From IMG/VR virus record IMGVR_UViG_3300011113_000640, positions 186,001 through 250,000 of that record: 64,000 nt of DNA. One strand, 5' to 3'. The notes under the pieces are model-generated. The model was not told where the DNA came from and searched no databases. It saw nothing but the letters and a program-made list of their open reading frames with translations. Numbering within the stretch: the first letter of the stretch is position 1; the number at the start of each line of letters is the position of its first letter. Shown piece after piece: positions 1 through 64,000 of the stretch. The translations under genes and the position numbers were made by a program.

Positions 1-26
1 ATCCCCACTGTACTTATTGTGGGGAT
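1..26 (-). terminator. Stem-loop downstream of the 48..839 gene (possible terminator; flank cut by the window edge)
   Basis: ATCCCCAC(1-8)/GTGGGGAT(19-26) is an 8-bp inverted repeat. On the minus strand the loop region reads ATAAGTA, which resembles the late-promoter motif. Confidence 0.45.
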
Positions 27-47
27 TTTGGGTTGGCTACAAAAAAA

Positions 48-839
48 TTAAGTCTTGTAGTTTTCTACGATAGCAAGATCCAGGTTGCCTGTGCTGAGCT
101 GGCTGGTGCCTGCCCATGTGTCAACTTCGGCGCCCGACTTGGCTGTAACGCCTTCGTCGCTGAAGAAGTTGGCTGCAAACTCAACATCGTTGACCACTTG
201 TGCATAATTCCAAACATCGCCGGTGTTGGCATTGCCACCTGTGGCACCGCCAGCAAAGTTCTGCAAGAACTTGTTGGTCAGTTTGCTGATTGGTGTTTCA
301 GAAGAATCGTTGCTGAAGTAGCTGATGCTCATGTTACCAGCTGTGGGGCTTAAATCGCTGGTAAGAACACAGATACCTACTGCGTTTACACGACCAGAAC
401 CTGTGGAGCCCAAGGCAGCTGTGGCTGTGAAGATGGTTCCAAGTGCTGCGTTTGGAGCACCATAGCTGGCCCAGTCTGTGTTGCCTACCACTGTGATACG
501 ATAGGCTTGATTGGCTACCAAGGCTGTTCGGCTTGTGATATCTGCCACCAAGAATTTGTGTGAACCTTTTTGACGTATGATCTGTCCATCGGCTTCAGCG
601 AATCCTGTCACAAACACACGACACTTGACAATAGGATAGTTGGTGCTGGCCACGGTAGGAGGCTGAGCTCCGCCAACCACGCCTAGATATTCCGTGGCCG
701 AATCCCATACAGGACTAGGGTACACAGGTGCTGTCAAACTAGTTAGTGCATTGAAACCAATGTCTACACCTGGATTTGCACCGGTAGTAGAATTATAACC
801 AGTTTCGATAATTTTTTTAATTTTGAGAGGACGTCCCAT
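48..839 (-). CDS. Virion structural protein (hypothetical)
   Basis: Start moved to MGRPLKIKK (ATG 839), which has an AAGGAG SD upstream. Protein is G/T/A/N-rich and has a TAAATA late motif upstream. Confidence 0.75.
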   Translation of the reverse strand: MGRPLKIKKIIETGYNSTTGANPGVDIGFNALTSLTAPVYPSPVWDSATEYLGVVGGAQPPTVASTNYPIVKCRVFVTGFAEADGQIIRQKGSHKFLVADITSRTALVANQAYRITVVGNTDWASYGAPNAALGTIFTATAALGSTGSGRVNAVGICVLTSDLSPTAGNMSISYFSNDSSETPISKLTNKFLQNFAGGATGGNANTGDVWNYAQVVNDVEFAANFFSDEGVTAKSGAEVDTWAGTSQLSTGNLDLAIVENYKT

Positions 840-867
840 TTTTGTTTTCTCCTTAAAGAAGCCCAAT

Positions 868-925
868 GCGAGTTCTAGTCGCTACGCGGTGGGGTTAATC
901 ACCGCATAAAACGCAGGATTGCGTT
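868..925 (-). ncRNA. Structured 5' leader with three tandem hairpins
   Basis: Plus-strand pairs are AACGCA/TGCGTT (910-925), GCGGTG/CACCGC (886-905) and GCGA/TCGC (868-882). The middle stem extends by a U-G wobble only on the minus strand. The element lies between TAAATA and the SD. Confidence 0.5.
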
Positions 926-931
926 GACAAG

Positions 932-938
932 TATTTAT
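932..938 (-). promoter_or_regulatory. T4-type late promoter (ATAAATA)
   Basis: Resembles the gp55-dependent TATAAATA consensus and lies upstream of a structural gene. Confidence 0.6.
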
Positions 939-973
939 GGCAAGGCAAATATTTTAGGTCAGTACATACAAAT

Positions 974-979
974 TAAATA
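974..979 (+). promoter_or_regulatory. Late promoter TAAATA, 5 nt before the ATG
   Basis: TAAATA-GAACC-ATG(985), no SD. Confidence 0.55.
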
Positions 980-984
980 GAACC

Positions 985-2130
985 ATGCATACAGAAGAAC
1001 TCATAGCGTTAGGCAATCAAGCCCGAGAAGACAACAATCCAGAATTGGCCTTGCAGTACTATGTGCAGGCCTTGACTCAAGATCGCAATTCGGCAAGTGC
1101 ATTCAACAACTATGGCAATGTTTTGAGAGAGTGCGGTGATCCTGCGGGTGCCATACCTTTCTTGCAACGAAGCATAACTTTGGCTCCAGAGCATCCCACT
1201 GCGCAATTCAATTTGGCTGTGGCCTACTTGCTCATGGGCGACTACGAGCGCGGTTGGCCACAGTACGAAACACGCTGGAACTACGAACACCTGGCTGGCA
1301 CGTTGCCCAATTACACACAACCGCGTTGGACTGGACAAGATGTCCGAGACAAAACTGTGTTGATCATGGGCGAGCAAGGTCACGGTGACAACATACAGTT
1401 TGTGAGATTTGTTGAGGATATTAAAACCCGCGGCGCCCGAGTTATCTTGGCAGTCAGCGCCAGCCTCAAACCCTTGTTGCAGGGAGAGGCCATACCCGAC
1501 ATTGTTTGCCCGGGCGACGCCTTGCCAGAGTTTGATTATTGGATTCCCATAATGAGCATACCTGCTGTAGTGGGTAGCACCTTGGAAAATCTTGCTCCTG
1601 TGCAGTATTATCTCACAGCCGACACAGCATTACAACGTACCTGGCAACAACGCCTGGGACCAAAAACTCGCTTGCGTGTGGGCTTCTGTTGGTCGGGCCG
1701 CAGAGACACCTGGATCAATCGTCACAAAGGCATGCCTTTTGCAACCATGTTAGAACTGATAAAAAGAAATCCCACGTATGAATGGGTCAATCTGCAGTGC
1801 GATTGTACCCCTGAAGAAGAAGAAGCCCTGGTAGCTGCAGGAGTCACAGCTTATCCAGGTAGCATACAGAGCTTTGCAGATTCAGCGGCCTTGCTCATGC
1901 ACATGGATGTAGTCTTGAGTGTGGACACCGCTGTGGCGCACCTGGCCGGTGCATTGGGCAGACCTGTGTGGGTCATGCTGAGTCAATATGCTTTGGATTG
2001 GCGCTGGCTGTTGGATCGCGATTCAAGTCCTTGGTACACCACAGCCAGACTGTTCCGTCAACCTCAAATGGGTGATTGGAATTCTATCACTGACAAAATA
2101 CACAAATTTCTAAGCTGGTACAAGGTCTGA
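985..2130 (+). CDS. TPR-containing glycosyltransferase (GT9-like, GT-B fold)
   Basis: N-terminal TPRs (AFNNYGNVL, AQFNLAVAYLLMGDY). GT motifs EQGHGDNIQFVRF, VGFCWSG, DVVLSVDTAVAHLAGALG, DWRWLLDRDSSPWY. Confidence 0.85.
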   Translation: MHTEELIALGNQAREDNNPELALQYYVQALTQDRNSASAFNNYGNVLRECGDPAGAIPFLQRSITLAPEHPTAQFNLAVAYLLMGDYERGWPQYETRWNYEHLAGTLPNYTQPRWTGQDVRDKTVLIMGEQGHGDNIQFVRFVEDIKTRGARVILAVSASLKPLLQGEAIPDIVCPGDALPEFDYWIPIMSIPAVVGSTLENLAPVQYYLTADTALQRTWQQRLGPKTRLRVGFCWSGRRDTWINRHKGMPFATMLELIKRNPTYEWVNLQCDCTPEEEEALVAAGVTAYPGSIQSFADSAALLMHMDVVLSVDTAVAHLAGALGRPVWVMLSQYALDWRWLLDRDSSPWYTTARLFRQPQMGDWNSITDKIHKFLSWYKV

Positions 2131-2997
2131 AGGGCCGTAAACACTGTCAATAAACGTAGGATCAATTCCATACCGAATTAGAACTGACCTGGTTACATCT
2201 AAACATCCAGGGTCTTCGAGTTTTCTGCTGTGTTTCCAGATAATTCTGGTGGGTTCTTGATCAAATTGCTGTGCCTGTTCGTGCATGCCTGCCAGGGTCT
2301 GATGCGTCCATCCACCCGCCGACAACATAGGTGCATCTGGATGCGTGAGAAATTTTATAGGTTTTTCGGAGTCGCAACAGGTAAACGCAAAATAGCTGTC
2401 ATATTCGGTTCCCCCTCCTATGAACATGCTGGGCCAGAGTTGATAATCTCCAAATCTGTCAATCATGTAGGTCCAAAATTTCTTTAATTGATCAACATTC
2501 CAGATCCACGGAGGCATGTTTTGTACTCCGGGTATGCGACTCATGTCTTGATCCAGCAGTTGTGTGGAATTAGGGTACACATCAAGATGCCTGAGTCCAG
2601 GCAATCGGTAGGTGGTTCGATATCGGTCTCCGGTTTTGAATGTGGCCAGGTCAGCTGGTCTCAACAAAAAATCTTTGGCATCAAGCACTATCACATCTTC
2701 AAAGCGTGAATCAAGGCTGAACATGACCTTGTTTACTGCTTGTTCTTTGTAGCCATTGCGATCTTGCACACGACCATCAACAAATTCAAGTTGCCAGTCT
2801 GGCAACAAATCACAGGCCACAGATTTGGTTTGATCATAGAATACTTGCCAATCTTGATCAGTAGTATACGGGGTTATAGAATTGACCACAACGGTGAGAA
2901 AACGATGACCTTGCCAGTTTTTGTTCAGGCAATGGCAAAACATTTTAAACTGCAGAGAATCGTGATTGTAAGTGGCAACAAGTAATTTGTGCGTCAT
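2110..2997 (-). CDS. DUF6492-like putative glycosyltransferase (GT-A-like)
   Basis: The GYKEQAVNK...VIVLDAKDFLLRP pattern resembles DUF6492. TAAATA lies 4 nt before the ATG. Confidence 0.55.
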   Translation of the reverse strand: MTHKLLVATYNHDSLQFKMFCHCLNKNWQGHRFLTVVVNSITPYTTDQDWQVFYDQTKSVACDLLPDWQLEFVDGRVQDRNGYKEQAVNKVMFSLDSRFEDVIVLDAKDFLLRPADLATFKTGDRYRTTYRLPGLRHLDVYPNSTQLLDQDMSRIPGVQNMPPWIWNVDQLKKFWTYMIDRFGDYQLWPSMFIGGGTEYDSYFAFTCCDSEKPIKFLTHPDAPMLSAGGWTHQTLAGMHEQAQQFDQEPTRIIWKHSRKLEDPGCLDVTRSVLIRYGIDPTFIDSVYGPSDLVPA

Positions 2998-3001
2998 GCG
3001 T

Positions 3002-3007
3002 TATTTA
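3002..3007 (-). promoter_or_regulatory. Late promoter TAAATA, 4 nt before the ATG
   Basis: TAAATA-ACGC-ATG(2997). Confidence 0.55.
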
Positions 3008-3028
3008 AATGAACTATTGCAGGTCAAC

Positions 3029-3051
3029 AAAAAAGCGCCTTGCGGCGCTTT
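3029..3051 (-). terminator. Rho-independent terminator after the major capsid gene
   Basis: Minus strand reads AAAGCGCC-GCAA-GGCGCTTTTTT. Confidence 0.85.
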
Positions 3052-3095
3052 CTTGCTTCTTCCCATCCCTGAGAAAAATAAACTGTGTTCTCTGA

Positions 3096-4292
3096 TTAGG
3101 AGAATGACAAGTTCTGAACTGCGATCTCGCCAACATAGTCAGCTGCGTTACCAAAGCTGGATGCTGTGTTGGTCAACTCAACGAAGCCATAACGTGTCAT
3201 GAATGATACGACTGGTTCGAATGTTGTTGGGTCAAGAACAACACCGCTGCTCATTAAAGGAATATATGGGCAATAGAACGCGGCAGCATCTGCCTCGCTT
3301 GTGCCCTTATAACCTACCAACACAGAAGCTGTGTCAGAAGCATAGCTGTTTACAAACACACGCATAGCGCCATTCAATGTACCAACAAACTTGGTGTTTG
3401 TAGGTGCTTCAAATGTGCCTTCTGTTGTGCGAGCAAAAGCTGATGTTGTTGCAGATTGCAACACTGTCAAAGATGCTGGAGATACAACTGCCCAGTTACC
3501 AGCGCCACGACGTGTACGCTGAGCGATCAAGTTAGCAACGCGGTTGATCAACACTGCCAAAGCGGCATGCTCATCACCAACAAATGTTGCTGTACCAGAT
3601 ACTGTTGCTTGGTTGTATGTGTACTCTGTTGCAGCCAATGTGCTGAGCGACAAGAGAATCTCTTGATCAATCTCAGCGGTGATCTCTTGTGCAAGAGCCG
3701 CCATAATTTCAGCTTCAACATCAATACCGTGCATGGCTTGTGCATCTTGAGCAGATTCAAATGTCCAACGAGCTTGGAGTTTGCGTGTCTTAGCTTCAAC
3801 AGCTTGCTTCAAGATCTGTACGGAAATTTGCTTACCGCCTGTGCCTTCCATGGTCGCTGTGTTGTTACCAGTGTAACCTGTGGCTGTTGTGGTAGCCTGG
3901 GGTACAGTGGAGTAAGCTGTAGCGATTGTGAATGGGCTCAAAGCTTCAGAACCAGCTGCAACGCTTGTGGCGGCTGCGGATTGGTCATTCAAGCTCTGTG
4001 CATAGCGCACACGTAATGTGTGGATTTGGCCTACAGGACCTGTCATTGGCTGGACACCAACCAACTCGTTAGCAATAACAGTTGGCATTACACGACGGAT
4101 CACTGGCAGAATCACACGGTTTAATGTAGCGATGTTACCAGATACTGTGGAACCTGAACTTGCATTCTCACGCAAGTATTTCTTTGTGTTTTCAAGGATT
4201 ACGCTCATGGATGAACGCTTGGAGCCAGATAAACCCTCCAAGAGTGCGTCTTTAGTTTCGTCCCAACGACCTTCTAATAATTCTTGTGACAT
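3096..4292 (-). CDS. gp23: Major capsid protein, T4 gp23-like
   Basis: GVQPMTGPVGQIHTLR, TRKLQARWTFESAQD, AEIDQEI, FYCPYIPL, FMTRYG. Confidence 0.97.
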   Translation of the reverse strand: MSQELLEGRWDETKDALLEGLSGSKRSSMSVILENTKKYLRENASSGSTVSGNIATLNRVILPVIRRVMPTVIANELVGVQPMTGPVGQIHTLRVRYAQSLNDQSAAATSVAAGSEALSPFTIATAYSTVPQATTTATGYTGNNTATMEGTGGKQISVQILKQAVEAKTRKLQARWTFESAQDAQAMHGIDVEAEIMAALAQEITAEIDQEILLSLSTLAATEYTYNQATVSGTATFVGDEHAALAVLINRVANLIAQRTRRGAGNWAVVSPASLTVLQSATTSAFARTTEGTFEAPTNTKFVGTLNGAMRVFVNSYASDTASVLVGYKGTSEADAAAFYCPYIPLMSSGVVLDPTTFEPVVSFMTRYGFVELTNTASSFGNAADYVGEIAVQNLSFS

Positions 4293-4319
4293 TTAAGTCT
4301 CCTTTATTAATGTCTTGGA

Positions 4320-5417
4320 TTACAGCCCTGCCAAACGCTTTAGATCGATCACGTTGGATTGTTCTTCAACTTGATCTGCATCTGGACTGCGGGCAGATTT
4401 ATCGCCAGTTGCTACGCTTACAGATTCTGTGATCACTTTACGGGCTTTCACAGTGCCTTCGGCGAGGACAGCTGGTAGATACTTTTCAAAAGCATTAGAC
4501 AAACGACTTGTCTGTACGCTTTCGAGCAAGTTCTTCATGATTTCGCGCTTCTCTTCGTTGAGAGGCGCGAGCAATTCTTCCATGGCGTTGGTACGCTGAT
4601 TGGATTCCTTGATCATGCGGATCTCGCGTTCTTTTGATTCAACAAGAACTTTTGCTTTCTTGGTGAACTGGACGGCTTCGGCCAACTTGGCATCCTTGGT
4701 TGCAATGATGTCGTGCAACTTGCGTACTTCGGCTTTCTCATTGAGATGAGTTGCGCCAAATTCTGCGGCGTATGCTTCAAAGATTCTGCGACCAAAATTG
4801 TTCTCACGAGCAACTTGGATGTCTTCTTTGAGTTGGTTGAGTTCAGCCTTGAGATGTGTGCTAACAGCCGTGGACATTTTCTGGGCGCTTTCTGTTACAA
4901 AACGTGCCTTGAGTTGTTCCAACTTGGCGCGAGCTTCTGCCACCAAACGAACTTTTGTCTCAACGACATCACGTTTGTCTTCGGCAAATTCTTGAATCTC
5001 GCGTGCAAGAGCATGAACAACGAATGATTCTAACTTCTCAATTCCTTCGTTGTGTGTCTTGCGGTCTTTACGCAGTTCGCCAATTTCTTCGGCCAGTTTG
5101 GTGATCATGAAGTTGTTAAACTTGGTTGCATCTTCTTTGATCCGGGCTTGGAACTTGACACGGTCTTCGGCCAGAGCTTGCTTTTCAGCTTGCACTGCTT
5201 GGACTTCTGCGGCTAGACCTTCTGTTACCATACGATCCAGGGCTTCTACCATCACTTGTTTGTCGTGCTCGTAGCGTTGTGCAAACTCTTCGCGGAGTTC
5301 TGCACGTACTTGTTCGCGAGCTTCATTTAACTTGGTTTCCCAAGCCTCAGTAATTTCTTGCTGAGCTTCTTCGCTTAACAGTTCGCTATCTAGTAACGGT
5401 TTAATAGCATCTTGCAT
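4320..5417 (-). CDS. gp22: Prohead core scaffolding protein, gp22-like
   Basis: E/K/A-rich coiled coil with the GRRIFEAY motif, positioned between the protease and capsid genes. Confidence 0.85.
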   Translation of the reverse strand: MQDAIKPLLDSELLSEEAQQEITEAWETKLNEAREQVRAELREEFAQRYEHDKQVMVEALDRMVTEGLAAEVQAVQAEKQALAEDRVKFQARIKEDATKFNNFMITKLAEEIGELRKDRKTHNEGIEKLESFVVHALAREIQEFAEDKRDVVETKVRLVAEARAKLEQLKARFVTESAQKMSTAVSTHLKAELNQLKEDIQVARENNFGRRIFEAYAAEFGATHLNEKAEVRKLHDIIATKDAKLAEAVQFTKKAKVLVESKEREIRMIKESNQRTNAMEELLAPLNEEKREIMKNLLESVQTSRLSNAFEKYLPAVLAEGTVKARKVITESVSVATGDKSARSPDADQVEEQSNVIDLKRLAGL

Positions 5418-5428
5418 GCTTATTTCTC

Positions 5429-6067
5429 CTAGATTTTGAGACCACGTATCAAGCGCATTACTTCGCTTTTTACGTATCTCTGTGCTTTGCCGCTCTTGGC
5501 TGGGTCCTTGAACATTTCCAACAGTCTAGCTCCGCCGGCATGATTTAACAGGCCTTCGTAGATTGCTGTGGGATATGCATTGGGGGCGCTGGGCTGAGCG
5601 ACCACATCTACAGTGACAATTTCAAAGTCACTGACATGTCCGTTGGCGTCGTTGACGTTACCGCTGCCACGACTGCTAACACCTAATTTCACACCGCTTG
5701 TGAGCATGGTTTTGACCAACTCACCCATGGGTGTGGGTAGTATCTTTAATTTTCCATAACCTGCAGGACCATCCATCCACATTTTTTCAATCATGTGGCT
5801 CACACGATCCAGATTGATCTTCAGGTCTTCGGGGTGATCTACTTCGCCCAGAACTGAATGACCAGTGGTGATCTGTTCGTTGATGGTGTCCACTGCTTTG
5901 GCTATTTCGTTGACAGGATATACTCGTTCGTTGGCATTGCGAACTCCGCCCTCAATGCAAATGCCTTTGAGGTACAGATTCTTACCAGATCCATCCGCGG
6001 CTTCCTCAGACAAGATTTCTGCTCTTGCCTGAGTGAAGCTTAGATGTTCTCTTAGATAGCGAGCCAT
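5429..6067 (-). CDS. gp21: Prohead protease, gp21-like
   Basis: NANERVYP, LGEVDHP, LGVSSRGSG, VDVVAQPSAPNAY. Confidence 0.95.
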   Translation of the reverse strand: MARYLREHLSFTQARAEILSEEAADGSGKNLYLKGICIEGGVRNANERVYPVNEIAKAVDTINEQITTGHSVLGEVDHPEDLKINLDRVSHMIEKMWMDGPAGYGKLKILPTPMGELVKTMLTSGVKLGVSSRGSGNVNDANGHVSDFEIVTVDVVAQPSAPNAYPTAIYEGLLNHAGGARLLEMFKDPAKSGKAQRYVKSEVMRLIRGLKI

Positions 6068-6076
6068 ATCTAACTG

Positions 6077-6943
6077 TTAAGCCTTAGGAAATGGAGTTTT
6101 GGTGTTTACACCAGTGGCTTGTGCAAGGTGTGGCTTGGTAGCTGGTGTCATTTTCTTGTCACCGCCTACGCTGTTTTGCACTTTGCCAATCAACTCACCA
6201 GCTTTGGGAGCTGTGCGACCTTCGGCTGTGTCACCAGTCATTTTTACAGGACTAGCTACAGCACCTTTGGCGCCACTGTTGTTGGCATTGGTGCTCTTGG
6301 TGTTTGTGCCAGCTGGTTCAGATGTAACAGGAGCAGGAGCTTTGGCAAGATTAACTGCTTCCATCATGCCCATTTCAATTTCTTCTGAATCAGACTCTTC
6401 CTCTTCTTCGCCGTTGCCCATGTCAAAATCGGCTGTTTCTGTGTCGTCCATTTCTAAGTCGTCACCGCCCATTTCGTCACCAACTGCATCACCGCCTTCG
6501 TCGCCCATAAGGGACTCAAATTCGGCCATGAGTTCGTCTAATTTGTCTTCTAAGTCGACTACGCGATCTTCAAGATCTTCTTCGCCTTCGCCTTCTTGCA
6601 TTTCCATGCCTTGTTCTTCGGCTTCAACGTCGTTCATGAGTTCTTCATCGGCCATCATGGACTCGTCCATTTCTTCGTCTTCTTCCTCGTCCATGCGCTC
6701 TTTACGATCTTTTTTGTCGTCGTACTCGATGTCCTTGGTGACTTTCTCGCCGGCTTTTTCAGCTTTTTCGTCTTCTTTGTCAGTGGACTCGGCTTCGTCT
6801 AACTCTTCCTCTTCTTCTTCAGTCATGAGGTTTTCGTAGATTTCGCGGCTTTTTTCTACTACTATTTCGTGGAATAGTTCTTTGGCTTTCGCCTCTTCGT
6901 CGTTGATCACGTATTCGATCAACTGTTCAAATTTCGATGTCAT
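6077..6943 (-). CDS. Highly acidic prohead core/internal protein (gp67-like position)
   Basis: D/E-rich low-complexity protein in the head module, with an AAGGAG SD. Confidence 0.7.
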   Translation of the reverse strand: MTSKFEQLIEYVINDEEAKAKELFHEIVVEKSREIYENLMTEEEEEELDEAESTDKEDEKAEKAGEKVTKDIEYDDKKDRKERMDEEEDEEMDESMMADEELMNDVEAEEQGMEMQEGEGEEDLEDRVVDLEDKLDELMAEFESLMGDEGGDAVGDEMGGDDLEMDDTETADFDMGNGEEEEESDSEEIEMGMMEAVNLAKAPAPVTSEPAGTNTKSTNANNSGAKGAVASPVKMTGDTAEGRTAPKAGELIGKVQNSVGGDKKMTPATKPHLAQATGVNTKTPFPKA

Positions 6944-6976
6944 ATTATCTCCTTCGTAGGTTATGGCTCGTGATAA

Positions 6977-6982
6977 TATTTA
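6977..6982 (-). promoter_or_regulatory. Late promoter TAAATA for the head operon
   Basis: TAAATA ~35 nt upstream of ATG 6943. Confidence 0.55.
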
Positions 6983-7043
6983 CATATTATCTAAAATATT
7001 GGTACTTTTGAGGTGTAAAACTGGAGGTTTTATGACTGCAATA

Positions 7044-7265
7044 TTACAGTGCAGGTGCCGCCGGCGGAGGTGCGTACTGCTTCTTGATATCTTTGAGTTT
7101 TTCTTTGTATTCAAAACTTCTTACATCATTCATCTGACGCAGTTTGTTCAACTGTTTCAGAGTCAATCGTGTCTTGCGCAGATCACCCAGGCGTGGCTGG
7201 CTATTGTCCTGCGACACATCCTGATAGGCTTCGGGGCTACGCTCGTAGATTTCGTTGAGGATCAT
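7044..7265 (-). CDS. Small head-module protein (73 aa, MILNEIY...)
   Basis: Start moved to ATG 7265, which removes the overlap with the portal gene. TAAATA (7270-7275) lies 4 nt upstream. Confidence 0.7.
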   Translation of the reverse strand: MILNEIYERSPEAYQDVSQDNSQPRLGDLRKTRLTLKQLNKLRQMNDVRSFEYKEKLKDIKKQYAPPPAAPAL

Positions 7266-7275
7266 ACTGTATTTA

Positions 7276-9111
7276 TTAGAGTCCAGGCACGCCAGCTGGT
7301 GCCGGTGCTCCAGCTGTACCAGCGGTTCCGGGTGCAGTGGTAGGTGCTCCTGGTATGCCCTGCGGTGCGCCACCTTCGGCACCCAGTTCAGCACCAGCCA
7401 GTTCTTGGCCTGTGGCTATGTCGCTTTCTAGTCCGGCAGGTGTGATGCCTATGGCCCGCAGATCTTGTCCTTGCGTGGTGGCCAATTCAGGCTCGTCGCG
7501 CTCTTCCTTCCACATCTGTTCGTTTTCCATGATCTCTTCGTCGGACAGACCCAGGTAGCGTTTCATCATAAAACGCTTGCTGAGATACGGCAAAGGTTCC
7601 AAGCTGGTAAATGCCTGTATGCGGCTGGTGTCCAATTCGGCTTGACGATAACTGGCAAAATTCTGTGGTTCGCACAGCGCAATCGTGAACAAGCCAGCAT
7701 CAATGTTGAAACCTCTCCAGCGCAGGAACATCTTGAATTCGTCGTCCAGCTTCTGCATGATCAGGCCTTGCAGACGCTCGCAATACTGGTTGAAGCGATA
7801 TTCTTGTATAAGTGCGGTGCCTACTCGACCATCGTTCATGGCTCGATCTGAGTCGTCGGGACCTGTGGGCAGGTAGCTGCTTGGCACACGCAGACCACGT
7901 GCCATCTTGTTGTTGAAGTATTTTAAATCGTCGATTTCACCTAGATTGGCGCCACCGGGCAGGGTAGTGACGTCCGAACCTTTGCTGTCTGCGCTGACCG
8001 GAAAAAAGTAGTCTTCGTTGATACTAAGCGGGTTGTAGCTGGCATCCATCATGTTGGCACCACCACCGGTGTTGGTAGGGATCCTGCGTTGATGCATTTC
8101 GTTTTTGACCCGTTCCACAAACTGCATGGCCATGTGGCTGGGCATGTTGCCCACGTCAATCTTGAATATCCTACGTTCTGGAGCACGTTGCACACGGTAG
8201 ATCAACACTGAATCTTCCAGCAATTCTTTTTGCTTGAATACCTTGAATATGTTTTCCAAGATACTTTGTCCAAACGGCCAGAAAAAATCCAAGCCTTCGT
8301 TCAAGCTGAGATGCACCACATGCCTGGCATCAATACAGGTTTCGTTCATGGCCTGTGTGAATCTACTGTTGCCTGTTCCGCCACCTGCACCGCCATAGCC
8401 ACCACCATTGGGTGCTGTGTAGTTGTTTTGTCCGGCCACGCCTGTGGCACGGCTTACGTAGTAGTCTGACGTGGTCTTTTGTGCCACGCTCATGTTCTGG
8501 AAGTTAGGGTTGATGTCACGTATGATATACTGCTCAGGACGCTTGCCTTCGCTTTCGTTGACAATCACACGGGCCACTTTGACCATGTCTACCCACATCA
8601 TTTCAAAGGTCTCTGGGTCACGCACAAACACCTGATCGCCATACTTGATGGTGTTGCGGAACAGTTTAAATATGCGCTGATCCAGCTTGTTGAGCTTGGT
8701 CCACTGTTGCAACTGTTTTTTGATGATTTCTACTTCGTGGTCAGTGGGTTTGTCTGTAAACTGTATTTCAAACGGAGTCTTGTTGTCTTGATTGATCTGT
8801 GTTGAAAATTCTGCTATGATATCCAAACAGGCATTGACTTCACTATCGCAGTCCATGTTTTCATACTGATTGTAGCGTTCAATACGGTTGGGATGTCCGC
8901 TGTAAACTTCGGGCAAGCGTGACGCATAGTTGCGGAAAGCAAAATCGTTGGGTGTGCCTGTGCCGTCAGCATAGCCCACTCCGGTTTGTCTGGGATAATT
9001 TGGAAGTCCAAATTGGTTTTGTCCGCTGATTGGACTGAGTTGGCCGCCGGTGTTGGCGACCTTGAAATACTTTTTCCAGCCGCGTTTACGGTTATTGTCG
9101 TTGTCTGCCAT
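7276..9111 (-). CDS. gp20: Portal protein, gp20-like
   Basis: LLEDSVLIYRVQRAPERRIFKIDVGNMP, EDYFFP, TTLPGGANLGEIDDLKYF, LRVPSSYL. Confidence 0.96.
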   Translation of the reverse strand: MADNDNNRKRGWKKYFKVANTGGQLSPISGQNQFGLPNYPRQTGVGYADGTGTPNDFAFRNYASRLPEVYSGHPNRIERYNQYENMDCDSEVNACLDIIAEFSTQINQDNKTPFEIQFTDKPTDHEVEIIKKQLQQWTKLNKLDQRIFKLFRNTIKYGDQVFVRDPETFEMMWVDMVKVARVIVNESEGKRPEQYIIRDINPNFQNMSVAQKTTSDYYVSRATGVAGQNNYTAPNGGGYGGAGGGTGNSRFTQAMNETCIDARHVVHLSLNEGLDFFWPFGQSILENIFKVFKQKELLEDSVLIYRVQRAPERRIFKIDVGNMPSHMAMQFVERVKNEMHQRRIPTNTGGGANMMDASYNPLSINEDYFFPVSADSKGSDVTTLPGGANLGEIDDLKYFNNKMARGLRVPSSYLPTGPDDSDRAMNDGRVGTALIQEYRFNQYCERLQGLIMQKLDDEFKMFLRWRGFNIDAGLFTIALCEPQNFASYRQAELDTSRIQAFTSLEPLPYLSKRFMMKRYLGLSDEEIMENEQMWKEERDEPELATTQGQDLRAIGITPAGLESDIATGQELAGAELGAEGGAPQGIPGAPTTAPGTAGTAGAPAPAGVPGL

Positions 9112-9160
9112 GGTTGTATATTTAGCGGAGCCCAGCCTAGCTACAGCAGATTCTCAGTGC

Positions 9161-11257
9161 CTAAACTCCAGCATATTGCGAAGTTTTCTTTGTGTAATCG
9201 GCTATGTCTCGCATGACACGTGTCTGCGCATCCATTTGATCGCGCAGAACCGAAATGAGACCTTCCAGTTTCATGCCCATGTCGGCTCCGGGCAAGGCTG
9301 CCTGGGCGCCTGAGTTCAAGGGCACTATGGCTTCGGTGCCGTGCATGGTCAGATTGGGTTTGTATCCGCTCATGGGTCCGCTGAGTATGGCTCCGTTTGC
9401 AGCCGATACTTCGGCATGGAAATGCCCGGCAGTGGCTCTACTGCTAGGGAAGTTGTATTCGTCTTTGGCATAACTGGCACCAAGATTTTTCAGCTGAGCA
9501 ACAATGTTGCGCCCCTCTTCAGGTGACGGTTGGCGTCCTAGAGCAAAGTCCAAGGCCAGGCCTTTGTTGTGTTTGCTATCGCCAAGACCTTGATGATATT
9601 TGTCGTTGAATCCAGAAAAGTATGCAAATCCCGGCACTGCTTGTTGTATCATTCGGGCCAGACTCAACAAGTTGTTGCTGACGCCCGCACCTTCGGCCTG
9701 AACATCGCCGGTCTTGATTTTGAAACCCATTTTCTGCAGATCGCTTTGGCTCACAGCACCGGGTGCGGCTCCACCGCCCGGAGCTGAAGGGGTTGCTCCT
9801 GGAGCACCTGCACCGCCTGCAGGACCCTGGGCACCACCGCCTGATAGCCCTTTGCCAGTGAGTATACCTGTAACGCCTTGCACAACCTTGCCAAAACCTT
9901 CCATGATCGGTGTGGTGTGTTTGCCCACAGTGTCGCCTAGTTTCTGCAAGCTATCTCTGGAGCTCATCTGTGCTTGGCGCAGTGCTACCTGCGAAGCTGT
10001 ATTGGCATCGGTTCCTTTGGCATTGGCATCCACAGAAGCCACAGCATCTCGCAGACCTTTGGCATAGTCTTTGCCTTGCAGTATGTCGGCGTCTATAATT
10101 TTACCATATGTATCATGTGCAGCGCCTAATTGTCCCAAACTGGTCCTGAGCGGATCTGTTTCTGCGTAGGCAGCTTTTAGGCCTTCCATGAACTGCTCCA
10201 TGGTAATCTTTCCATCTCGAAGCGAATTACTCAATGTAACGCTGGCACCATTGGTGGCCAGGAACATTTCACTGGCTTCGTCGCTGGCGCCTACTAAACC
10301 GCTGGCAGTGTCGGCCATGCCCTTGGCCAACCTAGGGCTTATGGCGTTCAAGGCCAAGAAGCTGTCATACAAGCGTTTTTGAGCGTCTGGATCTAGGGTT
10401 TTGAGCGTAGCATAAAATATTTCAATCTGGTTGGCAGCTTCGCGTTGCTTTTCCAGTTCTTCGCGCTGTTGTCCTGTGAGCCGAGACAATATTTCCATTT
10501 CACGGATATAGGCCTTGGCCCCGGTGCTGATTTCAGCTTGTGTTTTGTTTTGTAATTGTCCCAGCTGACCTTGCATCTTGATATAGCCCATGATGCCTTT
10601 GTTGATGTCGTCCACGCTCATGCCCATGCGCATGAACTGGCCTTGTAAGTCGCTGTGCTGTATTTCGGTAGCCACATTGGCCACTTGTTGTATGCCTTGT
10701 GCCACAGTGGGTGCAAATCGACCTAGGTCGGCACTGTTTTCTCGAACCAAGCTGATCATCTTGTCCAGCTCTTCCAGGCCATAGCCAAACTTCTGCATGG
10801 TTGGGAACACTTCGCTCATGCCTTGTGCAGTGGCCATGCCCGAACGACTCAATTCTTGGTATGACTTGAACAATTGGTCCTGCTGTTTGGCTGCGGCATT
10901 TACTGCTTTGCCAAACAGGGCCAGTCCTCCAGCCACAGTGGCAAATATCCGTAGTGCCGGATTAATTATTGCAACCACGGCCAGGAGGCCGGCTATGGCA
11001 TCAGTTACTTGGCTGAGCTGTTCAGTAAAGACCTGAGCACCTTGCTTGCCTTCGTACATGGCCTTGCCAATGTCCACGGCACTTTTGGTAAGAATCTTGG
11101 TGAGATTGGTCTGTGCATCGGCATAGCCTTTGACGCCTTTGCTGGCGTCTTTCATGCGATCGGCCAGTTCCTTGGTTATAGGGCTGCCGGTTTTGAGAGC
11201 TTCGTTGTACTCGGCAAATATGCGCTGGATTTCTTCTGGGGTCATTTGTTCGGCCAT
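9161..11257 (-). CDS. Tape-measure-like tail protein with a C-terminal M15-type (LAS) zinc peptidase domain
   Basis: Long helical A/Q/G-rich body. SKHNKGLALDF and GHFHAE resemble zinc-ligand motifs; tail motif HGTEAIVPL. Start moved to MAEQMTPEE (11257). Confidence 0.75.
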   Translation of the reverse strand: MAEQMTPEEIQRIFAEYNEALKTGSPITKELADRMKDASKGVKGYADAQTNLTKILTKSAVDIGKAMYEGKQGAQVFTEQLSQVTDAIAGLLAVVAIINPALRIFATVAGGLALFGKAVNAAAKQQDQLFKSYQELSRSGMATAQGMSEVFPTMQKFGYGLEELDKMISLVRENSADLGRFAPTVAQGIQQVANVATEIQHSDLQGQFMRMGMSVDDINKGIMGYIKMQGQLGQLQNKTQAEISTGAKAYIREMEILSRLTGQQREELEKQREAANQIEIFYATLKTLDPDAQKRLYDSFLALNAISPRLAKGMADTASGLVGASDEASEMFLATNGASVTLSNSLRDGKITMEQFMEGLKAAYAETDPLRTSLGQLGAAHDTYGKIIDADILQGKDYAKGLRDAVASVDANAKGTDANTASQVALRQAQMSSRDSLQKLGDTVGKHTTPIMEGFGKVVQGVTGILTGKGLSGGGAQGPAGGAGAPGATPSAPGGGAAPGAVSQSDLQKMGFKIKTGDVQAEGAGVSNNLLSLARMIQQAVPGFAYFSGFNDKYHQGLGDSKHNKGLALDFALGRQPSPEEGRNIVAQLKNLGASYAKDEYNFPSSRATAGHFHAEVSAANGAILSGPMSGYKPNLTMHGTEAIVPLNSGAQAALPGADMGMKLEGLISVLRDQMDAQTRVMRDIADYTKKTSQYAGV

Positions 11258-11262
11258 AATTA

Positions 11263-11270
11263 TATTTATA
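11263..11270 (-). promoter_or_regulatory. Perfect T4 late promoter TATAAATA
   Basis: TATAAATA-TAATT-ATG(11257). Confidence 0.75.
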
Positions 11271-11282
11271 GAGGTAAAATCC

Positions 11283-12122
11283 ATGAATCCTACGAATCCA
11301 CTCAAGCAGTATTTCCGGCAACCTGCTATCTACATACGCCTGCCCAGCCAAGGACAGGGCTATGCAGCCGGTGCTATAACAATGCCGCCCACAGGCGAAT
11401 TGGCTGTGTATCCCATGACAGCCATAGACGAAATCACTTATAGAACACCAGATGCACTCTACAACGGCCAGGCCACTGTGAGTGTTATACAAAGCTGTGT
11501 GCCCGAAATCAAGGATGCCTGGTCGCTGCCCTCAGTGGATCTGGACACCATCTTGGTGGCCATACGGGTCGCCACCTACGGACATGAAATGGATTTTGGT
11601 ACTACCTGCCCCAAGTGCAAAAACGAGTCAGAACATACCTTGGATCTGCGCACAGTGCTGGACAATTTGCGCACAGCAGACTACAGCCAGACCGTAAAGT
11701 CTGGAGACATGGAGATATTTTTCCGTCCGCTCAACTACAAAAACATCAACGACAACAATCAAGCACAGTTTGAAAATCAAAAACTACTGCAGGCCTTGCC
11801 CGATACCGGTGTGCCCGATGCAGAAAAATTTGGGGCGCTCAGTGATGCACTCAAAAAGATCACCGAAATCACAGTCAACATCCTGGCACAAAGCATAGCC
11901 ACTATCAAGACACCACAGGCCTTGGTCACCGAACCTGAATTCATACAGGACTTTTTAAAAAACTGTGATCGCAACTTGTTCAATCAGATACGTGATTTTA
12001 TTATAGACCTCAAGACCAAAAGTGAGATGCAACCATTGAAAATAACTTGTGATGCCTGCAACAACCAATACGAGCAGGCCATAACCCTGGACATGTCCAG
12101 TTTTTTCGCGTCCGCCTCTTAG
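11283..12122 (+). CDS. gp26: Baseplate hub assembly chaperone, gp26-like
   Basis: NPLKQYFRQP, YPMTAIDEI, DLDTILVAIRVATYG, and CPKC/CDAC zinc motifs. GAGGT SD lies before ATG 11283. Confidence 0.8.
   Translation: MNPTNPLKQYFRQPAIYIRLPSQGQGYAAGAITMPPTGELAVYPMTAIDEITYRTPDALYNGQATVSVIQSCVPEIKDAWSLPSVDLDTILVAIRVATYGHEMDFGTTCPKCKNESEHTLDLRTVLDNLRTADYSQTVKSGDMEIFFRPLNYKNINDNNQAQFENQKLLQALPDTGVPDAEKFGALSDALKKITEITVNILAQSIATIKTPQALVTEPEFIQDFLKNCDRNLFNQIRDFIIDLKTKSEMQPLKITCDACNNQYEQAITLDMSSFFASAS
12101..12107 (+). other. Putative -1 programmed frameshift slippery site T TTT TTC
   Basis: In-frame X XXY YYZ heptamer ending four sense codons before the gp26-like stop. The -1 frame is open from here into the 12161 ORF. 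Confidence 0.6.
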
Positions 12123-12160
12123 TCTCTACCCCTGAGCAAATTGCCAAAATTGTAGATCAA

Positions 12161-12337
12161 ATGGAAAAAGAAACCCTTGACATGCGCAAAGAAGCCCTGC
12201 AAATGGCCTGGTACATGCGCGGCGGCCTGACCTACGACCAGGCTCTGCAACTCAGTGTCAGCGAGCGAACCTTGATCAACAATCTGATCAAGGACAATCT
12301 TGAAACAACCAAAAAATCTGGACTGCCGTTTTTCTGA
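12161..12337 (+). CDS. Small gp51-like baseplate assembly protein (58 aa, MEKETLDMRKEALQMAWYMRGGLTYDQALQLS...), probably the -1 frame extension of gp26
   Basis: Translated by hand because it is below the ORF track cut-off. Its stop overlaps the next ATG; no SD. Confidence 0.7.
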   Translation: MEKETLDMRKEALQMAWYMRGGLTYDQALQLSVSERTLINNLIKDNLETTKKSGLPFF

Positions 12338-12840
12338 TGCTAGACCTAGAACGAGTCACCTACGACATAGAACGCTGGATCGCAAACTTTGTAGAAGTTC
12401 CACATCCAAGTCTGGGTGGCTGGGCTCCGTGTCCTTATGCCAGAAAGGCCAGGCTGGATCGTGACTTTGAAGTCAGGCTGGGTGTGAATCCTTATTTTGA
12501 TTTGAAAGTTGTTGCTCAAACTGGCATTGCCAAAAGTGTTGTAATTTTTGTTTACGAATCAACAGCTTACAACTACGAGCAGTTCCATGCTCACGTTGAG
12601 TCAGCCAACACAGAATTTTTATTGGGACAAGACCTGCTGGCCTTGGAGGATCATCCCGACAGTGCCGAGATAGTCAACGGTGTGAGCATGAATCAAGGTA
12701 CCTATGCCTTGGCCTTGGTACAATGTCTCAGCGACTTGGACAACAAAGCGCAGTTGATGGCCGGCAAGGGATTTTACGAGACTTGGCCAGAAGATTACTT
12801 GCACGAATTGTTCCAGCACAGAAAGGATCCCAGATCATGA
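12337..12840 (+). CDS. DUF1415-like hypothetical protein
   Basis: WIANFVE...PCPYARKA and EDHPD motifs resemble DUF1415-type proteins. Translationally coupled. Confidence 0.55.
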   Translation: MLDLERVTYDIERWIANFVEVPHPSLGGWAPCPYARKARLDRDFEVRLGVNPYFDLKVVAQTGIAKSVVIFVYESTAYNYEQFHAHVESANTEFLLGQDLLALEDHPDSAEIVNGVSMNQGTYALALVQCLSDLDNKAQLMAGKGFYETWPEDYLHELFQHRKDPRS

Positions 12841-13271
12841 CCTATCAGTTTGCCAGAATTAATCTTGACCAAGTCACATATCAACCCACCGTGTCTTGGG
12901 AATACTTGCGCGAACCCAATATACCTGTGTTGCAGGACATCTATCGAACCTACTGTATCTACAAGCACTTTGCCAGCGTCATGCCCTTGTTTGACAGCCA
13001 ATTCCGTGATACCATGACTGATGTGATCGGTTATAGAGAAGACGGTGAACTGGTGGCTTTTAGTTTGATGAAACGGCTAGATGATCGAAATGTATTGGCC
13101 AGTCAGTTTGCGTGGACCTATCACAATCCCAAGACTAGACTGGGCATGGAGAGTTTGAAGACCGAATGTGCTATCTATAGAGATCGCGGTTTTAGTTACT
13201 TGTACTTGGATCAAGCACACCTGTACAAACAAGGCCTTGAAGGCTTTGAAATTTTAGGACCTATACAATAA
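12837..13271 (+). CDS. Aminoacyl-tRNA-protein transferase-like protein (ATE_C/Bpt GNAT domain)
   Basis: GYREDGELVAFS...FAWTY...RLGMESLKTEC...RGFSYLYL...YKQ follows the ATE C-terminal domain pattern. ATGA-coupled start at 12837. Confidence 0.65.
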   Translation: MTYQFARINLDQVTYQPTVSWEYLREPNIPVLQDIYRTYCIYKHFASVMPLFDSQFRDTMTDVIGYREDGELVAFSLMKRLDDRNVLASQFAWTYHNPKTRLGMESLKTECAIYRDRGFSYLYLDQAHLYKQGLEGFEILGPIQ

Positions 13272-13606
13272 TGGCAGACTTATACACAATTTGGGCAAAC
13301 AAAGAAGGCGATATCAGTGATATTGATTGGGTCAACGGAATGAAAAGTTTCTTTGACCACTTGGTAACTGAAGGCAAAATGCAAAGCTACAGGATCACTA
13401 GATGCAAAATGGGATTCCGTAGCATTGCAGACATGCCCGAATGGATGATACTCATGGAGTTCCGAGACATGGCACAAATGGATGCAGCATTCCGACGTGT
13501 TGCTCCGCTTGAAGGCGAACTCGAAACAAAACACAAATCATTTAATCAGTTTGTCGCCGGAGACATACAACACGCACTGTTTAGGGATTGGCCTGATCAG
13601 TTCTGA
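13271..13606 (+). CDS. DUF6614-like small alpha/beta protein
   Basis: YRITRCKMGF, PEWMILMEFRDMAQMDAAF, ALFRDWPD. Confidence 0.6.
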   Translation: MADLYTIWANKEGDISDIDWVNGMKSFFDHLVTEGKMQSYRITRCKMGFRSIADMPEWMILMEFRDMAQMDAAFRRVAPLEGELETKHKSFNQFVAGDIQHALFRDWPDQF

Positions 13607-13609
13607 TTG

Positions 13610-14017
13610 TTCAAGATCTCTAACGAGATCTATTGATTCGCTTTGCTCATCAATGCTTTGCTTTTCCGTATTATCCAGATCTTGTGGTCACAATTCACCC
13701 AGTAACGGGTGAATTTGATCTGCATTATCCGAGTCGGAGCAGTCACTTCATTCCAATGAGATTGTAGTTTCCTACACGGAGGCGGTTGACCGGTACCCCC
13801 TACTCAAGCTTCACACGTCAACGGAACCCTAGTGACCCGAGAAAGAACCAAGTCCTATGAGCATGAGTTGTGTCTTTTTCACAGAGCTCAAACCATTTGT
13901 TGCCTTAAGTTAGCAATTGCCTTTCACACACAAGATCATCCGGACCGGGTATCTCACCGTTCCTCCTTGCGAGTCGAGCTACCTCGACCAAACAGAGTGT
14001 GTTGTTGCCTGTCTAGT
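13610..14017 (-). ncRNA. Candidate large structured ncRNA downstream of the GIY-YIG nuclease
   Basis: About 400 nt with no credible ORF. Contains multiple perfect hairpins, a GAAA tetraloop on the minus strand, a 9-bp long-range helix and a possible pseudoknot. Confidence 0.65.
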
Positions 14018-14446
14018 TTAAATTTTGTTTTTTATGTGACTACCATGTATACGGCAAACTATCTGTCCGTTGTAGTAGTCGTCTGACTCTAATACTCTAT
14101 GATTAAATTGTTCTCTGGCTTCTACGTAACTACAAGCTGCCTTTGAGTTGCAATAAAATAATATTTCTCTTGTGAAGTTGTCTGAGCCTAGCTCTGCAAT
14201 GTCTCGGTTGAGTTGATCGTTGCTTCCATAGTATAGTTGCCAGTCTGAATCTATTTTGCTTCTTATTTTCTTACGTTTCTTGTTGCCGTTCTTTAATTTT
14301 ACTACTTTGTATGTTGTCTTACTGAATTTTGCTAATTTTTTTCCAATATACTTTCTGCCGGTTACGTTATTTGTGATCAAATAAACAAAACCAACACAAT
14401 CATCGGGCAGTGTTTCAATTTGTGTGTTTTCGTACAACCATACCAT
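14018..14446 (-). CDS. GIY-YIG endonuclease (T4 EndoII/Seg-like)
   Basis: GFVYLITNNVTGRKYIGKK, YYGS, FTREIL, EAREQF, YYNG. Confidence 0.88.
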   Translation of the reverse strand: MVWLYENTQIETLPDDCVGFVYLITNNVTGRKYIGKKLAKFSKTTYKVVKLKNGNKKRKKIRSKIDSDWQLYYGSNDQLNRDIAELGSDNFTREILFYCNSKAACSYVEAREQFNHRVLESDDYYNGQIVCRIHGSHIKNKI

Positions 14447-14464
14447 GGACTAATAGTTATCATT

Positions 14465-15475
14465 TTACCACTCAGTTGCATATTTTTCATCCACCCTGCT
14501 GGCTATACACTTAGTCTGGCACTCTTGCCATCCAAACGTTTTAAATGTTGTCGCCCAAAAATCATCAGTTACAGCATCAGCAAGTGTGCGACGATTCAAA
14601 TCAAATTTAGCGGCAATAGCTTTCCATTCTGAGTTGTGGCTGTAGCGGTTTGCCACCCAACAGCAAGGAAACAATCTACCTTGTGCGTCAATGTAAAGTC
14701 CTTTGTTGCCAATTTCACACAGGGGTTTTACACCGTTGACCTCTGTTGCTGATTTGTATAATTGTATGTTCTTGGTGTTTGCCTGTGAATTGAGCCCACG
14801 CGAGCTTAACAAAACAACATCTCTTTCAAATCTATGCGAGCCGCTGACAAACTTTCTGCTGGGTTCTAGTGGATCGTCTTTGCCGTACCCGGGATAGATT
14901 GTTCCAAACTTGGTGCTTTTTGTTAATTGAAATGCATCCATGCCCAAGGACAGGGCTAAATTTTTCATATGATCTATACGATCTTCGTTAAATTTAAATG
15001 CAATAGCGGCCCAAACTAACCGACAGTTGCTGTTATCTCGTAGTACCTCGACCCCGGTAACAATACTGTTAAAATCACTGTTTACTCGATACAAATTATT
15101 GCTGTCATTGTCGTAGCCATCAACGCTAAAATGTACAGTGTCCTGTTCAGTGAGCACACGGCCTAGTTCTTGCCACCATTCTGGTTTCTTGTGTGATCCA
15201 TTGGTGACAATAACGATCTCTACAGGTTTGATGGACTTGATATATTCAATCACTGGTACAAGATCGTGGGCATAGATAGGATCACCGTCGTCGCCGCAGA
15301 ATGTGATCTTTTCTACATGGTCAAGCACAAATTCTGCGGTAAAGTTTCTTTTGAAAAATTCTAAATCTAGTTCAGTGTTTACTAAACTGTCAGGAACTTC
15401 TTGTCTAGCACAACGAGGACAACGCAAGGTACACTTTGAACTGATTTCAATGTGAAAATGCCAAGTGGCTAACAT
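14465..15475 (-). CDS. Radical SAM protein with a C-terminal SPASM/twitch-like domain
   Basis: CTLRCPRC, CGDDGDP, TNGS; C-terminal C...PCCW...CQTKC. GAGGT SD lies before ATG 15475. Confidence 0.9.
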   Translation of the reverse strand: MLATWHFHIEISSKCTLRCPRCARQEVPDSLVNTELDLEFFKRNFTAEFVLDHVEKITFCGDDGDPIYAHDLVPVIEYIKSIKPVEIVIVTNGSHKKPEWWQELGRVLTEQDTVHFSVDGYDNDSNNLYRVNSDFNSIVTGVEVLRDNSNCRLVWAAIAFKFNEDRIDHMKNLALSLGMDAFQLTKSTKFGTIYPGYGKDDPLEPSRKFVSGSHRFERDVVLLSSRGLNSQANTKNIQLYKSATEVNGVKPLCEIGNKGLYIDAQGRLFPCCWVANRYSHNSEWKAIAAKFDLNRRTLADAVTDDFWATTFKTFGWQECQTKCIASRVDEKYATEW

Positions 15476-16335
15476 AGTTGTACCTCTCGTTGCCATTGAT
15501 CTTGAAATACTGTTTTATTTTTGTTTGTACTACAAGCACTGGCACACACTGAATTGGGGGTGTCTGTTTTCCAGGTCAATTTTACAGTTGCCAAATCATC
15601 TTTGACAAAATCTCGTTGAGTGGCTCCAAGCCAGCAACAGGCACTGACACGACCTTGCGCATCGATGTACATGCTTTTTTCATTGAGCACATGACATTTG
15701 ATAGGCCCTGGCTTGACCGCGGGCTGCTGCCATCCTATGGGAAATTCCAAATGGTCAGTGAATCCGCGTTTGCTGACCTTGGCACGAAACCACTTGAATC
15801 CCATGTCACGGGCCAATTGCTCGCAAGCATCCACCTGATGTTGATTGTGTTTGTATACCAGCATGTCCCAATGGGCACTTCCGCCCGCGGCAATGTAGGC
15901 TTGAACATTGCTCATCAGCTTGGCCCAATTGACATTTTTTCGATAAACATGATTGGTATCTTGTAATCCATCTATGCTAAACACGCAGTAATCTTTGGGC
16001 TGATCAAACAAACGTCCTAGTGCATGCCAAAAGAACGTGCTCTGCACAGCACCATTGGTATTCATGCCCAACACAATGTTGGGATTGATTTTTCTAAAGT
16101 ATTTGTAGATGTCCATGGTATAGTAGCCTGCAGCCGGATCGCCATAGTTGCCACACATGAACATTTTGTCCAGATTACCAATCACTCGGTCACTGAAATG
16201 TTGTTGTATTTGTTCCATCCGCAGGTGATGCTTGACGTCTTTTCTGAATTGCGTATCAGTCTCTCTGGCACACATGGGACATGCGGCCTGGCAAACGTCT
16301 GTGGGTTCAATGTGCAAGACCTTGATTCTACGCAA
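15469..16335 (-). CDS. Radical SAM protein with a C-terminal SPASM/twitch-like domain
   Basis: CQAACPMC, CGNYGDP, TNG, SIDG; C-terminal SACCW...CASAC. Confidence 0.9.
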   Translation of the reverse strand: MRRIKVLHIEPTDVCQAACPMCARETDTQFRKDVKHHLRMEQIQQHFSDRVIGNLDKMFMCGNYGDPAAGYYTMDIYKYFRKINPNIVLGMNTNGAVQSTFFWHALGRLFDQPKDYCVFSIDGLQDTNHVYRKNVNWAKLMSNVQAYIAAGGSAHWDMLVYKHNQHQVDACEQLARDMGFKWFRAKVSKRGFTDHLEFPIGWQQPAVKPGPIKCHVLNEKSMYIDAQGRVSACCWLGATQRDFVKDDLATVKLTWKTDTPNSVCASACSTNKNKTVFQDQWQREVQLC

Positions 16336-18091
16336 TTTCTACATCCGTGTTGTAACTGGTAAAGCCGCCTTCTTTGACTACCCGCAGTATGTTTTCCACA
16401 CGCCCGGCCAACTCATCTCTGTGGCTGACCAACCAAATAGATTTGTGACGTTCGCGACTCATGTGCTTGAGCAAGGCCAAGGCGTTCTCCACGCCCTGTG
16501 TGTCTAGACCCGAATCGATCATTTCGTCTATGAACAGCACATTGATTGGCTGATACAGGCTTTCAAACACATCACGGAAGGCCCAGCTCATGCTGAGGAT
16601 CAATCTATTGCGTTCGCCACGTGAAAGGTTATCAAAGTCCAGTTCACGACCCAACTCTTCAATGCTGACTGTGAGATCGTTCTGGAACACTACGGTGTGT
16701 GGCAAGCCGATCCTGTCCAAGTAGTGTGTGAGTCGTGAATTCAAATAGCTCAGATTCTGTTCAATGATCTTTTTGCGTATGAAACTGTCCTTGCTGGTCA
16801 GAAGTTTGAGCAAGAAGTCTTGATGTTCCTGCAACCTGGTCAGCTCATTGAGTGTATCATATGTAATCACCTGCAAGGCCTGTCCCTGCATGTCTTCTAT
16901 CTGTTCGCCATAAGGATCTGTTTCGGCCTGTTTGTTTTCCAACTGCGTTTGCAGTGCGGCCAGACTAGACCTATGATCGATGGCATCCTCCTCACGGTCA
17001 TAAAACATCACAGGAGGTTTACCTAGCGTGCCCAAGGCGGTGTGGGCAGTCTCAAGTTCTGATAAGATTCGTGTATGTTCTTGGCACGCCGTTCGCGCTG
17101 CCACCAGATCAGCCTGCTTACCCGCCAGGACCTGTTGGTGCTTATGGTCGTGGAAAGCCTGCCCGCAAGTGTGACATGTGTGATTTTCAAGTGTCGCAAT
17201 CTCCTTGCCAAGCTTCTCAATGCTTTTTGTCTCGCGGTCCTTATCAAGCTTCGTGCGGGAGATCTGTCCAGCCAGGTCGTTAAGGTCCTTGCGCTTCTGG
17301 TCCCATACTTTATGGGCCTTGTGGGCCGCGATCTCGGCTTCAATGTCAATCTTCTTGAGCTCTTCGAGCGCGGTTTCAAGTTTGGTAATCTCTTCTTCAT
17401 GCTTGGTCGTCCATAGTTGTTGACGCCGGCGCAAGGCTTCAATCTGTTCTTCGATGCGCTTGTTGGCTTCTTGTACCGCACGTATGCGGAATTCTTCCTG
17501 CTGTATAGCCTCTTTGGTTTGTCTATTGTGTTCTTTGATACGATCGGCACGCTCACTGAGCATGGTAATGCCCAAGAGCTGTTCGATGATTGTGCGTTGA
17601 TCATTGGCCTTCAAACTCAAGAATGGTTCGGTGTAGGTGTTGAGCGCCAGGATATGTTTGAACATGTCGTGGCTGAGACCCAGAGTATGTTCTATAGCAT
17701 CTTGAGTTTCTCTACTATCACCTTGTGCTTCGTCGGTGATGGCCTGTTCTTTGTTGTTGACATAAAATCTCAGCACATTGGGCTTGCGGCCTCGTTCGAT
17801 CTTGTACTCTTGATTGTTCACAATAAAATCCAAGCTGACCAACATGTTCTTGCCATTGGTCTTGTTCACAAGATTGTCTTTGCGTATGTTGCTGAGAGCA
17901 TTGCCATACAAGGCATAGCTGAGAGCATTTATGATTGTGGTCTTGCCAGTGCCGTTACGGCTTCCGTCGCCGCCCAGGTCCAGATTTTCTCCCAGCACCA
18001 AGGTTAGATCTCTGCGATCAAAGTCAATGCCTTGTGTGTTGTTGCCCACACTCATGAAGTTTTTGACCGTGAGTTTTTTTATCTGTATCAT
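16328..18091 (-). CDS. gp46: Recombination endonuclease ATPase subunit, gp46/SbcC/Rad50-like
   Basis: KNFMSVG, Walker A NGTGKTT, zinc hook CHTC, LSRGE signature, LFIDE, VSH. Confidence 0.95.
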   Translation of the reverse strand: MIQIKKLTVKNFMSVGNNTQGIDFDRRDLTLVLGENLDLGGDGSRNGTGKTTIINALSYALYGNALSNIRKDNLVNKTNGKNMLVSLDFIVNNQEYKIERGRKPNVLRFYVNNKEQAITDEAQGDSRETQDAIEHTLGLSHDMFKHILALNTYTEPFLSLKANDQRTIIEQLLGITMLSERADRIKEHNRQTKEAIQQEEFRIRAVQEANKRIEEQIEALRRRQQLWTTKHEEEITKLETALEELKKIDIEAEIAAHKAHKVWDQKRKDLNDLAGQISRTKLDKDRETKSIEKLGKEIATLENHTCHTCGQAFHDHKHQQVLAGKQADLVAARTACQEHTRILSELETAHTALGTLGKPPVMFYDREEDAIDHRSSLAALQTQLENKQAETDPYGEQIEDMQGQALQVITYDTLNELTRLQEHQDFLLKLLTSKDSFIRKKIIEQNLSYLNSRLTHYLDRIGLPHTVVFQNDLTVSIEELGRELDFDNLSRGERNRLILSMSWAFRDVFESLYQPINVLFIDEMIDSGLDTQGVENALALLKHMSRERHKSIWLVSHRDELAGRVENILRVVKEGGFTSYNTDVEIA

Positions 18092-18098
18092 TTGCTTA

Positions 18099-19256
18099 TT
18101 ATAATTGATTATTGATCAAGTTTTCGACCATGGTTCCACCAAAAACTTGCAGGTAATGATCAAAGTTGTATTCTAATATGTCCTGCATTTCTAAAGCAAT
18201 ATTCTGTAACTGATTTTGATCATAATGGCAAAACTTTGATAGTGCCCGGAGGGCAACATCACATCTACCTGCAAAGTATTTCTGGTTGTCGTAAGATTCG
18301 TCGATCCAACGATCGAATGTTTTGAAACCTAGGTTTTTGATCTGATTCAGTGAATGATGTCCGCCCAGTAAAATAAATGGGCGTTTGGTTAAAACCGCTT
18401 TCCAAGTTTTTTCAGTAAAATAAGAGTAAGGATATTCGCCCACAGTTTCGGTTACTACATTCCATAGTGCTAGTTGTAAAAAATTGGCCTGATACTTTGA
18501 ATCATGTTCGTTCGGGTTTCCTTCGAGTATGGAAGAACGGTGTTTGGTCAATTTGTCAACCCATTTTAACATTATAGTTCTTTGTTCGCGAGTTAGTATC
18601 AACTGGTCATTTATCCGAGAGAGATTACTTGTCAGGCACAGATCCAAATTTTTTAGGATTGACAGATCGGCGGTGGTGTTCTTTGTAAGAGAGCCGGGTT
18701 TGTTTTCAAACCACAGCGAAGTTGCTCCTAAATCAAAAATCTCAAGCTCTTTCATCATGGCCAGAGTGTACATTCTATGCGATCTAGCCTCACCATTCAT
18801 GCACAAAAATGCAGTTTTAATTTTGTCGGTGTTTATATCCAACGACCTTACATATTGTGGCTCCAGGCACCATTGATATGGGCAATACACTGTCTGCATC
18901 CCCGGAACGTGGTATTGTCTGGCCAATCTTTCAGATTCGTCATGGATGTCATAGCTTGTGTGTAAAAATATCACATACTCGCTGGAAACATTTAGATAAG
19001 AAAAAACTTTGTAAAGATTTTGTAAAAAAAATCCCGAACTGTCTGATTCATAATAATATTCGGTGTCTTTTTGATGAATTACAATTCTTTGATCATGGTT
19101 TAACTCTTTATTTGCCCATGGTAAAAATCTTTCATAAAGTTTGTTTGGCAAAATATCAACGGACTCTCTCATAACGTCTATCCAGTCAATTATGTTATAT
19201 TTTTGTTCAAGGGCCTGGCGTATGCTGGGCCATACATTACCATGTTTATAAATCAT
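18099..19256 (-). CDS. Putative glycosyltransferase-like protein (GT10/exostosin-like C-terminus)
   Basis: FLCMNG...HR, VVTET...FTEKTWK...PF...GFKTF...DESYD. Paralog of 57754..58935. Confidence 0.55.
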   Translation of the reverse strand: MIYKHGNVWPSIRQALEQKYNIIDWIDVMRESVDILPNKLYERFLPWANKELNHDQRIVIHQKDTEYYYESDSSGFFLQNLYKVFSYLNVSSEYVIFLHTSYDIHDESERLARQYHVPGMQTVYCPYQWCLEPQYVRSLDINTDKIKTAFLCMNGEARSHRMYTLAMMKELEIFDLGATSLWFENKPGSLTKNTTADLSILKNLDLCLTSNLSRINDQLILTREQRTIMLKWVDKLTKHRSSILEGNPNEHDSKYQANFLQLALWNVVTETVGEYPYSYFTEKTWKAVLTKRPFILLGGHHSLNQIKNLGFKTFDRWIDESYDNQKYFAGRCDVALRALSKFCHYDQNQLQNIALEMQDILEYNFDHYLQVFGGTMVENLINNQL

Positions 19257-20313
19257 AATTGACCATTTGATTTTGTTCTTGTATGAGATTCACACGATCT
19301 CCACATAACCAAGCACACCTTTCAAGTTGATTACTACCCCAAGAGTTATGTATAGATGTAAACCACGGTCCGTCAACAATTTGTTTCAAAGGAGTGGAAA
19401 AACAGTTGGCTATGTGCTTGCCTCCGCTCTGTTCCATCATATCAAACAAGATTTTTCGATCTACCGAATTTTCACTTTCAACTCCGTACAGTCTATCATG
19501 TAACCAACCACAGGGAAAGACAAACCCATCAGCACCAATGTAAATTTCATTTTTATGCAAATAATAGCAATTTATTTTTGCAGTTGTAGTATAAGAGTCA
19601 GTGTCAATCCTGTGTAGTATATCATACTGCTGATTCAAATAGGCTGGATCGGTAGAAGGTTTGATTTGATAAACAGGTCGAAGATCGTCGTCAAGAACTT
19701 GCACAAAGGGAACAAGTTTGTGTTGCTTGTTGAAAAATCGAGAGGTTTTTTTCACATTGAATGTGTTGAACCCCAACTGTTGGCTGAGCAATCTGGCCCC
19801 TTCGACTTGATGCTGATTGTGCTCAAATACAATAAAATCCCAGTGAGCACATCCTCCTGAGTCAATAAAAGTTTGGACGTTGTTCATCAAACGATTCCAA
19901 CTTGCGTTTCTACGATAAAGATGATTGGTGTCCTCCAACCCGTCGATTCCAAATGCCATAAAGTCTGCCAATTGTGCCAGCTCTTGATATTGCCCAGGAC
20001 GCCCTAACGACCCATTGGTATGGATGCCTATTTGCAATTCAGGGTTGGCAGTTTTCAACCACGAACACATGTCAACTATATTTTTGTTGAACATGGGGTC
20101 TCCATAGGTGCCACAAAAATATATGAATTCTAATTGATTTATAAAATCGATGTCAAGTATATTTTTTAAATCCTGGAGACTCCAGTTGATTAACGGTAAA
20201 TCGGCAACTGTTGGCCCACCATAATGATTTCTAGGACATTGGGGACAGGCAACATTGCAGTGCGAACTTATCTCAAGTTGCAAAGACTGAATGTTTTGAT
20301 AGGCATACCTCAT
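19246..20313 (-). CDS. Radical SAM protein with a C-terminal SPASM/twitch-like domain
   Basis: CNVACPQC, CGTYGDP, HTNGS, GIDG; C-terminal FPCGW...CAWLC. Confidence 0.9.
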   Translation of the reverse strand: MRYAYQNIQSLQLEISSHCNVACPQCPRNHYGGPTVADLPLINWSLQDLKNILDIDFINQLEFIYFCGTYGDPMFNKNIVDMCSWLKTANPELQIGIHTNGSLGRPGQYQELAQLADFMAFGIDGLEDTNHLYRRNASWNRLMNNVQTFIDSGGCAHWDFIVFEHNQHQVEGARLLSQQLGFNTFNVKKTSRFFNKQHKLVPFVQVLDDDLRPVYQIKPSTDPAYLNQQYDILHRIDTDSYTTTAKINCYYLHKNEIYIGADGFVFPCGWLHDRLYGVESENSVDRKILFDMMEQSGGKHIANCFSTPLKQIVDGPWFTSIHNSWGSNQLERCAWLCGDRVNLIQEQNQMVNYDL

Positions 20314-20396
20314 TTGGATTCACCCACCACAACATAGTCGTGCAAGGCTTTGCTGATGCTTCGTGACAAATCACCGATTCCTAAAATTAGTATCAT
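20310..20396 (-). pseudogene. 28-aa mini-ORF (MILILGIGDLSRSISKALHDYVVVGESK), possible remnant of a Rossmann-fold gene
   Basis: Fills the gap exactly, with ATGA overlaps at both ends. Begins with a hydrophobic strand followed by GxG. Confidence 0.45.
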
Positions 20397-21406
20397 AAAT
20401 TTTGATAGATTTTCAACAATAACTTGGGATCGTAAAAGTCGCTTTCAATATTGGTCAGCTGATCTGTGACGATCTGATCCACGCTTTCAAACTTGACTTC
20501 ACCGGGCGCCATATCCGTATCTACCGCTGTGCTTTTAACTGGAATCAGGGCCATTTCTCTCAGGCTGTAATCTCGGACAAAGGTGTCCTTGATAAAATTA
20601 GCTTCTTCATAGCTGATGTCAATGTCCAGTTCCACACGCACATGCATGTTCCGGGCCAACAATGTGGGTGCGTTGTCAATGACCTGGCTCAGTTTCAATA
20701 CTTTGTAAAGAGGTTGTCCAGGCCAAGCATGGAACACAGGTTCCTGACCCCACGCTAAGGTCATCATGCCACGTGCAGCATCGCCGGCGTCGGCATAGTT
20801 GTGTGGAAAGCAGTTGCCGATGTAGTGTATGTTCTTTTTCTGTTGCCGTAAATGGAAGTGCCCAGAGAACACACGTTCAAAGTTGCCAAAGTGGTCAACC
20901 TGTATGTCGCCGTGATCGGGCATTTCCACCATGGCATTCATTTTGAAATGTGGCAGTTCAAAGTGCCCAAACATGTACTGGCCTTTTAATTTTGGTATCT
21001 TTTTATGATCATCTCCGACCAGCCAAGGTGCTATGACTACATCGCCGTCTTGAAACCAGTCATTGACGATTTGGATGTTGGGTATGTGTCGGGCCCATTC
21101 GGTTGAATAGATATCACGCTTGTCACGATAGTACAAGTCATGGTTGCCAGGAATAAAGTAAAATCTATCAAAAGCCGCTGATAATTTTTCCAGGCTACGC
21201 AAACTATACTGTAGCGTTTGCATATTGATTGCCGCACGCTGATGGCTCCAGTCGCCTAGGAACATACCGGTTTCGCAACCATTGGCCTGGGCCGTGGCAA
21301 TAAACCAATCAATGAAGTCACTGCAATCTTGATTGTGGACCAGGCTGTTTGACTTTAAGCCAAAGTGGATATCGGTGCAAACAGCAACTTTACGAAATAA
21401 ATTCAA
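20393..21406 (-). CDS. gp47: Recombination endonuclease nuclease subunit, gp47/SbcD/Mre11-like
   Basis: TDIHFG, LGDW, GNHD, GHFE and SGHFH metallophosphoesterase motifs. TTG start overlaps the upstream stop. Confidence 0.95.
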   Translation of the reverse strand: MNLFRKVAVCTDIHFGLKSNSLVHNQDCSDFIDWFIATAQANGCETGMFLGDWSHQRAAINMQTLQYSLRSLEKLSAAFDRFYFIPGNHDLYYRDKRDIYSTEWARHIPNIQIVNDWFQDGDVVIAPWLVGDDHKKIPKLKGQYMFGHFELPHFKMNAMVEMPDHGDIQVDHFGNFERVFSGHFHLRQQKKNIHYIGNCFPHNYADAGDAARGMMTLAWGQEPVFHAWPGQPLYKVLKLSQVIDNAPTLLARNMHVRVELDIDISYEEANFIKDTFVRDYSLREMALIPVKSTAVDTDMAPGEVKFESVDQIVTDQLTNIESDFYDPKLLLKIYQNL

Positions 21407-22209
21407 AATTTATACTTTTTTTCAATGTAATGTAAAATGGCATTTGAAATCGCTGTGTTGACCAGATGTCCTGGGTGGGCACCGTCGTCAGCATAATCTC
21501 TCACCAAAGTTGGATCCAGTCCATAAATCGTCTCGATGCGATTATATCCTATGCAGTTTGATTTGTCTATAGATAGGTAAGCCAAAATAAGAGATGACAA
21601 TTTTTTGTAAAGATAGTCATCAGAATTGTCATCAAAATTTAGTAGGTCTTTGATGCAAGATGGAATATTCAAGGAAGGAATATTGTCTTTAGGCCACTGT
21701 TCTGCTAATGTTTCAAGTTCTGGTATATAATTTATAGATCCTCTTACAAACACATAAGGTATACAATTTTTATTTAAGAAAGATTGTATCATGATCTGAT
21801 CATGCAACCAATGTTTTAAAGCCATGTAATCATTTAGATAATGGGATACTAGCAGTTTTTCAATTGTGTATGGAGCATTGCCAACTGTCATACGTCCCTT
21901 CGCCGAAGGCAAGATCTGAGTCTCGTCGTCAACATTGTTGAGTTCCTCATACAACCAAAATCGATGCAAACTACTCCATTGCACTATACAAAAATCATAA
22001 TGATCTGACAGACAATTCTCTACAGTTCTTTGAGCTATTTCTCGATTGCTGCATCCACCCATTGCCCGATTGGTAATTTTCCATCCGGTTTTAGCTTCTA
22101 TTATACCGTGGTAGGTTTTGTCTAAGTTGTTTTCCTTCCACCCAGATTGTTCATTATTTGCGCTATAAGAACATCCTGTAATGAGAACTTTTTGGATATT
22201 GTGGGTCAT
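21403..22209 (-). CDS. SGNH/GDSL-fold hypothetical protein (esterase or acyltransferase-like)
   Basis: ITGCSYS (block I), NRAMGGCSN (block II), DDGAHP (DxxHP, block V). Visibly AT-rich. Confidence 0.6.
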   Translation of the reverse strand: MTHNIQKVLITGCSYSANNEQSGWKENNLDKTYHGIIEAKTGWKITNRAMGGCSNREIAQRTVENCLSDHYDFCIVQWSSLHRFWLYEELNNVDDETQILPSAKGRMTVGNAPYTIEKLLVSHYLNDYMALKHWLHDQIMIQSFLNKNCIPYVFVRGSINYIPELETLAEQWPKDNIPSLNIPSCIKDLLNFDDNSDDYLYKKLSSLILAYLSIDKSNCIGYNRIETIYGLDPTLVRDYADDGAHPGHLVNTAISNAILHYIEKKYKF

Positions 22210-22221
22210 TTAGCGATTATA

Positions 22222-23124
22222 CTACTGTTCAGAGATGATTACGACCTCTCCGGCAACGTGAGCAGGATTCTTTCGACCAGCATTCTGGCGAGTCCACGAT
22301 GGATTGAGTCCGGCTTGTTCCAGCATGTCATCACGAATGTTTTGATTTTTCTTTTCTAGATTCAAGATTCTTGTAAAACTATTTGTGATGGCCGCTGTGT
22401 AATAGGCAAAAGGATTTTGACTTTTTGATTCATCAAATTGCAGGCCGATCTGGCTGAGTTGTAACAGCGCCTGGCCACGCATTTCTTCGTTGTAGGTATA
22501 GCCACGCCAGTTTGATCTAGTGGCATAGCGTTCGCATAATTTCATAAACATGGTGGCCAAGATACGGGTCATGGTGCCGTGATCCTTGCTGAACTCGCCG
22601 TGCTCGAGGTCACCCTTCCAGTGGCTCTTGCCCACCAGGTATGGCACCTTGTTTTCGTCCAAGCGATAGTGATAAAAAGGAGGAAAGTTCAAGCGCACAT
22701 GTTTTTCATCCAACACAGGTTGTTCCAACAATTCAGCAAGTGGATCGTCCTCATCCAACACGTCCAGTTCAAATATGTCTTCTATTTTCTTTTTCTTTTG
22801 CTGACTTTTTGGAATTTTTTTGGGTGCCATGGGTATGTGTTCCCAGCAGGTTATGCGGAACACCAGATCTGTGTTGGGGATTTTTTTAGGATCAACGTCT
22901 ACGCCAGTTTCGCGTCGTATACGATCTGCACGATTTCTCCTGGCTTCCGCCACGGTGCGCTGATTGATTTTAGCCACTGTGGGCAAAATTATGTCATACT
23001 GGTGATCTGTCGCAGGGTCACGATAGGTGCAGTAGGTATTTTTGCTTAGGTGTATCTGTTTTAAGATGTCTCTGTTGTTGAGATAGTTGGTTTTTGCTGG
23101 GGTTCTTGTGACAGTGTTTGGCAC
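22222..23124 (-). CDS. gp55: Late-transcription sigma factor, gp55-like (extended)
   Basis: NYLNNRDIL, NWRGYTYNEEM, FDESKSQNPFAYYT...NSF. GTG start with an AGGAG SD. Confidence 0.9.
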   Translation of the reverse strand: MPNTVTRTPAKTNYLNNRDILKQIHLSKNTYCTYRDPATDHQYDIILPTVAKINQRTVAEARRNRADRIRRETGVDVDPKKIPNTDLVFRITCWEHIPMAPKKIPKSQQKKKKIEDIFELDVLDEDDPLAELLEQPVLDEKHVRLNFPPFYHYRLDENKVPYLVGKSHWKGDLEHGEFSKDHGTMTRILATMFMKLCERYATRSNWRGYTYNEEMRGQALLQLSQIGLQFDESKSQNPFAYYTAAITNSFTRILNLEKKNQNIRDDMLEQAGLNPSWTRQNAGRKNPAHVAGEVVIISEQ

Positions 23125-23143
23125 TAAAATTCTCCTGAGATAT

Positions 23144-23180
23144 TATTTATTGTAGCACAAAAAGCCAGGTTGTCAACCTG
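23144..23180 (-). promoter_or_regulatory. sigma70 promoter of gp55 with an overlapping late motif and an operator-like palindrome
   Basis: TTGACA(23171-76)-16 nt-TACAAT(23149-54), with TG in the extended -10 position. ATAAATA at 23144-50. Palindrome CAGGTTGnCAACCTG at 23166-80. Confidence 0.7.
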
Positions 23181-23210
23181 AATCATAATATAGGTGGTTT
23201 ATTTTTACGG

Positions 23211-23216
23211 TAAATA
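23211..23216 (+). promoter_or_regulatory. Late promoter TAAATA for the baseplate operon
   Basis: TAAATA followed by an AGGA SD and ATG 23235. Confidence 0.6.
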
Positions 23217-23234
23217 CGGTATAGGAAAACAACA

Positions 23235-24476
23235 ATGGCCGACCAACCACCACTACCAGTAGATCCTGCTGTAGATCCTGATGTACCGCAAGGCACTGTG
23301 ACCATTACAGGAGCTTCCTCTATCTTTGACAATGCACTGCCTGTGGATCCTGCTGTAGATCCTGATGTCCCACAACCCAACAATCAAAATAATTTGCCTG
23401 TAGAACAAGAATTTGGCAACACCGATGGTTACGGTGCCCAGAATGAGATTGCGGTTTCTATCACAGATATAAACACTGAGCCTTCTATCATTGGCGACGA
23501 AGATGCGCAACAGCGAGCATTCCGAACAGGTGTTGCACCCGGCGACGAAGATGCGCAACAAAGGCCATTCCAAACATTTGCCGCACCCGGCGATGAAGAT
23601 GCGCAACAGGCAGCATTCAGGAGCAGTGAAGTACAGGTAGGCACCATACAGGCTCGGAATCAACAAACCAATGCCAGCCTGGCCCAGGCCACGTTTCCAC
23701 AAAACAACGACTGGCGTGTGACCCTGCGTCTAGCGCCCAATGCCAACTACCTGTACAAGGCCGGATACAGCAAAGACAATCCCAACGGTCCCGGTATCCT
23801 GGCACCCTTGGCCGTGACCAATGGTGTGGTGTTCCCCTACACTCCTGCCATCAGCACTGCCTACAAGGCTGACTACAGTAGCTATGATCTAATACACAGC
23901 AACTACCGTGGCTATTTTTACAAAAACAGTTATATGGATCAAATCACCATGAATGCAACCTTTACGGCCCAGAGCACATCTGATGCACAATATGTGTTGG
24001 CCGTGATACATTTTTTCCGCAGTGTGACCAAAATGTTTTATGGTCAGGATGCACAGAAAGGAAGCCCTCCTCCTTTGGTGTTCCTCAGCGGACTTGGAGA
24101 TTTTCAATACAACAATCATCCCTGCTTGGTCAGCCAGTTCAACTACAAGTTGCCGGCCGATGTTGACTACATCAGTTCAGGCACACCCAACAATCTTGGC
24201 CTGAACCTGGCTCCCTTGCAAAATCTTTTTTCCACTACCATAAATTCTTTTGGACCCACGGCTCAAAGATTGGCCCAGGCCTTTTTGCCACCAGGTGCGC
24301 AGAATGCCTTGCCAGCACCCCTGCAACAGTTGATCAATTCCAATCCCACATATGTTCCCAGCAAGATAGACATTGATCTGATCTTGTATCCGGTACAAAC
24401 ACGTCAGCAGGTCAGCACGCAGTTCAGTCTCAAAAACTTTGCTTCTGGACAACTACTTAGAGGAGGGTTCTGGTAA
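23235..24476 (+). CDS. Baseplate/tail-tube initiator-like protein (gp48/gp54-type)
   Basis: VVFPYTP, HSNY, FFRSVTKMFYG, GSPPPLVFLSG, LPADVDYI. Lies directly upstream of the gp53-like gene. Confidence 0.6.
   Translation: MADQPPLPVDPAVDPDVPQGTVTITGASSIFDNALPVDPAVDPDVPQPNNQNNLPVEQEFGNTDGYGAQNEIAVSITDINTEPSIIGDEDAQQRAFRTGVAPGDEDAQQRPFQTFAAPGDEDAQQAAFRSSEVQVGTIQARNQQTNASLAQATFPQNNDWRVTLRLAPNANYLYKAGYSKDNPNGPGILAPLAVTNGVVFPYTPAISTAYKADYSSYDLIHSNYRGYFYKNSYMDQITMNATFTAQSTSDAQYVLAVIHFFRSVTKMFYGQDAQKGSPPPLVFLSGLGDFQYNNHPCLVSQFNYKLPADVDYISSGTPNNLGLNLAPLQNLFSTTINSFGPTAQRLAQAFLPPGAQNALPAPLQQLINSNPTYVPSKIDIDLILYPVQTRQQVSTQFSLKNFASGQLLRGGFW
23250..23608 (+). repeat. Intragenic repeats: 2x LPVDPAVDPDVPQ and 3x GDEDAQQ (48-nt period)
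   Basis: Copies at ~23250 and ~23334. GGCGAYGAAGATGCGCAACA at 23493, 23541 and 23589. Confidence 0.85.
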
Positions 24477-24778
24477 TGGCCGGACAATACACTTCGACCA
24501 GTCCATATTTCTTGACTGGCTACAGCCAATTCTTTCTGGATGTTATGACCAACAGGCCCATACCCAGGGCCACAGATGATCTCCTGTTTACCATCAATAC
24601 CACGTTCCAGTATAGACCCGATCTTTTGGCCTATGACCTTTATGGTGATGCTGGCCTATGGTGGGTGTTCTATCAACGCAACCCTAATAGTCTGACTGCA
24701 CCGCCCATGGACTTTGAAGCCGGTGTTCCTATCTATCTTCCCAAGTTGGAAACACTGAAAACAGTGCTAGGATTCTAA
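24476..24778 (+). CDS. gp53: Baseplate wedge protein, gp53-like (LysM-like)
   Basis: YRPDLLAYDLYGDAGLWWVF...N. Confidence 0.85.
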   Translation: MAGQYTSTSPYFLTGYSQFFLDVMTNRPIPRATDDLLFTINTTFQYRPDLLAYDLYGDAGLWWVFYQRNPNSLTAPPMDFEAGVPIYLPKLETLKTVLGF

Positions 24779-24779
24779 C

Positions 24780-26132
24780 ATGAGTAGTTTGACTGCTGTT
24801 CCAGGGTACACCGAACTCAACAATCGTATTGAAGCTTTAGTAGCTCAAAACAGTGCATTGGCCGAGCAAGAATCAGCTGCACTTTCAAGCGGGAATACTC
24901 AAGCAGCCGAAAGTTATAGAAATCAATCTGCGGAGTTAATAATACAGATATCTGAACTACAGGCACAACGGCAAACCTTGGTTGAGGACTATGTGACATC
25001 TGGACAAAATTTGGCCAGCCCTGCAGTGACCACGAGTCAAAGTCAAAGCACTCCGCCTGCCAATGCCCGAGACGATGGCCTCGCACAAGCCCCAAGTCAA
25101 GGCGGCGTGGGCGCTGGTACGAGCAACAACTCTCAAGCCAGTATTAATGCTGACAACAATCCCACACCCACTGGTGTGTCTAATCAGGTATCTATCAGCA
25201 CGTCCACAGCCGCACTAAACAAGCTGATTCCCACCCAGCCCAATCAGCTGGATCAGTACAGCAGTTATACCTACAACATTGGTTGGTATCTGCTGACACC
25301 ACAGCAGTTCAATGCCATGCAAAGAAGTCAGAAACCCAGTGCGGCTGGTTGGCAGTTGCTGATGCAAAGTGGAGGCGCACCCATTGCCGGTCGCAGTCCA
25401 GCATTTCCACTTGACTACTACATGGACGATCTGGAAATTGATACTAGAATACTTGGCGGCGGCAGCAACTTGGCCAACATAGCCACGGATATCAGATTCA
25501 AGGTGGTCGAACCCAATGGCATAACCTTGATTGAAAACTTGTTCAGAGCCGTGGTTTCTGCCTACGGTCGAGCACAACAACCACAGGCCACGACTACCAA
25601 CAATGGTGCCTCATCTGCCACAGCACCAGTGACCAATCAGACTCCAAATTACGTAGCGGCCTTTTATTGCTTGGTTATCTCTTTTTACGGCTACGACAAA
25701 GATGGCAATGTCGTGGCTCCTGTCAAGGGCGGTTTTAACACCGAGACCGGTTATGGCAAAACTGATGTGATAACCAAGTACTATCCTTTCAGGATCACAG
25801 ACATCAAATTCACCGTGGCCAACCGTGCCATAGAGTACTCAATCACAGCCAAACCACAGTCTTATAGCATGCATGCCACCACGGACCGTGGCACTGTGCC
25901 GTTTCCATTTGTCATGACCGGGCAGACTGTACAACAACTACTCACAGGCAGTCCTGTGGGCACTACCTATGGCACCAATCAAGCTGATCCTGCAGCTCGC
26001 CAAGATCAGCCTGCCCCAGTCAATCAAGCAGTGGCTGCATCGGTGTTGGTCGAACAAAGCCGTGCAGGTGTTGATGCCAACGGTAATTTCACTGGTGAAA
26101 CCACCAGTCCCTTTAATATAGTAGCTCCATAA
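24780..26132 (+). CDS. Baseplate hub-like protein, N-terminal part
   Basis: PNQLDQYSSYTYNI, DYYMDDLEI, FKVVEPNG. Lies between gp53 and gp5. Confidence 0.6.
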   Translation: MSSLTAVPGYTELNNRIEALVAQNSALAEQESAALSSGNTQAAESYRNQSAELIIQISELQAQRQTLVEDYVTSGQNLASPAVTTSQSQSTPPANARDDGLAQAPSQGGVGAGTSNNSQASINADNNPTPTGVSNQVSISTSTAALNKLIPTQPNQLDQYSSYTYNIGWYLLTPQQFNAMQRSQKPSAAGWQLLMQSGGAPIAGRSPAFPLDYYMDDLEIDTRILGGGSNLANIATDIRFKVVEPNGITLIENLFRAVVSAYGRAQQPQATTTNNGASSATAPVTNQTPNYVAAFYCLVISFYGYDKDGNVVAPVKGGFNTETGYGKTDVITKYYPFRITDIKFTVANRAIEYSITAKPQSYSMHATTDRGTVPFPFVMTGQTVQQLLTGSPVGTTYGTNQADPAARQDQPAPVNQAVAASVLVEQSRAGVDANGNFTGETTSPFNIVAP

Positions 26133-26134
26133 TC

Positions 26135-27778
26135 ATGACAAATCTATTTGAAGCTGAATTTGGAGGAGCGGCCGGCATAGCCGAAGCCACAGGCACCACG
26201 TCTCGAGGCTTTACCGCAGGTATTACCAACACCAGTGCGCCACCCAATGCCTCGGCAGCACCCACAGCGGCCAAAGAAAACATATTCACTGGTCTGTGCG
26301 AAGCCCTTAACACTTATCAGCAAGGCCTGATCAAGGCCAAAAAGCGTGAAGTGGCCGATCAGTATGTGATTGAATTTGCACCACCTCAAATTGGCGCCAG
26401 CACTGTACAACGCCCAGGACCACAGGATACCACTACGGCACCCATGCAGACTCCCAACTCCGCAAGCAAACTTAATCCTGCAGAAAACAAAGTCAATCGC
26501 TCCGGTAGGACCTGGCCCATTGAAGCCGGCACCCAGATCATCAAGGTTATAGATGATGTCATGCGCAACAGCAGTTATATCACCGATCAACAAAATGTCG
26601 AAGTATCAACAGCCACAGACCCTGTGACCGGTATACAACAGCAAAAAAGAAATGTCAAACCCGGATCTGGCGATATGCGTTGGTACAAAATAAACCTAGC
26701 GGTGGAATGGCTGGCCTATGACAATATCATCAGAGATCATGCCTATAAAATGACATTCTTGATCACACCATATCCAGTAGGACAGATGACCAGCATCTAT
26801 TTTCCTGACAGCAGATACCGCGGTGTTCACAAGGCCTACAACCATTGGTTCACCGGCGACAACACACAGATTCTGCAGTATGAACAGCAGTACAACAACA
26901 CATTCCGCATAGTGATGAACGGCACTGGGCCCAACCCACAGCCACCTAGTCGGATTGATTTCCGTGATCAGAATCGTTATATCTACATGGCCACCAGTAG
27001 TGATCAGGCCACCGGAGCAAAAAATTATGCCAACGCACCCGGCGACAGTGCTGCCAGTTTTTTCTACGATCCCAAAAGTTTAAGCCAGGTCAAACTGCGC
27101 ATTGTGGGCGATCCGGCCTGGATGCAACAGGGCGAAGTTGCCACTGGAGTCACAGCTAGAACCTTTGATTTTAATCCATTCAATGCAGATGGAACCATAA
27201 ATTATGACAGTCAGGCCGTGATGTTTAGCGTGGCATTTAACGCACCCGATGACTACAATCTCGCCACAGGCCTGGTAGACGTAAACAAACAACGACGCGG
27301 TGGACAACCACAGGAATACTACACGTTCCAGGCTACCAAATGCAAAAACGTATTCAGCAAAGGCAAATTTGAACAAGAATTGGAAGGCAAATTGGTAACA
27401 GAAAAGAACACGCAACCCAATCGCGCCACCGCAACCACGGCCAGTGGCAGAACCACCACACCCGGAGCCGGCACAGTGACCCCTGGTATCGCAAGAACAA
27501 CCGGCGTTCCTACCTCATTGCCTTATGATGGCTCGTTGGGTTATGCCATACAGGACGAAACCGGGCAGGTCAGTGACCTTAGACGCAACGAGTATGGGGA
27601 CCTTTATGAACCAACAGCCCAGAACTATGACACCACTGGCATACCCGCACCACAGCCGGCCAATCCACCCGAACCACCTGACAGCACCGGCGACATTGAT
27701 GTTTTTGCTGGATTGGCAGGAACAGATCCAGGGTCAACCAGTCAAGGACCACAAATCATAGCCAAGGATGATGCATAA
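26135..27778 (+). CDS. Baseplate hub-like protein (gp27-type), C-terminal part
   Basis: LRIVGDPAWM and KNVFSKGKFEQELEG resemble hub C-terminal motifs. Precedes gp5. Confidence 0.6.
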   Translation: MTNLFEAEFGGAAGIAEATGTTSRGFTAGITNTSAPPNASAAPTAAKENIFTGLCEALNTYQQGLIKAKKREVADQYVIEFAPPQIGASTVQRPGPQDTTTAPMQTPNSASKLNPAENKVNRSGRTWPIEAGTQIIKVIDDVMRNSSYITDQQNVEVSTATDPVTGIQQQKRNVKPGSGDMRWYKINLAVEWLAYDNIIRDHAYKMTFLITPYPVGQMTSIYFPDSRYRGVHKAYNHWFTGDNTQILQYEQQYNNTFRIVMNGTGPNPQPPSRIDFRDQNRYIYMATSSDQATGAKNYANAPGDSAASFFYDPKSLSQVKLRIVGDPAWMQQGEVATGVTARTFDFNPFNADGTINYDSQAVMFSVAFNAPDDYNLATGLVDVNKQRRGGQPQEYYTFQATKCKNVFSKGKFEQELEGKLVTEKNTQPNRATATTASGRTTTPGAGTVTPGIARTTGVPTSLPYDGSLGYAIQDETGQVSDLRRNEYGDLYEPTAQNYDTTGIPAPQPANPPEPPDSTGDIDVFAGLAGTDPGSTSQGPQIIAKDDA

Positions 27779-29280
27779 TGAGTGAACAAACCCCGTCGAC
27801 CTCGCAGTTACCAAGCAACTACCGAGATCCTTTACCGCCTGGAGCCTATCTTGGTGTGGTCAAGAACAATGTGGACTCGGCACGCTCGGGACGTTTGCAG
27901 GTCTACGTGCAACATCGTGGGGCTGCCGATCCCAACAATCCGGCCAACTGGCAGACCGTGGTCTACTGTCCACCATTCTATGGCACCACACCTGTTGGAG
28001 CCCAGGCCGGCACAGGGGCTTACTTACAAGGCAATCCACAGAGCTACGGCATGTGGTTCACACCACCTGATCTAGGCACACAGGTCTTGATACTGCAGGT
28101 GAGCGGAGAAGCCATGGCCTACTATGTAGGGTGTGTGCCGTCCTTGTATGCCACGCACATGATTCCGGCCATTGGCAGCGTGCCCAAAAGCCAAGCCCAA
28201 ACTCAGAATTCGGCACAGTCCAGTTATTTTGCTGGCAGTGCTAGATTGCCAGTGACAGAAATCAATGTGACTGATACCCGGATCAGCCAGAATCCCAAAT
28301 ACTTTGATCAACCCAAACCAGTTCACAGCTACGTGGCCGGCATCTTGTTTCAACAAGGTCTGATCAATGATCCCATACGTGGCACCATAGGTTCAACCAG
28401 CCAGCGTGAAAGCCCCAGCAACTGTTATGGTATCAGCACACCTGGTCGCGCTATCTATGCCGGAGGCATTGGGGCCGGCACTGGTGGTGACGAAGGCATA
28501 GATGCCAACCAACTGCAGGGGCTACCGCCCAGCGCAGCCAAGATCATAGGACGGCGTGGCGGTCACAGCATAGTCATGGACGATGGAGATCTCAACGGTG
28601 AAGACAATCTCATCAGGATAAGGACCAGCAAAGGTCACCAAATAACCATGAGCGACGACGGCAACTGTTTTTATATCTGCCACGCCAACGGACAAAGCTG
28701 GGTAGAACTGGGCCAAGAAGGCACCTTGGATGTGTACAGCACCAACAGTATAAACCTGCGCACCGACGGCACTATAAATCTACATGCCGACAAAGATGTC
28801 AATATCTATGCCGGTGAAAATCTCAACATGAGAGCCAAACAAAACGTGGCTCTCCAGGCTGAAGAAGATCTCAATGTGGCCAACAAAGGCAAGATGACCA
28901 TATTCAGTCAAGGCGCCATAGGTATCAAGAGCAAGAGCACATTAAGTCTGGACAGCCAGCTGGGATCATGGAGTACCAAAGCCGCGCTAAGCCTCAAAGG
29001 GTCGGTTTTGTTGCTCAACAGCGGACCTGGCTTGCCAGTGTCCGCCCCCAAGGGCATTACCAAGTATCTGCAACCCAGCACAGAATACAACGCCAGCACA
29101 GGCTGGGCAGTATCGCCCACAGGCACAGAAAGCATCTGCACACGAGCTCCTACACACGAACCCTACCCTTATCACAATCAAGGTGTAAATGCAATGACCA
29201 CGCTCAGTGATGATTTTGATTCATCACCGCCCGACACACCCAACTTGCCCGACGGTGTTTCTATCCGAGCCGAAAACTAA
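27778..29280 (+). CDS. gp5: Baseplate central spike, gp5/VgrG-like (OB-fold plus beta-helix, no lysozyme)
   Basis: GVVKNNVDSARSGRLQV, YGMWFTPPDLGTQVL, GHSIVMDD, RTSKGHQITMSD, beta-repeat region, RAPTHEP. Confidence 0.85.
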   Translation: MSEQTPSTSQLPSNYRDPLPPGAYLGVVKNNVDSARSGRLQVYVQHRGAADPNNPANWQTVVYCPPFYGTTPVGAQAGTGAYLQGNPQSYGMWFTPPDLGTQVLILQVSGEAMAYYVGCVPSLYATHMIPAIGSVPKSQAQTQNSAQSSYFAGSARLPVTEINVTDTRISQNPKYFDQPKPVHSYVAGILFQQGLINDPIRGTIGSTSQRESPSNCYGISTPGRAIYAGGIGAGTGGDEGIDANQLQGLPPSAAKIIGRRGGHSIVMDDGDLNGEDNLIRIRTSKGHQITMSDDGNCFYICHANGQSWVELGQEGTLDVYSTNSINLRTDGTINLHADKDVNIYAGENLNMRAKQNVALQAEEDLNVANKGKMTIFSQGAIGIKSKSTLSLDSQLGSWSTKAALSLKGSVLLLNSGPGLPVSAPKGITKYLQPSTEYNASTGWAVSPTGTESICTRAPTHEPYPYHNQGVNAMTTLSDDFDSSPPDTPNLPDGVSIRAEN

Positions 29281-31044
29281 ATGAACAAGTTTACCTACAC
29301 TCTTCCGTCGGGCAAACGCTTTACCATGACCACTCCAGATTCAGTAACGCAAATACAAGCGGATGCGATCTTTTACGGTCAGGTGGCGTCGGGTGCCTTG
29401 GCAGGATTTGTAGCTGGACAGACCAAAAGCACGTTGCAAACTCAAGCAGTAAAGTTTTTGCTCAGTCGTCTGGATCGTGGCACAGCCGGAGTAGATGATC
29501 GTGTGATTTTGAGCATAGTCAGTGGTATCCCTAACATCACGGGCTTGCCCAACCTGATCAATGTGCCTTTAGAAAATCCAATCACGCAAGGTGATCTGGC
29601 CAACATTGGATTTGATAATTCTTATACACCTCCGTCCATAGGACCACTGAACTCCAGTCAGGTGCAAGGATTGTTGGCTCAGATTGCCAACTATGTGGCA
29701 CAAGCTCCTGATGTCATGTCCGATACCACAGGTGTAGGACAGTATGGTTTTGATTGCCAGCAACTTGAACAATCTGGTTACGTCAAACCTGGCACCTATA
29801 GAGAGTTTATATTTGACCCCAGTCCGTTGACCAGTGTGCTGAGTGCGCCTGGGATCTGGACCGGAAGAAATGGTATCAATTCGGCCACTGAGTTCTTGAA
29901 TAATCCAGTGGCACAAAACAATGCCATGGCCACCCTGTTGCAACAGAGTTATACCAGTCTCACAGCCAATGGCACCATAACTCCGCCATTTGCACCTCCA
30001 GTGACTGCCGCAGTGGGACAAGTTTTCACACAGAGTGGCCTGCAGACTGTGTCACGATTGAGTGCTGCCACTGGTATCTCTTTACCGGTGCCTACCAACT
30101 TGGTGCCGGTCTTGAGCAACACCAACATCTCCAGCCTGATATCTACTCCTTTGACCAACATTGGCAGTCTGGCCAGCGGGGCTCTAAACAACTTTGCTGG
30201 CGGCAGTCTTCCAAACGTGAGCAGTATTGCCAGTAGTCTTTCAAACACTGTCACTGGCGGAGTTGCTGCCTTGGTTTCAAATGGTAGTATATTTGGCACA
30301 TCAGCAGTGACACAGTGGGCCAAGAGCGGTAGCCTTGACCAATTGTTAACAGGAGGTGGTGGCATTGGAGGTGCTCTAACCAGTGGAGTAACTTCACTGA
30401 CCAACAACATAGCCGGACTCAACGTGCTGGGCAAGGCTTCACAGTTTGCATCCGGTTTTTCAAATCCCTTGACCAGTCTCAGCAACTTGGGCAATTTCAA
30501 TATCAGCAGCCTTACTTCTGGACTGCCCGACATAGGTAGTCTAAGCAATCTAAGCAGCACTTTGACCGGCAGTCTTTCCGGACTATCGTCAAATCTCACT
30601 GGATCGCTCACAGGTCTAGTATCGGGGCAACTGAGCAGTATCACAGGTGCTCTTTCGGGACAACTGGGCAGTTTGACCTCTAGTCTAGGCAGCCTAGGAA
30701 ACTTTGGTAGCCTGGCCAGCCTGCCGGGCCTGGGCAGTCTAGGTGATATAGGTGGCTTGTTTGGTGGTGGTGGCGATGCCCTGGTTAGCTCGGTTCAAGT
30801 GGCACCTGGCTACAGCAACACAGTCAACAGAGCTGAGGTTGATGTGGCCTTTGGCAAAATATTGGGTAGCGCCAAGATACCCAGGCCCTCGTTTGATTAT
30901 TCCGGCCCAGGCAGTGCATCGTTGGGTGCCAACGGAGACATAGCATTTGCACAAAATGCCTTAAAAGCCCTGCAAGGTGCCGGCAACAGAATATTAGAGC
31001 TGGGCACCACGGTGTTTAATCCTAATGAAACTGCTTCTGCCTAA
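29281..31044 (+). CDS. Baseplate-associated protein with a possible lysozyme-like domain and S/L/G-rich amphipathic repeats
   Basis: GVGQYGF..QQLE.SGYVKPG...WTGRNGI...FLNNP.AQ, followed by a long low-complexity S/L/G/T tract. Confidence 0.55.
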   Translation: MNKFTYTLPSGKRFTMTTPDSVTQIQADAIFYGQVASGALAGFVAGQTKSTLQTQAVKFLLSRLDRGTAGVDDRVILSIVSGIPNITGLPNLINVPLENPITQGDLANIGFDNSYTPPSIGPLNSSQVQGLLAQIANYVAQAPDVMSDTTGVGQYGFDCQQLEQSGYVKPGTYREFIFDPSPLTSVLSAPGIWTGRNGINSATEFLNNPVAQNNAMATLLQQSYTSLTANGTITPPFAPPVTAAVGQVFTQSGLQTVSRLSAATGISLPVPTNLVPVLSNTNISSLISTPLTNIGSLASGALNNFAGGSLPNVSSIASSLSNTVTGGVAALVSNGSIFGTSAVTQWAKSGSLDQLLTGGGGIGGALTSGVTSLTNNIAGLNVLGKASQFASGFSNPLTSLSNLGNFNISSLTSGLPDIGSLSNLSSTLTGSLSGLSSNLTGSLTGLVSGQLSSITGALSGQLGSLTSSLGSLGNFGSLASLPGLGSLGDIGGLFGGGGDALVSSVQVAPGYSNTVNRAEVDVAFGKILGSAKIPRPSFDYSGPGSASLGANGDIAFAQNALKALQGAGNRILELGTTVFNPNETASA

Positions 31045-31048
31045 CGAG

Positions 31049-31054
31049 TAAATA
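31049..31054 (+). promoter_or_regulatory. Late promoter TAAATA, 4 nt before the ATG
   Basis: TAAATA-CATC-ATG(31059). Confidence 0.6.
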
Positions 31055-31058
31055 CATC

Positions 31059-31433
31059 ATGCCCACTTTTATAGGATTCAATACCATCAATCAGAACAAA
31101 AAATTCACAGCCGTGGATTTTGATCTGATCAAGATAGATCTTCTCAATGCTTTCAACATACGTCAAGGTGAGTTGCCAGGAAGACCCGGCTATGGAACCA
31201 TAATCTGGACTTATCTGTTTGAAAATCAAACGCAGGAGACCCAGGCTGCCATAGTCAACGAAATCCAGCGTGTGGCTGGTGGAGATCCCCGAGTCTACAT
31301 CAGTGGCGTGCAGTTATTTCCACAGCAAAATGGCATCTTGATCCAGCTGGGTTTGGCTGTGGTACCCAGCACACAGGCACAACAGTTGAGCATATTTTTT
31401 GATCAACAACAACGTTCTGCCAGCTACGTTTAA
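31059..31433 (+). CDS. gp25: Baseplate wedge protein, gp25-like
   Basis: LIKIDLLNAFNIRQGELPGRPGYGTIIW, DPRV. Confidence 0.9.
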   Translation: MPTFIGFNTINQNKKFTAVDFDLIKIDLLNAFNIRQGELPGRPGYGTIIWTYLFENQTQETQAAIVNEIQRVAGGDPRVYISGVQLFPQQNGILIQLGLAVVPSTQAQQLSIFFDQQQRSASYV

Positions 31434-31454
31434 CTACCCAGTTTATAATATTGG

Positions 31455-31460
31455 TAAATA
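31455..31460 (+). promoter_or_regulatory. Late promoter TAAATA
   Basis: Intergenic, upstream of the gp6-like gene. Confidence 0.55.
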
Positions 31461-31478
31461 TTAGAACAGGGAACATTC

Positions 31479-34400
31479 ATGGCCACAACGTCTAGACAAA
31501 CAGCGATTTTTGGTGTAGAAGATTGGAAGCAGATCTATCAAACCTATCAAGAAGCCAACTTTCAAAGCTATGATTTTGAAACACTGCGCAAGACTTTTGT
31601 GGATTATTTGCGCACCTACTATCCAGAAACATTCAACGACTACATTGAAAGTTCAGAATTCATTGCCTTGCTGGATGTCATGGCATTTATGGGCCAGGCC
31701 CTGGCTTTCCGCACAGATCTCAACACCAGAGAAAACTATTTAGACACTGCCGAGCGTCGCGACAGTGTGGTCAAGCTGGCCAACTTGGTAAGTTATAGTC
31801 CCAAGCGAAATACCGAAGCTTCGGGCTTGCTCAAGGTATTCAGCATTTCTACTACAGAAAACATCATAGACTTTACTGGAGCTAATCTGGCCAACATCAC
31901 GGTCAACTGGGCCGACCCTACAAATTTAAACTGGCAAGAACAGTTTACCACCATCTTGAATGCGGCCTTGGTCAACACACAAAAATTTGGTAACCCCGGT
32001 GCAAATCAAGTCATCCTGGGAGTTGACACACAAGAATATACCATAAACCTGGTTCCTGGATACTTGCCGGTCATACCCTATACCTCCACCATAGACACAG
32101 TCAACATGCCATTTGAAGTGGTCAGTAGCACCACCTTGGGCGAAAATTTCATCTACGAACCTCCGCCTTTACCTAATGGTCAGTTCAACATCCTGTTTAG
32201 GAATGATCAACAGGGATTTCTTAGTGCCAACACTGGTTTCTTTTTCTTGTTCAAACAAGGAGTACTACAGAATCAAGATTTCAACTTGCCAGAACGCATA
32301 ACCAATCGTGCTGTGGCCATCAACATTGAAGGGGTAAACAACACTGATGTATGGTTGTATCAACTTGACAACGTGGGCAACATTTCCAACTATTGGCAAA
32401 AGGTACAAAGTGTTTATGCGGCAGCAGTTGAACAGTTGGCACCCGGAACAAGAAATATCTACAGTGTGACCAGCCGTACCAATGATCAGATCACTCTTAA
32501 CTTTGGCGACGGTGTGTTTTCTACCATACCAGTAGGTACCTTCCGTACCTATGTGCGTGCCAGCAATGGTCTTACCTACATTATCAACCCGGTAGAGATG
32601 CAAAGCGTGGCCATACCCATCAGTTATGTCAGCCGCACAGGGCAGATCGAAACCATGACTCTTACCTGTGGATTGACCAATCCTGTGACCAACGCCCAGG
32701 CACGCGAGACCATAACCACCATCAAACAACGAGCACCTGCACAATATTACACACAGAACAGGATGGTCAACGGTGAAGACTATTCGCAGTTTCCATTCAC
32801 ACAATACAACAGTATTTTAAAAAGCACAGCCGTCAATCGTGCCAGCATTGGTACCAGCCGTTATCTCGATCTAGTGGACCCCACTGGAAAATATTCCAGC
32901 ACCGACATTTTTGCCAGCGATGGCGCACTATGGGAAAGCAATGATCTCTATAGCTTTCAATTTTCTTGGTTGACTACCAACGATATTTCAGATGCTGTAA
33001 TCAACCAGATCTCGCCCTTGGCGTTGCGTGCAGGGCTACAACAATTTTACTATGCCAATTATGTCAGACCCAATTTAGCAGTGCTGAATTTTACTTGGAA
33101 TCAAAGCACAGTGCTGACCAATGAGACCACGGGCTATTTTCAAAACGCAGCCGGCAATCCTGTGCCCATTGGTATCTTTACCAGCAACAATGCCAAATAC
33201 ATAACAGAACGAAGCCTGGTACAATTTGCTGCACCCACTGGCTTTTACTTCGACGCAAACAATCACCTGGTGGTAGGAGTCCCCACACGTGCCGATGACA
33301 AGCTGACCATATGGGCCAGCCCCACCGCGGTGTACGAAGCCGGCAATGCCCAGGGCTATGGCAATCTTCCGTCTGGAGTGGGTCCTGTGGTACTCAACAA
33401 TTACGTGCCCACAGGTGCTATACCTGTGCAGGTCATTCCGGTTTTTATCACTGACATTCCTGTGTCTGTGCAACAAAGCATAGTATCACAGATAGCATTG
33501 AATCAGAATTTTGGACTGGGATATAATAATCTCACAGCTACCTGGTATGTGATCACTTCCAATAATCTAGCAACAAATGCTGCATTTAGCTTGGCCAATG
33601 CCCAAAGCACAACTGGAACCAACCAGGATGCCAGTTGGTTGGTACAGGCCACCTACAATGGAACAAGCTACACCGTGGTATCCAGGAGTCTAGATTATTT
33701 CTTTGGCAGTGTATTACAGACAAGATTTTTCTTTTATACCAGCGATCCCATCTACGACAGCAGGACCGGCACTGTGATCAGTGACTATGTGAACATACTT
33801 AAAATCAACACACAACCAGATTTGGCTGAGCCATTGGGATCTGACACAGTGTTGAACATAATAGATCAACCTGTGCTCAGTGATGGACTGGTGGACGATT
33901 TCCAGGTTGTGGTCAGTTTTGCCCAGGCACCCGACAATCTCACTCCAGTGAATCCAGACTTCTTTACTGATATAGTGGCACCCACAGTGGATGCCAATTC
34001 TAAATTGGTTTTCTTTGAAGCCACAGTGGATTTTGACAACCTACAGCGTTTCCTGTTGCTGGAACCTGGTGTGGTCAACAGTGATTATGCCACAAAAACC
34101 GCCATACAAGCTGTACAGACTCAATATGTCACAGGACAAGTTTTCTATGCCTATAGCGAGGGAAATTTCTATGTGTTGAGTCTAGACAGTCTAGGTGATC
34201 CTACCTTGCTTTCAAGCACAAATTATTTGGCAAAAACAGGCAGACAAGACTTGTATTTCCAATACAGACACAATAGTCCGTTGACCAGTAGAATCGATCC
34301 AGGCAGTACCAACATCATCGATGCCTATGTGGTCACCAATGCTTACTATACTGCTTATATCAATTGGTTGCAAGATACCACAGGCACAGTTGTTGAACCT

Positions 34401-34883
34401 TTGCCTCCTACCATCGATGAATTAAACACGGCCTATCAAGGACTACAAGATTTCAAGATGTTGTCTGACAACATGATCCTCAACAGCGTGGATTTTCAAC
34501 CCTTGTTTGGGCAAAAGGCCGACCCAGCCTTGCGTGGAATAATCAAGGTCATACGTGCAGCTGGTAGCACAGCCAGTGTAAGTACCATAAAAAATCTTGT
34601 GCTGGCCAATCTCAATGCATTTTTTGATATAGCTAACTGGAACTTTGGCGACACCTTTTATTTCAGCGAACTATCGGCCTACATACATCAAAACATTGGT
34701 GACACCGTCAGCAGTGTGGTCTTGGTTCCACTTAATACACAAAAGAGCTTTGGTGACTTGTACGAGATAAGATGTGCCCCCAATCAGATTTTTGTCAACG
34801 GTGCCACGGTCAATGACATTGAAGTGATCACTGCTTTGACCAGCACCAATCTGCAGACTGCTCCTGGTAGTGGAGTGATTTAA
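31479..34883 (+). CDS. gp6: Baseplate wedge protein, gp6-like
   Basis: YDFETLR, ENYLDTAERRDSV..LA..VSY.PKR, FGDG, ET...IKQRAP..YYTQNRMVNGEDY. Confidence 0.9.
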   Translation: MATTSRQTAIFGVEDWKQIYQTYQEANFQSYDFETLRKTFVDYLRTYYPETFNDYIESSEFIALLDVMAFMGQALAFRTDLNTRENYLDTAERRDSVVKLANLVSYSPKRNTEASGLLKVFSISTTENIIDFTGANLANITVNWADPTNLNWQEQFTTILNAALVNTQKFGNPGANQVILGVDTQEYTINLVPGYLPVIPYTSTIDTVNMPFEVVSSTTLGENFIYEPPPLPNGQFNILFRNDQQGFLSANTGFFFLFKQGVLQNQDFNLPERITNRAVAINIEGVNNTDVWLYQLDNVGNISNYWQKVQSVYAAAVEQLAPGTRNIYSVTSRTNDQITLNFGDGVFSTIPVGTFRTYVRASNGLTYIINPVEMQSVAIPISYVSRTGQIETMTLTCGLTNPVTNAQARETITTIKQRAPAQYYTQNRMVNGEDYSQFPFTQYNSILKSTAVNRASIGTSRYLDLVDPTGKYSSTDIFASDGALWESNDLYSFQFSWLTTNDISDAVINQISPLALRAGLQQFYYANYVRPNLAVLNFTWNQSTVLTNETTGYFQNAAGNPVPIGIFTSNNAKYITERSLVQFAAPTGFYFDANNHLVVGVPTRADDKLTIWASPTAVYEAGNAQGYGNLPSGVGPVVLNNYVPTGAIPVQVIPVFITDIPVSVQQSIVSQIALNQNFGLGYNNLTATWYVITSNNLATNAAFSLANAQSTTGTNQDASWLVQATYNGTSYTVVSRSLDYFFGSVLQTRFFFYTSDPIYDSRTGTVISDYVNILKINTQPDLAEPLGSDTVLNIIDQPVLSDGLVDDFQVVVSFAQAPDNLTPVNPDFFTDIVAPTVDANSKLVFFEATVDFDNLQRFLLLEPGVVNSDYATKTAIQAVQTQYVTGQVFYAYSEGNFYVLSLDSLGDPTLLSSTNYLAKTGRQDLYFQYRHNSPLTSRIDPGSTNIIDAYVVTNAYYTAYINWLQDTTGTVVEPLPPTIDELNTAYQGLQDFKMLSDNMILNSVDFQPLFGQKADPALRGIIKVIRAAGSTASVSTIKNLVLANLNAFFDIANWNFGDTFYFSELSAYIHQNIGDTVSSVVLVPLNTQKSFGDLYEIRCAPNQIFVNGATVNDIEVITALTSTNLQTAPGSGVI

Positions 34884-37800
34884 TGGCCAAGCAAGTACGC
34901 AGTGTAGATTTTCTTCCAGAGATCTTCCAGACTCCGATCAACAAACAATTTTTGTCAGCCACGCTGGATCAGCTGATACAAAATCCTGAGTTCTCTCAAA
35001 CACAAGGCTTTGTGGGTCGGCGCATAGGCCCCGGAGTCAATGCCAATGACTACTATGTGATTGAACCTACCAAGACCCGTACTGACTATCAGTTAGAGCC
35101 CGGAGTAGTGCAGGTAGATCCAGACAACATTCAACAAGTGGTAGATGCCATAACCTATCCCGGAATCAACGATGGCCTGGGCACACAAGGCGCATATACC
35201 AACAACGCCGATCGCTTGTATACCAGCGATTATTATACTTGGGATCCATTTGTGGATTTTGACAAGTTTGTCAACTATGCACAATATTATTGGTTACCAG
35301 GAGGTCCCTTGCCCGTGGATGTCAGCAGCACTGAAATTCCACTCACAGACACTTTTACAGTGACACGAGCCAATGGTGCCTACACCATCACAGGTGCGAC
35401 CGGAACCAATCCAGAAATCACGCTGGCACGTGGAGGCAGTTATGAATTTAAGGTAGCACAAAACGCCCAAGAAACTGAAACATTTTCAGTTAGAAACGCT
35501 GACACCAGCAACTGGAACATAGACTTCCAGGCCAATCCTACCTTGACCTTGACACGTGGCAACACTTATGTGTTCAATCTCACACAGACATTTCCTTGGA
35601 GTTTTTGGATCAAGACCGAGGCCACTCTGGGCACCACCAACATCTATGATCCAACCTTGCCCAATGGCATCAAGGCCATCAGCAACAACGGTGCCGGCAC
35701 TGGCTTGATCACATTTACAGTGCCACAAACGGCACCTGATACCTTGTACTATGCCAACGATGTAGAATTCAACTTGCGTGGCCAGATCAACGTCATAGAC
35801 GCAACCCCCGGAACCGGTGCTGGTTTTTGGATACAAACAGATCCCGGTGTAAATGGACGTATTCCGTCTACGCCCAATATCAGCAGCCGACTTGGCACCG
35901 AACAAGGAGTGATCAACAACGGAGAAGATTTAGGTACTATTACATTCAATGTGCCTGCAGTGACCGCACAAGATTTTTACTTCAACATGCCTAACATAGG
36001 ACTAGTAGATGTGGTCACTGATCTAGGCTTCAATGATATCAATGGTGTGTACCTTGACGACTTTTTTGCTGCATATCCCACTGGTATAGATGGTACTACT
36101 AGTTTGCAAAATCTCACCTTGGTATTCCTTAGCCAGGATGCTAATCCGACCCCAGCAAATCTCTATGATCTCTGGCGCATTCAGTATTTGACCGACGTCA
36201 ATGGAACTTATTTTAATTTGCAATACGTTGAAAGCATTGATGTTGAAAACAAATTTGTGGTTGGATTTGGCGAGGTCACATCCAATACCAGTTGGTACAA
36301 GACCACCGACGGATGGTTTGAACAAATACCTTTGTTGACCGCAGATCGTGATGTGTTGTTTTATCAAGATGGTACTGACCCAGGAATATTTGGTCGCATA
36401 CGCTTGGTAGATGCTGTGGGATCGCCTTTGCCTGTCAACGAAATCATTGGCGCCAAGAACTACACAAGTCCCAATGGAGTCGCATTCAGCAACGGAATGA
36501 AAGTGGTATTCCGTGGTCCTGTGACACCTGCCTCTTATCAAAACAACGAATACTATGTGGAAGGTGTAGGAACGGCCATTCAACTATTGCTGACTGATGA
36601 ATTTGTAACTCCAGAAACTTATACTCAATCAGCTTTGGTACCATATGATACTACTCCGTATGACACTGACCCTTTTGATGACAGCCTAAACCAACCTCTA
36701 GTACCGGATTATCTCACCATCAACCGTGCCAGTCCAGATCTCAATGCCTGGACCCGAAGCAATCGTTGGTTTCACATAGACGTAATCAACGCATCTGCGG
36801 CCTACAATAATTTTGTACCTACCCTGGACAATCGTTTTAGAGCACGCAGACCAATCTTGGAGTTCCGTGCAGGAACAAGATTGTATAATTCAGGCACGCA
36901 AGGCTTGCCACCTGTCAACCTAGTGGATCTTGTGACCACTGATGCCTTGAGCACAGTCAACGGTAGCCTTGGTTACAGTTCAGATGGTTACACTCTGCTT
37001 GATGGAAGTACGGTAATCTTTGCTGCAGACACAGACCCAGAAGTGCGCAATAAAGTTTATCAAGTACAGTTTGTTACTGTGGACACCAATGCAGAAGATT
37101 CTACCATAGTTGATGTGCCTGTGATAGTATTGACACCAATAGCCACAGCCCAAGTAGACAACACCGTGGTATGTTTGGACGGAATAGAATACCAGGGTTT
37201 CACATACTACTACGATGGGGCAGAATGGGTAGAAGCACAACTCAAAATCAGTGTCAATCAACCTCCGCTGTTTGATGTCTATGATACCAATGGCATAAGT
37301 TTCGGCAATCAAACCATTTATCCTAGTTCAAATTTCACAGGCAGTCCGTTGTTCAGTTATGCCATTGGGGATGCAGAGCCTGATTTGGTGCTGGGATTTC
37401 CTTTGACTTATCTCAGCTTGACCAATATAGGTGACATAGTATTTGACAACAACCTTTACAAGGACTCATTTTCATACACTGTAAACAGTCAAGGCCAATC
37501 TGTGCCTATCAGCACAGGTTTTGTAAGACAGTATTCTGATCGTTTGAACTATCAACGCGAGTTGGGCTGGCAAACAGGTATTACCTCCAGTCTGGTCCGT
37601 CAACAGTTCCGTTTTGTCTATGATGGTGCTCCTTTGTTGTTGGATGTGGCGGTAACTACCGATAACACAGTACCTGCCGTACAAATATTCATCAATGGAC
37701 TGTTTGTAGAATCCAATAATTATACCTACACCATTGGTACCAACACAACAACCATAAATTTCTCTACTACCTATGTGCCCAGCGATGTGATTGAAGTGTC

Positions 37801-40800
37801 GGTGTTGAGTGACCAGATCAGTGTGCAAGGATTTTATCAGGTTCCTATGAATCTCAGCAACAATCCCTTGAACGGCAACAGTGATCAATTTACTCTAGGA
37901 ACTATAAGGAATCACTACAGCACCATTGGTCAAAATTTGGTAGATCTCACAGGTCCTGTGATTGGTGCCAACAACAGCCGAGACCTTGGCAACATTGTGC
38001 CCTACGGTCTGCAGATACTACAACAAAGTTCGCCTTTGACCCTGACCGGTTATTTCATGCGCGATCGCAGTTACAATATTTTTGCATCCTTGGCCTACAA
38101 CAGCGGAGAATATGTCAGCTTCAAGGAACAATTACTCAGTGCGGTGTCCACTTTTGGCATAGCCGACTATGGCAACTGGAGCACGGCCACATTACTGGAC
38201 AACTGCATAGCCAAGATTACCTCGGGTCGCACCAACCTTAACAGTTTTTATTGGAGCGACATGTTGCCCACAGGCACCACGTTTGTGTCCAACAGTTACA
38301 CCGTAAATCCTATAACCACCAATCGATTCAATTTGATCCAGAGCTATGATTTTACCACATCAAACTATCAAGGCTTGTGCGTTTACATCAACAATGTGAT
38401 TCTGGTGCGTGGCCGTGACTATGTGGTCAGCACCGAAGGACCTACACTCACTATCACAGTAACATTGAACATTGGTGACGTGGTCGTCATCAATGAATAC
38501 ACCGACACGGCTGGTAATTTTGTACCCAACACACCGACCAAACTGGGACTTTATCCCAAGTATGAACCGCGTTATTTCTATGACACCAACTATGTGAATC
38601 CTACCTGGGTCATACAAGGACACGATGGATCAATCACTGTGGCCTTTGGCACACCCACCGAACCAGATCCTAGAGACGCTGTGTTGCTGGAATTTGAAAC
38701 CAGGATCTACAGCAACCTCAAAAATGATGGCAATCCTCCACCCCTGGTGGCCGAAGATGTGATTCCTGGCTATTTCAGAACCACTGATTATACCGCCGCA
38801 GAAACAACCACTATTTTGGGCGAAAGTTTCTTGACCTGGGTGGGCGCCAACAAGTTGGATTACACACAACAAACCTACCAGGTCACAAACGAATTTACCT
38901 ACAACTACAGCCAAGCCGCCAACAGACTAGACAATCAACCCTTGTTGGGCGCATGGCGTGGTATCTATAGATATTTCTATGACACACTCACACCCAACTC
39001 CACTCCTTGGGAAATGTTGGGTTTCAGCGAACAACCCATCTGGTGGGAAGACCAGTATGGTCCAGCACCTTACACCAGCGACAACTTGGTGCTGTGGGGC
39101 GACCTTGAGGCCGGCCTGGTCAACGATCCAGTGGCACCGTATGTGATACCCAAATATCGTAGACCTGGACTTACTTCGGTGATTCCTGTGGATGATCAAG
39201 GACAACTACTGCCTCCATTCTACAGCGTGATGGGGGCATACAACCCTCAAGGATTCCAGAAAAGTTGGCAGGTCGGCGATGGTGGCCCAGTAGAAGCTTC
39301 GTGGTGGCAGAGCTCAAATTATCCATTTGCTGTCATGCGATTGTTGTTGCTTACAAGACCAGCACAGTTTTTCAGCCTGTTTGCTGATCGTGATCTCTAC
39401 AGATACGATGTTGAATTTGATCAGTATCTCTACAATGGCCGCTATCGATTAAGACCCCAGGACATCCAAGTCTATGGCAATGGAGTCAGCAAGGCCAGTT
39501 ACATAAACTGGATAGTGGATTACAACCAACAGTGGGCAGTCAACAGCACCAGCGCATTGACCACAGATTTGAGTAATATTGATGTGCGTTTGTGTTATCG
39601 TTTTGCTTCGTTTGTGACAGGATCAAACCTAAGACTGTTTTTAGAAAAAGGCGCACCACAAAGTGAGAATGACAGCTTGTTGATACCGCCTGAAAGTTAC
39701 AACCTATTTGTTTATAAAAATCAACCAGCCAATCGTCTGAACTACAGTGCCGTGGTCGTAGAAATTGTTGAAGGTGGCTACAGTGTGTACGGATACAGTA
39801 CCACAGATCCTTATTTCAGCATTTATTCCAGCCGCACAGCCGGCACTGGACAAACTATCAGTGCCGGAGGTTACAGTGTGACAGTGCCGGCCGAATACAG
39901 TTCTACTGTGATTGAAATTCCTTATGGTTACACATTTACCAGCCGTGCCAGCGTGGTAGATTTCTTGCTCAGCTATGGCAAATATTTAGAAGGCCAGGGT
40001 CTCAGTTTTGTAGTGCAGGAAAATGGTTATACTTTGAACTGGGCACAAATGGCTCAGGAATTCCTTTACTATGCTGGACAAGGTTGGACCACAGGCACCA
40101 TAATAAATCTCAATCCGTCGGCCACACAGATACAGGCCTTGAAACCCGGGGCTGTGGTTGATTCTCTACAGACATACACGCCTGAAAATCTCATACAGGA
40201 TCAGAATCGTAGAGAATTGCCGGCCAAGAATCTCATAATCTATAGACAGGACAACACTTTCCAACTCAATCCTGATCCAGCCGGCAATCAAACTGTGAGT
40301 TATCTACAATTACAGTTTACGGATCTTGAAGACATCTTGATCCTGAACAATCGCACCATATTCAATGATCTGATCTATGACACTGTCACAGCTGAGAGAC
40401 AACAACGCCTGCGGTTGGCTGCTACCACCAGCACACAGTGGAATGGAACTCTCAATGCTCAGGGTTTCATACTGAACCAAAACAATGTGGTAGCTTGGCA
40501 ACCCAATGAGAAATATACCAAGGGCGAAATTGTATTATACAAAAACAATTATTGGCAAGCAGCTGCCTTGGTCCAGCCCAAGGAAAAATTCGAGTATTCT
40601 GATTGGTACAAGAGCAACTTTGATCGAATCCAACAGGGATTGTTACAGAACCTGGCAACCAAGGCCGATCAGTTGGCCAACAGCTACAATACTCAAACGG
40701 CCAATCTCAACCGAGACAACGATCTATTGGCCTATGGGCTGATAGGATTCCAGCCAAGACAGTACATGATAGATCTCAATCTCACTGATACTAGTCAGGT

Positions 40801-43800
40801 CGGTTTGTATCAACAGTTTATCAAGACCATGGGTAGCCGTCGTGCCACGCAGTTGTTGACACAGGCCAACTTGAATCCCTTGACCGCACAATACAATATC
40901 TATGAAACCTGGGGCATATTGGTCGGCACCTATGGAGCACAGGCCAATCGCAGCTGGTTTGAGGTCGATCTTGATGAAGCCTTGTTGAGTGGCAACCCGA
41001 GCACATTCCAAATAATAGAACCTGGGCAAACCACAGAAGCCAATCAAGCAATTCTGTTGCAAAATCTCTGGGCTGAAAGCTATGCCATACCCAACACCAA
41101 CATACTGCCTACTACCTATTCGAGAAATCTAGACACTGCTTTGCCATCGGCCGGCTATGTCAATGTCAATGATGTTGATATCACAGTGTTCAACTTGAAT
41201 GACCCTACCAACATAGCTGCCAATCTTTCTCGCATAGGTTTAGGCACCCGTATTTGGGTAGCACAAGACAACAGCTACGATTGGAACATTTACCAGTGTG
41301 CTCAAGTGCCAGGTCGTTTGACATCAATATCAGACAATCTCAACGGTACCTCTCGCGCCACATTTAGTTCACAGATCAGTCTTGTTCGCGGTGATCTTAT
41401 CATCATCAGATATTTCAGTGATTTGGTAGATGGTGTGTATCGAGTACTCAGTGTGCCTAACATAAACTCCGTGGTCATAGAATATGCTTTTGTCAATACC
41501 AATCAAACCACACTGACCGGTACAGGGTTAGCATTCTATCTCCAGACCATGCGTGTGGCTCAGGCCAGCGATGTTATCACGTTGCCGTACGCAAACCAAC
41601 TGATTCCAGGAGCACAGGTCTGGGTCGACGACAACGGTTCTGGACACTGGACAGTGCTGGAAAAAACTGATCCTTTCCAACCCACACAGGCATTGACAAA
41701 CCCAAATCAAGGTGTCAATTCTAGATTTGGCGCCAGCGTAGCACAGTCCAGCAACCATTTCTCGATGGTGGCCGGAGCCCCCAATGATGAATCAGGTGAT
41801 GGTGCTGTTTACACTTATCGTATAAATCTTTTCAATCAATACGTGGAAAACGTCATACTGTTTTTGATAGCAACTGGTGCGGCAGGGTATGGCAACAGTG
41901 TGGACTTTGGAGACAGGACCTGGGCAGTGGCTGGTGCCAGTGCCAGCAACGGCGGAACCGGCTATGTGACACCGATCTATCTTGTGCCCGGCAGCAATAC
42001 ATTCTTACAAACTCAACTGTTGGTGGCTCCGGACCCTGACTACAGCACCATCAGTGAATTTGGAGCTGCAGTCAAACTCAGTGGTGACGAACGCTGGTTG
42101 TATGTGGGCGCACCAGCTACCAACACTGTGTATGCCTATGCCCGAGTAGACATACCGCAACAATCTGCGACCTATACAGCCAATGGCACAACTCAGAGTT
42201 TCAACTGGTCAAACACAATACAGATAGATTACACCAAGCCCGACCAGATGATCGTGGTTGTCAACAACACCGTGCAACAATACGGCACAGATTATACACT
42301 GACCAACAATTTGGTATCATTTTCCTCTGTGCCTACGCTCAACAACCAGATCAAATTCACCCGTCGCACGTTCAAACAGCTAGACTCAAACACCTACCTC
42401 AACGTGACTCAAAACAGTGCCACTGGATCTGGTTCAGGAGCTAGATTTACTGTGACCAATACACGTGGCGATTATCAGGTCAGTATCACCGCACCTGGCA
42501 CCAGTTATGCTCCAGGCGATCAGCTGACAATCAGTTATACTCAGGTTGATCCTATTGGAAGCGCGGCCAACAATTTGATCATCACTGTGGTTTCCGTGGT
42601 CAGTGGAGGAATCACAGGGTTTACCACAGCAGGCAGCGGGGTTGGCAACACTGCTGTGTTTGATCTGTCAGACTCATTGTATACAGCCACCAACATATGG
42701 TCATTTACAGTCACAGTCAATGGAGTATTGCAACGTCCATACCTGGATTATACCTTTGCAGGAACCACTATTACTTTTGTCACAGTGCCACCAGCTGAAG
42801 CAGTGATTTACGTTGACAGTGCCAGCCAGGGAGCTTATTGGCAGTACGTGGACCAAATGCAAGTGGCCGGCATAGATGCCAACGCAACTCTTGGCGCCAG
42901 CATAACCACAGACGGTCTTGGACGTCAGATACTGTTGGGTGCACCGCAGGCATCGGCCGACGATGCCGAGGGCGATCCCATAGCCAATGCCGGTGCTGTG
43001 TATGCGTTTGATCGCAGCGTGTACAGATATATTGTTGACAACTCAACACAGCTGACCTATGCCATACCGGGCACATTGACCGGTCCAATAGCAGTGAGAT
43101 TAAACAGCCAATATCTCACCAACTCGGCACAATACATCAACGGCGAATTCACAGTATCGGGTTCTAACGTAGTGCTATCTAGCTCGGTGGCATTGACCGT
43201 GGGCGATTTTTTAGAAATTGAAACCAATCAATTCCAACAGTTGCAAAAGTTTGCCAGCAACACAGTGATAGACGAAAGCCAATTTGGCGCTAGCCTTGAT
43301 ATATGTTCCAACAGTTGCAGTCTGTATGTTGGAGCACCCAAAGACACCTACGCTTCCGAGGTCATACAGTCAGGCATGGTCCAGCGCCAGGTCAATCAAT
43401 CAAGGATCTATGGAATTATCTCCAGCACCATAGCTAACCCAAGTCTTACCTCGGGTGATACCATCAGGATAAATCTTGAACTGGTTGCTGTTCCAGCATC
43501 ACCCAACAACACTGTGGCAGGTCTAGCGGATGCTATAAATTCTTCAGGCATACCCAATGTCAGAGCAACCCCCACCGCAGATGTTTATTACATTGGTGAT
43601 GGCAACACCAAGATCTACAGCATAGGCAATATGTATTCAGCGGCCGAGTCTTATACTTCGGTAGTTTATGTCAACGACGTGTTGCAAACACAGGGCGTGA
43701 ACTATACTTACAACAACACCACTCAAGAAATAAGTTTTGTTACAGCCCCGGCTCTTGATGCCAGCATACAAATAGTGTCAGGTCGTTTGGTTCTAACAGT

Positions 43801-46800
43801 GATCAATGCTGCAGCTGCCGTGGAGTTTGACAAACTCACTGTGTTACCGGGAACATCTGGCACGGCCTTTGATGATCTGGGATTTGTGACTTATGCCTAC
43901 ACACAGACCATAGTAAGCCCCAACCCCACGGACTATGCCAATTTTGGCACCAGCCTCAGCGTCAACACCGGCGCGGTCAATCTCGTGGTTGGCGCCCCCA
44001 ATGGCGATGTGTATGAACCAGTTATCTTTGACAACGGCAACACATATTTTGACGATCGTAGCACCACATTCTTTGACTACACAGTGAATTCTGGGGTGGT
44101 TTACACCTATGATTTCCTGCCCAGCGCCACTACTAGTCTAGCCAACCCTGGAAAATTTGTGTTTGGACAACAGGTATATGTTGACAACATGGCCGCCCTG
44201 GATCAGTTTGGATTCTCTGTGAACTACCGAAGTGGTAGATTGACAGTGGGTTCTCCCGGTGCTGACTTTGGGGACAGCACAGCAAATTATGGTGGAGTAT
44301 ATGTGTTAGACAATGCCGACAATGACTCGGTATGGAAACCGATTTACACCCAATTGCCAGTTGTTGACGTCGATCTGTTGAATTCTGTGTATTCTTACAA
44401 CAAGTTTTTGGGTAGCACCCAGACTTATTTTGACTATATTGACCCATTGCAAGGCAAAATACTCGGGGTTGCCCGCAGAAACATAGACTATATTGGCGCA
44501 GTAGATCCTGCCAGCTACAACGCCGGTCCGGTGCACAATATTGGCACCAGTTGGGGAGCTGCGAATGTGGGAGAAATTTGGTGGGATACCAACACAGTGA
44601 GATTTATTGATGCCAATCAAGACAATCTGGTCTATGCCAGCCGACAGTGGGGACAGGTTTTTCCTGGCAGCGTGATTGACATTTATCAATGGACAGCCAG
44701 CGACACGGCCCCAGCCAACTACACTGGTCCTGGTGTGCCCTTGAGCACAGTTAGTTACACGGTAAGATCGGCCCTAAATGATCAAGGGATCATTGTCACT
44801 ACCTACTATTTCTGGGTCAAAGGCATAACGACCACTGCTGCTCAGTATGGCAAAACCTTGAGCCCAGTGGCCATAGCCTCATACATCTTGAATCCTATCA
44901 GCAGTGGCCTGCCTTACATAGCCGCTATCAATGCCAACTCGGTGGCGCTTTACAATGCGGCAGGACTTTTATCGGCCAACGACACTATCTTGCATGTGGA
45001 ATATGATCGCCAGGCCGCCGGTGGTGGCAATGACATCCATACCGAATACGAATTCATAGGTCAGGGCAAGGCCAACGACTTTTTGAATCCAAACCTGTAT
45101 CGAAAGTACCTGGACAGTTTCTGCGGTGTGACCACATCTGGAGCAGCTGTACCAGACCCATTGTTGAGCCCAGGCATGCGTTATGGTCTACAGTTCCGTC
45201 CACGCCAAAGCATGTTTGTCGATCGTTTCCAGGCTTTGGAAAATTATCTTAGCTACTGCAACAAGATCTTGGCACAGTATCCTATCACAGAAATACGCAC
45301 ATTCAATCTCTTGAACAGTCAAGAGCCCACACCAGCAGCTAACTCGGGTGCCTGGGATTATCAGGTACCCAACCTTACCATACTGAGCTATCAGAACCTC
45401 AATACAGTGCCCTTGGGTTATCTATATCTAGTGGATTCAGACAGTGGGCAAGATGGACGCTGGACCATTTATGAAGTACAGGCCACATCCACTCCGGGTC
45501 AACGCACCTTGGCTCTGGTGCGTGTGCAGAACTATGACACACCCTTGTACTGGAATTATATTGATTGGTATCTGCCCGGTTACAACAACACCATACAGCC
45601 CGTGGCCACAGTGACCAACACAGCTGGCCTACAAACCTTGAGCTTGGACACAGCACCCATAGGTAGCAGTGTCAAGATCAGCAACAATGGGCAAGGCAAG
45701 TTTGAAGTGTACCTGCGTGTGGCTGCAGATCCTGTGACCGGTTGGCAACGGGTGGGACTTGAAGATGGAACCATAGCTATCAGTGAAGTAATCTGGAATT
45801 ATCCTGCTGGTGGGTTTGGGTTTGATGCTGAAGTGTTTGACGCACAGTATTTTGATCAAGAGCCAGTGATAGAAACCCGTTATATCCTGCGGGCTATCAA
45901 CGAAGAACTGTTTACTGGTGACTTATTGATTTTCAGGAATGAAGCACTCATGCTCATGTTCCAGTTTATATACACAGAGCAAGCCAGCCCTAGCTGGTTG
46001 ATTAAGACCAGTTATATTGAAGTGGATCATGTGGTGCGAGGCCTTTATCCGTATGAACTTTACCAACCCGACAATCAGACTTTTGTAGAGGATTACCTTA
46101 CCGAAGTCAAACCCTATCATGTGCAGACTTTAAACTTCAACCTAATCTATGAAGGTCTGGACACTTATCCAGGCGGAATAGCCGACTTTGACGTGCCAGC
46201 ATATTGGTTACCAGGACCAGCCTTGCCACAATTTGTGAGCCCGGTCCTAACACCTTACACTTACAGCGACAGCGTGGTACAAAGTTTGGTCAGTGATGCC
46301 GCCACAGATGCGCAAGTTTGGTTGACCTGGCCCTACTCCAATTGGTTCAACAACTATAGTCTCAGCTTAGACAGTGTTACAGTGTATGATACCACCACTG
46401 TATATGCAGACATTCCTGTGATCACCATTGGTCGTGATTGGCAGGCCAACACTGCATATGCACTGGGTCAACAAGTGTCCTATGGAACAAATTTATACAC
46501 AGTGGCCCAGGCAGGAACCACTGGGGACTCGGCACCCACATTTACCAATGGCAACAAAGCCAACGGGTCTGCCACACTGACCTATGCAGGCCTGCGAGCT
46601 CAAGGCACGGCTATACTATTTGCCAATGGAACCATAAGTCATGTCACTGTGACACAACCCGGCAATGGGTATTTGTTGACTCCTGATATAGGTATAAATG
46701 GAGTATTTCCTAATTTTGCCGCTGGAACTTTTGATGGTGCTGTGGCCAAACTACTTGCTGTCATGGGCAACAATCTGGTGCGCGATTTCTCTACTGTGAT

Positions 46801-49648
46801 CAAATATGACCGATATCAGTATGCCAGCACTATACAAGCCTGGCAGGCCAACTTGGTTTATGCGGCCGGTGATCGTGTGAGATACAACAATCTTGTGTGG
46901 AGTAGCGACACCACCCAGTCCTCATCCACTTTTGTACTGGCTGATTGGACCTTGGTACCTGCAGATGAACTCAGTGGTGTGGATCGTACCATGGGATATT
47001 ACACACCCACTGTCAGCATGCCTGGGCTGAGCCTGCCCTTGTTGATCACTGGAGTGGAATATCCCGGAGTGCAGGTACAAGCACCCGGATTCAATCAGAA
47101 CACTGGATTTGATGTAGGTAACTTTGACATCAATCCATTCGACAACATCACTGTTGGACCTGAAGGTCGTCCAACCTATAGCTACAGCATACTGGATGCT
47201 AGATACATGAGTTCATATCTGGACACATATCTAGGCACCCGCCCCTCAGACATCAATGTAGATGGCGGCGGCTACATAGATACCTACAGCAGTTATGCTC
47301 CAGAAGAGCTGATTCCTGGCAGCGAGTTTGACACCCTGGACCTGCGTGTTTACACCACACCTGGCACAGATTGGACCGGCGGAGGACACGGATTCCCAGC
47401 TGGCAATCGTAGATATGTGTATGAAAGTGCCAATCCTACTGTGAGTTTCGCAGGCATCGTTGATTACCCATTTACTGTGCAAATATTTAATGCCACCCTG
47501 GGCATAGCAATAGAACCTGTGAGCTATGATTGGGCCAATTACGAGGTCACTCTAGGGCTTACTGAAACCGACGGCGACACAATCAACATTTATGTAACCG
47601 GTGTAGGCGGGGGTAATCAACTGTATCTCAATACCTATTTAGGCAACACCATTGGCGATACTGTAGTTGTACCATTTCCTTACGATGCCATTTATGAATT
47701 CTTGATCTACAATGGCGAACAGCGCCTTGAACCCGGAACTGATTACACCTGGGCTGAGGAAACATCAACAAGCACTCGAGTAACATTTACCTCTACTTAT
47801 GGTGCCACCGATCGAATAAATCTCTTGGCCTTGGGATATGCTCCAAACAATCAAACTACTCGCAGCTGGAGCCTGCCTGTTTTCCAAACTGAAACGTCAG
47901 ATGGCTCATTGAGCATACCAGTAACAAACAGCCTACAGGGCACCAATCCTGCCAACATGATAGTGACCAGCAATGGCGCCAGATTAAGGCCACCCGAGGA
48001 TGCGAAATACACAGCCGACGGATCAACTGTATTGTTTGCCTTGCCCGCCGATGGTGGCTATAGTCCAGGTTTGATTTCCGACAACGATGTCACAGTTTAT
48101 GTAAACAATCAATTGATAGTGCAGAATATTGATTATGTGGTGGATGCCTACGATGGCTCAACCGCCAGAACTATAACTTTTTTCACAGCTCCCAGCGCAG
48201 GAAGCCAGGTGTTGATTTCAGTGCGTACTGCAGCAGAATATTGGGTGCTTGACACAGACCTGGTATTCCAACCAGCCAATGGATACACACCTGCTCCAGG
48301 AGATATCATTGATATAGTGACCTGGAATGACACCAGTGAACAAGACATATTAACACAGGTGTTTGTGGGCCCCGGTGCCTTGCCCAACAATACCTATGAC
48401 ACGGGTCGACTCATTGAAAATCCTGACAGACTGTTGGTCACCCTAGACGGCGAGTGGTTATTTGCTGGATTGAATTATACAGTGTTGGATGGAACCAAGA
48501 TCAGTATTGCCGAACCTGTGTCTGGCAGTTCGGTCATAGCTGTGACCAATTTCACACAGAGTGTGGTTCCGGGTGCCATGGCCTTCCGCATATTCCAAGA
48601 CATGCGTGGGGTGCAGGCCACATACAGGATTACCGCTGACACTACCACGGTCACAACTGCTCCTGTGGCCATAACCGATGACGTAATTTATGTGGCTAAT
48701 GCTGCCGCACTGCCAGAACCAAATTTTGCCAACAACAACAATATCTGGGGCATGATAACCATTGGTGCTGAACGCATCATGTATCGCGATAGAGATTTGA
48801 TAGCCAACACAGTCAGTGGTCTGCTGAGAGGCACAGCAGGCACAGCTATAACCACACATCTATCTGGAGCCACAGTTTACAACATAGGTACAGGCAATTT
48901 ACTACCAGCAGAATATCAAGATTACATTGACATCAATACGTTCACTGGTGACAACACCACCACAGAATTTACCACAGACATCGTGGTCGACAATCGGCCA
49001 CTGGTGTATATTGGTGGCACGGTGTCTGTGTCTATAAACGGAACACTGCAACCTGCCAACAGTTACACTATCACACAGGTTGAGCCAGTGGCTGTTAGCT
49101 TCACCGTGCCGCCGGCGCAGGGATCCAGTGTTCTGATCACCATAACCTATCTGGATTTGACCACAGACAGCGAATTGTTTACCGCCACTGGAAGCCAGGT
49201 TATAACCACAACCATGCCTATTGGTTTGGTCGAGCAGACCTCCAGCGCTTATGTGATCGACAGCTTTGATCCTGTGATAATCACGTTTGACACACCACCA
49301 CCAGCACAGCACGTGGTTTATATCCGTAATCAACGCGGTGCTGAAAATGAATTTGATTTTAGCATAGCCAATGGCACAGCAACCACATTCAATACCAACA
49401 TAAACCTTACCATACCTGTGCGTGTTTATGTGGCAGGAATTGAACAAGATCCCAGCACGTATCAGGTCACATCATTGGATCCGGTAACAGTGCTGTTTGA
49501 CACTGCGCCGCCAAGTTCAGTAGAAATAGCTATATTTGTAAGATTAGGAGTGACCTGGTATGCACCTGGAGCTGGTACGCCCAGCAATGGAGTACCCTTG
49601 CAAGATACCAACACACCGGCAGCAAGGTTTTTACGGGGCTTGATTTAA
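34883..49648 (+). CDS. Giant (4921 aa) baseplate/adsorption structural protein, gp7-like position
   Basis: Uninterrupted ORF after gp6. Contains FG-GAP-like repeats, CBM5/12-like W...Y..G..V.Y modules, Ig-like repeats and an EVKPYH motif. Confidence 0.85.
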   Translation: MAKQVRSVDFLPEIFQTPINKQFLSATLDQLIQNPEFSQTQGFVGRRIGPGVNANDYYVIEPTKTRTDYQLEPGVVQVDPDNIQQVVDAITYPGINDGLGTQGAYTNNADRLYTSDYYTWDPFVDFDKFVNYAQYYWLPGGPLPVDVSSTEIPLTDTFTVTRANGAYTITGATGTNPEITLARGGSYEFKVAQNAQETETFSVRNADTSNWNIDFQANPTLTLTRGNTYVFNLTQTFPWSFWIKTEATLGTTNIYDPTLPNGIKAISNNGAGTGLITFTVPQTAPDTLYYANDVEFNLRGQINVIDATPGTGAGFWIQTDPGVNGRIPSTPNISSRLGTEQGVINNGEDLGTITFNVPAVTAQDFYFNMPNIGLVDVVTDLGFNDINGVYLDDFFAAYPTGIDGTTSLQNLTLVFLSQDANPTPANLYDLWRIQYLTDVNGTYFNLQYVESIDVENKFVVGFGEVTSNTSWYKTTDGWFEQIPLLTADRDVLFYQDGTDPGIFGRIRLVDAVGSPLPVNEIIGAKNYTSPNGVAFSNGMKVVFRGPVTPASYQNNEYYVEGVGTAIQLLLTDEFVTPETYTQSALVPYDTTPYDTDPFDDSLNQPLVPDYLTINRASPDLNAWTRSNRWFHIDVINASAAYNNFVPTLDNRFRARRPILEFRAGTRLYNSGTQGLPPVNLVDLVTTDALSTVNGSLGYSSDGYTLLDGSTVIFAADTDPEVRNKVYQVQFVTVDTNAEDSTIVDVPVIVLTPIATAQVDNTVVCLDGIEYQGFTYYYDGAEWVEAQLKISVNQPPLFDVYDTNGISFGNQTIYPSSNFTGSPLFSYAIGDAEPDLVLGFPLTYLSLTNIGDIVFDNNLYKDSFSYTVNSQGQSVPISTGFVRQYSDRLNYQRELGWQTGITSSLVRQQFRFVYDGAPLLLDVAVTTDNTVPAVQIFINGLFVESNNYTYTIGTNTTTINFSTTYVPSDVIEVSVLSDQISVQGFYQVPMNLSNNPLNGNSDQFTLGTIRNHYSTIGQNLVDLTGPVIGANNSRDLGNIVPYGLQILQQSSPLTLTGYFMRDRSYNIFASLAYNSGEYVSFKEQLLSAVSTFGIADYGNWSTATLLDNCIAKITSGRTNLNSFYWSDMLPTGTTFVSNSYTVNPITTNRFNLIQSYDFTTSNYQGLCVYINNVILVRGRDYVVSTEGPTLTITVTLNIGDVVVINEYTDTAGNFVPNTPTKLGLYPKYEPRYFYDTNYVNPTWVIQGHDGSITVAFGTPTEPDPRDAVLLEFETRIYSNLKNDGNPPPLVAEDVIPGYFRTTDYTAAETTTILGESFLTWVGANKLDYTQQTYQVTNEFTYNYSQAANRLDNQPLLGAWRGIYRYFYDTLTPNSTPWEMLGFSEQPIWWEDQYGPAPYTSDNLVLWGDLEAGLVNDPVAPYVIPKYRRPGLTSVIPVDDQGQLLPPFYSVMGAYNPQGFQKSWQVGDGGPVEASWWQSSNYPFAVMRLLLLTRPAQFFSLFADRDLYRYDVEFDQYLYNGRYRLRPQDIQVYGNGVSKASYINWIVDYNQQWAVNSTSALTTDLSNIDVRLCYRFASFVTGSNLRLFLEKGAPQSENDSLLIPPESYNLFVYKNQPANRLNYSAVVVEIVEGGYSVYGYSTTDPYFSIYSSRTAGTGQTISAGGYSVTVPAEYSSTVIEIPYGYTFTSRASVVDFLLSYGKYLEGQGLSFVVQENGYTLNWAQMAQEFLYYAGQGWTTGTIINLNPSATQIQALKPGAVVDSLQTYTPENLIQDQNRRELPAKNLIIYRQDNTFQLNPDPAGNQTVSYLQLQFTDLEDILILNNRTIFNDLIYDTVTAERQQRLRLAATTSTQWNGTLNAQGFILNQNNVVAWQPNEKYTKGEIVLYKNNYWQAAALVQPKEKFEYSDWYKSNFDRIQQGLLQNLATKADQLANSYNTQTANLNRDNDLLAYGLIGFQPRQYMIDLNLTDTSQVGLYQQFIKTMGSRRATQLLTQANLNPLTAQYNIYETWGILVGTYGAQANRSWFEVDLDEALLSGNPSTFQIIEPGQTTEANQAILLQNLWAESYAIPNTNILPTTYSRNLDTALPSAGYVNVNDVDITVFNLNDPTNIAANLSRIGLGTRIWVAQDNSYDWNIYQCAQVPGRLTSISDNLNGTSRATFSSQISLVRGDLIIIRYFSDLVDGVYRVLSVPNINSVVIEYAFVNTNQTTLTGTGLAFYLQTMRVAQASDVITLPYANQLIPGAQVWVDDNGSGHWTVLEKTDPFQPTQALTNPNQGVNSRFGASVAQSSNHFSMVAGAPNDESGDGAVYTYRINLFNQYVENVILFLIATGAAGYGNSVDFGDRTWAVAGASASNGGTGYVTPIYLVPGSNTFLQTQLLVAPDPDYSTISEFGAAVKLSGDERWLYVGAPATNTVYAYARVDIPQQSATYTANGTTQSFNWSNTIQIDYTKPDQMIVVVNNTVQQYGTDYTLTNNLVSFSSVPTLNNQIKFTRRTFKQLDSNTYLNVTQNSATGSGSGARFTVTNTRGDYQVSITAPGTSYAPGDQLTISYTQVDPIGSAANNLIITVVSVVSGGITGFTTAGSGVGNTAVFDLSDSLYTATNIWSFTVTVNGVLQRPYLDYTFAGTTITFVTVPPAEAVIYVDSASQGAYWQYVDQMQVAGIDANATLGASITTDGLGRQILLGAPQASADDAEGDPIANAGAVYAFDRSVYRYIVDNSTQLTYAIPGTLTGPIAVRLNSQYLTNSAQYINGEFTVSGSNVVLSSSVALTVGDFLEIETNQFQQLQKFASNTVIDESQFGASLDICSNSCSLYVGAPKDTYASEVIQSGMVQRQVNQSRIYGIISSTIANPSLTSGDTIRINLELVAVPASPNNTVAGLADAINSSGIPNVRATPTADVYYIGDGNTKIYSIGNMYSAAESYTSVVYVNDVLQTQGVNYTYNNTTQEISFVTAPALDASIQIVSGRLVLTVINAAAAVEFDKLTVLPGTSGTAFDDLGFVTYAYTQTIVSPNPTDYANFGTSLSVNTGAVNLVVGAPNGDVYEPVIFDNGNTYFDDRSTTFFDYTVNSGVVYTYDFLPSATTSLANPGKFVFGQQVYVDNMAALDQFGFSVNYRSGRLTVGSPGADFGDSTANYGGVYVLDNADNDSVWKPIYTQLPVVDVDLLNSVYSYNKFLGSTQTYFDYIDPLQGKILGVARRNIDYIGAVDPASYNAGPVHNIGTSWGAANVGEIWWDTNTVRFIDANQDNLVYASRQWGQVFPGSVIDIYQWTASDTAPANYTGPGVPLSTVSYTVRSALNDQGIIVTTYYFWVKGITTTAAQYGKTLSPVAIASYILNPISSGLPYIAAINANSVALYNAAGLLSANDTILHVEYDRQAAGGGNDIHTEYEFIGQGKANDFLNPNLYRKYLDSFCGVTTSGAAVPDPLLSPGMRYGLQFRPRQSMFVDRFQALENYLSYCNKILAQYPITEIRTFNLLNSQEPTPAANSGAWDYQVPNLTILSYQNLNTVPLGYLYLVDSDSGQDGRWTIYEVQATSTPGQRTLALVRVQNYDTPLYWNYIDWYLPGYNNTIQPVATVTNTAGLQTLSLDTAPIGSSVKISNNGQGKFEVYLRVAADPVTGWQRVGLEDGTIAISEVIWNYPAGGFGFDAEVFDAQYFDQEPVIETRYILRAINEELFTGDLLIFRNEALMLMFQFIYTEQASPSWLIKTSYIEVDHVVRGLYPYELYQPDNQTFVEDYLTEVKPYHVQTLNFNLIYEGLDTYPGGIADFDVPAYWLPGPALPQFVSPVLTPYTYSDSVVQSLVSDAATDAQVWLTWPYSNWFNNYSLSLDSVTVYDTTTVYADIPVITIGRDWQANTAYALGQQVSYGTNLYTVAQAGTTGDSAPTFTNGNKANGSATLTYAGLRAQGTAILFANGTISHVTVTQPGNGYLLTPDIGINGVFPNFAAGTFDGAVAKLLAVMGNNLVRDFSTVIKYDRYQYASTIQAWQANLVYAAGDRVRYNNLVWSSDTTQSSSTFVLADWTLVPADELSGVDRTMGYYTPTVSMPGLSLPLLITGVEYPGVQVQAPGFNQNTGFDVGNFDINPFDNITVGPEGRPTYSYSILDARYMSSYLDTYLGTRPSDINVDGGGYIDTYSSYAPEELIPGSEFDTLDLRVYTTPGTDWTGGGHGFPAGNRRYVYESANPTVSFAGIVDYPFTVQIFNATLGIAIEPVSYDWANYEVTLGLTETDGDTINIYVTGVGGGNQLYLNTYLGNTIGDTVVVPFPYDAIYEFLIYNGEQRLEPGTDYTWAEETSTSTRVTFTSTYGATDRINLLALGYAPNNQTTRSWSLPVFQTETSDGSLSIPVTNSLQGTNPANMIVTSNGARLRPPEDAKYTADGSTVLFALPADGGYSPGLISDNDVTVYVNNQLIVQNIDYVVDAYDGSTARTITFFTAPSAGSQVLISVRTAAEYWVLDTDLVFQPANGYTPAPGDIIDIVTWNDTSEQDILTQVFVGPGALPNNTYDTGRLIENPDRLLVTLDGEWLFAGLNYTVLDGTKISIAEPVSGSSVIAVTNFTQSVVPGAMAFRIFQDMRGVQATYRITADTTTVTTAPVAITDDVIYVANAAALPEPNFANNNNIWGMITIGAERIMYRDRDLIANTVSGLLRGTAGTAITTHLSGATVYNIGTGNLLPAEYQDYIDINTFTGDNTTTEFTTDIVVDNRPLVYIGGTVSVSINGTLQPANSYTITQVEPVAVSFTVPPAQGSSVLITITYLDLTTDSELFTATGSQVITTTMPIGLVEQTSSAYVIDSFDPVIITFDTPPPAQHVVYIRNQRGAENEFDFSIANGTATTFNTNINLTIPVRVYVAGIEQDPSTYQVTSLDPVTVLFDTAPPSSVEIAIFVRLGVTWYAPGAGTPSNGVPLQDTNTPAARFLRGLI

Positions 49649-49660
49649 GGTAAATACTTC

Positions 49661-49804
49661 ATGACGCAAAATAACAAACCAACTGATCACACAACCAAAC
49701 CCAGCAACAAGCGGCCCAACGAAACTGGCACCGTTAGAGTTGAAGGATTTGTGAGAATTTTTGATCCAAAAACCCAACAAGTATTTGTGGAGAAACGAGC
49801 ATGA
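49661..49804 (+). CDS. Small 47-aa protein (MTQNNKP...VEGFVRIFDPKTQQVFVEKRA)
   Basis: Translated by hand. TAAATA (49651-56) lies 4 nt upstream and there is an ATGA overlap with the next gene. Similar to the N-terminus of the next protein. Confidence 0.7.
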   Translation: MTQNNKPTDHTTKPSNKRPNETGTVRVEGFVRIFDPKTQQVFVEKRA

Positions 49805-50418
49805 TCCAGCCTGGACTTTGTCGCATCGAAGGCTTTGTGAAAATATCTGACCCAAACACGGGTGAAATTTTGGTTGACAAAAAGAATGCCATACATTACG
49901 AGAATATTTCAATTGCCATGGCCGAAACTCTCAGCAACAGAACCAGTGCGCAGGGCGGAGGCTGGATCTATGAAATGGCCTTTGGCAACGGCGGCAGCGC
50001 TGTGGATCCAACTGGTGTAATAACTTATCTACCACCCAACACAACTGGAGCCAATGCCAGTCTTTACAATCAAACTTATCAAAAAGTCGTGGACGACAAT
50101 TCAGCGTCCAACACAGATCCAGCCAACAACTACATGACCGTGGTTCATACTTCGGGTGCGGTTTATACCGATATCATCACCACCTGTTTGCTGGACTACG
50201 GTGAGCCCTTGGGCCAGCAGGCCTTTGACAACAGCACAAATTTCAACGGTGAGTACGTGTTTGATGAACTGGGTCTTAAAGCCTGGAACGGCAGTGCTTC
50301 AAATCTGTTGCTGATCACGCATGTGATTTTCCATCCAGTACAAAAGAGCTTGAATCGCCAGATACAGATAGATTATACCCTGCGTATACAGACACTTACA
50401 AACTTGAGTGCCGCATAA
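49801..50418 (+). CDS. Virion structural protein (baseplate/fibre attachment)
   Basis: NAIHYEN, MAFGNGG, CLLDYGEP, FDELGL, THVIFHPVQKSLNR. Structural gene context. Confidence 0.7.
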   Translation: MIQPGLCRIEGFVKISDPNTGEILVDKKNAIHYENISIAMAETLSNRTSAQGGGWIYEMAFGNGGSAVDPTGVITYLPPNTTGANASLYNQTYQKVVDDNSASNTDPANNYMTVVHTSGAVYTDIITTCLLDYGEPLGQQAFDNSTNFNGEYVFDELGLKAWNGSASNLLLITHVIFHPVQKSLNRQIQIDYTLRIQTLTNLSAA

Positions 50419-50446
50419 ATATATGCAGATAATAGAGCGATAAATA
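50416..50446 (+). promoter_or_regulatory. Tandem late promoter motifs (ATAAATA x2)
   Basis: TAAATA at 50416 and 50441, with a GGAG SD before ATG 50466. Confidence 0.55.
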
Positions 50447-50465
50447 TAGGATAATGGAGTAAACA

Positions 50466-51869
50466 ATGGCATATACAATTAGTCTAACCGATGGCAACGT
50501 GTTTGCTACCATAGCCGACGGCACCATCAACACAGCCAGTTCCATGGTGCTGGTTGGTAGAAACTACGCTGGATACGGACAGTTTTTAGACACTAATTTT
50601 ATACACTTGTTGGAAAATTCCAGCAATACAACAGCACCCGGCGCACCACTTACTGGTCAACTATGGTGGGATTCAGGCAATGGCCTGCTCAAGGTCTACA
50701 ACGGAAGCACATTCAAAACAGTTTCGGCAGCCACGGCCAGCAGTTCAGCTCCCAGCGGTGCCAACAGCGTCGTGGGCGATCTTTGGTATGACACTGTCAA
50801 TGCACAGTTAAATGTCTACACCGGCGCAACTTGGTTGTTGGTAGGTCCACAAAGCACATCAGGACAAGGCACTTCGGGTGCGATCGTTTCCACGGTCACA
50901 GACAATCTCAGTGTGAATCACGTTGTGGTCCAACTCTGGGTCAACAACAGCATTGTGGGCATGATCAGCAAAGATGCCACTTTTGTGCCTGGTACAGCTA
51001 TCGGCGGAGGATGGGGCATACAAGCGGTCAGTCCAGGTATAACCTTGGCCACCACAGTGGGCACACAGACACCATTGTTCAATGGCACAGCCACTGTGGC
51101 TCAAAGTTTGTTGGGATTCAATCCTTCGGCATTCATGCAGACCGGCAACAACACCGGCACCACAGGCACTCTCAGCGTGACCAACAACACTGGTTTGTTT
51201 GTGGGCCTCAACAGCGATTTCCGTGCATTTATTTCGGGCACGCAAGTCAACCTACAGAATCAAACCACCAATGGCAATCTTGTTATTGGTGTATCTAACT
51301 TTGCCAACTCCATACAAGTCAATGGCACAACCGGGGTGGTCACTATTCCAAGCCTGTCATTCTCAGCATTTGGTGACATAACGGTTGGTAATGTTATAAA
51401 TGCCAATGGTAATGGCGTAGGCAACATCGGTAATTCAACAGGCTACTTTAATACTATATTTGCCCAGGCCACTAGTGCCCAGTACGCAGACGTGGCTGAA
51501 AGATTTGCCTCAGACCAAGAATATCCAGCTGGCACTGTGGTGGAACTGGGCGGCACAGCCGAAATTACCAGTAGTAAGCAGGATTTGAGCGATAATGTGT
51601 TTGGAGTCATAAGTACACGTGCAGCCTATCTAATGAACAGTGCAGCAGGAAATGATCAAACTCATCCTCCTGTGGCTATCACAGGCCGTGTGCCAGTTAG
51701 AGTGATTGGCAGTGTTAAAAAGGGAGATAGATTGGTTGGTGCAGGCGGCGGGTTGGCTCGAGCAGCCAAGGCAGGAGAAATTACTGCTTTCAATGTGATT
51801 GGACGAGCATTGCATGACAAATCGGATGATGGACTAGGCTCAATAGAAGCCATTGTAATGATTAAATAG
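50466..51869 (+). CDS. Tail fibre protein with a C-terminal autocleaving chaperone-like (peptidase G2/S74-type) domain
   Basis: LVGRNYAGYG, GQLWWD/GDLWYD repeats, ATSAQYADVAERF...PVAITGRVPVRVIG..KGDRLV. Confidence 0.8.
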   Translation: MAYTISLTDGNVFATIADGTINTASSMVLVGRNYAGYGQFLDTNFIHLLENSSNTTAPGAPLTGQLWWDSGNGLLKVYNGSTFKTVSAATASSSAPSGANSVVGDLWYDTVNAQLNVYTGATWLLVGPQSTSGQGTSGAIVSTVTDNLSVNHVVVQLWVNNSIVGMISKDATFVPGTAIGGGWGIQAVSPGITLATTVGTQTPLFNGTATVAQSLLGFNPSAFMQTGNNTGTTGTLSVTNNTGLFVGLNSDFRAFISGTQVNLQNQTTNGNLVIGVSNFANSIQVNGTTGVVTIPSLSFSAFGDITVGNVINANGNGVGNIGNSTGYFNTIFAQATSAQYADVAERFASDQEYPAGTVVELGGTAEITSSKQDLSDNVFGVISTRAAYLMNSAAGNDQTHPPVAITGRVPVRVIGSVKKGDRLVGAGGGLARAAKAGEITAFNVIGRALHDKSDDGLGSIEAIVMIK

Positions 51870-51903
51870 AGGACAAAATCACCCAGCGATCGGCAACGAT
51901 TGC
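51863..51903 (+). promoter_or_regulatory. Late motif TAAATA followed by a GCAA-tetraloop leader hairpin
   Basis: TAAATA at 51863-68; GCGATCG-GCAA-CGATTGC at 51886-51903. Confidence 0.5.
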
Positions 51904-51942
51904 GTTGAGATTGATCAACTAATACAAAGGGAAAAAAGTAAA

Positions 51943-52926
51943 ATGACATATTCAGTTGGCGGACTAATAGAAGCAACAGACTATAACGGGTTTGTTAGCA
52001 CCACAGCAAATGCAAATATCAATGCTACCTGGAACAGCACCTATGGCCAAACTGCATTGAGCACTGTCAGCGCCGGCGGGGTAGTAACAGCCACACAATG
52101 GTCCACATTGAACTCGACCATTTCTACCATGGCCAGCCATCAGAATACCACAATTACTAGTAGGACCAACCCAACTGCAGGTAATACCATCACCATATTG
52201 AACAACGTCAACACCGACATTGGCAGTTGCTATACACGACGTTTTTTTGCAGCTGGCAGTGGTGCTCAATTCACAGGTTGGACCGGAACTGCCAGCCAGA
52301 CCAGCAAGGTTGGAGACACCAATACCAACTGGACAATCACGTTCACAGACACCATTACCTTTGCCAACGCCACGGCCTGTACCAACTTTTTTGGCGCCGG
52401 TGGCTTGATCAAGACTGAATTCAGCAAGACCAGCACCGGTGAAGATGCCGATCCAGAGTGGAACAACCTGGTCAATTCCATCTGCGGAGACGTGTATTTT
52501 TCTTCTGATGCATCCAGCAAGACCATAGCAGGCACGTCATACACAGGAACCACGGTCATTGGTGGCTCAGGAACACCATCCACTTTGGCCACTGGCACAG
52601 GATTCAATCAACTGTCTACCGGCGTGCCGGTAACCATCTACAAACAGTTTGATACGGCTTATACCTATACCACCAACTATGTTGAAGTCATTGTTACCAA
52701 AACTTCAGCCACAGTGTTGACCTTTACCACAAACTGGTTCTCGGCGGCACGAAGCACATCTGGAAGCAGCCGAAGCATTTCAGGCGGTACAGCCACAACA
52801 GGCATCACGTTTGGAACAGCTCCTACCACGGTGGTTACATATTTCCCACCATCAACATCTTTCTTGACCAACACCTGGGGTGCACCCACAGTGGCCAGCA
52901 CAGTCAGCGCAACACCTTACAGTTAA
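51943..52926 (+). CDS. Thr/Ser-rich virion structural protein
   Basis: MTYSVGGLIEATDYN, YGQTAL, NFFGAGG. Follows the tail-fibre gene. Confidence 0.7.
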   Translation: MTYSVGGLIEATDYNGFVSTTANANINATWNSTYGQTALSTVSAGGVVTATQWSTLNSTISTMASHQNTTITSRTNPTAGNTITILNNVNTDIGSCYTRRFFAAGSGAQFTGWTGTASQTSKVGDTNTNWTITFTDTITFANATACTNFFGAGGLIKTEFSKTSTGEDADPEWNNLVNSICGDVYFSSDASSKTIAGTSYTGTTVIGGSGTPSTLATGTGFNQLSTGVPVTIYKQFDTAYTYTTNYVEVIVTKTSATVLTFTTNWFSAARSTSGSSRSISGGTATTGITFGTAPTTVVTYFPPSTSFLTNTWGAPTVASTVSATPYS

Positions 52927-52945
52927 AGCAATCCAATTTGCTCAA

Positions 52946-52965
52946 AAAGGGGCTTCGGCCCCTTT
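52946..52965 (+). terminator. Rho-independent terminator ending the tail operon
   Basis: AAAGGGGC-TTCG-GCCCCTTT with a cUUCGg loop. Confidence 0.8.
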
Positions 52966-52991
52966 ACCTTATCTAGTTTTTGCTGTATAAT
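52963..52991 (+). promoter_or_regulatory. sigma70-type promoter for the glycosyltransferase/radical SAM operon
   Basis: TTTACC-17 nt-TATAAT. ATG 52998 sits at the expected +1, implying a leaderless transcript. Confidence 0.65.
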
Positions 52992-52997
52992 ATCTAC

Positions 52998-53300
52998 ATG
53001 GATACCAACGAACTCATCTCCCACAGCCGCGCCCGTTTCGATCATCACCAAGCACGCCAGGTATTGAAAGAAAAATATCAAGCTAAATTTGTTTTTGCCC
53101 ATGCTGGCGGCATGTGGCAAGCTGGCCCAGAATTATTGACCTTGTTGAAATGTTGTTCAGGCCCAGTGGTCATTTTGGACCTGTATGAAACACCTGTGCA
53201 AGTCAACGCCGAAGAATTTTATGAACAAGTTTTACAACGCTGGCAAGAACAACTCAATGCCTGGTTGGTAGAATATCAGGAAATGAACAAAAATAGATGA
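52998..53300 (+). CDS. Hypothetical protein
   Basis: Start moved to MDTNELISH. ATGA-coupled to the next gene. Confidence 0.7.
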   Translation: MDTNELISHSRARFDHHQARQVLKEKYQAKFVFAHAGGMWQAGPELLTLLKCCSGPVVILDLYETPVQVNAEEFYEQVLQRWQEQLNAWLVEYQEMNKNR

Positions 53301-54103
53301 CACGCGGTGTACTGATTTTTGCTTTCAACAACGAGCATGTGGACTATTTGAGCATGGCCGCTTGGTCAGCTCAACGAATTCACCGACACCTTGATTTACC
53401 TGTGTGTGTAGTAACCGACAGGACCGACGCCTGTGACAACAAACATTTTGATCGAGTAGTGCTAGTAGATCTGCCCAGCTCGGGCCGTCCACGCTATTTC
53501 AAAGACTACAAAAAAGTAGCAGTGTGGCACAACACCAATCGAGCCAATGCTTATGAATTGTCACCCTGGGACCATACTTTGGTCTTGGATGCGGACTATG
53601 TGGTGGCCTCCGATCAATTGGCCTGTTTGTTTGATGTTGACCAAGATTTTCTAGCCCATCGATGGGCGCATGATGTGTCCGGTCAAGGGGCATTCTACGA
53701 CAACAACTGGTTTGGCATGTATCGCATGCCCATGAGCTGGGCCACGGTCATGTGTTTCCAACGCAGTAAAAAAGCTCAATTCATATTTGACACCATGCAA
53801 ATGATACGCGACAACTGGGATCATTACCGACATCTTTATCACATTGGGGAAAACAGCTATCGCAACGATTACTCAATGAGCATAGCTCAAAATCTAGTGG
53901 ATGGACACACGCTGTCATCGCCACACATACCCTGGAGTCTGGTCACAGTTACTCCAGAAACCAAGCTGGAACAAGTTGATCAAGATACATACAAAATCAC
54001 CTATGAAACCGCAGAATCAAAAATCAAATGGATGTATTTGAAACAAGATTTCCATGCCATGGGCAAACAGGCCTTGGAGACCATAATTGCCGGTAACAGC
54101 TGA
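53297..54103 (+). CDS. Putative GT-A glycosyltransferase (GT8-like)
   Basis: RGVLIFAFN, AYELSPWDHTLVLDADY (DxD), WATVM, YRND. Confidence 0.7.
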   Translation: MTRGVLIFAFNNEHVDYLSMAAWSAQRIHRHLDLPVCVVTDRTDACDNKHFDRVVLVDLPSSGRPRYFKDYKKVAVWHNTNRANAYELSPWDHTLVLDADYVVASDQLACLFDVDQDFLAHRWAHDVSGQGAFYDNNWFGMYRMPMSWATVMCFQRSKKAQFIFDTMQMIRDNWDHYRHLYHIGENSYRNDYSMSIAQNLVDGHTLSSPHIPWSLVTVTPETKLEQVDQDTYKITYETAESKIKWMYLKQDFHAMGKQALETIIAGNS

Positions 54104-54827
54104 ACGCGGCTATGTCATACCGGCCATAAATTCAGGCCAGGTTGATTTTGTGGCCTGTGCCGAACAGTTAGCAGACAGTCTACGCCAATATCACCCCGAC
54201 GCCAACATAACCATACTCACAAAAGAAATGTTGCCATACGGTGATCAGGGTGGTTGGGCCAATGATTGGCAGTGTTTTCAAGCCAGCCCTTACCGACAGA
54301 CCATCAAACTGGAAGCCGACATGTTGGTAACCAGTCCTGTTGATCATTGGTGGACCTTGTTTGAAAACCGCGATGTTGTGATCAGTCAAGGTTGCAGAAA
54401 TTTTTACAACGAATCTGCCACATCAAGAAAATACCGACAGTTGTTTGACAACAACCAACTGCCCGATGTTTACAATGCTATAACCTACTGGCGTCTCAGT
54501 GCTACAGCGCAAGAATTTTTTTCGCGGGTGCGAGAGATATTTGAAAACTGGGAACGATTCAAATGTCTTTTAAAATTCCCCGATGAAGCGCCCAGCACTG
54601 ATGTGGTCTATGCCATGGTAGCAGTGATCATGGGACCAGAACGAGTGATGTTGCCGCAAGGACTAGGGCCGTCGATAACGCACATGAAACAGTCAATCAT
54701 TCCTACGCAAACATCTGACTGGACCAAAGAACTGGTCTGGGAAAATACAGATCCAGGCTTGCGTGTACAGACTGTGGCACAGTCGGGATTGTTTCACTAT
54801 CACATCAAAGATTGGAGAGCAACATGA
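54087..54827 (+). CDS. Putative GT-A glycosyltransferase, paralog of the upstream gene
   Basis: RGYVIPA, ASPYRQTIKLEADM (ExD), STDVVYA, THMK. Confidence 0.65.
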   Translation: MPVTAERGYVIPAINSGQVDFVACAEQLADSLRQYHPDANITILTKEMLPYGDQGGWANDWQCFQASPYRQTIKLEADMLVTSPVDHWWTLFENRDVVISQGCRNFYNESATSRKYRQLFDNNQLPDVYNAITYWRLSATAQEFFSRVREIFENWERFKCLLKFPDEAPSTDVVYAMVAVIMGPERVMLPQGLGPSITHMKQSIIPTQTSDWTKELVWENTDPGLRVQTVAQSGLFHYHIKDWRAT

Positions 54828-55096
54828 GTGATGATTCGCAACGTATCAAACACAGCCGACGCATCAGCAGAACACGTGATGCAGAATTGCGCCAGGTCAG
54901 AATAGCCCGGGCCCATGGTATCACTGTAAAAGAATATCATAGATATGCCAAACATCACGCCATGAACTGTGGCCGTCCAAATTGTTTGCTTTGCACAAAT
55001 CCCCGTCGCACCTGGAAAGAAAAAACCATACAGGAAAAAAGTTTCGAGGGGCAGATACGTGCCGATCAGAGAAAACCCGACGACCATGATGACTGA
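54824..55096 (+). CDS. Small basic protein with a His/Cys motif
   Basis: HHAMNCGRPNCLLCTNPR. ATGA-coupled start. Confidence 0.65.
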   Translation: MSDDSQRIKHSRRISRTRDAELRQVRIARAHGITVKEYHRYAKHHAMNCGRPNCLLCTNPRRTWKEKTIQEKSFEGQIRADQRKPDDHDD

Positions 55097-55442
55097 ACAA
55101 GAGTTTTTAGAGATATGGCTTAGTCAAACCGTTACTCAAGTTGAAATTGAATATCGACTCTACTATGATGCGCAAGGATGGCCCTTATTTTACAGCACCG
55201 AACAGGTAGAAGGTAATTACATTGTTGTTGACCGACAAACATACCTAGACAGCCCCAAGCACATTCGAATTGTCGAAGGTAAAATCAAACGCATCAAAGT
55301 TTTATTTGGAAAAAAATTAGTACCTGCGGAACAGGGACAATCCTGTGATTCAGCAGATGTGTGTGTGATAGTCGCAGATCAGTTGTCCAGTAAAAAATGG
55401 GCCATAAAACACGAGGAACCCGAGGAAGATGAAGCAAGTTGA
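55086..55442 (+). CDS. Hypothetical protein
   Basis: Start at MMTEQEFLE; contains EYRLYYD. Overlaps both neighbours in the operon. Confidence 0.65.
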   Translation: MMTEQEFLEIWLSQTVTQVEIEYRLYYDAQGWPLFYSTEQVEGNYIVVDRQTYLDSPKHIRIVEGKIKRIKVLFGKKLVPAEQGQSCDSADVCVIVADQLSSKKWAIKHEEPEEDEAS

Positions 55443-56358
55443 CATAGCAGATTTAGATTGCATATATTTGACCTATGATGAGCCACAGAAAGAGGAATTC
55501 TGGGTGCGAATCAAGAACATGATTCCCTGGGCCAAACGAGTAGATGGAGTCCAAGGAAGTGACGCTGCACACAAAGCAGCCGGCGAGGCCAGCGACACTG
55601 AACGTTTCATATTGATCGATGGCGACAACATACCCAATGAACGTTTTTTTAACCTGACCTTGGAATTGCCAGATGGCGAATGGGAAAATGCTGTATTCCG
55701 CTGGCGGGCGAGAAATCATGTCAATGGCCTTATGTATGGCAATGGTGGAATCAGTTCGTGGACTAGAACTCATGTGCGTAACATGCGCACCCACGAAGCT
55801 TCCGAAGGAGCCACCGAAACCGAAGTAGAATTTTGTTTTCATCCACTATATTGGCCCATGCACGATTGTTACAGTACAACATATCCCAATGGCAGTGCCT
55901 TCCATGCCTGGCGTGCTGGATTCCGTGAAGGTGTCAAGATGTGCTTGAATTATGGAGCCAGACCCACAGTGTCTGCTTTCCGTGAGCGAGTGCATCAACG
56001 CAATCTTGATCACTTGACCATATGGCACAATGTGGGTCGTGATGTAGAACATGGAATCTGGGCCATAGCCGGCAGCAGGATGGGCACTTACATGACCATG
56101 ATCACGCCGCAGTGGGATCATCGCATGGTGCAAGACTTCGCAGAATTACAAAAACTTTGGGACACAGTCAAAGATTCGAACCCAGAAATCGTATGTGGTC
56201 GTGTGGCCGAAGATCTTGCTACACAGTTGAATCTGCCCATGACGGTAATGCAGGCTCCAGAAAGTGTTTTTTTCAAACAACACTATAGGTCAAACTGGCA
56301 CAATCAAGGTGTCATGGTTAGAGAAATGGATGTGATTCGGAGGCAAGAAGGGTGGTAA
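55429..56358 (+). CDS. Putative glycosyltransferase-like protein (DxD)
   Basis: YLTYDEP, RVDGVQGSDAAHKAA, FILIDGDN, NGLMYGNGG, AWRAGFREGVKM. Confidence 0.6.
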   Translation: MKQVDIADLDCIYLTYDEPQKEEFWVRIKNMIPWAKRVDGVQGSDAAHKAAGEASDTERFILIDGDNIPNERFFNLTLELPDGEWENAVFRWRARNHVNGLMYGNGGISSWTRTHVRNMRTHEASEGATETEVEFCFHPLYWPMHDCYSTTYPNGSAFHAWRAGFREGVKMCLNYGARPTVSAFRERVHQRNLDHLTIWHNVGRDVEHGIWAIAGSRMGTYMTMITPQWDHRMVQDFAELQKLWDTVKDSNPEIVCGRVAEDLATQLNLPMTVMQAPESVFFKQHYRSNWHNQGVMVREMDVIRRQEGW

Positions 56359-57770
56359 ACAACAAAGGTGACGAAGTTACCAAAGAGTTTAAAAGTGTTT
56401 TTTTAAACAGCGCAGAACAAATGCAACAGGCTCTAGGCAAAGGTTTGTGCCTGGCCAAGTGGAAACAGGTCAGCCTGCACTTACCCACAGGATTAAATAA
56501 CAGTTGCTATCATCCACCCTTGCACGAAATACCCGCTGAATTATTGGCAGATAATCCCAGCGCCTTACACAATACTCCATACAAAAAACAACAAAGAAAG
56601 ATCATGCTCAAGCATGAAAGACCCACGGAATGTGGATACTGCTGGGCCATGGAGGATAATGGCAAACTCAGCGATCGTCATTATAGATCAGGCGAGCCTT
56701 GGGCCGCTAAAGATTTTGATAGTATTATAAATTCAACCGGAGATGAGGATGTTGTACCTAGTTATGTTGAAGTTAACTTTAATCACGCTTGTAATTTGGC
56801 ATGTAGCTACTGTAGTCCTCAATTTAGTTCAACCTGGCAACAAGAAATGGATCAGCATGGCGCTTATCCTACTAGCACTAGACACAACGATCCTAGTCAT
56901 TTTGTTGGCCGCAACCGTCCTATCCCCGTTAGAGAAGATAATCCTTATGTAGATGCCTTCTGGTCTTGGTGGCCCGCACTGTATCCAGAACTCAAACATT
57001 TCCGCATGACCGGCGGCGAGCCTATGTTGGACAAAAATACCTATCGTGTGTTTGATTATGTGTTGGCCAATCCCAAACCAGACTTACATTTAAATGTAAC
57101 CAGTAACTTCAGCGTGGATGAGAAGTCGTGGCAGAAGTATTTAGGCTATGTCAAAGAGCTATGTGAAGGCGAACGGATCGAACACTTCATGCAGTACATT
57201 AGTCTCGATAGCTTTGGACCTCAAGCCGAATACATCAGACACGGCTTGGATTTTGATTTGCTGTGGGATCGTGTGAATCAATTCTTGACAGAGATCCCGG
57301 GCCGTAACAGCGTAACATTTATTGTGACCATGAACAATTTAAGTGTCACAGGCTTACCACATTTGTTTGCTGGCATACTGGGACTTAGAAAGATCTATTC
57401 AACAACCTATCAACGAGTATGGTTTGACACACCAGTGCTACGTCAACCCACCTGGCAAAGTCTGCAACTGTTGCCAGAAAGCTATGTGGAGCAACTGGAA
57501 CATCTCTGGGCCTGGATGATACGACAGATCGAAACTGAATCAACCCGCTTCCAAGGATTCAAAGACTATGAGATAGCACGCCTGGATCGTGACATAGCCT
57601 GGATGCGCGACGGACAGAAACTAGATTCTGCATACGTCAAACAAAACAAGGCAGATTTTTATAAATTCTTTGCCGAGCATGATCGCCGTCGTGGCACTGA
57701 CTTTCTACGGACTTTTCCTGAAATGAAGACCTGGTGGGCAGAATGTGAGTATCATGCTAGGCAATCGTAA
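56352..57770 (+). CDS. Radical SAM protein with an N-terminal twitch-like domain
   Basis: CLAKW...SCYH...CGYC; CNLACSYC; TGGEP. Confidence 0.9.
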   Translation: MVNNKGDEVTKEFKSVFLNSAEQMQQALGKGLCLAKWKQVSLHLPTGLNNSCYHPPLHEIPAELLADNPSALHNTPYKKQQRKIMLKHERPTECGYCWAMEDNGKLSDRHYRSGEPWAAKDFDSIINSTGDEDVVPSYVEVNFNHACNLACSYCSPQFSSTWQQEMDQHGAYPTSTRHNDPSHFVGRNRPIPVREDNPYVDAFWSWWPALYPELKHFRMTGGEPMLDKNTYRVFDYVLANPKPDLHLNVTSNFSVDEKSWQKYLGYVKELCEGERIEHFMQYISLDSFGPQAEYIRHGLDFDLLWDRVNQFLTEIPGRNSVTFIVTMNNLSVTGLPHLFAGILGLRKIYSTTYQRVWFDTPVLRQPTWQSLQLLPESYVEQLEHLWAWMIRQIETESTRFQGFKDYEIARLDRDIAWMRDGQKLDSAYVKQNKADFYKFFAEHDRRRGTDFLRTFPEMKTWWAECEYHARQS

Positions 57771-58935
57771 ATTAATCATAGACGATCACTCCGAGGTTTA
57801 TAGAGAACTGTGGCCTTGGGCCGACGGCGAGTTTTGGGATATCACCCAACACCAGATTGTTCCAGGTGCAGTTTACATATTTTGTAGAGAGCATGTCAAC
57901 AAATACAATTATGAAATACAACAGCTGGCTCGCAGTGACCAGGTAACTGTGGTCATAGAAAATGCTGCCGAAGGTTCCGAAACTCTGGTAACCTGGTGTT
58001 TTATCAAAGGGTTAGTGCCACTGATTGAACAAGGCAAGATCCTGCTCATAGGCGGCGGGGACATGGATCCTGACAAGTGGCCCTACATGAGCTACGAATA
58101 TTTCCTGCCAAAGATCTTTGATTTTGATGAAAATGTCGAAGCCGGCGCCAGGCTAGATAAATATTTCAGTCAAACAGTTAAACCTTATAAATTTTTGTTT
58201 TTGAATGGCCGACTGCGAGCACATAGGAAATATCTACAGGAAAGATTCCGGACCACTGGCGTTTTAGAACAAAGCCTGTGGACCAACCTTGACACAGATC
58301 TTGCCTTGATCAAAAGCGTACCACAACAACGTTGGCAAAATTTCAACAATCTCAAATCCGTAAAATTGGAATATTTGCACAATGGCGTTGACATGATAGA
58401 AGCGCCAACATCCTTGAAACTGCTATCCGAGTCCTATGAGGCACCCAGATTCAGGACCAATCTTGACAAGATACCCAGTGGTGGAAATGTCAAACGCAAC
58501 TTGTTTGACAATGCCTGGGGAGATGCCACAGTAGATGGTAACGCCTACAGAGACACCTATTTCAGCCTGGTCACCGAGACAGTGTTTAACTATCCCTACA
58601 GTTTTAGGACAGAAAAGATCTGGAAACCCATGGCTGTAGGGCATCCTTGGATAGCAGTGGCTAACACAGGTTTCTATAGAGATCTACACCACATGGGATT
58701 CAAAACATTTGCACATGTCTTAGATGAATCATTTGACTCAATCGCAGACAACCAATCGCGTATTGAAAGAATAGCACAGGTCGTGGAAGACTTATGTCGC
58801 CAAGATCTTGCAAGTTTCTATCAAGAATGCTATAATGTATGTAAATACAATCAACAGCATTATGCGGAATACAGACACCGTGTTCCGCAAGAACTTCCGC
58901 AACAGTTCCAACGATTTATAGAAAAATATCAATGA
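57754..58935 (+). CDS. Putative glycosyltransferase-like protein (GT10/exostosin-like C-terminus)
   Basis: FLFLNGRLRAHR, LVTET...RTEKIWKP...GFKTF...DESFD. Paralog of 18099..19256. Confidence 0.55.
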   Translation: MLGNRKLIIDDHSEVYRELWPWADGEFWDITQHQIVPGAVYIFCREHVNKYNYEIQQLARSDQVTVVIENAAEGSETLVTWCFIKGLVPLIEQGKILLIGGGDMDPDKWPYMSYEYFLPKIFDFDENVEAGARLDKYFSQTVKPYKFLFLNGRLRAHRKYLQERFRTTGVLEQSLWTNLDTDLALIKSVPQQRWQNFNNLKSVKLEYLHNGVDMIEAPTSLKLLSESYEAPRFRTNLDKIPSGGNVKRNLFDNAWGDATVDGNAYRDTYFSLVTETVFNYPYSFRTEKIWKPMAVGHPWIAVANTGFYRDLHHMGFKTFAHVLDESFDSIADNQSRIERIAQVVEDLCRQDLASFYQECYNVCKYNQQHYAEYRHRVPQELPQQFQRFIEKYQ

Positions 58936-60269
58936 CGGATTTAGAATTTCGTAGACAACACCTTGACACCAAAAGTGCCAGCTTCTGTGGCGCCAAATGG
59001 TACAATGCCACCATATGGTTGGGATCTGGTCAGACCACCAGTTGTCATCATCCACCAGCTCATGCCATAGACACAGAAGCTATCAAAACCAATCCCAAGG
59101 CCATACATAATACCCCACAAAAGAAACAAGATCGAAATCAAATGCAACAGGGACAACGTCCTGCCGGATGTGAATACTGTTGGAAGATTGAAGACATGGG
59201 AGTGGATGCCATCAGTGATCGTGTGTATAAAAGCAAAATATATTCCATAGAGGCCTTGGATGAAGCATACAACAAAGACTCTCAAGAGGACATGAATCTT
59301 CGTACTCTTGAAATAGCGTTTGACCGCACTTGTCAATTTGCTTGTAGTTATTGCAATCCTGCCTTTAGTTCAACCTGGGTCAAGGATATCAAAAACAACG
59401 GTGCTTACACAAATCTTGTCAGTGATGGTCGCAATCATTTCACACACAAACACGACAGTGCTCAGTTGTATCAATTTGGCGAAACCAATCCTTACGTAGA
59501 AGCCTTCTTTGCTTGGTGGGAGTCTGACCTACACAAGACCTTGCAGGAGTTGAGAATCACTGGAGGAGAACCTACCATGAGTGGCGAGCTGTGGAAGTTG
59601 ATTGACTGGTTCAAATCCAACAAAGGAAAAAGCTCAACTCGGTTGGCCATCAACAGTAACTTGGGCATGGATAGACCAAAGCTGTTTGAATTTAGAGATG
59701 CTTTGAAGGACATTCCGCACGTGGAAATCTACACCAGCATGGAAGCGGTAGGAACGCAGGCTGAATACATACGAGACGGCCTGGACTATGATCTATGGAT
59801 GCACAACGTACAAGAACTTCTTGAACACGATCACATACGTGCAGTCCACTGTATGGCTACCATCAATGCCCTGTGCCTGGACAGTTTGGATGAATTTTTA
59901 GATCAATGGATACGATTGAAAAAGGTGTATGGCCGCGAAAGAGTGAACTACACATTGAATATATTACGTTTTCCCAGTTTTCAAAGTCCGTTGGTGTTGC
60001 CAAAAAATCTTTTGGAACTCTACAGTGATAAGTTAACCCAGTGGTTGGATCAACATCGTGATCAACCATACATGCATGAACATGAAATCAATCACATGAC
60101 TCGTTTGATCGAGTATCTAAATCGTGTAAAAAAACCACACAGCGAAGCATTTGAAATGCCCAAACTTTTCAATGACTTTAAACAATTTTACACACAATAC
60201 GATCAACGTCGCAACAAAATTTTTGTTGCGACATTTCCTCGCTTGGCAGAATGGTATCAAACACTATGA
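58932..60269 (+). CDS. Radical SAM protein with an N-terminal twitch-like domain
   Basis: CGAKW...SCHH...CEYC; CQFACSYC; TGGEP. Confidence 0.9.
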   Translation: MTDLEFRRQHLDTKSASFCGAKWYNATIWLGSGQTTSCHHPPAHAIDTEAIKTNPKAIHNTPQKKQDRNQMQQGQRPAGCEYCWKIEDMGVDAISDRVYKSKIYSIEALDEAYNKDSQEDMNLRTLEIAFDRTCQFACSYCNPAFSSTWVKDIKNNGAYTNLVSDGRNHFTHKHDSAQLYQFGETNPYVEAFFAWWESDLHKTLQELRITGGEPTMSGELWKLIDWFKSNKGKSSTRLAINSNLGMDRPKLFEFRDALKDIPHVEIYTSMEAVGTQAEYIRDGLDYDLWMHNVQELLEHDHIRAVHCMATINALCLDSLDEFLDQWIRLKKVYGRERVNYTLNILRFPSFQSPLVLPKNLLELYSDKLTQWLDQHRDQPYMHEHEINHMTRLIEYLNRVKKPHSEAFEMPKLFNDFKQFYTQYDQRRNKIFVATFPRLAEWYQTL

Positions 60270-61582
60270 CAAAAATTTTAGGCAAATACAACTGGAATGA
60301 TCGAGTACCTAGTTATATTCCGTTGGAGCAGTTGACAGACGTTCAGCGTCATAGGCTCATAGACAGTGAAACATTTTGCATGTTGCCTTGGATACACTTG
60401 CATGCCTGGCCCGATGGACGTGCATATCCCTGTTGCATGGGTCGAGCCCAGCATTCTGTAGGCAACTTCAAAGAAAAGCCCATGCGTGAAATCTGGAATG
60501 ATCAACCCATGCGCGAGATGCGCTTAAACATGCTGGAAGATAAACCTTGTGCCGAGTGCGGTCACTGTTATGAACAAGAGAAATCTGGATTTGCCAGCAT
60601 GAGAAACAATTCAAACAAGAATTTTGGACAACACATTCAAAAAATAGATGATACCCGTGCCGACGGCAGTCTGCCTGATTTTAAACTACACTATTGGGAC
60701 GTGCGATTTAGCAATATCTGTCAACTGAAGTGCCGCAGCTGTGGAAGCATATTCAGCAGTCGCTGGTATGACGATGATGTCAAACTCTGGGGCAAAGAGC
60801 TAAGACCTCGTGTGAGCTTTGCTGGACGACACGAAGAGGATGTATGGGAGCAGATGCAGGAACATGTTCCCCACTTGGACCAGATATACTTTGCTGGCGG
60901 TGAGCCCTTGATCATGGAGGAACATAATCGCATACTTAAACTGCTGATTGAAAAAGGCAACACCAAGGTGCATTTGATCTACAATACCAATCTCAATGAA
61001 CTGCGATACAAACGTGAATCGGTGTTGGACCTGTGGAAGCATTTTCCTAATATTTGTGTAGCGGCCAGTTTAGATGACATGGGAGCTCGGGCTGAAATCA
61101 TACGCAGCGGTACTGATTGGGACAAAGTAGAACAAAACATTAGAGATTTAAAACGAGAATGTCCGCATATAGATTTCATGATCAGTCCCACCCTGAGTGT
61201 CATGAACATCTGGAACTTTACACGATTTCATCGTTACATGGTCGAGTCTGGATTTATTGAAGCCAAAGATTTCAACTTGAATATCTTACAAGGGCCCAAG
61301 GAATATAGAATAGACTTGTTACCTCAGGATATAAAGTTTCGTTTCAAGCAAGAATTTGAACAACATATCGAATGGTTACGCCCCTTGGATACAATACAGC
61401 GAGCAACTGGCGGATTTGAAGCTGCCATACAGTTCATGATGGCACAAGATAACAGTTATTTGCTTGGCGAGTTTTGGGAAACCACCAGCGATATGGATTG
61501 GAGTCGTGATGAACGTTTGATCTCGGCTGTTCCTGAACTGGCCGAAATATTACAATACAAACCAGCACACACACGAGTATGA
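60266..61582 (+). CDS. Radical SAM protein with an N-terminal twitch-like domain
   Basis: CMLPW...PCC...CGHC; CQLKCRSC; AGGEP. ATGA-coupled start at 60266. Confidence 0.9.
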   Translation: MTKILGKYNWNDRVPSYIPLEQLTDVQRHRLIDSETFCMLPWIHLHAWPDGRAYPCCMGRAQHSVGNFKEKPMREIWNDQPMREMRLNMLEDKPCAECGHCYEQEKSGFASMRNNSNKNFGQHIQKIDDTRADGSLPDFKLHYWDVRFSNICQLKCRSCGSIFSSRWYDDDVKLWGKELRPRVSFAGRHEEDVWEQMQEHVPHLDQIYFAGGEPLIMEEHNRILKLLIEKGNTKVHLIYNTNLNELRYKRESVLDLWKHFPNICVAASLDDMGARAEIIRSGTDWDKVEQNIRDLKRECPHIDFMISPTLSVMNIWNFTRFHRYMVESGFIEAKDFNLNILQGPKEYRIDLLPQDIKFRFKQEFEQHIEWLRPLDTIQRATGGFEAAIQFMMAQDNSYLLGEFWETTSDMDWSRDERLISAVPELAEILQYKPAHTRV

Positions 61583-62799
61583 AACTACCACACGAAAAAT
61601 TCTGTGTACTACCTTGGGTCAGCCTGGAAGCCAGTCCCATTGGCACGGTCAGACCCTGTTGCTTGGCCGATGATGAAATTGTGGACAACAACGGAGAAAA
61701 ATTCAATCTTGCCGCAGCCAATTTTGCCAACATACAAAACAGCAACGACATGCGCAGTTTACGTCAACAATTTTTGGATGGACAACAACCACAGACCTGT
61801 AGAAAATGCTGGCGTGAAGAGCGCAGTGGCCGCACCAGTAAACGTCAGCATACCTTGGACAGATTAAAACACATCTTGGCCGACCATGATTCGTGGACAG
61901 CAGATGCCAAGCCATTGATATTTTTAGATCTCAAACTGGGCAATATCTGCAATCTCAAATGCCGAATCTGTGGTAGTTGGAGTTCCAGTACATTTGCCAC
62001 CGAAGAGTTACAATGGCTCAAACGCGGTGAAGACAAAAAACAAAGCCATCACTATCAAATGTTGCGACAAGGTGCTTGGCCCAGAGAAAATCAGCAGTTT
62101 TGGTCAGAGATAGATCAGATAGTGAATCAAATACGATACATAGAATTCACTGGTGGCGAACCTTTCATGATACAAGAACACTTTGACATGTTGCAAGGGT
62201 TGATAGATCGTGGCATAGCCCATCAGGTAGAAATACACTACAACACCAATGGAACCCAATGGCCAGAACAAGCCGAAGCGATATGGCGTCATTTCAAAAC
62301 TGTTGAGATTGCGTTCAGCATTGATGATGTGGGTGCTAGATTTGAATATCAACGGACCAATGCAGTTTGGGATGAAGTAGTGGCCAACATTGAAAAATTT
62401 AAACAGTTGCGTCAACGTCACAGCAACATAAAACTACAAGCGTGCATCACAGTCAATGTTTTCAATGTATATTATTTGGAATCAGTGGCCTTATGGGTTG
62501 CACAGCAAGGTTTTAATTTCGTTTATTGGAACATGTTGCATGATGCATATTATTTTAGCATAGCCACACTGCCAGAATCAGCCAAGATTGGAATAGCCAA
62601 AAAATTACAACAGGCACAGGTACCAGAATCAATCCGACGAGAGTTTGAAAAAATAATTGAATTTATGAACAACGGTGCTGGTCTTGATGGCAAGTTATTG
62701 AAAATTAGAACCACAGATTTTGACTACAAACGCGGTCAAAACTTGGCCGTGGTTGCACCTGAATATGCTGCCCTGATAGATTATGCCGGCCCCAATTAA
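61579..62799 (+). CDS. Radical SAM protein with an N-terminal twitch-like domain
   Basis: CVLPW...PCC...CRKC; CNLKCRIC; TGGEP. Confidence 0.9.
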   Translation: MKLPHEKFCVLPWVSLEASPIGTVRPCCLADDEIVDNNGEKFNLAAANFANIQNSNDMRSLRQQFLDGQQPQTCRKCWREERSGRTSKRQHTLDRLKHILADHDSWTADAKPLIFLDLKLGNICNLKCRICGSWSSSTFATEELQWLKRGEDKKQSHHYQMLRQGAWPRENQQFWSEIDQIVNQIRYIEFTGGEPFMIQEHFDMLQGLIDRGIAHQVEIHYNTNGTQWPEQAEAIWRHFKTVEIAFSIDDVGARFEYQRTNAVWDEVVANIEKFKQLRQRHSNIKLQACITVNVFNVYYLESVALWVAQQGFNFVYWNMLHDAYYFSIATLPESAKIGIAKKLQQAQVPESIRREFEKIIEFMNNGAGLDGKLLKIRTTDFDYKRGQNLAVVAPEYAALIDYAGPN

Positions 62800-64000
62800 T
62801 CGTCCTGAAACCCTGTGCATGGCCCCATGGACACACACATATCTCAGTCCACAAACCGAAAGACGCATGTGCTGTGCCAGCCGAGAACCCGCACAAAACT
62901 TCGAACAGTATATAGACACAGCTGCAGGTTCTGGAAAATATACACCTGTGAGCCTGGATGAGCACTGGAACAATCCTCACATACGAAGTGTGCGACTGAG
63001 GATGATGCAGGGAGAAATTTTGCCCGAGTGTGAAGTATGTAACAATAAGTTATTGAACACTGACGTATACAGAGACTACTTCAATCGATTATTTGGTCAC
63101 AAATATGAAGAGTGCATGCGTGCCACCGATCGCTATGGGTTCACCAAAGTAAGACCAGTCAGTTGGGATTATAGGTTCAGTAATCTATGTAACTTCAAAT
63201 GTCGCATGTGTGGAGACATGCTGAGCAGTGCCTGGGAAAGTGAACAACGACAGCACAATATGATTGACTGGTCAAATCCAAAAAATACATGGATGCGACC
63301 CGAGGTACGAGAAAAGATTTCAGCTTATCAAGATTCGCAGATTGAGGCCGAATTCGCTTTGGCGGTAGAGCAACATCGTGTGGAAGAAGTATACTGGGTG
63401 GGTGGTGAACCACTCATGTACGAACAACACTGGCGTTATATGCAACGTATTATTGAACTTGGAGATGGACCACGTGTGTATGCCAGATACAACACCAATC
63501 TCAGTAGGGTAGATTATCGCGGAACAAATCTTTATCGTGATATTCTGGCACACATACGTGATTGGCAAATCTGTGCAAGCCTGGATGGCACTGGTGCTAC
63601 GGGCGAATATATAAGGACAGGGTTGGATTATGTTGCATGGTTAGAGAATTTCAAACAAGGGCTAGAAATTACACATCATCGCAGACAGATGCGCATTGAT
63701 TTCACGTTGACATTGCCTGGCCTGTTTGAAGTTGTAAATATCCAGAGACTGGCCGATGAGTTAAATGTAGACATACTGGCCAAAGTAATATTTAGTTTTA
63801 CTCCAGACATTGTAATGAGTCCCTTGGCATTGCCCAGACCTGTTTTAGAGAGAGTGGTTGATGAACTTGCTGACCAAATACCCAACGGAGCACTCCGAGA
63901 TGTGCTAAATCAACTCAAACAACGACCGACCTTTGCCGAACAATGGCCAGATTCTTATCAGGCAGGACTTGCAAAAGGCAAGGCTCGTGTGCTAAAATTA
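62783..64000 (+). CDS. Radical SAM protein with an N-terminal twitch-like domain (runs off the window end)
   Basis: Translated by hand: MPAPINRPETLCMAPW...MCC...CEVC...RFSNLCNFKCRMC...VGGEP. Absent from the ORF track because no stop occurs in the window. Confidence 0.88.
   Translation, partial: MPAPINRPETLCMAPWTHTYLSPQTERRMCCASREPAQNFEQYIDTAAGSGKYTPVSLDEHWNNPHIRSVRLRMMQGEILPECEVCNNKLLNTDVYRDYFNRLFGHKYEECMRATDRYGFTKVRPVSWDYRFSNLCNFKCRMCGDMLSSAWESEQRQHNMIDWSNPKNTWMRPEVREKISAYQDSQIEAEFALAVEQHRVEEVYWVGGEPLMYEQHWRYMQRIIELGDGPRVYARYNTNLSRVDYRGTNLYRDILAHIRDWQICASLDGTGATGEYIRTGLDYVAWLENFKQGLEITHHRRQMRIDFTLTLPGLFEVVNIQRLADELNVDILAKVIFSFTPDIVMSPLALPRPVLERVVDELADQIPNGALRDVLNQLKQRPTFAEQWPDSYQAGLAKGKARVLKL

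What the first reader, a model, noticed from the sequence alone, without database searches (positions are those of the whole stretch)
974..49663. Systematic TAAATA-N4-5-ATG architecture suggests leaderless late mRNAs
Seen: six genes have TAAATA 4-5 nt before the ATG and no SD (ATG at 985+, 2997-, 7265-, 11257-, 31059+, 49661+); the portal has a 7-nt gap (9111-). Other late genes (839, 6943, 23235, 50466) have TAAATA further upstream plus a normal SD. Known: T4 gp55 initiates a few nt downstream of TATAAATA. Inference: there are two classes of late transcript, leaderless or near-leaderless versus SD-led, which may tune stoichiometry or evade SD-dependent shut-off.
Basis: partly seen in the sequence, partly recalled or inferred. 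Interest (0 to 1): 0.6.

Follow-up and report, generated by a model that had tools for sequence, protein, structure and literature searches.

The report
Leaderless late promoters in jumbo phage
In this giant freshwater phage and its relatives, about half of the T4-style late promoters sit so close to the start codon that the mRNA should begin at, or within three bases of, the AUG. These genes would then be translated without a ribosome-binding site, which is not described for T4-type phages and is inferred here from sequence alone.

Summary
The window lies in a 320.5-kb freshwater jumbo phage of the T4-related RaK2/PA5oct/Atu_ph07 supergroup.

- **Late sigma factor.** It encodes a gp55-type late sigma factor at window 22222-23124(-).
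- **Motif position.** TAAATA is not over-represented overall. However, 36 of 159 copies lie 4-9 nt before the ATG of a long ORF that has no SD. Another ~25 lie 17-24 nt upstream with an SD in between, and almost none fall between these two distances.
- **Rank among hexamers.** Only SD hexamers are as enriched at the short distance.
- **Start codons.** The short-gap class uses ATG only.
- **Start-site signature.** The base before the ATG is a pyrimidine. In SD-led genes, A is enriched 5-7 nt after the motif. This fits the T4 rule, where TATAAATA occupies -13..-6.
- **Conservation.** Orthologues in two sister genomes keep the class and the exact gap. Among 78 portal orthologues, 44 have gap 7 without SD and 29 have gap 17-27 (28 of them with an SD), with at least 4-6 switches on the tree.
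- **Other phages.** T4, PA5oct, Atu_ph07, RaK2 and two cyanophages lack the short class. Pelagiphage HTVC008M has it.

No transcription start was mapped, so leaderless initiation is inferred.

The parts
974..987 (+). TAAATA, 5 nt, ATG. Short-gap (leaderless-type) promoter and start of a 381-aa TPR/glycosyltransferase-like gene, at a divergent junction.
   Evidence: Orthologues in G001 and G002 keep gap 5.
2995..3007 (-). TAAATA, 4 nt, ATG of a 295-aa gene of unknown function. It lies about 25 nt after the terminator hairpin that closes the major capsid operon.
3032..3051 (.). GC-rich hairpin with T runs: intrinsic terminator after the major capsid gene (3096-4292, -).
   Evidence: Metatranscriptome contigs cover 3077-6828 and nothing at 2001-3000.
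6941..6982 (-). SD-led promoter of the head operon (288-aa protein, prohead protease, 365-aa protein, major capsid). TAAATA is at 6982-6977, then a 33-nt leader region with AAGGAG, then ATG 6943.
   Evidence: In relatives the conserved leader ACGAGCC... begins 5 or 6 nt after the motif.
7263..7275 (-). TAAATA, 4 nt, ATG of a 73-aa head protein gene (7044-7265). It matches the position and size of PA5oct structural protein gp150.
   Evidence: In 79 relatives the gap is 5 (41), 4 (26), 7 (11), and once 18 with SD.
9109..9124 (-). TAAATA, 7 nt (TACAACC), ATG of the portal gene (7276-9111).
11255..11270 (-). TATAAATA, 5 nt, ATG of a 698-aa gene (9161-11257). It matches the position of PA5oct structural protein gp148.
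   Evidence: In relatives the gap is 5 in 28, 6 in 4, and 26-27 in 4.
22222..23124 (-). gp55-type late sigma factor gene (300 aa, GTG start).
   Evidence: phrog_12791 E 3e-73. T4 gp55 is 31-33% identical over the sigma region-2 part, and N13, R57, F86, Y97 and T99 are kept. It is syntenic with gp46/gp47 homologues.
23122..23149 (-). TAAATA, 19 nt with AGGAG, then the GTG of the gp55-like gene. The motif overlaps a sigma-70-like TTGACA-N16-TACAAT promoter.
23211..23237 (+). SD-led promoter: TAAATA, 18 nt with AGGA, ATG of a 413-aa virion protein gene (first gene of the baseplate module).
31049..31061 (+). TAAATA, 4 nt, ATG of the gp25-like baseplate wedge gene (31059-31433), inside a 14-nt intergenic gap.
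   Evidence: Gap 4 is kept in G001 and G002.
31455..31481 (+). SD-led promoter: TAAATA, 18 nt, ATG of the 1134-aa gp6-like baseplate wedge gene.
49651..49663 (+). TAAATA, 4 nt, ATG of a conserved 47-aa ORF (49661-49804). Its TGA stop overlaps the ATG of the next gene (49801), forming ATGA.
50441..50468 (+). SD-led promoter: TAAATA, 19 nt, ATG of a 467-aa virion protein gene.
932..937 (-). TAAATA 92 nt upstream of ATG 839, which has an AAGGAG SD. It is a possible promoter with a long leader; the assignment is uncertain.

Best explanation
TAAATA (preferably ATAAATA) is the core of this phage's T4-type late promoter. It is a -10-like box with no -35 element, read by host RNA polymerase carrying the phage's gp55-like sigma factor.

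As in T4, transcription should begin 5-6 nt after the box. The clade places the box in two ways:
1. **SD-led.** The box lies 17-27 nt before the start codon. This gives a 12-22 nt leader with an SD, a shorter version of the T4 arrangement.
2. **Short-gap.** The box lies 4-5 nt before an ATG, so the A of the AUG is the first transcribed base. Alternatively it lies 7-8 nt before, with an A at the predicted start, giving a 3-nt leader. There is no SD.

Short-gap mRNAs would be translated by the leaderless route, in which a 70S ribosome and fMet-tRNA bind a 5'-terminal AUG. About half of the promoters in the genome are of this type.

The two forms interconvert easily in evolution by gain or loss of a ~15-20 nt SD-bearing leader.

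Shown here: motif, positions, statistics, conservation, the sigma factor gene. Inferred: the start site, the timing, and the mode of translation.
For: **1. Promoter identity.**
- A gp55 homologue is encoded in the window.
- The motif equals positions -11..-6 of the T4 box. A is enriched at '-12': 12/20 and 14/33 at gene-proximal sites, against 17/90 at other copies.
- No upstream (-35) conservation is seen.
- The motif sits before the portal, gp25-like, gp6-like, head operon, adaptor and tail genes.
- About 60 of the 159 copies lie before gene starts, although the total is no higher than Markov models expect (159 against 155-184). This implies fewer copies elsewhere than expected. T4 also has fewer copies in total than expected.

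**2. Two classes.** Histograms are bimodal in three genomes (G000, G001, G002), with an empty zone at 10-16 nt.

**3. Start-site signature.**
- In the 93 long-gap (14-30 nt) sites pooled over the three genomes, A is 52-57% and G 4-5% at +5 to +7.
- The conserved leader of the head operon begins with A at +5 or +6 in relatives.
- The same analysis in T4 recovers the known +6 start, with purine in 18/23 (positions from PMC7892883).
- The base before the ATG is a pyrimidine in 20/23 (gap 4) and 27/33 (gap 5). Gap 7 has A at +5 in 19/21.

**4. Leaderless hallmarks.**
- No SD is present.
- Start codons are ATG in 91 cases. The 5 non-ATG cases look like chance intragenic hits. SD-led genes use non-ATG starts in 8 of 68 (Fisher p = 9e-4).
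- AUG preference is documented for leaderless mRNAs (PMC8459731).

**5. Context.**
- 10 of 33 short-gap genes sit at divergent junctions, some with only 18-41 nt between the two genes.
- One palindromic TAAATATTTA serves two genes whose ATGs are 19 nt apart.
- Gene 2997 starts about 35 nt after a terminator.

**6. Conservation.**
- 19/23 (G001) and 17/21 (G002) orthologues keep the short-gap class, most with the same gap, while the flanks diverge.
- Portal: 44 orthologues have gap 7 and none of them has an SD. 29 have gap 17-27, of which 28 have an SD (Fisher 2e-19). There are at least 6 changes on the tree, at least 4 on well-supported branches.
- In SD-led relatives the ATG is at the same codon, so the start codons are correctly placed.
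Against: - No 5' end was mapped. Metatranscriptome contigs cover only the capsid operon (3077-6828) and cannot show starts.
- The box lacks T4's conserved T at -13, and the sigma factor has H95 replaced by F. The start distance could therefore differ by a base or two. If it were 7-8 nt, gap-4 and gap-5 transcripts would lose the AUG.
- A 3-nt leader is reported to lower leaderless translation several-fold in Caulobacter (PMC8459731), yet gap 7 is common here.
- TAAATA sits exactly where an SD would sit, so an RNA-level role cannot be formally excluded.
- Folding energy of the first 24-36 nt does not differ between the classes.
- gp33 and gp45 homologues were not found.
- Late timing is not measured.
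Confidence: 0.7

Rival explanations
1. In the short-gap class TAAATA works in the RNA, not the DNA. It would be an SD substitute or A/U-rich translational enhancer (for example an S1-binding site) on transcripts that start further upstream. Its resemblance to the late promoter would be coincidental.
For: TAAATA lies at 4-9 nt, the same distance as SD hexamers, and is the only non-SD hexamer as enriched there. Many short-gap genes lie inside same-strand gene arrays, where read-through transcripts are likely (13 of 33 have under 40 nt to the upstream gene).
Against: - The identical hexamer forms a second class at 17-27 nt with a normal SD between it and the ATG. Nothing occurs at 10-16 nt.
- It is invariant over about 80 relatives, while real SDs vary.
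- A gp55 homologue and the T4-box register fit a DNA signal.
- Divergent gene pairs and a palindromic site fit a DNA signal.
- Exclusive ATG use and a pyrimidine before the ATG are start-site and leaderless features, not enhancer features.
- In Deinococcus an analogous -10 box next to ORFs could not be replaced by an RBS (PMC12340547).
Confidence: 0.1
2. TAAATA marks an RNA processing site. A phage or host endoribonuclease would cut polycistronic late RNA there and release leaderless or short-leader mRNAs.
For: Many sites lie between tightly packed same-strand genes. Nucleases that generate leaderless mRNAs are known (MazF, PMC5001579, listed).
Against: This does not explain sites at divergent junctions or just after a terminator. 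It also does not explain the match to the gp55 box or the apparent scarcity of the motif away from gene starts. No candidate nuclease was identified.
Confidence: 0.05
3. The motif is a promoter but is read by the host primary sigma factor as a -10-only promoter. The genes would then not be a 'late' class and gp55 would be irrelevant. Leaderless output could still hold.
For: - TAAATA is AT-rich and -10-like.
- Leaderless genes in Deinococcus-Thermus use a -10 box alone, 6-7 nt before the ORF.
- gp33 and gp45 were not found.
- Short-gap genes include enzymes as well as virion proteins.
Against: - In either register TAAATA lacks a key sigma-70 base: T at -7, or A at -11.
- There is no TG extension or -35 element.
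- It equals the T4 and relatives' late box. PA5oct and Atu_ph07 have (TA)TAAATA before the same structural genes.
- The gp55 gene itself has a canonical TTGACA-N16-TACAAT promoter of a different kind.
- Early sigma-70 promoters described for PA5oct are TTGAC/TATAATA (PMC7318152).
Confidence: 0.1
4. Artefact: the start codons are misassigned or the pattern arises by chance.
For: Gene calls here were made with a simple home-made ORF picker.
Against: - The histogram does not depend on gene calls, and the p values are about 1e-24.
- Relatives with an SD-led version use the same ATG codon.
- Gaps are conserved across orthologues of 60-90% identity.
- The short-gap pattern is enriched over its reversed control in further relatives G003-G010.
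Confidence: 0.03

Closest known systems
Bacteriophage T4 late promoters (TATAAATA read by gp55, with gp33 and the gp45 clamp)
   Same: - A gp55-family sigma factor is encoded next to gp46/gp47 homologues.
- The box is AT-rich and -10-like, with no -35 element.
- It lies before virion genes.
- The inferred start is 5-6 nt after the box.
- The motif appears scarce away from gene starts.
   Different: - Only the 6-nt core TAAATA is invariant.
- T4's boxes lie 13-32 nt (mode 28) before the ATG, always with an SD and never closer than 13 nt.
- Here about half lie 4-9 nt before the ATG with no SD.
- The sigma factor is 300 aa against 185 aa in T4.
- gp33 and gp45 were not detectable.
Thermus phages phiYS40 and Lalka27a (most transcripts leaderless)
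   Same: [quoted passage not shown]
   Different: - Those phages infect Deinococcus-Thermus hosts, where leaderless mRNAs are the norm.
- Their promoters are host-sigma-type or have a distinct TAGGGT late element.
- They are not T4/gp55-type.
- Here the host is probably a betaproteobacterium (beta-type tmRNA), and SD-led and leaderless forms coexist under one motif.
'-10 region adjacent to ORFs' in Deinococcus-Thermus (PMC12340547)
   Same: A -10 box about 6-7 nt before the ORF sits where an RBS would be. It acts as a promoter without a -35 element and yields leaderless mRNA.
   Different: That is a cellular genome and a primary sigma factor (RpoD). Here it is a phage late sigma factor, with a gap of 4-5 nt measured from a box whose last base is at -6.
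Pelagibacter phage HTVC008M (T4-like pelagimyophage)
   Same: 12 of 186 TAAATA copies lie exactly 5 nt before the ATG of long ORFs (consensus TAAATAGTAnnATG). It also encodes bS21.
   Different: - It is a different lineage: 147 kb, 33% GC, and a SAR11 host.
- It has a single gap value and no clear SD-led TAAATA class.
- Late-promoter prediction was reported as unsuccessful in pelagimyophages (PMC7029224), so the pattern appears undescribed.
Jumbo relatives PA5oct, Atu_ph07 and RaK2
   Same: The portal is 49-52% identical to those of PA5oct, Atu_ph07 and Phosso (RaK2 was not listed in that search). In PA5oct and Atu_ph07 the head module is syntenic and (TA)TAAATA boxes lie before the same structural genes.
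   Different: Their boxes are followed by leaders with an SD. The pattern TAAATA-N4-7-ATG is not above its reversed control (PA5oct 39 vs 58, Atu_ph07 36 vs 56; for N4-5, RaK2 5 vs 37).

Membership tests
T4-type (gp55-dependent) late promoter system | The phage encodes a gp55-family sigma factor. | tested here: met
   Window 22222-23124(-): phrog_12791 'sigma factor for late transcription' E 3e-73 and phrog_234 E 7e-24. T4 gp55 E 6.5e-7. DNA-pocket residues N13, R57, F86, Y97 and T99 are kept; H95 is F.
T4-type (gp55-dependent) late promoter system | A -10-like TATAAATA box, no conserved -35 element, upstream of late (virion) genes. | tested here: met
   The core TAAATA is invariant and A is enriched at the '-12' position. 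T at -13 is not conserved, and there is no upstream conservation. The box precedes portal, baseplate, head-operon, adaptor and tail genes. This is a 6-of-8 variant of the T4 box.
T4-type (gp55-dependent) late promoter system | Co-activator gp33 and sliding clamp gp45. | tested here: inconclusive
   T4 gp45, Pfam DNA_PPF, Syn9 gp33 and an iterative gp45 search all found nothing in G000. PA5oct was covered only by the iterative search, which also found nothing. These proteins diverge fast, so absence is not shown.
T4-type (gp55-dependent) late promoter system | Transcription starts about 6 nt after the box, late in infection. | not testable with these tools
   Only composition signatures are available: A enrichment at +5 to +7, and a conserved leader starting at +5 or +6. 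The method was checked on T4. There are no time-course or 5'-end data.
Leaderless mRNAs | The transcript 5' end is at, or within a few nt of, the start codon. | not testable with these tools
   This is inferred from promoter-to-ATG spacing. RNA contigs give no ends.
Leaderless mRNAs | No Shine-Dalgarno sequence before the start codon. | tested here: met
   Short-gap genes have no SD. Among portal orthologues, 44 of 44 gap-7 genes lack an SD, while 28 of 29 long-gap genes have one.
Leaderless mRNAs | Strong preference for AUG as the start codon. | tested here: met
   91 ATG, and 5 non-ATG that look like chance hits. SD-led genes have 60 ATG and 8 GTG/TTG (p = 9e-4). The criterion comes from PMC8459731.
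Leaderless mRNAs | Little secondary structure at the 5' end compared with other mRNAs. | tested here: inconclusive
   The mean MFE of the first 24-36 nt is low in all classes and does not differ between them.

The most novel reading that the evidence does not exclude
The leaderless late mRNAs may be one half of a phage-run translation switch. The same genome encodes:
- IF1;
- a tRNA with the initiator-type acceptor stem (C1 x A72 mismatch);
- ribosomal protein bS21, whose gene sits behind a TAAATA box and an 8-codon leaderless-type mini-ORF. The stop codon of this mini-ORF overlaps the bS21 start, and the arrangement is conserved in three genomes.

Late in infection the phage could re-tool host ribosomes and initiation factors to favour 70S/leaderless initiation on its own messages. 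IF1 and extra fMet-tRNA are reported to stimulate leaderless translation (PMC9031893). The same logic might apply to the bS21-carrying pelagimyophages.
Probability: 0.15. Interest if true: 0.85.

Novelty: new variant of a known kind. Interest (0 to 1): 0.62.

Why it matters
T4 late transcription is a textbook system, and its promoters are thought of as a box followed by a ~20-nt leader with an SD. This work shows an abundant, uncultured freshwater clade of T4-related jumbo phages, and apparently the SAR11 pelagimyophage HTVC008M as well, in which the same type of box is routinely placed against the start codon.

If start-site mapping confirms it, several things follow:
- The known range of leaderless gene expression would extend to phages of Proteobacteria.
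- It would explain why late-promoter searches failed in pelagimyophages.
- Gene and start-codon calling in such genomes would improve: TAAATA-N4-5-ATG marks a start.
- It would give a concrete, testable reason why these phages carry translation genes (IF1, bS21, an initiator-like tRNA).

The repeated switching of one gene between the two architectures is a natural experiment on how interchangeable SD-led and leaderless initiation are.

Tried and rejected
- **Megablast of 5 kb against cultured phages:** no match. There is no close cultured relative, so no published transcriptome applies.
- **RNA evidence.** Three freshwater metatranscriptome runs hold only contigs. These cover the capsid operon (3077-6828) and nothing at the short-gap genes in 2001-3000 or 7001-7800. 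No starts, ends or strand can be read. This is consistent with operon limits set by the promoter at ~6972-6982 and the terminator at 3032-3051, but no more than that.
- **5' folding energy of short-gap versus SD-led genes:** no difference.
- **gp45 and gp33 searches:** by T4 protein, Pfam DNA_PPF, Syn9 gp33 and jackhmmer seeded with T4 plus HTVC008M. Nothing was found.
- **IF3:** none.
- **Host inference from IF1:** best bacterial matches are at most 62% identical and come from many phyla, so this is uninformative. The tmRNA type was more useful.
- **bS21 as a marker of the leaderless class:** rejected as a simple rule, because PA5oct has a bS21-like hit but no short-gap class.
- **Stoichiometry tuning:** not supported. 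The portal switches class repeatedly, and both classes contain low-copy baseplate proteins.
- **TAAATA doubling as the upstream gene's stop codon:** true for only 3 of 33 short-gap and 5 of 20 SD-led sites, so it is not the reason for the motif.
- **PA5oct paper:** it reports only sigma-70-like promoters and does not mention leaderless mRNAs.
Full report
**What the window is.** The 64-kb window is positions 186,001-250,000 of a 320,541-bp IMG/VR virus record (46% GC, CheckV completeness 93%). Its portal is 49-52% identical to those of Sinorhizobium phage Phosso, Agrobacterium phage Atu_ph07 and Pseudomonas phage PA5oct. The head module is syntenic with theirs: a ~700-aa structural protein, the portal, a 73-aa protein, a ~280-aa protein, the prohead protease, and further along the major capsid protein. 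There is no near-identical cultured phage. DNA runs that hold the sequence are lake, freshwater and viral metagenomes. A full-length beta-type permuted tmRNA elsewhere in the genome points to a betaproteobacterial host.

**The sigma factor.** Window 22222-23124(-) encodes a 300-aa gp55-family late sigma factor (phrog_12791, E 3e-73; T4 gp55 31-33% identical over the sigma region-2 part). It lies next to gp46 and gp47 homologues, as in T4. Of the T4 residues that form the pockets for the flipped bases at -12, -9 and -8 (PMC7892883), N13, R57, F86, Y97 and T99 are kept, and H95 is F.

**Checking the observation.** TAAATA is not over-represented as a word. The window has 27 copies against 25 expected, and the genome has 159 against 155-184 expected. 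Its position is highly non-random.
- Counting, for each copy, the distance to an ATG that opens an ORF of at least 60 codons gives 9, 11, 3, 8, 2 and 3 cases at gaps 4-9. Gaps 11-13 have none, and a second hump of about 25 lies at 17-24.
- Permuted hexamers give flat profiles.
- Across all 4096 hexamers, only the SD words AAGGAG, AGGAGA and AAAGGA are as enriched 4-9 nt before such ATGs as TAAATA. TAAATA scores 36/159 against a background of 2.4% (p = 1e-24). It alone is also enriched at 17-24 nt (25/159, p = 4e-11).
- The short-gap genes have no SD. The long-gap genes have AGGA or AAGGAG at normal spacing.

**Where transcription should start.** In T4 the box TATAAATA occupies -13 to -6, so the start is the sixth base after it.
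- As a check on the method, the composition downstream of 23 gene-proximal T4 boxes shows purine at +6 in 18/23, preceded by T.
- In the 93 long-gap (14-30 nt) sites pooled over three genomes of this clade, A rises to 52-57% and G falls to 4-5% at +5, +6 and +7.
- In relatives, the conserved leader of the head operon (ACGAGCC...) begins 5 or 6 nt after the box. The only length variation lies in the 4-5 nt between.
- A is enriched immediately 5' of TAAATA, at the T4 '-12' position (12/20 and 14/33 against 17/90 at other copies). This supports the T4 register.

With a start at +5 or +6, gap-4 and gap-5 genes (56 cases in three genomes) have the A of the AUG as the first transcribed base. The base before the ATG is a pyrimidine in 20/23 and 27/33, the usual -1 preference. 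Gap 7 (21 cases) has A at +5 in 19/21, then C, then a pyrimidine. Gap 8 has A at +6 in 6/8. Both predict a 3-nt leader. Gap 6 is under-used. Flexible start-site choice could alternatively put the start on the ATG in all of them. I cannot tell which.

**Leaderless hallmarks and context.**
- *Start codons.* The short-gap class uses ATG in 91 cases. The five GTG/TTG cases lie deep inside open frames or just after a gap-4 ATG. SD-led TAAATA genes use GTG or TTG in 8 of 68 (p = 9e-4). AUG dependence is a known property of leaderless initiation (PMC8459731).
- *Divergent junctions.* Ten of 33 short-gap genes sit at head-to-head junctions, several with only 18-41 nt between the two genes. At G000:134272-134281 one palindromic TAAATATTTA faces both ways, between ATGs 19 nt apart. 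This is conserved in G001.
- *After a terminator.* Gene 2997(-) begins about 35 nt after the terminator hairpin that follows the capsid gene.
- *Not a stop codon.* The TAA of the motif is the upstream gene's stop in only 3 of 33 cases.

**Comparative evidence.** IMG/VR holds at least 598 portal relatives, and the best 80 (76-94% identical) were examined.
- *Portal.* Upstream of the portal, TAAATA is invariant while the flanks diverge. 44 orthologues have gap 7 and none of them has an SD. 29 have gap 17-27, of which 28 have an SD. Five have an SD and no box within 60 nt (Fisher 2e-19). SD-led and short-gap versions use the same ATG codon, which validates the start assignment. On a portal tree the state changes at least 6 times, at least 4 on well-supported branches.
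- *73-aa gene.* The gene downstream of the portal is short-gap in 78 of 79 relatives, with gaps 5, 4 or 7 and never 6.
- *698-aa gene.* The gene upstream is gap 5-6 in 32 relatives and gap 26-27 in 4.
- *Sister genomes.* Two near-complete sister genomes (G001, 337 kb with terminal repeats; G002, 317 kb) show the same bimodal histogram. 19/23 and 17/21 orthologues of short-gap genes keep the class, most with the same gap, at 60-90% protein identity. A few genes switch class in either direction.
- *More distant members.* Five further members (G006-G010) are also enriched over the reversed-pattern control.

**How general it is.**
- *T4.* It has 32 TATAAATA copies, with gaps of 13-32 (mode 28) and none shorter.
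- *Other cultured phages.* PA5oct, Atu_ph07, RaK2, an Erwinia jumbo phage, Phosso and cyanophages Syn9 and S-PM2 show no excess of the short-gap pattern over its control. PA5oct and Atu_ph07 do carry (TA)TAAATA before the same structural genes, followed by SD-bearing leaders.
- *HTVC008M.* Unexpectedly, Pelagibacter phage HTVC008M shows a sharp peak: 12 of 186 TAAATA copies lie exactly 5 nt before ATGs of ORFs of up to 687 codons, with consensus TAAATAGTAnnATG.

A study of pelagimyophages states that late-promoter prediction failed in them and that bS21 is core to the group (PMC7029224). I found no paper in the searchable library that describes leaderless mRNAs from gp55-type promoters. Leaderless transcripts as the rule are documented for Thermus phages phiYS40 and Lalka27a and for Deinococcus-Thermus genomes, where a -10 box lies 6-7 nt before the ORF. 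phiKZ has none among its early transcripts.

**Which genes are involved.**
- *Short-gap genes:* the portal, a gp25-like wedge protein, a small head protein, four PHROG 'virion structural' proteins and an Ig-like-domain protein. The class also includes two metallophosphoesterases, two glycosyltransferase-like proteins and a heptose-activating enzyme homologue.
- *SD-led genes:* the head operon (protease and capsid), a gp6-like wedge protein, a head-tail adaptor and a tail protein. The gp55 gene is also listed here, but its TAAATA overlaps a sigma-70-type TTGACA-N16-TACAAT promoter and may be incidental.

**RNA data.** Three freshwater metatranscriptome runs hold contigs at 90-99% identity that cover 3077-6828. 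This is the interval between the predicted head-operon start (~6972) and the terminator (3032-3051). They hold nothing at 2001-3000 or 7001-7800, although a DNA run covers everything. This fits the predicted operon but says nothing about 5' ends. Contigs from relatives also map best on conserved genes.

**Translation genes in the same genome (outside the window).**
- *bS21* (G000:89418-89639, -; Pfam 59 bits). It lies behind a TAAATA box. Five nt after the box an ATG opens an 8-codon ORF whose TGA overlaps the bS21 start. The same layout, with a different sequence, occurs in G001 and G002.
- *IF1* (G000:34496-34690 region; 69.7 bits), with a TTG start and a strong SD.
- *An initiator-like tRNA* with a CAT anticodon and the initiator-type acceptor stem, including the C1 x A72 mismatch, but without the three G-C pairs of the anticodon stem.
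- *No IF3*.

A review lists IF1 and extra fMet-tRNA as stimulators of leaderless translation (PMC9031893). This is a lead, not evidence. PA5oct also has a bS21-like gene without the short-gap class.

**Verdict.** The best reading is a gp55-type late promoter core used in two interchangeable layouts, one of which should yield leaderless or 3-nt-leader mRNAs. The promoter assignment is well supported. The start site, the timing and the translation mode are inferred. It is a new variant of a known kind. Its value rests on start-site mapping, for which HTVC008M offers a cultured test system.

Noticed in passing
G000:89418-89673 (-), outside the window (L165): A ribosomal protein bS21 gene (73 aa, GTG start) lies behind a TAAATA box. 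An 8-codon ORF starts 5 nt after the box, and its TGA overlaps the bS21 start (GTGA). G001 has the same layout. G002 has it with a different sequence and an ATGA overlap.
   Followed up: partly
G000:34490-34708 (-), outside the window (L166:1498-1713): A phage-encoded translation initiation factor IF1 (72 aa, TTG start, GAGGAG SD, no TAAATA). It is conserved in G001 and G002 and was not found in PA5oct or T4. Its best bacterial matches are at most 62% identical and come from mixed phyla.
   Followed up: partly
G000:270341-279075 (L162:341-9075): A cluster of seven tRNAs plus a full-length beta-proteobacterial-type permuted tmRNA (tag ANAANDEVFALAA). One tRNA-CAT (L162:5959-6032) has the initiator-type acceptor stem with a C1 x A72 mismatch but lacks the three G-C pairs of the anticodon stem.
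   Followed up: partly
Pelagibacter phage HTVC008M, NC_020484 (L173-L180): There is a sharp excess of TAAATA exactly 5 nt before ATGs of long ORFs (12 sites, consensus TAAATAGTAnnATG). This suggests leaderless late mRNAs in pelagimyophages, where published late-promoter prediction failed.
   Followed up: partly
G000:134272-134281, outside the window: A palindromic TAAATATTTA lies between two divergent genes whose ATGs are 19 nt apart (gaps 7 and 9). One element would serve both directions. It is conserved in G001.
   Followed up: partly
window 34883-49648 (+): A single 4921-aa ORF (phrog_10938 'virion structural protein', E 6e-282) follows the gp6-like wedge gene in the baseplate module. It is followed by the conserved 47-aa leaderless-type ORF, which is coupled (ATGA overlap) to the next gene.
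   Followed up: partly
window 14465-16335, 19246-20313 (-) and 56352-62799 (+): There are at least seven radical-SAM-domain paralogues, four of them in tandem at the right end of the window. Two are inserted between the gp46 and gp47 homologues. Their function is unknown.
   Followed up: no
window 23122-23190 (-): The gp55-like gene has a canonical sigma-70-type promoter (TTGACA-N16-TACAAT) that overlaps the TAAATA box (TACAATAAATA). It is conserved in G001 and G002. This could allow early expression plus late auto-activation.
   Followed up: partly
loci L032, L040 and 23 others, upstream of the orthologue of window gene 6943: In 25 relatives TAAATA is absent within 60 nt upstream of this gene's ATG. 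In the two whose sequence was inspected (L032, L040), TAAGTA stands in its place. TAAGTA is also mildly enriched before gene starts in G000, so it may be a tolerated promoter variant.
   Followed up: no
whole genomes G000-G002, HTVC008M, T4, PA5oct: TAAATA is at or below Markov expectation in every genome (for example T4 225 against 314-392), even though many copies are promoters. This suggests selection against stray late promoters.
   Followed up: partly

Follow-up and report, generated by a model that had tools for sequence, protein, structure and literature searches.

A conserved predicted -1 frameshift in the gp26-like hub-chaperone gene of a jumbo phage

Production of nested assembly chaperones by a -1 ribosomal frameshift is a hallmark of long-tailed phages, and in lambda gpG/gpGT a slip on a heptamer a few codons before the stop of the short open reading frame makes a longer protein with the same N-terminus (Xu, Hendrix and Duda 2004, listed as a reference in PMC9024508). 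T4-type phages have been the prominent apparent exception, and T4 was reportedly thought to lack such a pair. T4 instead has gp26 and gp51, which are encoded by two separate, divergently transcribed and individually essential genes and are listed as baseplate hub assembly chaperones, with gp51 (the "catalyst") absent from virions (PMC3004832). We examined a locus with a predicted frameshift of this kind in a gp26-like gene in a window of 64,000 nucleotides (positions 186,001 to 250,000 of IMG/VR virus record IMGVR_UViG_3300011113_000640), part of a 320-kb jumbo myovirus genome with T4-like morphogenesis genes. An earlier note, made from the sequence alone, had proposed that a gp26-like gene here is fused to a small downstream gp51-like gene by a programmed -1 frameshift, as in lambda G/GT, next to a tape measure gene of a T4-like myovirus. 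Table 1 lists the features of the locus.

Table 1. Coordinates of the features discussed here (positions are those of the window).
Position	Strand	Feature	Size
11283..12122	+	0-frame ORF, gp26-like baseplate hub assembly protein (short product); stop TAG at 12120-12122	279 aa
12101..12107	+	Slippery heptamer T TTT TTC in X XXY YYZ register, encoding the conserved FF	
12107..12337	+	-1 frame extension, predicted C-terminal helical module of the predicted 351-aa long product; stop TGA at 12335-12337	76 codons plus TGA
12161..12337	+	ATG-initiated ORF named in the earlier note; distal three-quarters of the extension, probably not an independent gene	58 aa
9161..11257	-	Divergent neighbour, probable tape measure protein (T4 gp29 analogue), 25 bp from the gp26-like start	698 aa
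7276..9111	-	T4-type portal protein (gp20-like)	

Direct reading of the sequence bears out what the note had observed in every detail. The ATG of the 0-frame ORF has a GAGG Shine-Dalgarno sequence 8 nt upstream, and the frame ends ...AGT TTT TTC GCG TCC GCC TCT TAG (protein ...SSFFASAS). The -1 frame reads RVRLLVSTPEQIAKIVDQ and then MEKE..., has no stop from about 12050 to its TGA (it runs 71 codons past the 0-frame stop), and is in frame with the 58-aa ORF; no ATG, GTG or TTG lies in it between the heptamer and the ATG of that ORF, and no Shine-Dalgarno sequence precedes this ATG. The predicted fusion is thus 275 + 76 = 351 aa long. The arrangement is more than chance, since of 101 in-register heptamers in long open frames of the window this is the only one within 20 codons of its stop whose -1 frame runs 30 or more codons beyond it, and it is not an assembly error, since contigs from independent runs carry the same T6 run with no indel at the site.

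The 279-aa protein belongs to Pfam family PF12322 (T4_baseplate, the gp26/gp51 family) with E 1.6e-16 and 61.1 bits against a gathering cut-off of 24.5 (residues 62-276), and it matches phrog_150 ("baseplate hub") at 2.7e-18. It has two CxxC pairs (CPKC at 109-112 and CDAC at 255-258, a Zn-ribbon) and FF at 274-275 at the end of the core; among relatives the four Cys are invariant in the long forms (below) and F274/F275 are near-invariant in the short forms. A related long form gave BFVD fold matches to "baseplate hub assembly protein, T4-like" at E 4.8e-20. The gp26-like gene of the window is the only PF12322 gene in the 320-kb genome, and phrog_634 ("hub assembly catalyst") has no match there. 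A DNA-level search of the phage collection with the locus found no match, and Pfam and PHROG scans of the 58-aa and 76-aa peptides found nothing meaningful.

The portal protein matches PF07230 at 4.8e-102, but support for the neighbouring tape measure is weak: the 698-aa protein matches phrog_10613 (TMP) only at E 0.004, its protein-language-model neighbours are TMP clusters at 0.93, and it occupies the orthologous position in PA5oct, 121Q and Serratia BF, where it is annotated as a virion structural protein. It has no significant match to T4 gp29 and no sequence match in PDB, so it is only a probable tape measure. The order portal <- probable TMP <- | -> gp26-like is the same in PA5oct, 121Q, Serratia BF and the metagenomic contig L036.

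The note had named conservation of the heptamer and of the -1 coding signal in homologs as one check of its proposal, and both were found. In the 16 loci first examined (the window, nine IMG/VR loci, Atu_ph07, Phosso, Xoo-sp13, PA5oct, 121Q and Serratia BF) and in a further seven isolates (P-SSM2, S-PM2, HTVC008M, KVP40, phiM12, phiW-14 and RaK2), T TTT TT[CT] lies in register 7-40 nt before the stop and is followed by a 60-80 codon -1 ORF. Loci were then collected on a larger scale by two single-protein scans, as no stretch was conserved enough for an alignment-based search, and all 159 complete IMG/VR loci surveyed (103 unique contexts) have the same arrangement. Entropy is zero at the heptamer while flanking synonymous sites vary, and other FF dipeptides in the same loci are written T TTT TTY only 26-39% of the time. 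It must be noted that FF is conserved as protein, which by itself favours T-rich codons. Among the isolates checked from jumbo, cyanophage and other T4-related groups the exceptions are Vi01, which has only A ATT TTC, and RM378, in which the tail lies in the +1 frame after a T7 run.

The -1 frame is conserved as protein from the first post-slip codon (R-x-R-L-L), including the 18 codons upstream of the window's ATG, and substitutions in codons 6-18 follow the codon-position pattern 3>1>2 expected of coding sequence. The extension contains conserved W[YF]MRGG and TTKKSG.PFF motifs. Jumbo relatives have no conserved start codon; their first ATG falls at codon +4 to +36 after the slip (mostly the Met inside the W[YF]MRGG motif, 36 codons into the domain) or is absent, and the PA5oct extension has no Met and is unannotated. 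In cyanophages, however, a conserved ATG sits 3 codons after the slip site, so independent or coupled initiation is possible there. No conserved downstream stimulatory RNA structure was found, the fold of the window sequence being no better than shuffles (z +1.0) and a 7-sequence alignment yielding no consensus pairs, so frameshifting efficiency may be low.

Tblastn hits to the extension lie directly behind gp26 in the -1 frame of Atu_ph07 and Phosso. A profile search gave 398 relatives, and about 20 of the best 150 listed are in-frame C-termini of 319-351-aa proteins; all seven of these whose contigs were read carry PF12322. These natural long forms align with the predicted fusion without a gap at the junction (...LD.S..FR.K.L..PEE.) and have no T-run there. 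In 4 of 4 contigs with upstream sequence they follow, in tandem, a short PF12322 paralog; three of these paralogs end 2-4 residues after FF, and the fourth (L036) ends similarly short after a DY at that position. Two of the four keep the heptamer although their -1 frame stops at once. T4 gp26 (208 aa, ending ...EFFELL) and gp51 (249 aa) both hit PF12322 (8.8e-64 and 3.9e-52, respectively), and CP220 also has one short and one long in-frame gene. A tree places the T4 pair and the jumbo tandem pairs on opposite sides of a 100/100 split with frameshifting genes on both sides, and the duplications are therefore independent replacements.

The above observations support the note's interpretation only in part. 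A programmed -1 frameshift that joins the gp26-like ORF to the small downstream ORF in the style of G/GT has very strong comparative support, and the "gp51-like" label is right in spirit, since T4 gp51 is a PF12322 paralog of gp26 with an extra C-terminal tail and small ORFs in the same position are annotated gp51 in P-SSM2 and KVP40. However, it is the long product that resembles gp51, and not the 58-aa ORF as a separate gene, whose ATG is not conserved and whose coding region starts at the heptamer. In addition, similarity between this jumbo-type tail and the T4 gp51 tail is not significant, no sequence or fold relation to lambda G/GT-type chaperones was found, the tape measure is only probable, and the phage is not T4-like in the narrow sense.

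Our best explanation, in which we have high confidence, is that this single PF12322 gene is decoded in two ways. In this view most ribosomes terminate at the TAG and make the short form, the equivalent of T4 gp26, while a minority slip back one base on U UUU UUC, where tRNA-Phe in the P and A sites would re-pair from UUU-UUC to UUU-UUU, and continue in the -1 frame from CGC at 12107 to make the 351-aa form, the equivalent of T4 gp51. The two nested proteins would then act together in assembling the central hub and tape-measure initiation complex, with the long form in low, "catalytic" amounts, as G and GT do in lambda. The heptamer, the open frame, their conservation, the coding signature, the missing start codon and the existence of the long architecture in frame elsewhere come from the sequence analysis itself, whereas the existence of the fusion protein, the ribosomal nature of the slip, its efficiency, the chaperone function and the tape-measure partner are inferred. 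Also in favour of this explanation, PA5oct gp336 lacks the virion-MS note that its neighbours carry.

Other explanations of the same sequences appear unlikely. The downstream ORF could be translated on its own, from its ATG or by termination-reinitiation after the gp26 stop, to give a free 58-aa gp51-like peptide, with the heptamer merely encoding the conserved FF. Public records do annotate it in this way (P-SSM2 gp51, KVP40.0327, 121Q gp595 and a Phosso ORF with an ATGA overlap), and besides the cyanophage ATG (above), Atu_ph07 and Phosso have an ATG 1 codon after the heptamer. On the other hand, the window has no start codon for 18 conserved codons, starts are variable or absent in jumbo relatives, the heptamer is invariant far beyond what coding for FF predicts, and the in-frame homologs and T4 gp51 show that the tail works as the C-terminus of a PF12322 protein. 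About equally unlikely is that the same fusion is made through RNA polymerase slippage that adds one U to a fraction of transcripts. The site is a homopolymer run (T6 here and T7-T8 in Xoo-sp13, phiM12 and HTVC008M), and the RM378 arrangement fits length heterogeneity as well as it fits ribosome slippage, but productive transcriptional slippage usually needs runs of about 8-9 or more, six is short, and the run is always held in X XXY YYZ register relative to the 0 frame, which matters for tRNA re-pairing but not for the polymerase.

Least likely is that a sequencing or assembly indel has split a single 351-aa gene, or that the gene is a pseudogene; homopolymers are error-prone and in-frame homologs exist, but the same split with the same T6 run appears in over 170 independent loci, in isolates sequenced by many laboratories and in independent runs, and the in-frame forms belong to distinct lineages without a T-run at the junction and with a short paralog wherever upstream sequence could be read. 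This possibility is effectively refuted by the conservation.

A broader hypothesis, which we consider only slightly more likely than not, is that the T TTT TTC site is an ancient -1 programmed frameshift shared by much of the T4-related myovirus assemblage (the Kyanoviridae, KVP40, phiM12, phiW-14, and the RaK2-, PA5oct- and Atu_ph07-like jumbo phages) and replaced independently at least twice, probably three times, by a pair of short and long paralogs (T4 genes 26 and 51, the two CP220 genes, and tandem pairs in uncultured jumbo phages). This would make gp26/gp51 the functional counterpart of the G/GT chaperones, with the low-abundance, "catalytic" behaviour of gp51 corresponding to that of GT. 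The site would extend the nested-chaperone principle to an unrelated protein family and explain why T4 has two paralogous essential hub "chaperone/catalyst" genes, and it offers natural experiments in that, in this view, the frameshift, tandem duplicates and dispersed duplicates all show that both forms are needed. It would also correct the annotation of hundreds of phage genomes, where gp51 is called as a separate gene of 40-76 codons (e.g., 40 in Atu_ph07 and 76 in Phosso) or is missed, as in PA5oct, and it gives a testable handle on hub and tape-measure assembly in cultivable model phages. None of the 11 annotated records inspected joins the two ORFs, and the T4 tail review, the PA5oct paper and other full texts contain no mention of a gp26/gp51 frameshift, although subscription journals were outside this search and prior description cannot be excluded.

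How does the locus compare with each described system? With T4 it shares the Pfam family, a short product that ends a few residues after FF as gp26 does, and a predicted long product that is the core plus a helical C-terminal tail as in gp51. T4, however, has two genes and no heptamer where there is here one gene plus recoding, and core identity to the T4 proteins is too low for BLAST to detect. The gp51 tail (residues 209-245) matches the cyanophage -1 extension profile at E 2e-5, so homology is significant for the cyanophage/KVP40-type tails, but for the jumbo type found in the window the corresponding value is E 3.4 (hhalign probability 2%). The jumbo-tail profile was not significant against the cyanophage tail either, BLASTP of the extension or the fusion against gp51 gave only a weak hit of doubtful position (E 0.05-1.4), and hhalign of the long-form alignment against gp51 aligned only the Zn-ribbon. 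We therefore do not claim homology of the two tail types. The small "gp51" ORFs of cyanophages and KVP40 have the same position, -1 frame and preceding T TTT TTC heptamer, and KVP40's annotators noted similarity to the C-terminus of T4 gp51, but those records treat the ORF as a separate gene starting at a conserved ATG.

The lambda-type tail assembly chaperones (TAC) differ in that Pfam and PHROG returned no TAC family for the window protein, Foldseek of the long form against PDB found nothing at E 0.001 or better, and an exhaustive structural search gave the HK97 chaperone (2ob9) at Z 3.9 and rmsd 4.2 Å, which is within noise. The window protein is also much larger (279/351 aa) and has a Zn-ribbon, and its gene is divergent from the probable tape measure rather than between tube and tape measure genes on one strand, although in KVP40 a tube-like gene, gp26, the extension and a gene for a 656-aa protein do lie in that order on one strand. 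Binding of the short form to the tape measure, and of the long form's extra domain to the tube or initiator, is assumed only by analogy, and a complex prediction of the 698-aa with the 279-aa protein gave no evidence either way. The resemblance to G/GT lies in two predicted nested products with a common N-terminus, a -1 slip on a heptamer a few codons before the stop of the short ORF, no apparent need for a stimulatory structure, a position beside the (probable) tape measure gene, and an inferred role as assembly factors rather than virion parts. E. coli dnaX (tau/gamma) likewise gives two nested proteins from one gene by a bacterial-type X XXY YYZ slip near a functional domain boundary, but there the shifted product is the shorter one, and the slip is boosted by an upstream Shine-Dalgarno-like element and a downstream hairpin.

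The earlier note described a gp26-like ORF that ends in a slippery heptamer with a stop-free -1 frame behind it, and every factual statement in that description proved correct when we read the sequence directly. The viral record in which the window lies is 320,541 bp long and about 93% complete, and the 279-aa ORF, whose ATG has a GAGG 8 nt upstream, ends ...LDMSSFFASAS, its last codons being AGT TTT TTC GCG TCC GCC TCT TAG, so that T TTT TTC is a textbook X XXY YYZ heptamer in register. The -1 frame runs straight into the 58-aa ORF named in the note, and between the heptamer and the ATG of that ORF it contains no ATG, GTG or TTG, nor does a Shine-Dalgarno precede the ATG; a slip gives a predicted product of 275 + 76 = 351 aa. 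Among 101 in-register heptamers in long frames of the window, this is the only one that is close to its stop and has a long -1 continuation, and contigs from independent studies carry the same T6 run without an indel. The features of the window and of the comparison loci that bear on this arrangement are collected in the following table.

Coordinates of features in the window and in the loci with which it was compared (L numbers are our locus designations)
Sequence	Position	Strand	Feature
Window	11258-11282		Divergent intergenic gap of 25 bp between the probable tape measure gene and the gp26-like gene
Window	11263-11270		TATTTATA, the reverse complement of the T4 late-promoter motif TATAAATA
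Window	11283-12122	+	gp26-like ORF, 279 aa
Window	about 12050 to 12335-12337		Open -1 frame, ending in TGA at 12335-12337
Window	12087-12100		Perfect 14-nt palindrome, CTGGACATGTCCAG, directly 5' of the T-run
Window	12101-12107		Heptamer T TTT TTC
Window	12161		ATG of the 58-aa ORF in the -1 frame
Window	12335-12339		TGATG, overlap of the extension's stop with the ATG of the next ORF
Window	12337-12840		Next ORF, 167 aa, phrog_28122, unknown function
Window	31479-34883		ORF of 1,134 aa preceding the 4,921-codon frame
Window	34883-49648	+	Single open reading frame of 4,921 codons (about 14.8 kb), which would be a giant protein of this jumbo phage
PA5oct (L014), NC_071039	3350-3561 of the locus (~77.65-77.86 kb)		73-codon -1 extension behind the 'baseplate hub' gene gp336
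T4 (L017)	5803-6090		Gene 26', annotated internal in-frame product (95 aa, the C-terminal part of gp26)
Salmonella phage Vi01 (L027), NC_015296	~47.5 kb		gp26-like gene followed by a homologous -1 ORF (...SMPWHLDLL...)
Tandem short paralog (L031)	~1690		T TTT TTC retained at the FF motif
Tandem short paralog (L034)	~1275		T TTT TTC retained at the FF motif
Campylobacter phage CP220 (L205 and L207), FN667788	~11.2 kb and ~2.3 kb		Two dispersed PF12322 genes, one short (228 aa) and one long (244 aa)
Rhodothermus phage RM378 (L206), NC_004735	~26.4 kb		PF12322 gene ending ...TCC TTT TTT TGG AAT AAG TTA TGA

The 279-aa protein belongs to PF12322 'T4_baseplate' (61 bits against a cut-off of 24.5) and to phrog_150 'baseplate hub', and it is the only PF12322 gene in the genome. 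Its nearest cultured relatives, at 28-36% identity, are jumbo myoviruses, namely Phosso, Atu_ph07, the PA5oct group, the 121Q/PBECO4/RaK2 group, and Serratia BF with its Erwinia relatives; about 5,350 metagenomic relatives exist, and the DNA sequencing runs that hold it are mostly freshwater or lake samples. Upstream and divergent lie a 698-aa protein and a T4-type portal (PF07230), and the same order occurs in PA5oct, 121Q, BF and the contig L036. The note took the 698-aa neighbour to be the tape measure, but it is only a probable one, since the evidence consists of a weak PHROG hit (E 0.004), tape-measure neighbours in a language-model search (0.93) and virion detection of the PA5oct ortholog, and there was no match to T4 gp29. 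At the other end of the arrangement, the overlap of the extension's stop with the next start codon suggests translational coupling of that next ORF to ribosomes in the -1 frame.

Conservation of the heptamer and of the -1 coding signal in homologs had been named beforehand as the test of a programmed frameshift, and we examined both. A tblastn search with the 76-aa -1 peptide found Atu_ph07 (6e-10), Phosso and Xoo-sp13, in each case immediately behind the gp26-like gene and in its -1 frame, and these three loci read CAT TTT TTC GCA TGA, CAT TTT TTC GAA TGA and GCT TTT TTT ATT..., respectively. All 16 loci first examined (the window, 9 IMG/VR loci and 6 isolates) have the heptamer in register 10-40 nt before the stop, with a -1 extension of 71-79 codons. 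The same holds outside the jumbo clade, where the extensions are 60-63 codons long, in the cyanophages P-SSM2 and S-PM2, the pelagiphage HTVC008M, Vibrio phage KVP40, Sinorhizobium phiM12 and Delftia phiW-14, and the jumbo phage RaK2 also has it; each of these genomes has a single PF12322 gene. Vi01, in contrast, has only A ATT TTC (its site reads GAA ATT TTC), which is not a perfect heptamer, and its -1 frame opens only at this point, so it may have a degenerate or one-tRNA slip site or a separate start. In RM378 the ~70-aa tail lies in the +1 frame after a T7 run, which could reflect a +1/-2 slip, transcriptional slippage, or a homopolymer error in an old sequence. A survey of 160 further IMG/VR loci gave T TTT TTC in 159 of the 159 complete loci, and across 52 and 51 unique 66-nt contexts the heptamer has zero entropy while neighbouring positions vary; other FF dipeptides in the same loci are written T TTT TTY in only 26% and 39% of cases.

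The stretch between the heptamer and the window's ATG is coding. The first post-slip residues (R-x-R/T-L-L) are among the best conserved of the extension, and across 24 unique, gap-free extensions differences fall in the -1-frame codon-position order 3>1>2, which holds in codons 1-5, in codons 6-18 (before the window's ATG) and in codons 19-76. In the 56 unique jumbo-type loci the first ATG falls anywhere from codon +4 to codon +36 after the slip and is most often the Met inside the conserved W[YF]MRGG motif, and the window's own ATG at codon +18 is shared by only 4 of the 18 unique loci in its subgroup. In two loci, and in PA5oct, there is no ATG; the PA5oct extension contains no Met at all and is not annotated in RefSeq, and gp336 in front of it also lacks the virion-MS note that its two neighbours carry.

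The long architecture also exists in frame. A profile of the extension, searched against 1.84 billion representative proteins, found 398 relatives, and about 20 of the best 150 are proteins of 319-351 aa with the domain at their extreme C-terminus. Their sequences align with the predicted frameshift product without a gap at the junction (...LDWSSSFRNKILTQTPEE... against ...LDMSSFFRVRLLVSTPEQ...), and their DNA has no T-run at that point. In all four contigs with enough upstream sequence the long gene is preceded in tandem by a short PF12322 paralog of 276-297 aa; three of these end 2-4 residues after FF, and the fourth (on L036, which keeps the synteny of portal, 775-aa protein, then short and long gene) ends similarly short but has DY at that position. 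These lineages therefore supply the short and long forms from two genes instead of one.

T4 presents a comparable case. T4 gp51 (249 aa) itself hits PF12322 (3.9e-52, residues 1-201), as does gp26 (8.8e-64), so the two are paralogs. gp26 ends ...EFFELL, three residues after FF, and T4 has no heptamer, while gp51 continues in frame with ...DVF-KLLVNPDEI.... A profile of cyanophage -1 extensions matches gp51 residues 209-245 at E 2e-5 in a 400-sequence database, a similarity that the annotators of KVP40 had already noted. The jumbo-type tail, however, is not significantly similar in sequence to the gp51/cyanophage-type tail, so the two are positional equivalents whose homology is unproven. Of the two CP220 genes, the long one has an in-frame gp51-like tail (...PFEREIF...) and neither has a heptamer, which looks like a further independent two-gene solution, as in T4. 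T4 also makes nested products from this family by another route, the internal product 26'. A maximum-likelihood tree (midpoint root only) separates with 100/100 support one clade that holds T4 gp26, gp51, KVP40, Vi01 and the cyanophages from another that holds the jumbo frameshifting genes and the tandem pairs; frameshifting genes occur in both clades, so the duplicated solutions arose independently. Because the same heptamer occupies the same position in both clades, the frameshift is most simply the ancestral state, although this is an inference.

Could the downstream ORF be translated from its own start, or could the heptamer be kept only because it encodes FF? An independent start cannot explain the jumbo clade, given the variable or absent ATG, but in cyanophages an ATG at codon +3 is invariant, so independent or coupled initiation remains possible there. 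Coding for FF alone can preserve the heptamer for some time, since the short paralogs at L031 and L034 retain it although their -1 frame stops within two codons; this may be a relic of the ancestral slip site or an effect of FF codon bias. No conserved RNA structure was found to follow the site, and the palindrome directly 5' of the T-run, which gives a terminator-like hairpin-plus-T6 look, is present only in the closest relatives (loci L004 and L006) and not in L005, L007 or L012, so it is probably a by-product of coding for LDMSS. The heptamer, the open -1 frame, their conservation and the codon-position signature are read from the sequences themselves, whereas for this uncultured phage the slip, the trans-frame protein and its role in assembly are inferred from sequence comparison alone. 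We are confident that a trans-frame long product is made by ribosomal slippage, and somewhat more so if transcriptional slippage is included as the route; whether it acts as a tape-measure and hub chaperone pair analogous to lambda G/GT we consider about as likely as not.

None of the 11 annotated records that we inspected joins the two ORFs, and full-text literature searches, which did not extend to subscription journals, found no description of this frameshift. Recoding in the G/GT style is already known; what appears to be new is its predicted occurrence in an unrelated, widely conserved chaperone family of T4-type and jumbo myoviruses.

An AlphaFold2 model of an in-frame long form (the protein P0145, using a 20-sequence alignment) is confident, at pLDDT 89 and pTM 0.85, and predicts an alpha/beta core with a Zn-ribbon built from the two CxxC pairs and a tail that forms helices at 262-271, 275-302, 309-313 and 317-337. 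The model matches many phage 'baseplate hub (assembly)' proteins in BFVD, with E down to 4.8e-20, but matches nothing in the PDB, and the HK97 tail assembly chaperone appears only at Z 3.9, within noise. T4 gp26 and gp51 are described as hub assembly chaperones, and gp51 is required for assembly but absent from the virion (PMC3004832); one GenBank record even labels a gp51 homolog 'tape measure protein assembly chaperone'. The earlier note's reading of the locus as a G/GT-style system in a T4-like myovirus is therefore supported in part: on comparative inference the system works like G/GT, with nested products, a -1 slip at the 3' end, a putative assembly factor and a position beside the probable tape measure, but it is not a member of that family.

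What the first reader, a model, noticed from the sequence alone, without database searches (positions are those of the whole stretch)
12337..13606. Three-gene cassette with a minimal aminoacyl-tRNA-protein transferase (ATE/Bpt)-like enzyme
Seen: three translationally coupled ORFs (DUF1415-like CPYA protein, 144-aa GNAT-type protein, DUF6614-like protein) follow the baseplate chaperone genes. Known: ATE1/Bpt enzymes transfer Arg or Leu from tRNA onto N-terminal Asp/Glu to create N-degrons, and the ...LG..SL..E...G..YLYL...YK pattern is typical of their C-terminal domain. Inference: the phage may hijack N-degron proteolysis or perform tRNA-dependent aminoacylation of another substrate, with the neighbours as partners or a stand-in for the missing N-terminal domain.
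Basis: partly seen in the sequence, partly recalled or inferred. Interest (0 to 1): 0.72.

Follow-up and report, generated by a model that had tools for sequence, protein, structure and literature searches.

The report
Phage tRNA-dependent transferase with heme partner
A freshwater giant phage carries a conserved gene pair: a stripped-down relative of the enzymes that move amino acids from tRNA onto proteins, always beside a likely heme oxygenase. The pair resembles an arginine-tailoring pathway more than a classical protein-degradation tagger.

Summary
Three overlapping, purifying-selected ORFs lie at 12337-13606.

- **ORF2 (144 aa)** is a true homologue of the ATE_C domain of ATE1/Bpt. A family profile hits only ATE1 structures (E 2.8e-8). 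The catalytic Tyr-Lys and the Arg-binding Glu of ATE1 are conserved. The ATE_N domain, which reads acidic N-termini, is absent.
- **ORF1 (167 aa)** is not an ATE_N substitute by sequence or fold. It belongs to the DUF6875 (cytochrome P422) / DUF1415 / YqcI-YcgG thiolate-heme fold group and has an invariant Cys-Pro. Its only stand-out solved match is AglA, the guanidine N-hydroxylase of argolaphos biosynthesis.
- **ORF3** is a DUF6614 protein.

ORF1-ORF2 are adjacent in 92 of 92 loci, down to about 40% identity and in different genome contexts. ORF3 and an L-arginine amidinotransferase homologue join the pair variably.

The best reading is an Arg-tRNA-dependent ligase working with a heme oxygenase, like AglC/AglA, on an unknown amine acceptor. 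An N-degron role stays possible, because the phage also encodes ClpS, a ClpX-like ATPase, ClpP and tmRNA, but it has no direct support. I class it as a new variant of a known kind. No biochemistry was done.

The parts
12161..12337 (+). 58-aa ORF of unknown function. Its stop overlaps the ORF1 start (TGATG).
   Evidence: ORF list and sequence. No Pfam or PHROG match. Membership in the module is uncertain.
12337..12840 (+). ORF1, 167 aa: putative thiolate-heme 'sandwich-fold' oxygenase of the DUF6875 (cytochrome P422) / DUF1415 / YqcI-YcgG-like group. It has an invariant Cys32-Pro33 and an Asp105-His106-Pro107 motif.
   Evidence: Pfam DUF6875 at E 0.0067 for ORF1 itself, and in 10 of 16 family members (best 9e-5). 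phrog_28122 at 8e-14. AF2 pLDDT 94.6. AFDB clusters match uncharacterised proteins (E 1e-8, TM 0.75), DUF6875 and DUF1415. The only stand-out solved match is AglA 9ub3: Z 7.3, 149 residues aligned, next hit 5.5. DcsA is the best full-length Swiss-Prot model. Invariant residues come from alignment A2.
12837..13271 (+). ORF2, 144 aa: single-domain GNAT of the ATE_C family, a putative aminoacyl-tRNA-dependent aminoacyl transferase. Glu110 sits at the ATE1 Arg-binding position and Tyr130-Lys131 at the catalytic Tyr-Lys position. There is no ATE_N domain.
   Evidence: Pfam ATE_C at 21 bits for ORF2. Relatives score 26-34 bits, above the cut-off. Profile A4 against PDB finds only ATE1, at E 2.8e-8, and the alignment runs through the YK motif. 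AF2 pLDDT 94.3. Foldseek and VIA-align give MprF, FemX, ATE1 and Sbb17/Sba18 as top matches. Conservation: E110 in 33/37, Y130 in 35/37, K131 in 35/37.
13271..13606 (+). ORF3, 111 aa: DUF6614 protein, an accessory member of the module. Biochemical role unknown.
   Evidence: Pfam DUF6614 at E 2.1e-21, 76.5 bits. Present in 83 of 92 loci, absent from several divergent lineages. Atlas neighbours are viral DUF6614 clusters.

Best explanation
The invariant core of the cassette is a two-enzyme pair.

ORF2 is a stand-alone ATE_C-type GNAT. I infer that it takes an aminoacyl group from an aminoacyl-tRNA and joins it through a peptide bond to the free amine of an acceptor. Lys131 would stabilise the tetrahedral intermediate, as Lys304 of Ate1 and Lys305 of FemX do. 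The donor is most likely Arg-tRNA, because Glu110 occupies the position of the Arg-binding Glu277 of Ate1.

ORF2 lacks the ATE_N domain, so it cannot by itself recognise N-terminal Asp/Glu as ATE1 and Bpt do.

ORF1 is inferred to be a cysteine-ligated heme oxygenase of the YqcI-YcgG / P422 / DUF1415 fold group. It would oxidise the acceptor or the arginylated product, probably by N-hydroxylation. The published precedent is argolaphos biosynthesis: AglC uses Arg-tRNA to make aminomethylphosphonate-Arg, and the heme enzyme AglA then hydroxylates its guanidine.

In related phages an L-arginine amidinotransferase homologue and DUF6614 are built into the same cassette. In this genome the amidinotransferase paralogues lie elsewhere. 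The module therefore looks like arginine/guanidine-tailoring chemistry carried out during infection. The acceptor (small amine, polyamine-like compound, peptide or protein) is unknown.

Shown: homology, conserved catalytic residues, folds and gene linkage. Inferred: the tRNA donor, Arg specificity, heme binding, the order of steps and the acceptor.
For: ORF2 belongs to ATE_C:
- Pfam hits are at or above the cut-off in relatives.
- The family profile matches only ATE1 structures, at E 2.8e-8.
- The catalytic YK and the Glu277-equivalent are conserved in 33-35 of 37 diverse members. Their roles are taken from PMC9351520.
- Top structural matches are the tRNA-binding second GNAT domain of MprF (Z 15), FemX (14.3), Sba18/Sbb17 (13) and ATE1 (Foldseek TM 0.71).
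- The acetyl-CoA Q/RxxGxG/A loop is absent on reading the sequence.

ORF1 is heme-enzyme-like:
- DUF6875 hits occur in 10 of 16 members. DUF6875 is the thiolate-heme cytochrome P422 family, with a conserved Cys-Pro in its heme-binding motif.
- Fold matches are to DUF6875 and DUF1415 models, to AglA (Z 7.3, full length) and to DcsA.
- Cys32-Pro33 is invariant.

Linkage:
- ORF1-ORF2 are adjacent and mostly overlapping in 92 of 92 loci, down to about 40% identity. They occur in different contexts: after the baseplate hub, after RNR genes, or after capsid-like genes.
- An amidinotransferase homologue (AGAT E 1.6e-30, HsvA, SxtG) sits inside or beside the cassette in 24 of 92 loci, in five different arrangements.

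Precedent: AMPn-Arg is made with AglC + ArgRS + tRNA and is then hydroxylated by AglA. The argolaphos cluster holds a YqcI/YcgG gene plus PF13480 and COG3146 GNATs.
Against: - There is no biochemical evidence for any step.
- ORF2 itself scores below Pfam's ATE_C cut-off.
- Structure alone does not separate tRNA-dependent from acyl-CoA tandem GNATs: VipF scores Z 14.6 and N-myristoyltransferase about 14.
- The ORF1-AglA match (Z 7.3) lies in the range the tool calls 'middling'. The YqcI/YcgG Pfam family itself is not hit. The P422 motif RxGxVCP is matched only at Cys-Pro.
- No ferredoxin-type partner was found in the genome by a simple motif scan.
- The complex prediction for ORF1+ORF2 gave no verdict.
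- The amidinotransferase is not in this genome's own cassette, and its paralogues are common in these phages. Proximity elsewhere could therefore partly reflect gene-family abundance.
- The closest sequence family (ATE1/Bpt) acts on proteins, not small molecules.
Confidence: 0.42

Rival explanations
1. N-degron writer. ORF2, alone or with ORF1 as an acceptor-binding subunit, adds Arg or Leu from tRNA to protein N-termini. The tagged host or phage proteins are then fed to ClpS and Clp proteases.
For: - The nearest sequence family is ATE1/Bpt.
- The phage genome itself encodes ClpS (83.5 bits), a ClpX-like AAA+ ATPase, ClpP, Hsp20 and a tmRNA.
- ClpS is present in 3 of 3 complete related jumbo genomes that carry the cassette.
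- A long, Cys-less Bpt-like viral relative lies two genes downstream of a Clp_N-AAA (ClpA-like) gene.
Against: - The ATE_N domain carrying the acidic-N-terminus pocket and Zn finger is absent from ORF2, and ORF1 does not resemble it.
- The ClpS island lies about 110 kb from the cassette, and no ClpA (Clp_N) gene is present in the genome.
- Bacterial ClpS reads Leu/Phe/Tyr/Trp, not Arg (established knowledge). The conserved Glu110 points instead to an Arg-type donor pocket.
- The genes that actually travel with the pair are a heme-oxygenase-like protein and an amidinotransferase, not Clp components.
- The ClpS co-occurrence comes from one phage lineage only.
Confidence: 0.22
2. ORF2 is an acyl-CoA-dependent N-acyltransferase that merely descends from the ATE_C lineage. 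ORF1 prepares or modifies its small-molecule substrate.
For: Acetyl-CoA tandem GNATs (VipF, MAB_4324) and N-myristoyltransferase score almost as high as the tRNA-dependent enzymes in structure comparison. Some relatives also touch PF13480 Acetyltransf_6.
Against: - All significant sequence matches are to ATE_C/ATE1.
- The FemX/Ate1-type catalytic Lys and the donor-pocket Glu are conserved.
- The canonical pyrophosphate-binding Q/RxxGxG/A loop is absent on reading the sequence.
- PF13480 itself includes tRNA-dependent ligases.
Confidence: 0.12
3. ORF2 aminoacylates a lipid or cell-envelope precursor, in the manner of MprF or FemX, to alter the infected cell's envelope.
For: The best structural matches are the MprF synthase domain (Z 15) and FemX (Z 14.3).
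Against: Only the second GNAT domain is matched. There is no membrane segment and no first GNAT domain. Sequence similarity is to ATE_C, not to DUF2156/FemAB. The partner genes do not suggest envelope chemistry.
Confidence: 0.05
4. The genes are co-inherited neighbours with unrelated functions, for example anti-defence proteins that only retain enzyme-like folds.
For: All partners are small and uncharacterised. The cassette sits in a variable region beside a homing endonuclease. The complex prediction gave no verdict.
Against: The pair is kept adjacent, usually with overlapping stop and start codons, in every locus examined, despite relocation to different genomic neighbourhoods. Catalytic-type residues are invariant in both proteins.
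Confidence: 0.08

Closest known systems
ATE1 / Bpt aminoacyl-tRNA-protein transferases (Pfam ATE_N + ATE_C)
   Same: ORF2 shares the ATE_C GNAT domain. It keeps the W..Y..P...LG and YLYLG....YK motifs, the catalytic Tyr-Lys (klAte1 Y303-K304) and a Glu at the Arg-binding position (klAte1 E277).
   Different: ORF2 has no ATE_N domain, so it lacks the Zn-finger cysteines and the R80/Y25/Y87 pocket for N-terminal Asp/Glu. It is 144 aa, against about 235 aa for Bpt and about 500 aa for ATE1. It is obligately paired with a separate heme-enzyme-like protein. It is viral.
Argolaphos AglC / AglA pair (Arg-tRNA-dependent ligase plus YqcI/YcgG thiolate-heme guanidine N-hydroxylase)
   Same: Both combine a tRNA-dependent GNAT-superfamily ligase with a small cysteine-ligated, non-P450 heme-enzyme fold. 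AglA is the only stand-out solved match of ORF1. Both have an arginine theme.
   Different: The argolaphos GNATs are about 340-aa PF13480/COG3146 proteins, not ATE_C. ORF1 matches DUF6875/DUF1415 by sequence, not the YqcI/YcgG family. There are no phosphonate genes here. The setting is a phage, not an actinomycete gene cluster. The acceptor is unknown.
Cytochrome P422 (DUF6875) thiolate-heme enzymes
   Same: ORF1 family members hit the DUF6875 model over the N-terminal region that holds the invariant Cys-Pro. AFDB fold matches are to DUF6875 models. Both are alpha/beta sandwiches with a four-stranded sheet core.
   Different: ORF1 is shorter (about 165 aa against 180-300). The RxGxVCP motif is kept only as Cys-Pro. 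The Trp-binding motifs were not found. All scores are below Pfam's cut-off.
FemX / MprF-type two-GNAT aminoacyl-tRNA transferases
   Same: ORF2 superposes on their second, tRNA-binding catalytic GNAT domain at Z 14-15.
   Different: Those enzymes carry the acceptor-binding first GNAT domain in the same chain. ORF2 is a single domain, and its sequence family is ATE_C.

Membership tests
ATE1/Bpt aminoacyl-tRNA-protein transferase | ATE_C GNAT domain recognisable by sequence | tested here: met
   ORF2 scores 21 bits (cut-off 25). Relatives P0128, P0139 and P0166 score 33.5, 29.8 and 26.2 bits. Family profile A4 hits only ATE1 chains in the PDB, at E 2.8e-8.
ATE1/Bpt aminoacyl-tRNA-protein transferase | Catalytic Lys (klAte1 K304, FemX K305) preceded by Tyr | tested here: met
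   The HMM alignment places family YK on klAte1 Y303-K304. Y130 and K131 are each present in 35 of 37 diverse members. The K304A mutant is inactive according to PMC9351520.
ATE1/Bpt aminoacyl-tRNA-protein transferase | Donor amino-acid pocket: Ate1 S255/S273/E277/Y289 against Bpt A/A/Q/L | tested here: inconclusive
   By HMM alignment the ORF2 residues are A88/S106/E110/L122. This is a mix: Glu as in Ate1 (33/37), Ala and Leu as in Bpt. The Glu suggests a basic donor, but this rests on the alignment register and was not measured.
ATE1/Bpt aminoacyl-tRNA-protein transferase | ATE_N domain with four-Cys Zn finger and the positively charged pocket (R80, Y25, Y87) that reads N-terminal Asp/Glu | tested here: not met
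   ORF2 starts at the GNAT domain. There is no ATE_N hit in ORF1, ORF2 or ORF3 at E up to 1. The ORF1 fold does not match ATE1.
ATE1/Bpt aminoacyl-tRNA-protein transferase | Transfers Arg or Leu from tRNA to protein N-termini, creating N-degrons | not testable with these tools
   Needs in vitro transfer assays and N-terminomics. Only circumstantial context is available: ClpS, ClpP and a ClpX-like ATPase elsewhere in the genome.
Acetyl/acyl-CoA-dependent GNAT | Pyrophosphate-binding Q/R-x-x-G-x-G/A loop between strand 4 and helix 3 | tested here: not met
   The loop reads P-K-T-R-L-G-M-E-S (residues 98-106). It has a single Gly and no Q/R three residues before it. The pattern matches ATE1's S-L-G-K-V-S. 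This was read from the sequence only.
Thiolate-heme sandwich-fold enzymes (DUF6875/P422, YqcI/YcgG, DUF1415) | Shared alpha/beta sandwich fold | tested here: met
   AFDB clusters: DUF6875 (E 3e-4 to 5e-3) and DUF1415 (E 1e-3, TM 0.57-0.62), all with probability about 1. AglA gives Z 7.3 over 149 of 167 residues, next hit 5.5. DcsA gives TM 0.49. This is moderate evidence, not strong.
Thiolate-heme sandwich-fold enzymes (DUF6875/P422, YqcI/YcgG, DUF1415) | Conserved axial Cys near the N-terminus (P422 motif RxGxVCP; AglA Cys44) | tested here: inconclusive
   Cys32-Pro33 is invariant in 16 of 16 sequences and lies in the stretch that matches the DUF6875 model. The Arg and Gly of the motif are not in register. 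Residue-level superposition could not be done.
Thiolate-heme sandwich-fold enzymes (DUF6875/P422, YqcI/YcgG, DUF1415) | Binds b-type heme and shows a CO-difference Soret band | not testable with these tools
   Needs expression and spectroscopy.
DUF6614 | Match to the Pfam model above the cut-off | tested here: met
   ORF3 scores 76.5 bits (cut-off 25) over residues 3-110.

The most novel reading that the evidence does not exclude
A virus-encoded split arginyltransferase. ORF2 supplies the ATE_C catalytic half. The heme-thiolate protein ORF1 replaces the cofactor-binding ATE_N half, so that arginylation (and perhaps guanidine N-hydroxylation) of host or phage protein N-termini becomes redox- or O2-gated. 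It would work together with the phage's own ClpS, ClpX-like ATPase, ClpP and tmRNA toolkit, giving a complete viral N-degron writer-reader system.
Probability: 0.1. Interest if true: 0.85.

Novelty: new variant of a known kind. Interest (0 to 1): 0.64.

Why it matters
Aminoacyl-tRNA-dependent transferases outside the ribosome are few: ATE1/Bpt, LFTR, Fem, MprF and some natural-product ligases. A single-domain ATE_C enzyme has not been characterised.

This family is abundant in aquatic phages, with thousands of sequence clusters. It is always coupled to a member of the newly recognised non-P450 thiolate-heme enzymes.

If the pair makes an arginine-derived (possibly N-hydroxyguanidine) product during infection, phages would be shown to run tRNA-dependent secondary-metabolite-like chemistry. 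If it instead tags proteins, it would be the first viral N-degron writer.

Either result would give a function to three large families of unknown function (short ATE_C, viral DUF1415/DUF6875-like, DUF6614). It would also define the minimal catalytic unit of the ATE family.

Tried and rejected
- **Reference phages:** megablast of the region and tblastn of ORF2 against 50,697 phage records found no match. No cultured reference phage could be used.
- **ORF2 alone against PDB sequences:** only noise. A family profile was needed.
- **Profile-based locus searches:** these failed for lack of a conserved 7-10 column stretch.
- **Complex prediction of ORF1+ORF2:** no verdict, score 0.00. This is neither for nor against binding.
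- **ORF1-ORF2 fusion proteins:** none among the 120 cluster representatives. The longer hits are chimeras or the separate long Bpt-like group.
- **DUF6614 as an anti-Druantia factor (Druad1):** rejected. Druad1 is a 44-aa protein with only a nominal DUF6614 label.
- **The ~1.1-kb 'insertions' inside the cassette as homing endonucleases:** rejected. They encode amidinotransferase homologues.
- **Regulatory signals:** the T4 late-promoter motif, sigma-70-like promoters and terminators are not above chance. The 410-nt gap after ORF3 is not unusually structured (z -1.2).
- **Ferredoxin motif scan of the genome:** nothing convincing.
- **RNA sequencing runs holding the cassette:** none was listed, so transcription was not checked.
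- **Literature:** no paper on phage-encoded Bpt/ATE or ClpS-linked phage N-degron systems was found.
Full report
**Setting.** The window is bases 186001-250000 of a 320.5-kb viral record, estimated 93% complete. It is a T4-like jumbo myovirus. It has a gp20 portal, a gp26-like baseplate hub, a SegE-type homing endonuclease, two radical-SAM genes and gp46. The sequence recurs in lake, river and other freshwater DNA metagenomes, and the window carries the Rfam 'freshwater-2' motif.

**Observation.**
- ORF1 (12337-12840, 167 aa), ORF2 (12837-13271, 144 aa) and ORF3 (13271-13606, 111 aa) lie on the + strand. Their stop and start codons overlap as ATGA and TAATG.
- A 58-aa ORF upstream overlaps ORF1 by TGATG.
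- Against six relatives, differences pile up at third codon positions, and synonymous codon changes outnumber non-synonymous ones in all three genes.
- ORF2 has 2794 clusters of relatives at 90% identity and 120 representatives at 50% identity.

**ORF2 is an ATE_C protein.**
- Pfam gives ATE_C at 21 bits, just under the cut-off of 25. Divergent relatives of the same length score 26-34 bits.
- A profile of short relatives puts five ATE1 entries at the top of the PDB list, at E about 0.01-0.03.
- A profile that adds the longer viral relatives hits only ATE1, at E 2.8e-8, with an alignment that runs through the YK motif.
- According to the klAte1 structure paper, Lys304 is essential and equivalent to FemX Lys305. 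Glu277 binds the Arg side chain, and Bpt has Gln there. Acidic N-termini are read by R80, Y25 and Y87 of the ATE_N domain, beside a four-Cys zinc finger.
- In the viral family Y130 and K131 are each present in 35 of 37 members and E110 in 33 of 37.
- ORF2 begins at the GNAT domain and has no ATE_N.
- The AF2 model (pLDDT 94.3) is a complete single GNAT.
- Foldseek ranks MprF synthase domains, klAte1 and human ATE1 (TM 0.71) and the tRNA-dependent Sbb17/Sba18 at the top, mixed with the tandem acetyl-CoA GNATs VipF and MAB_4324.
- VIA-align gives Z 15 for MprF, 14.3 for FemX, 14.6 for VipF and about 14 for N-myristoyltransferase. In every case the match is to the second GNAT of a two-domain enzyme.

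Fold alone therefore does not settle the donor. The sequence family, the catalytic Lys and the missing CoA-binding loop favour an aminoacyl-tRNA donor.

**ORF1.**
- Its sequence matches are weak but consistent. DUF6875 is hit at E 0.0067 for ORF1 and in 10 of 16 family members (best 9e-5). Two PHROGs of unknown function also match.
- Alignment A2 shows an invariant Cys32-Pro33 and an Asp-His-Pro motif.
- The AF2 model (pLDDT 94.6) has no Foldseek match in the PDB.
- In AFDB clusters it matches uncharacterised proteins (E 1e-8, TM 0.75) and DUF6875 and DUF1415 models. 'DUF1415-like' therefore holds at fold level.
- An exhaustive VIA-align search gives one stand-out: AglA (9ub3), at Z 7.3 over 149 residues, with the next hit at 5.5.
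- In Swiss-Prot models the best full-length match is DcsA, the N-omega-hydroxy-arginine synthase.
- DUF6875 was recently shown to be 'cytochrome P422', a family of cysteine-ligated heme enzymes with a Cys-Pro heme-binding motif.
- AglA and DcsA are YqcI/YcgG thiolate-heme enzymes that hydroxylate guanidine nitrogens. AglA uses Cys44 as the axial ligand.

ORF1 is therefore best read as a small thiolate-heme oxygenase. The evidence is moderate. It shows no likeness to ATE_N.

**Linkage.**
- In 80 of 80 IMG/VR loci with 71-94% ORF2 identity, ORF1 sits upstream.
- The same holds for relatives at about 40-54% identity that lie after ribonucleotide-reductase genes, after capsid-like genes or elsewhere.
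- Over 92 loci the arrangements are 1-2-3 (64), 1-2-G-3 (12), 1-2-G (6), 1-2 (4), 1-G-2-3 (3), 1-2-3-G (2, one with G inverted) and 1-2-3-G-G (1).
- G is a 340-390-aa protein. Its family profile matches L-arginine:glycine amidinotransferase at E 1.6e-30, and also HsvA, SxtG and StrB1.
- In this genome three G paralogues lie elsewhere.

The obligate unit is thus ORF1-ORF2. ORF3 (DUF6614) and the amidinotransferase are frequent accessories.

**Mechanism.** The pairing of a tRNA-dependent GNAT-superfamily ligase with a thiolate-heme guanidine hydroxylase has a published precedent in argolaphos biosynthesis. Aminomethylphosphonate-Arg is made with AglC, ArgRS and tRNA, and AglA then hydroxylates it. 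That cluster encodes a YqcI/YcgG protein plus two GNATs described as aminoacyl-tRNA ligases. Three observations point to arginine/guanidine chemistry here:
- the Ate1-type Glu in the ORF2 donor pocket;
- the resemblance of ORF1 to guanidine hydroxylases;
- the recurrent arginine amidinotransferase.

I therefore favour an Arg-tRNA-dependent ligation to an unknown amine, coupled to heme-dependent oxidation (confidence about 0.4). The donor, heme binding, the order of steps and the acceptor are inferences.

**The N-degron rival.**
- The genome encodes ClpS (83.5 bits) in an island with Hsp20, a ribosomal bS21-like ORF (judged by eye from its sequence) and a ClpX-like ATPase. It also encodes ClpP and a permuted tmRNA.
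- ClpS is present in three of three complete related genomes.
- A long Cys-less Bpt-like viral relative lies two genes downstream of a Clp_N-AAA gene.

This keeps the N-degron idea alive at about 0.2. Against it:
- the acceptor-reading domain is missing;
- the Clp genes are about 110 kb away;
- no ClpA is encoded;
- the genes that actually travel with the pair are not Clp genes.

The complex prediction for ORF1+ORF2 gave no verdict.

**Novelty.** Databases already label relatives automatically as 'ATE_C domain-containing'. I found no paper on phage ATE/Bpt-like enzymes or on this gene pair. I rate it a new variant of a known kind: a single-domain ATE_C enzyme obligately coupled to a non-P450 thiolate-heme protein, widespread in aquatic phages.

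Noticed in passing
window 837-926 (-): Rfam 'freshwater-2' cis-regulatory RNA motif at 66.3 bits, above the gathering score of 49.9. This fits the freshwater origin of the phage.
   Followed up: no
window 34883-49648 (+): A single open frame of 4921 aa, preceded by an 1134-aa ORF (31479-34883), within the structural region. It was not analysed.
   Followed up: no
window 14018-16335 (-): A SegE-type GIY-YIG homing endonuclease is followed by two radical-SAM genes that overlap by 28 bases (15469-15496). They lie between the cassette and gp46. The same arrangement occurs in the relative L115.
   Followed up: partly
outside the window: G000:86827-90900 (L095, L097) and G000:73349-73870 (L096): A proteostasis island on the minus strand holds ClpS (102 aa), an Hsp20-like small heat-shock protein, a ribosomal bS21-like ORF and a ClpX-like AAA+ ATPase. 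A ClpP homologue lies 15 kb away. No Clp_N (ClpA) gene was found. The Hsp20 and bS21 labels are from reading the translations, not from a family search.
   Followed up: partly
outside the window: G000:270341-279075: A cluster of seven tRNA genes (Thr, Glu, Leu-CAG, Trp, Cys, Met x2) and a permuted two-piece tmRNA with tag peptide ANAANDEVFALAA. There is no tRNA-Arg.
   Followed up: no
outside the window: G000:169384-170553 (-), 253909-254928 (-), 79019-79942 (-): Three paralogues of the L-arginine amidinotransferase-like family lie in this genome. One sits beside a radical-SAM gene (L110).
   Followed up: partly
L089 4225-6765 (also L090, L091): A 254-aa viral Bpt-like protein has ATE_C and a Cys-less N-terminal extension. 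It lies just downstream of a 499-aa Clp_N + AAA (ClpA-like) gene and a 69-aa ORF, near DNA polymerase III alpha and RNase T genes.
   Followed up: partly
L115 (NZ_JBBAKG010000003.1, 148-kb contig): The same phage lineage, with a syntenic hub / ORF1-2-3 / segE / radical SAM / gp46 region and 64% ORF2 identity, is binned in a Haliscomenobacter sp. MAG. This is either a host hint or a binning artefact.
   Followed up: no
L086 4348-5040 and L100 1703-2422: In the lineage where the pair follows the ribonucleotide-reductase genes, a conserved 230-aa protein with no family match overlaps the end of the ORF2 homologue. It takes the place of ORF3 and the amidinotransferase, and a glutaredoxin-like ORF follows.
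   Followed up: no
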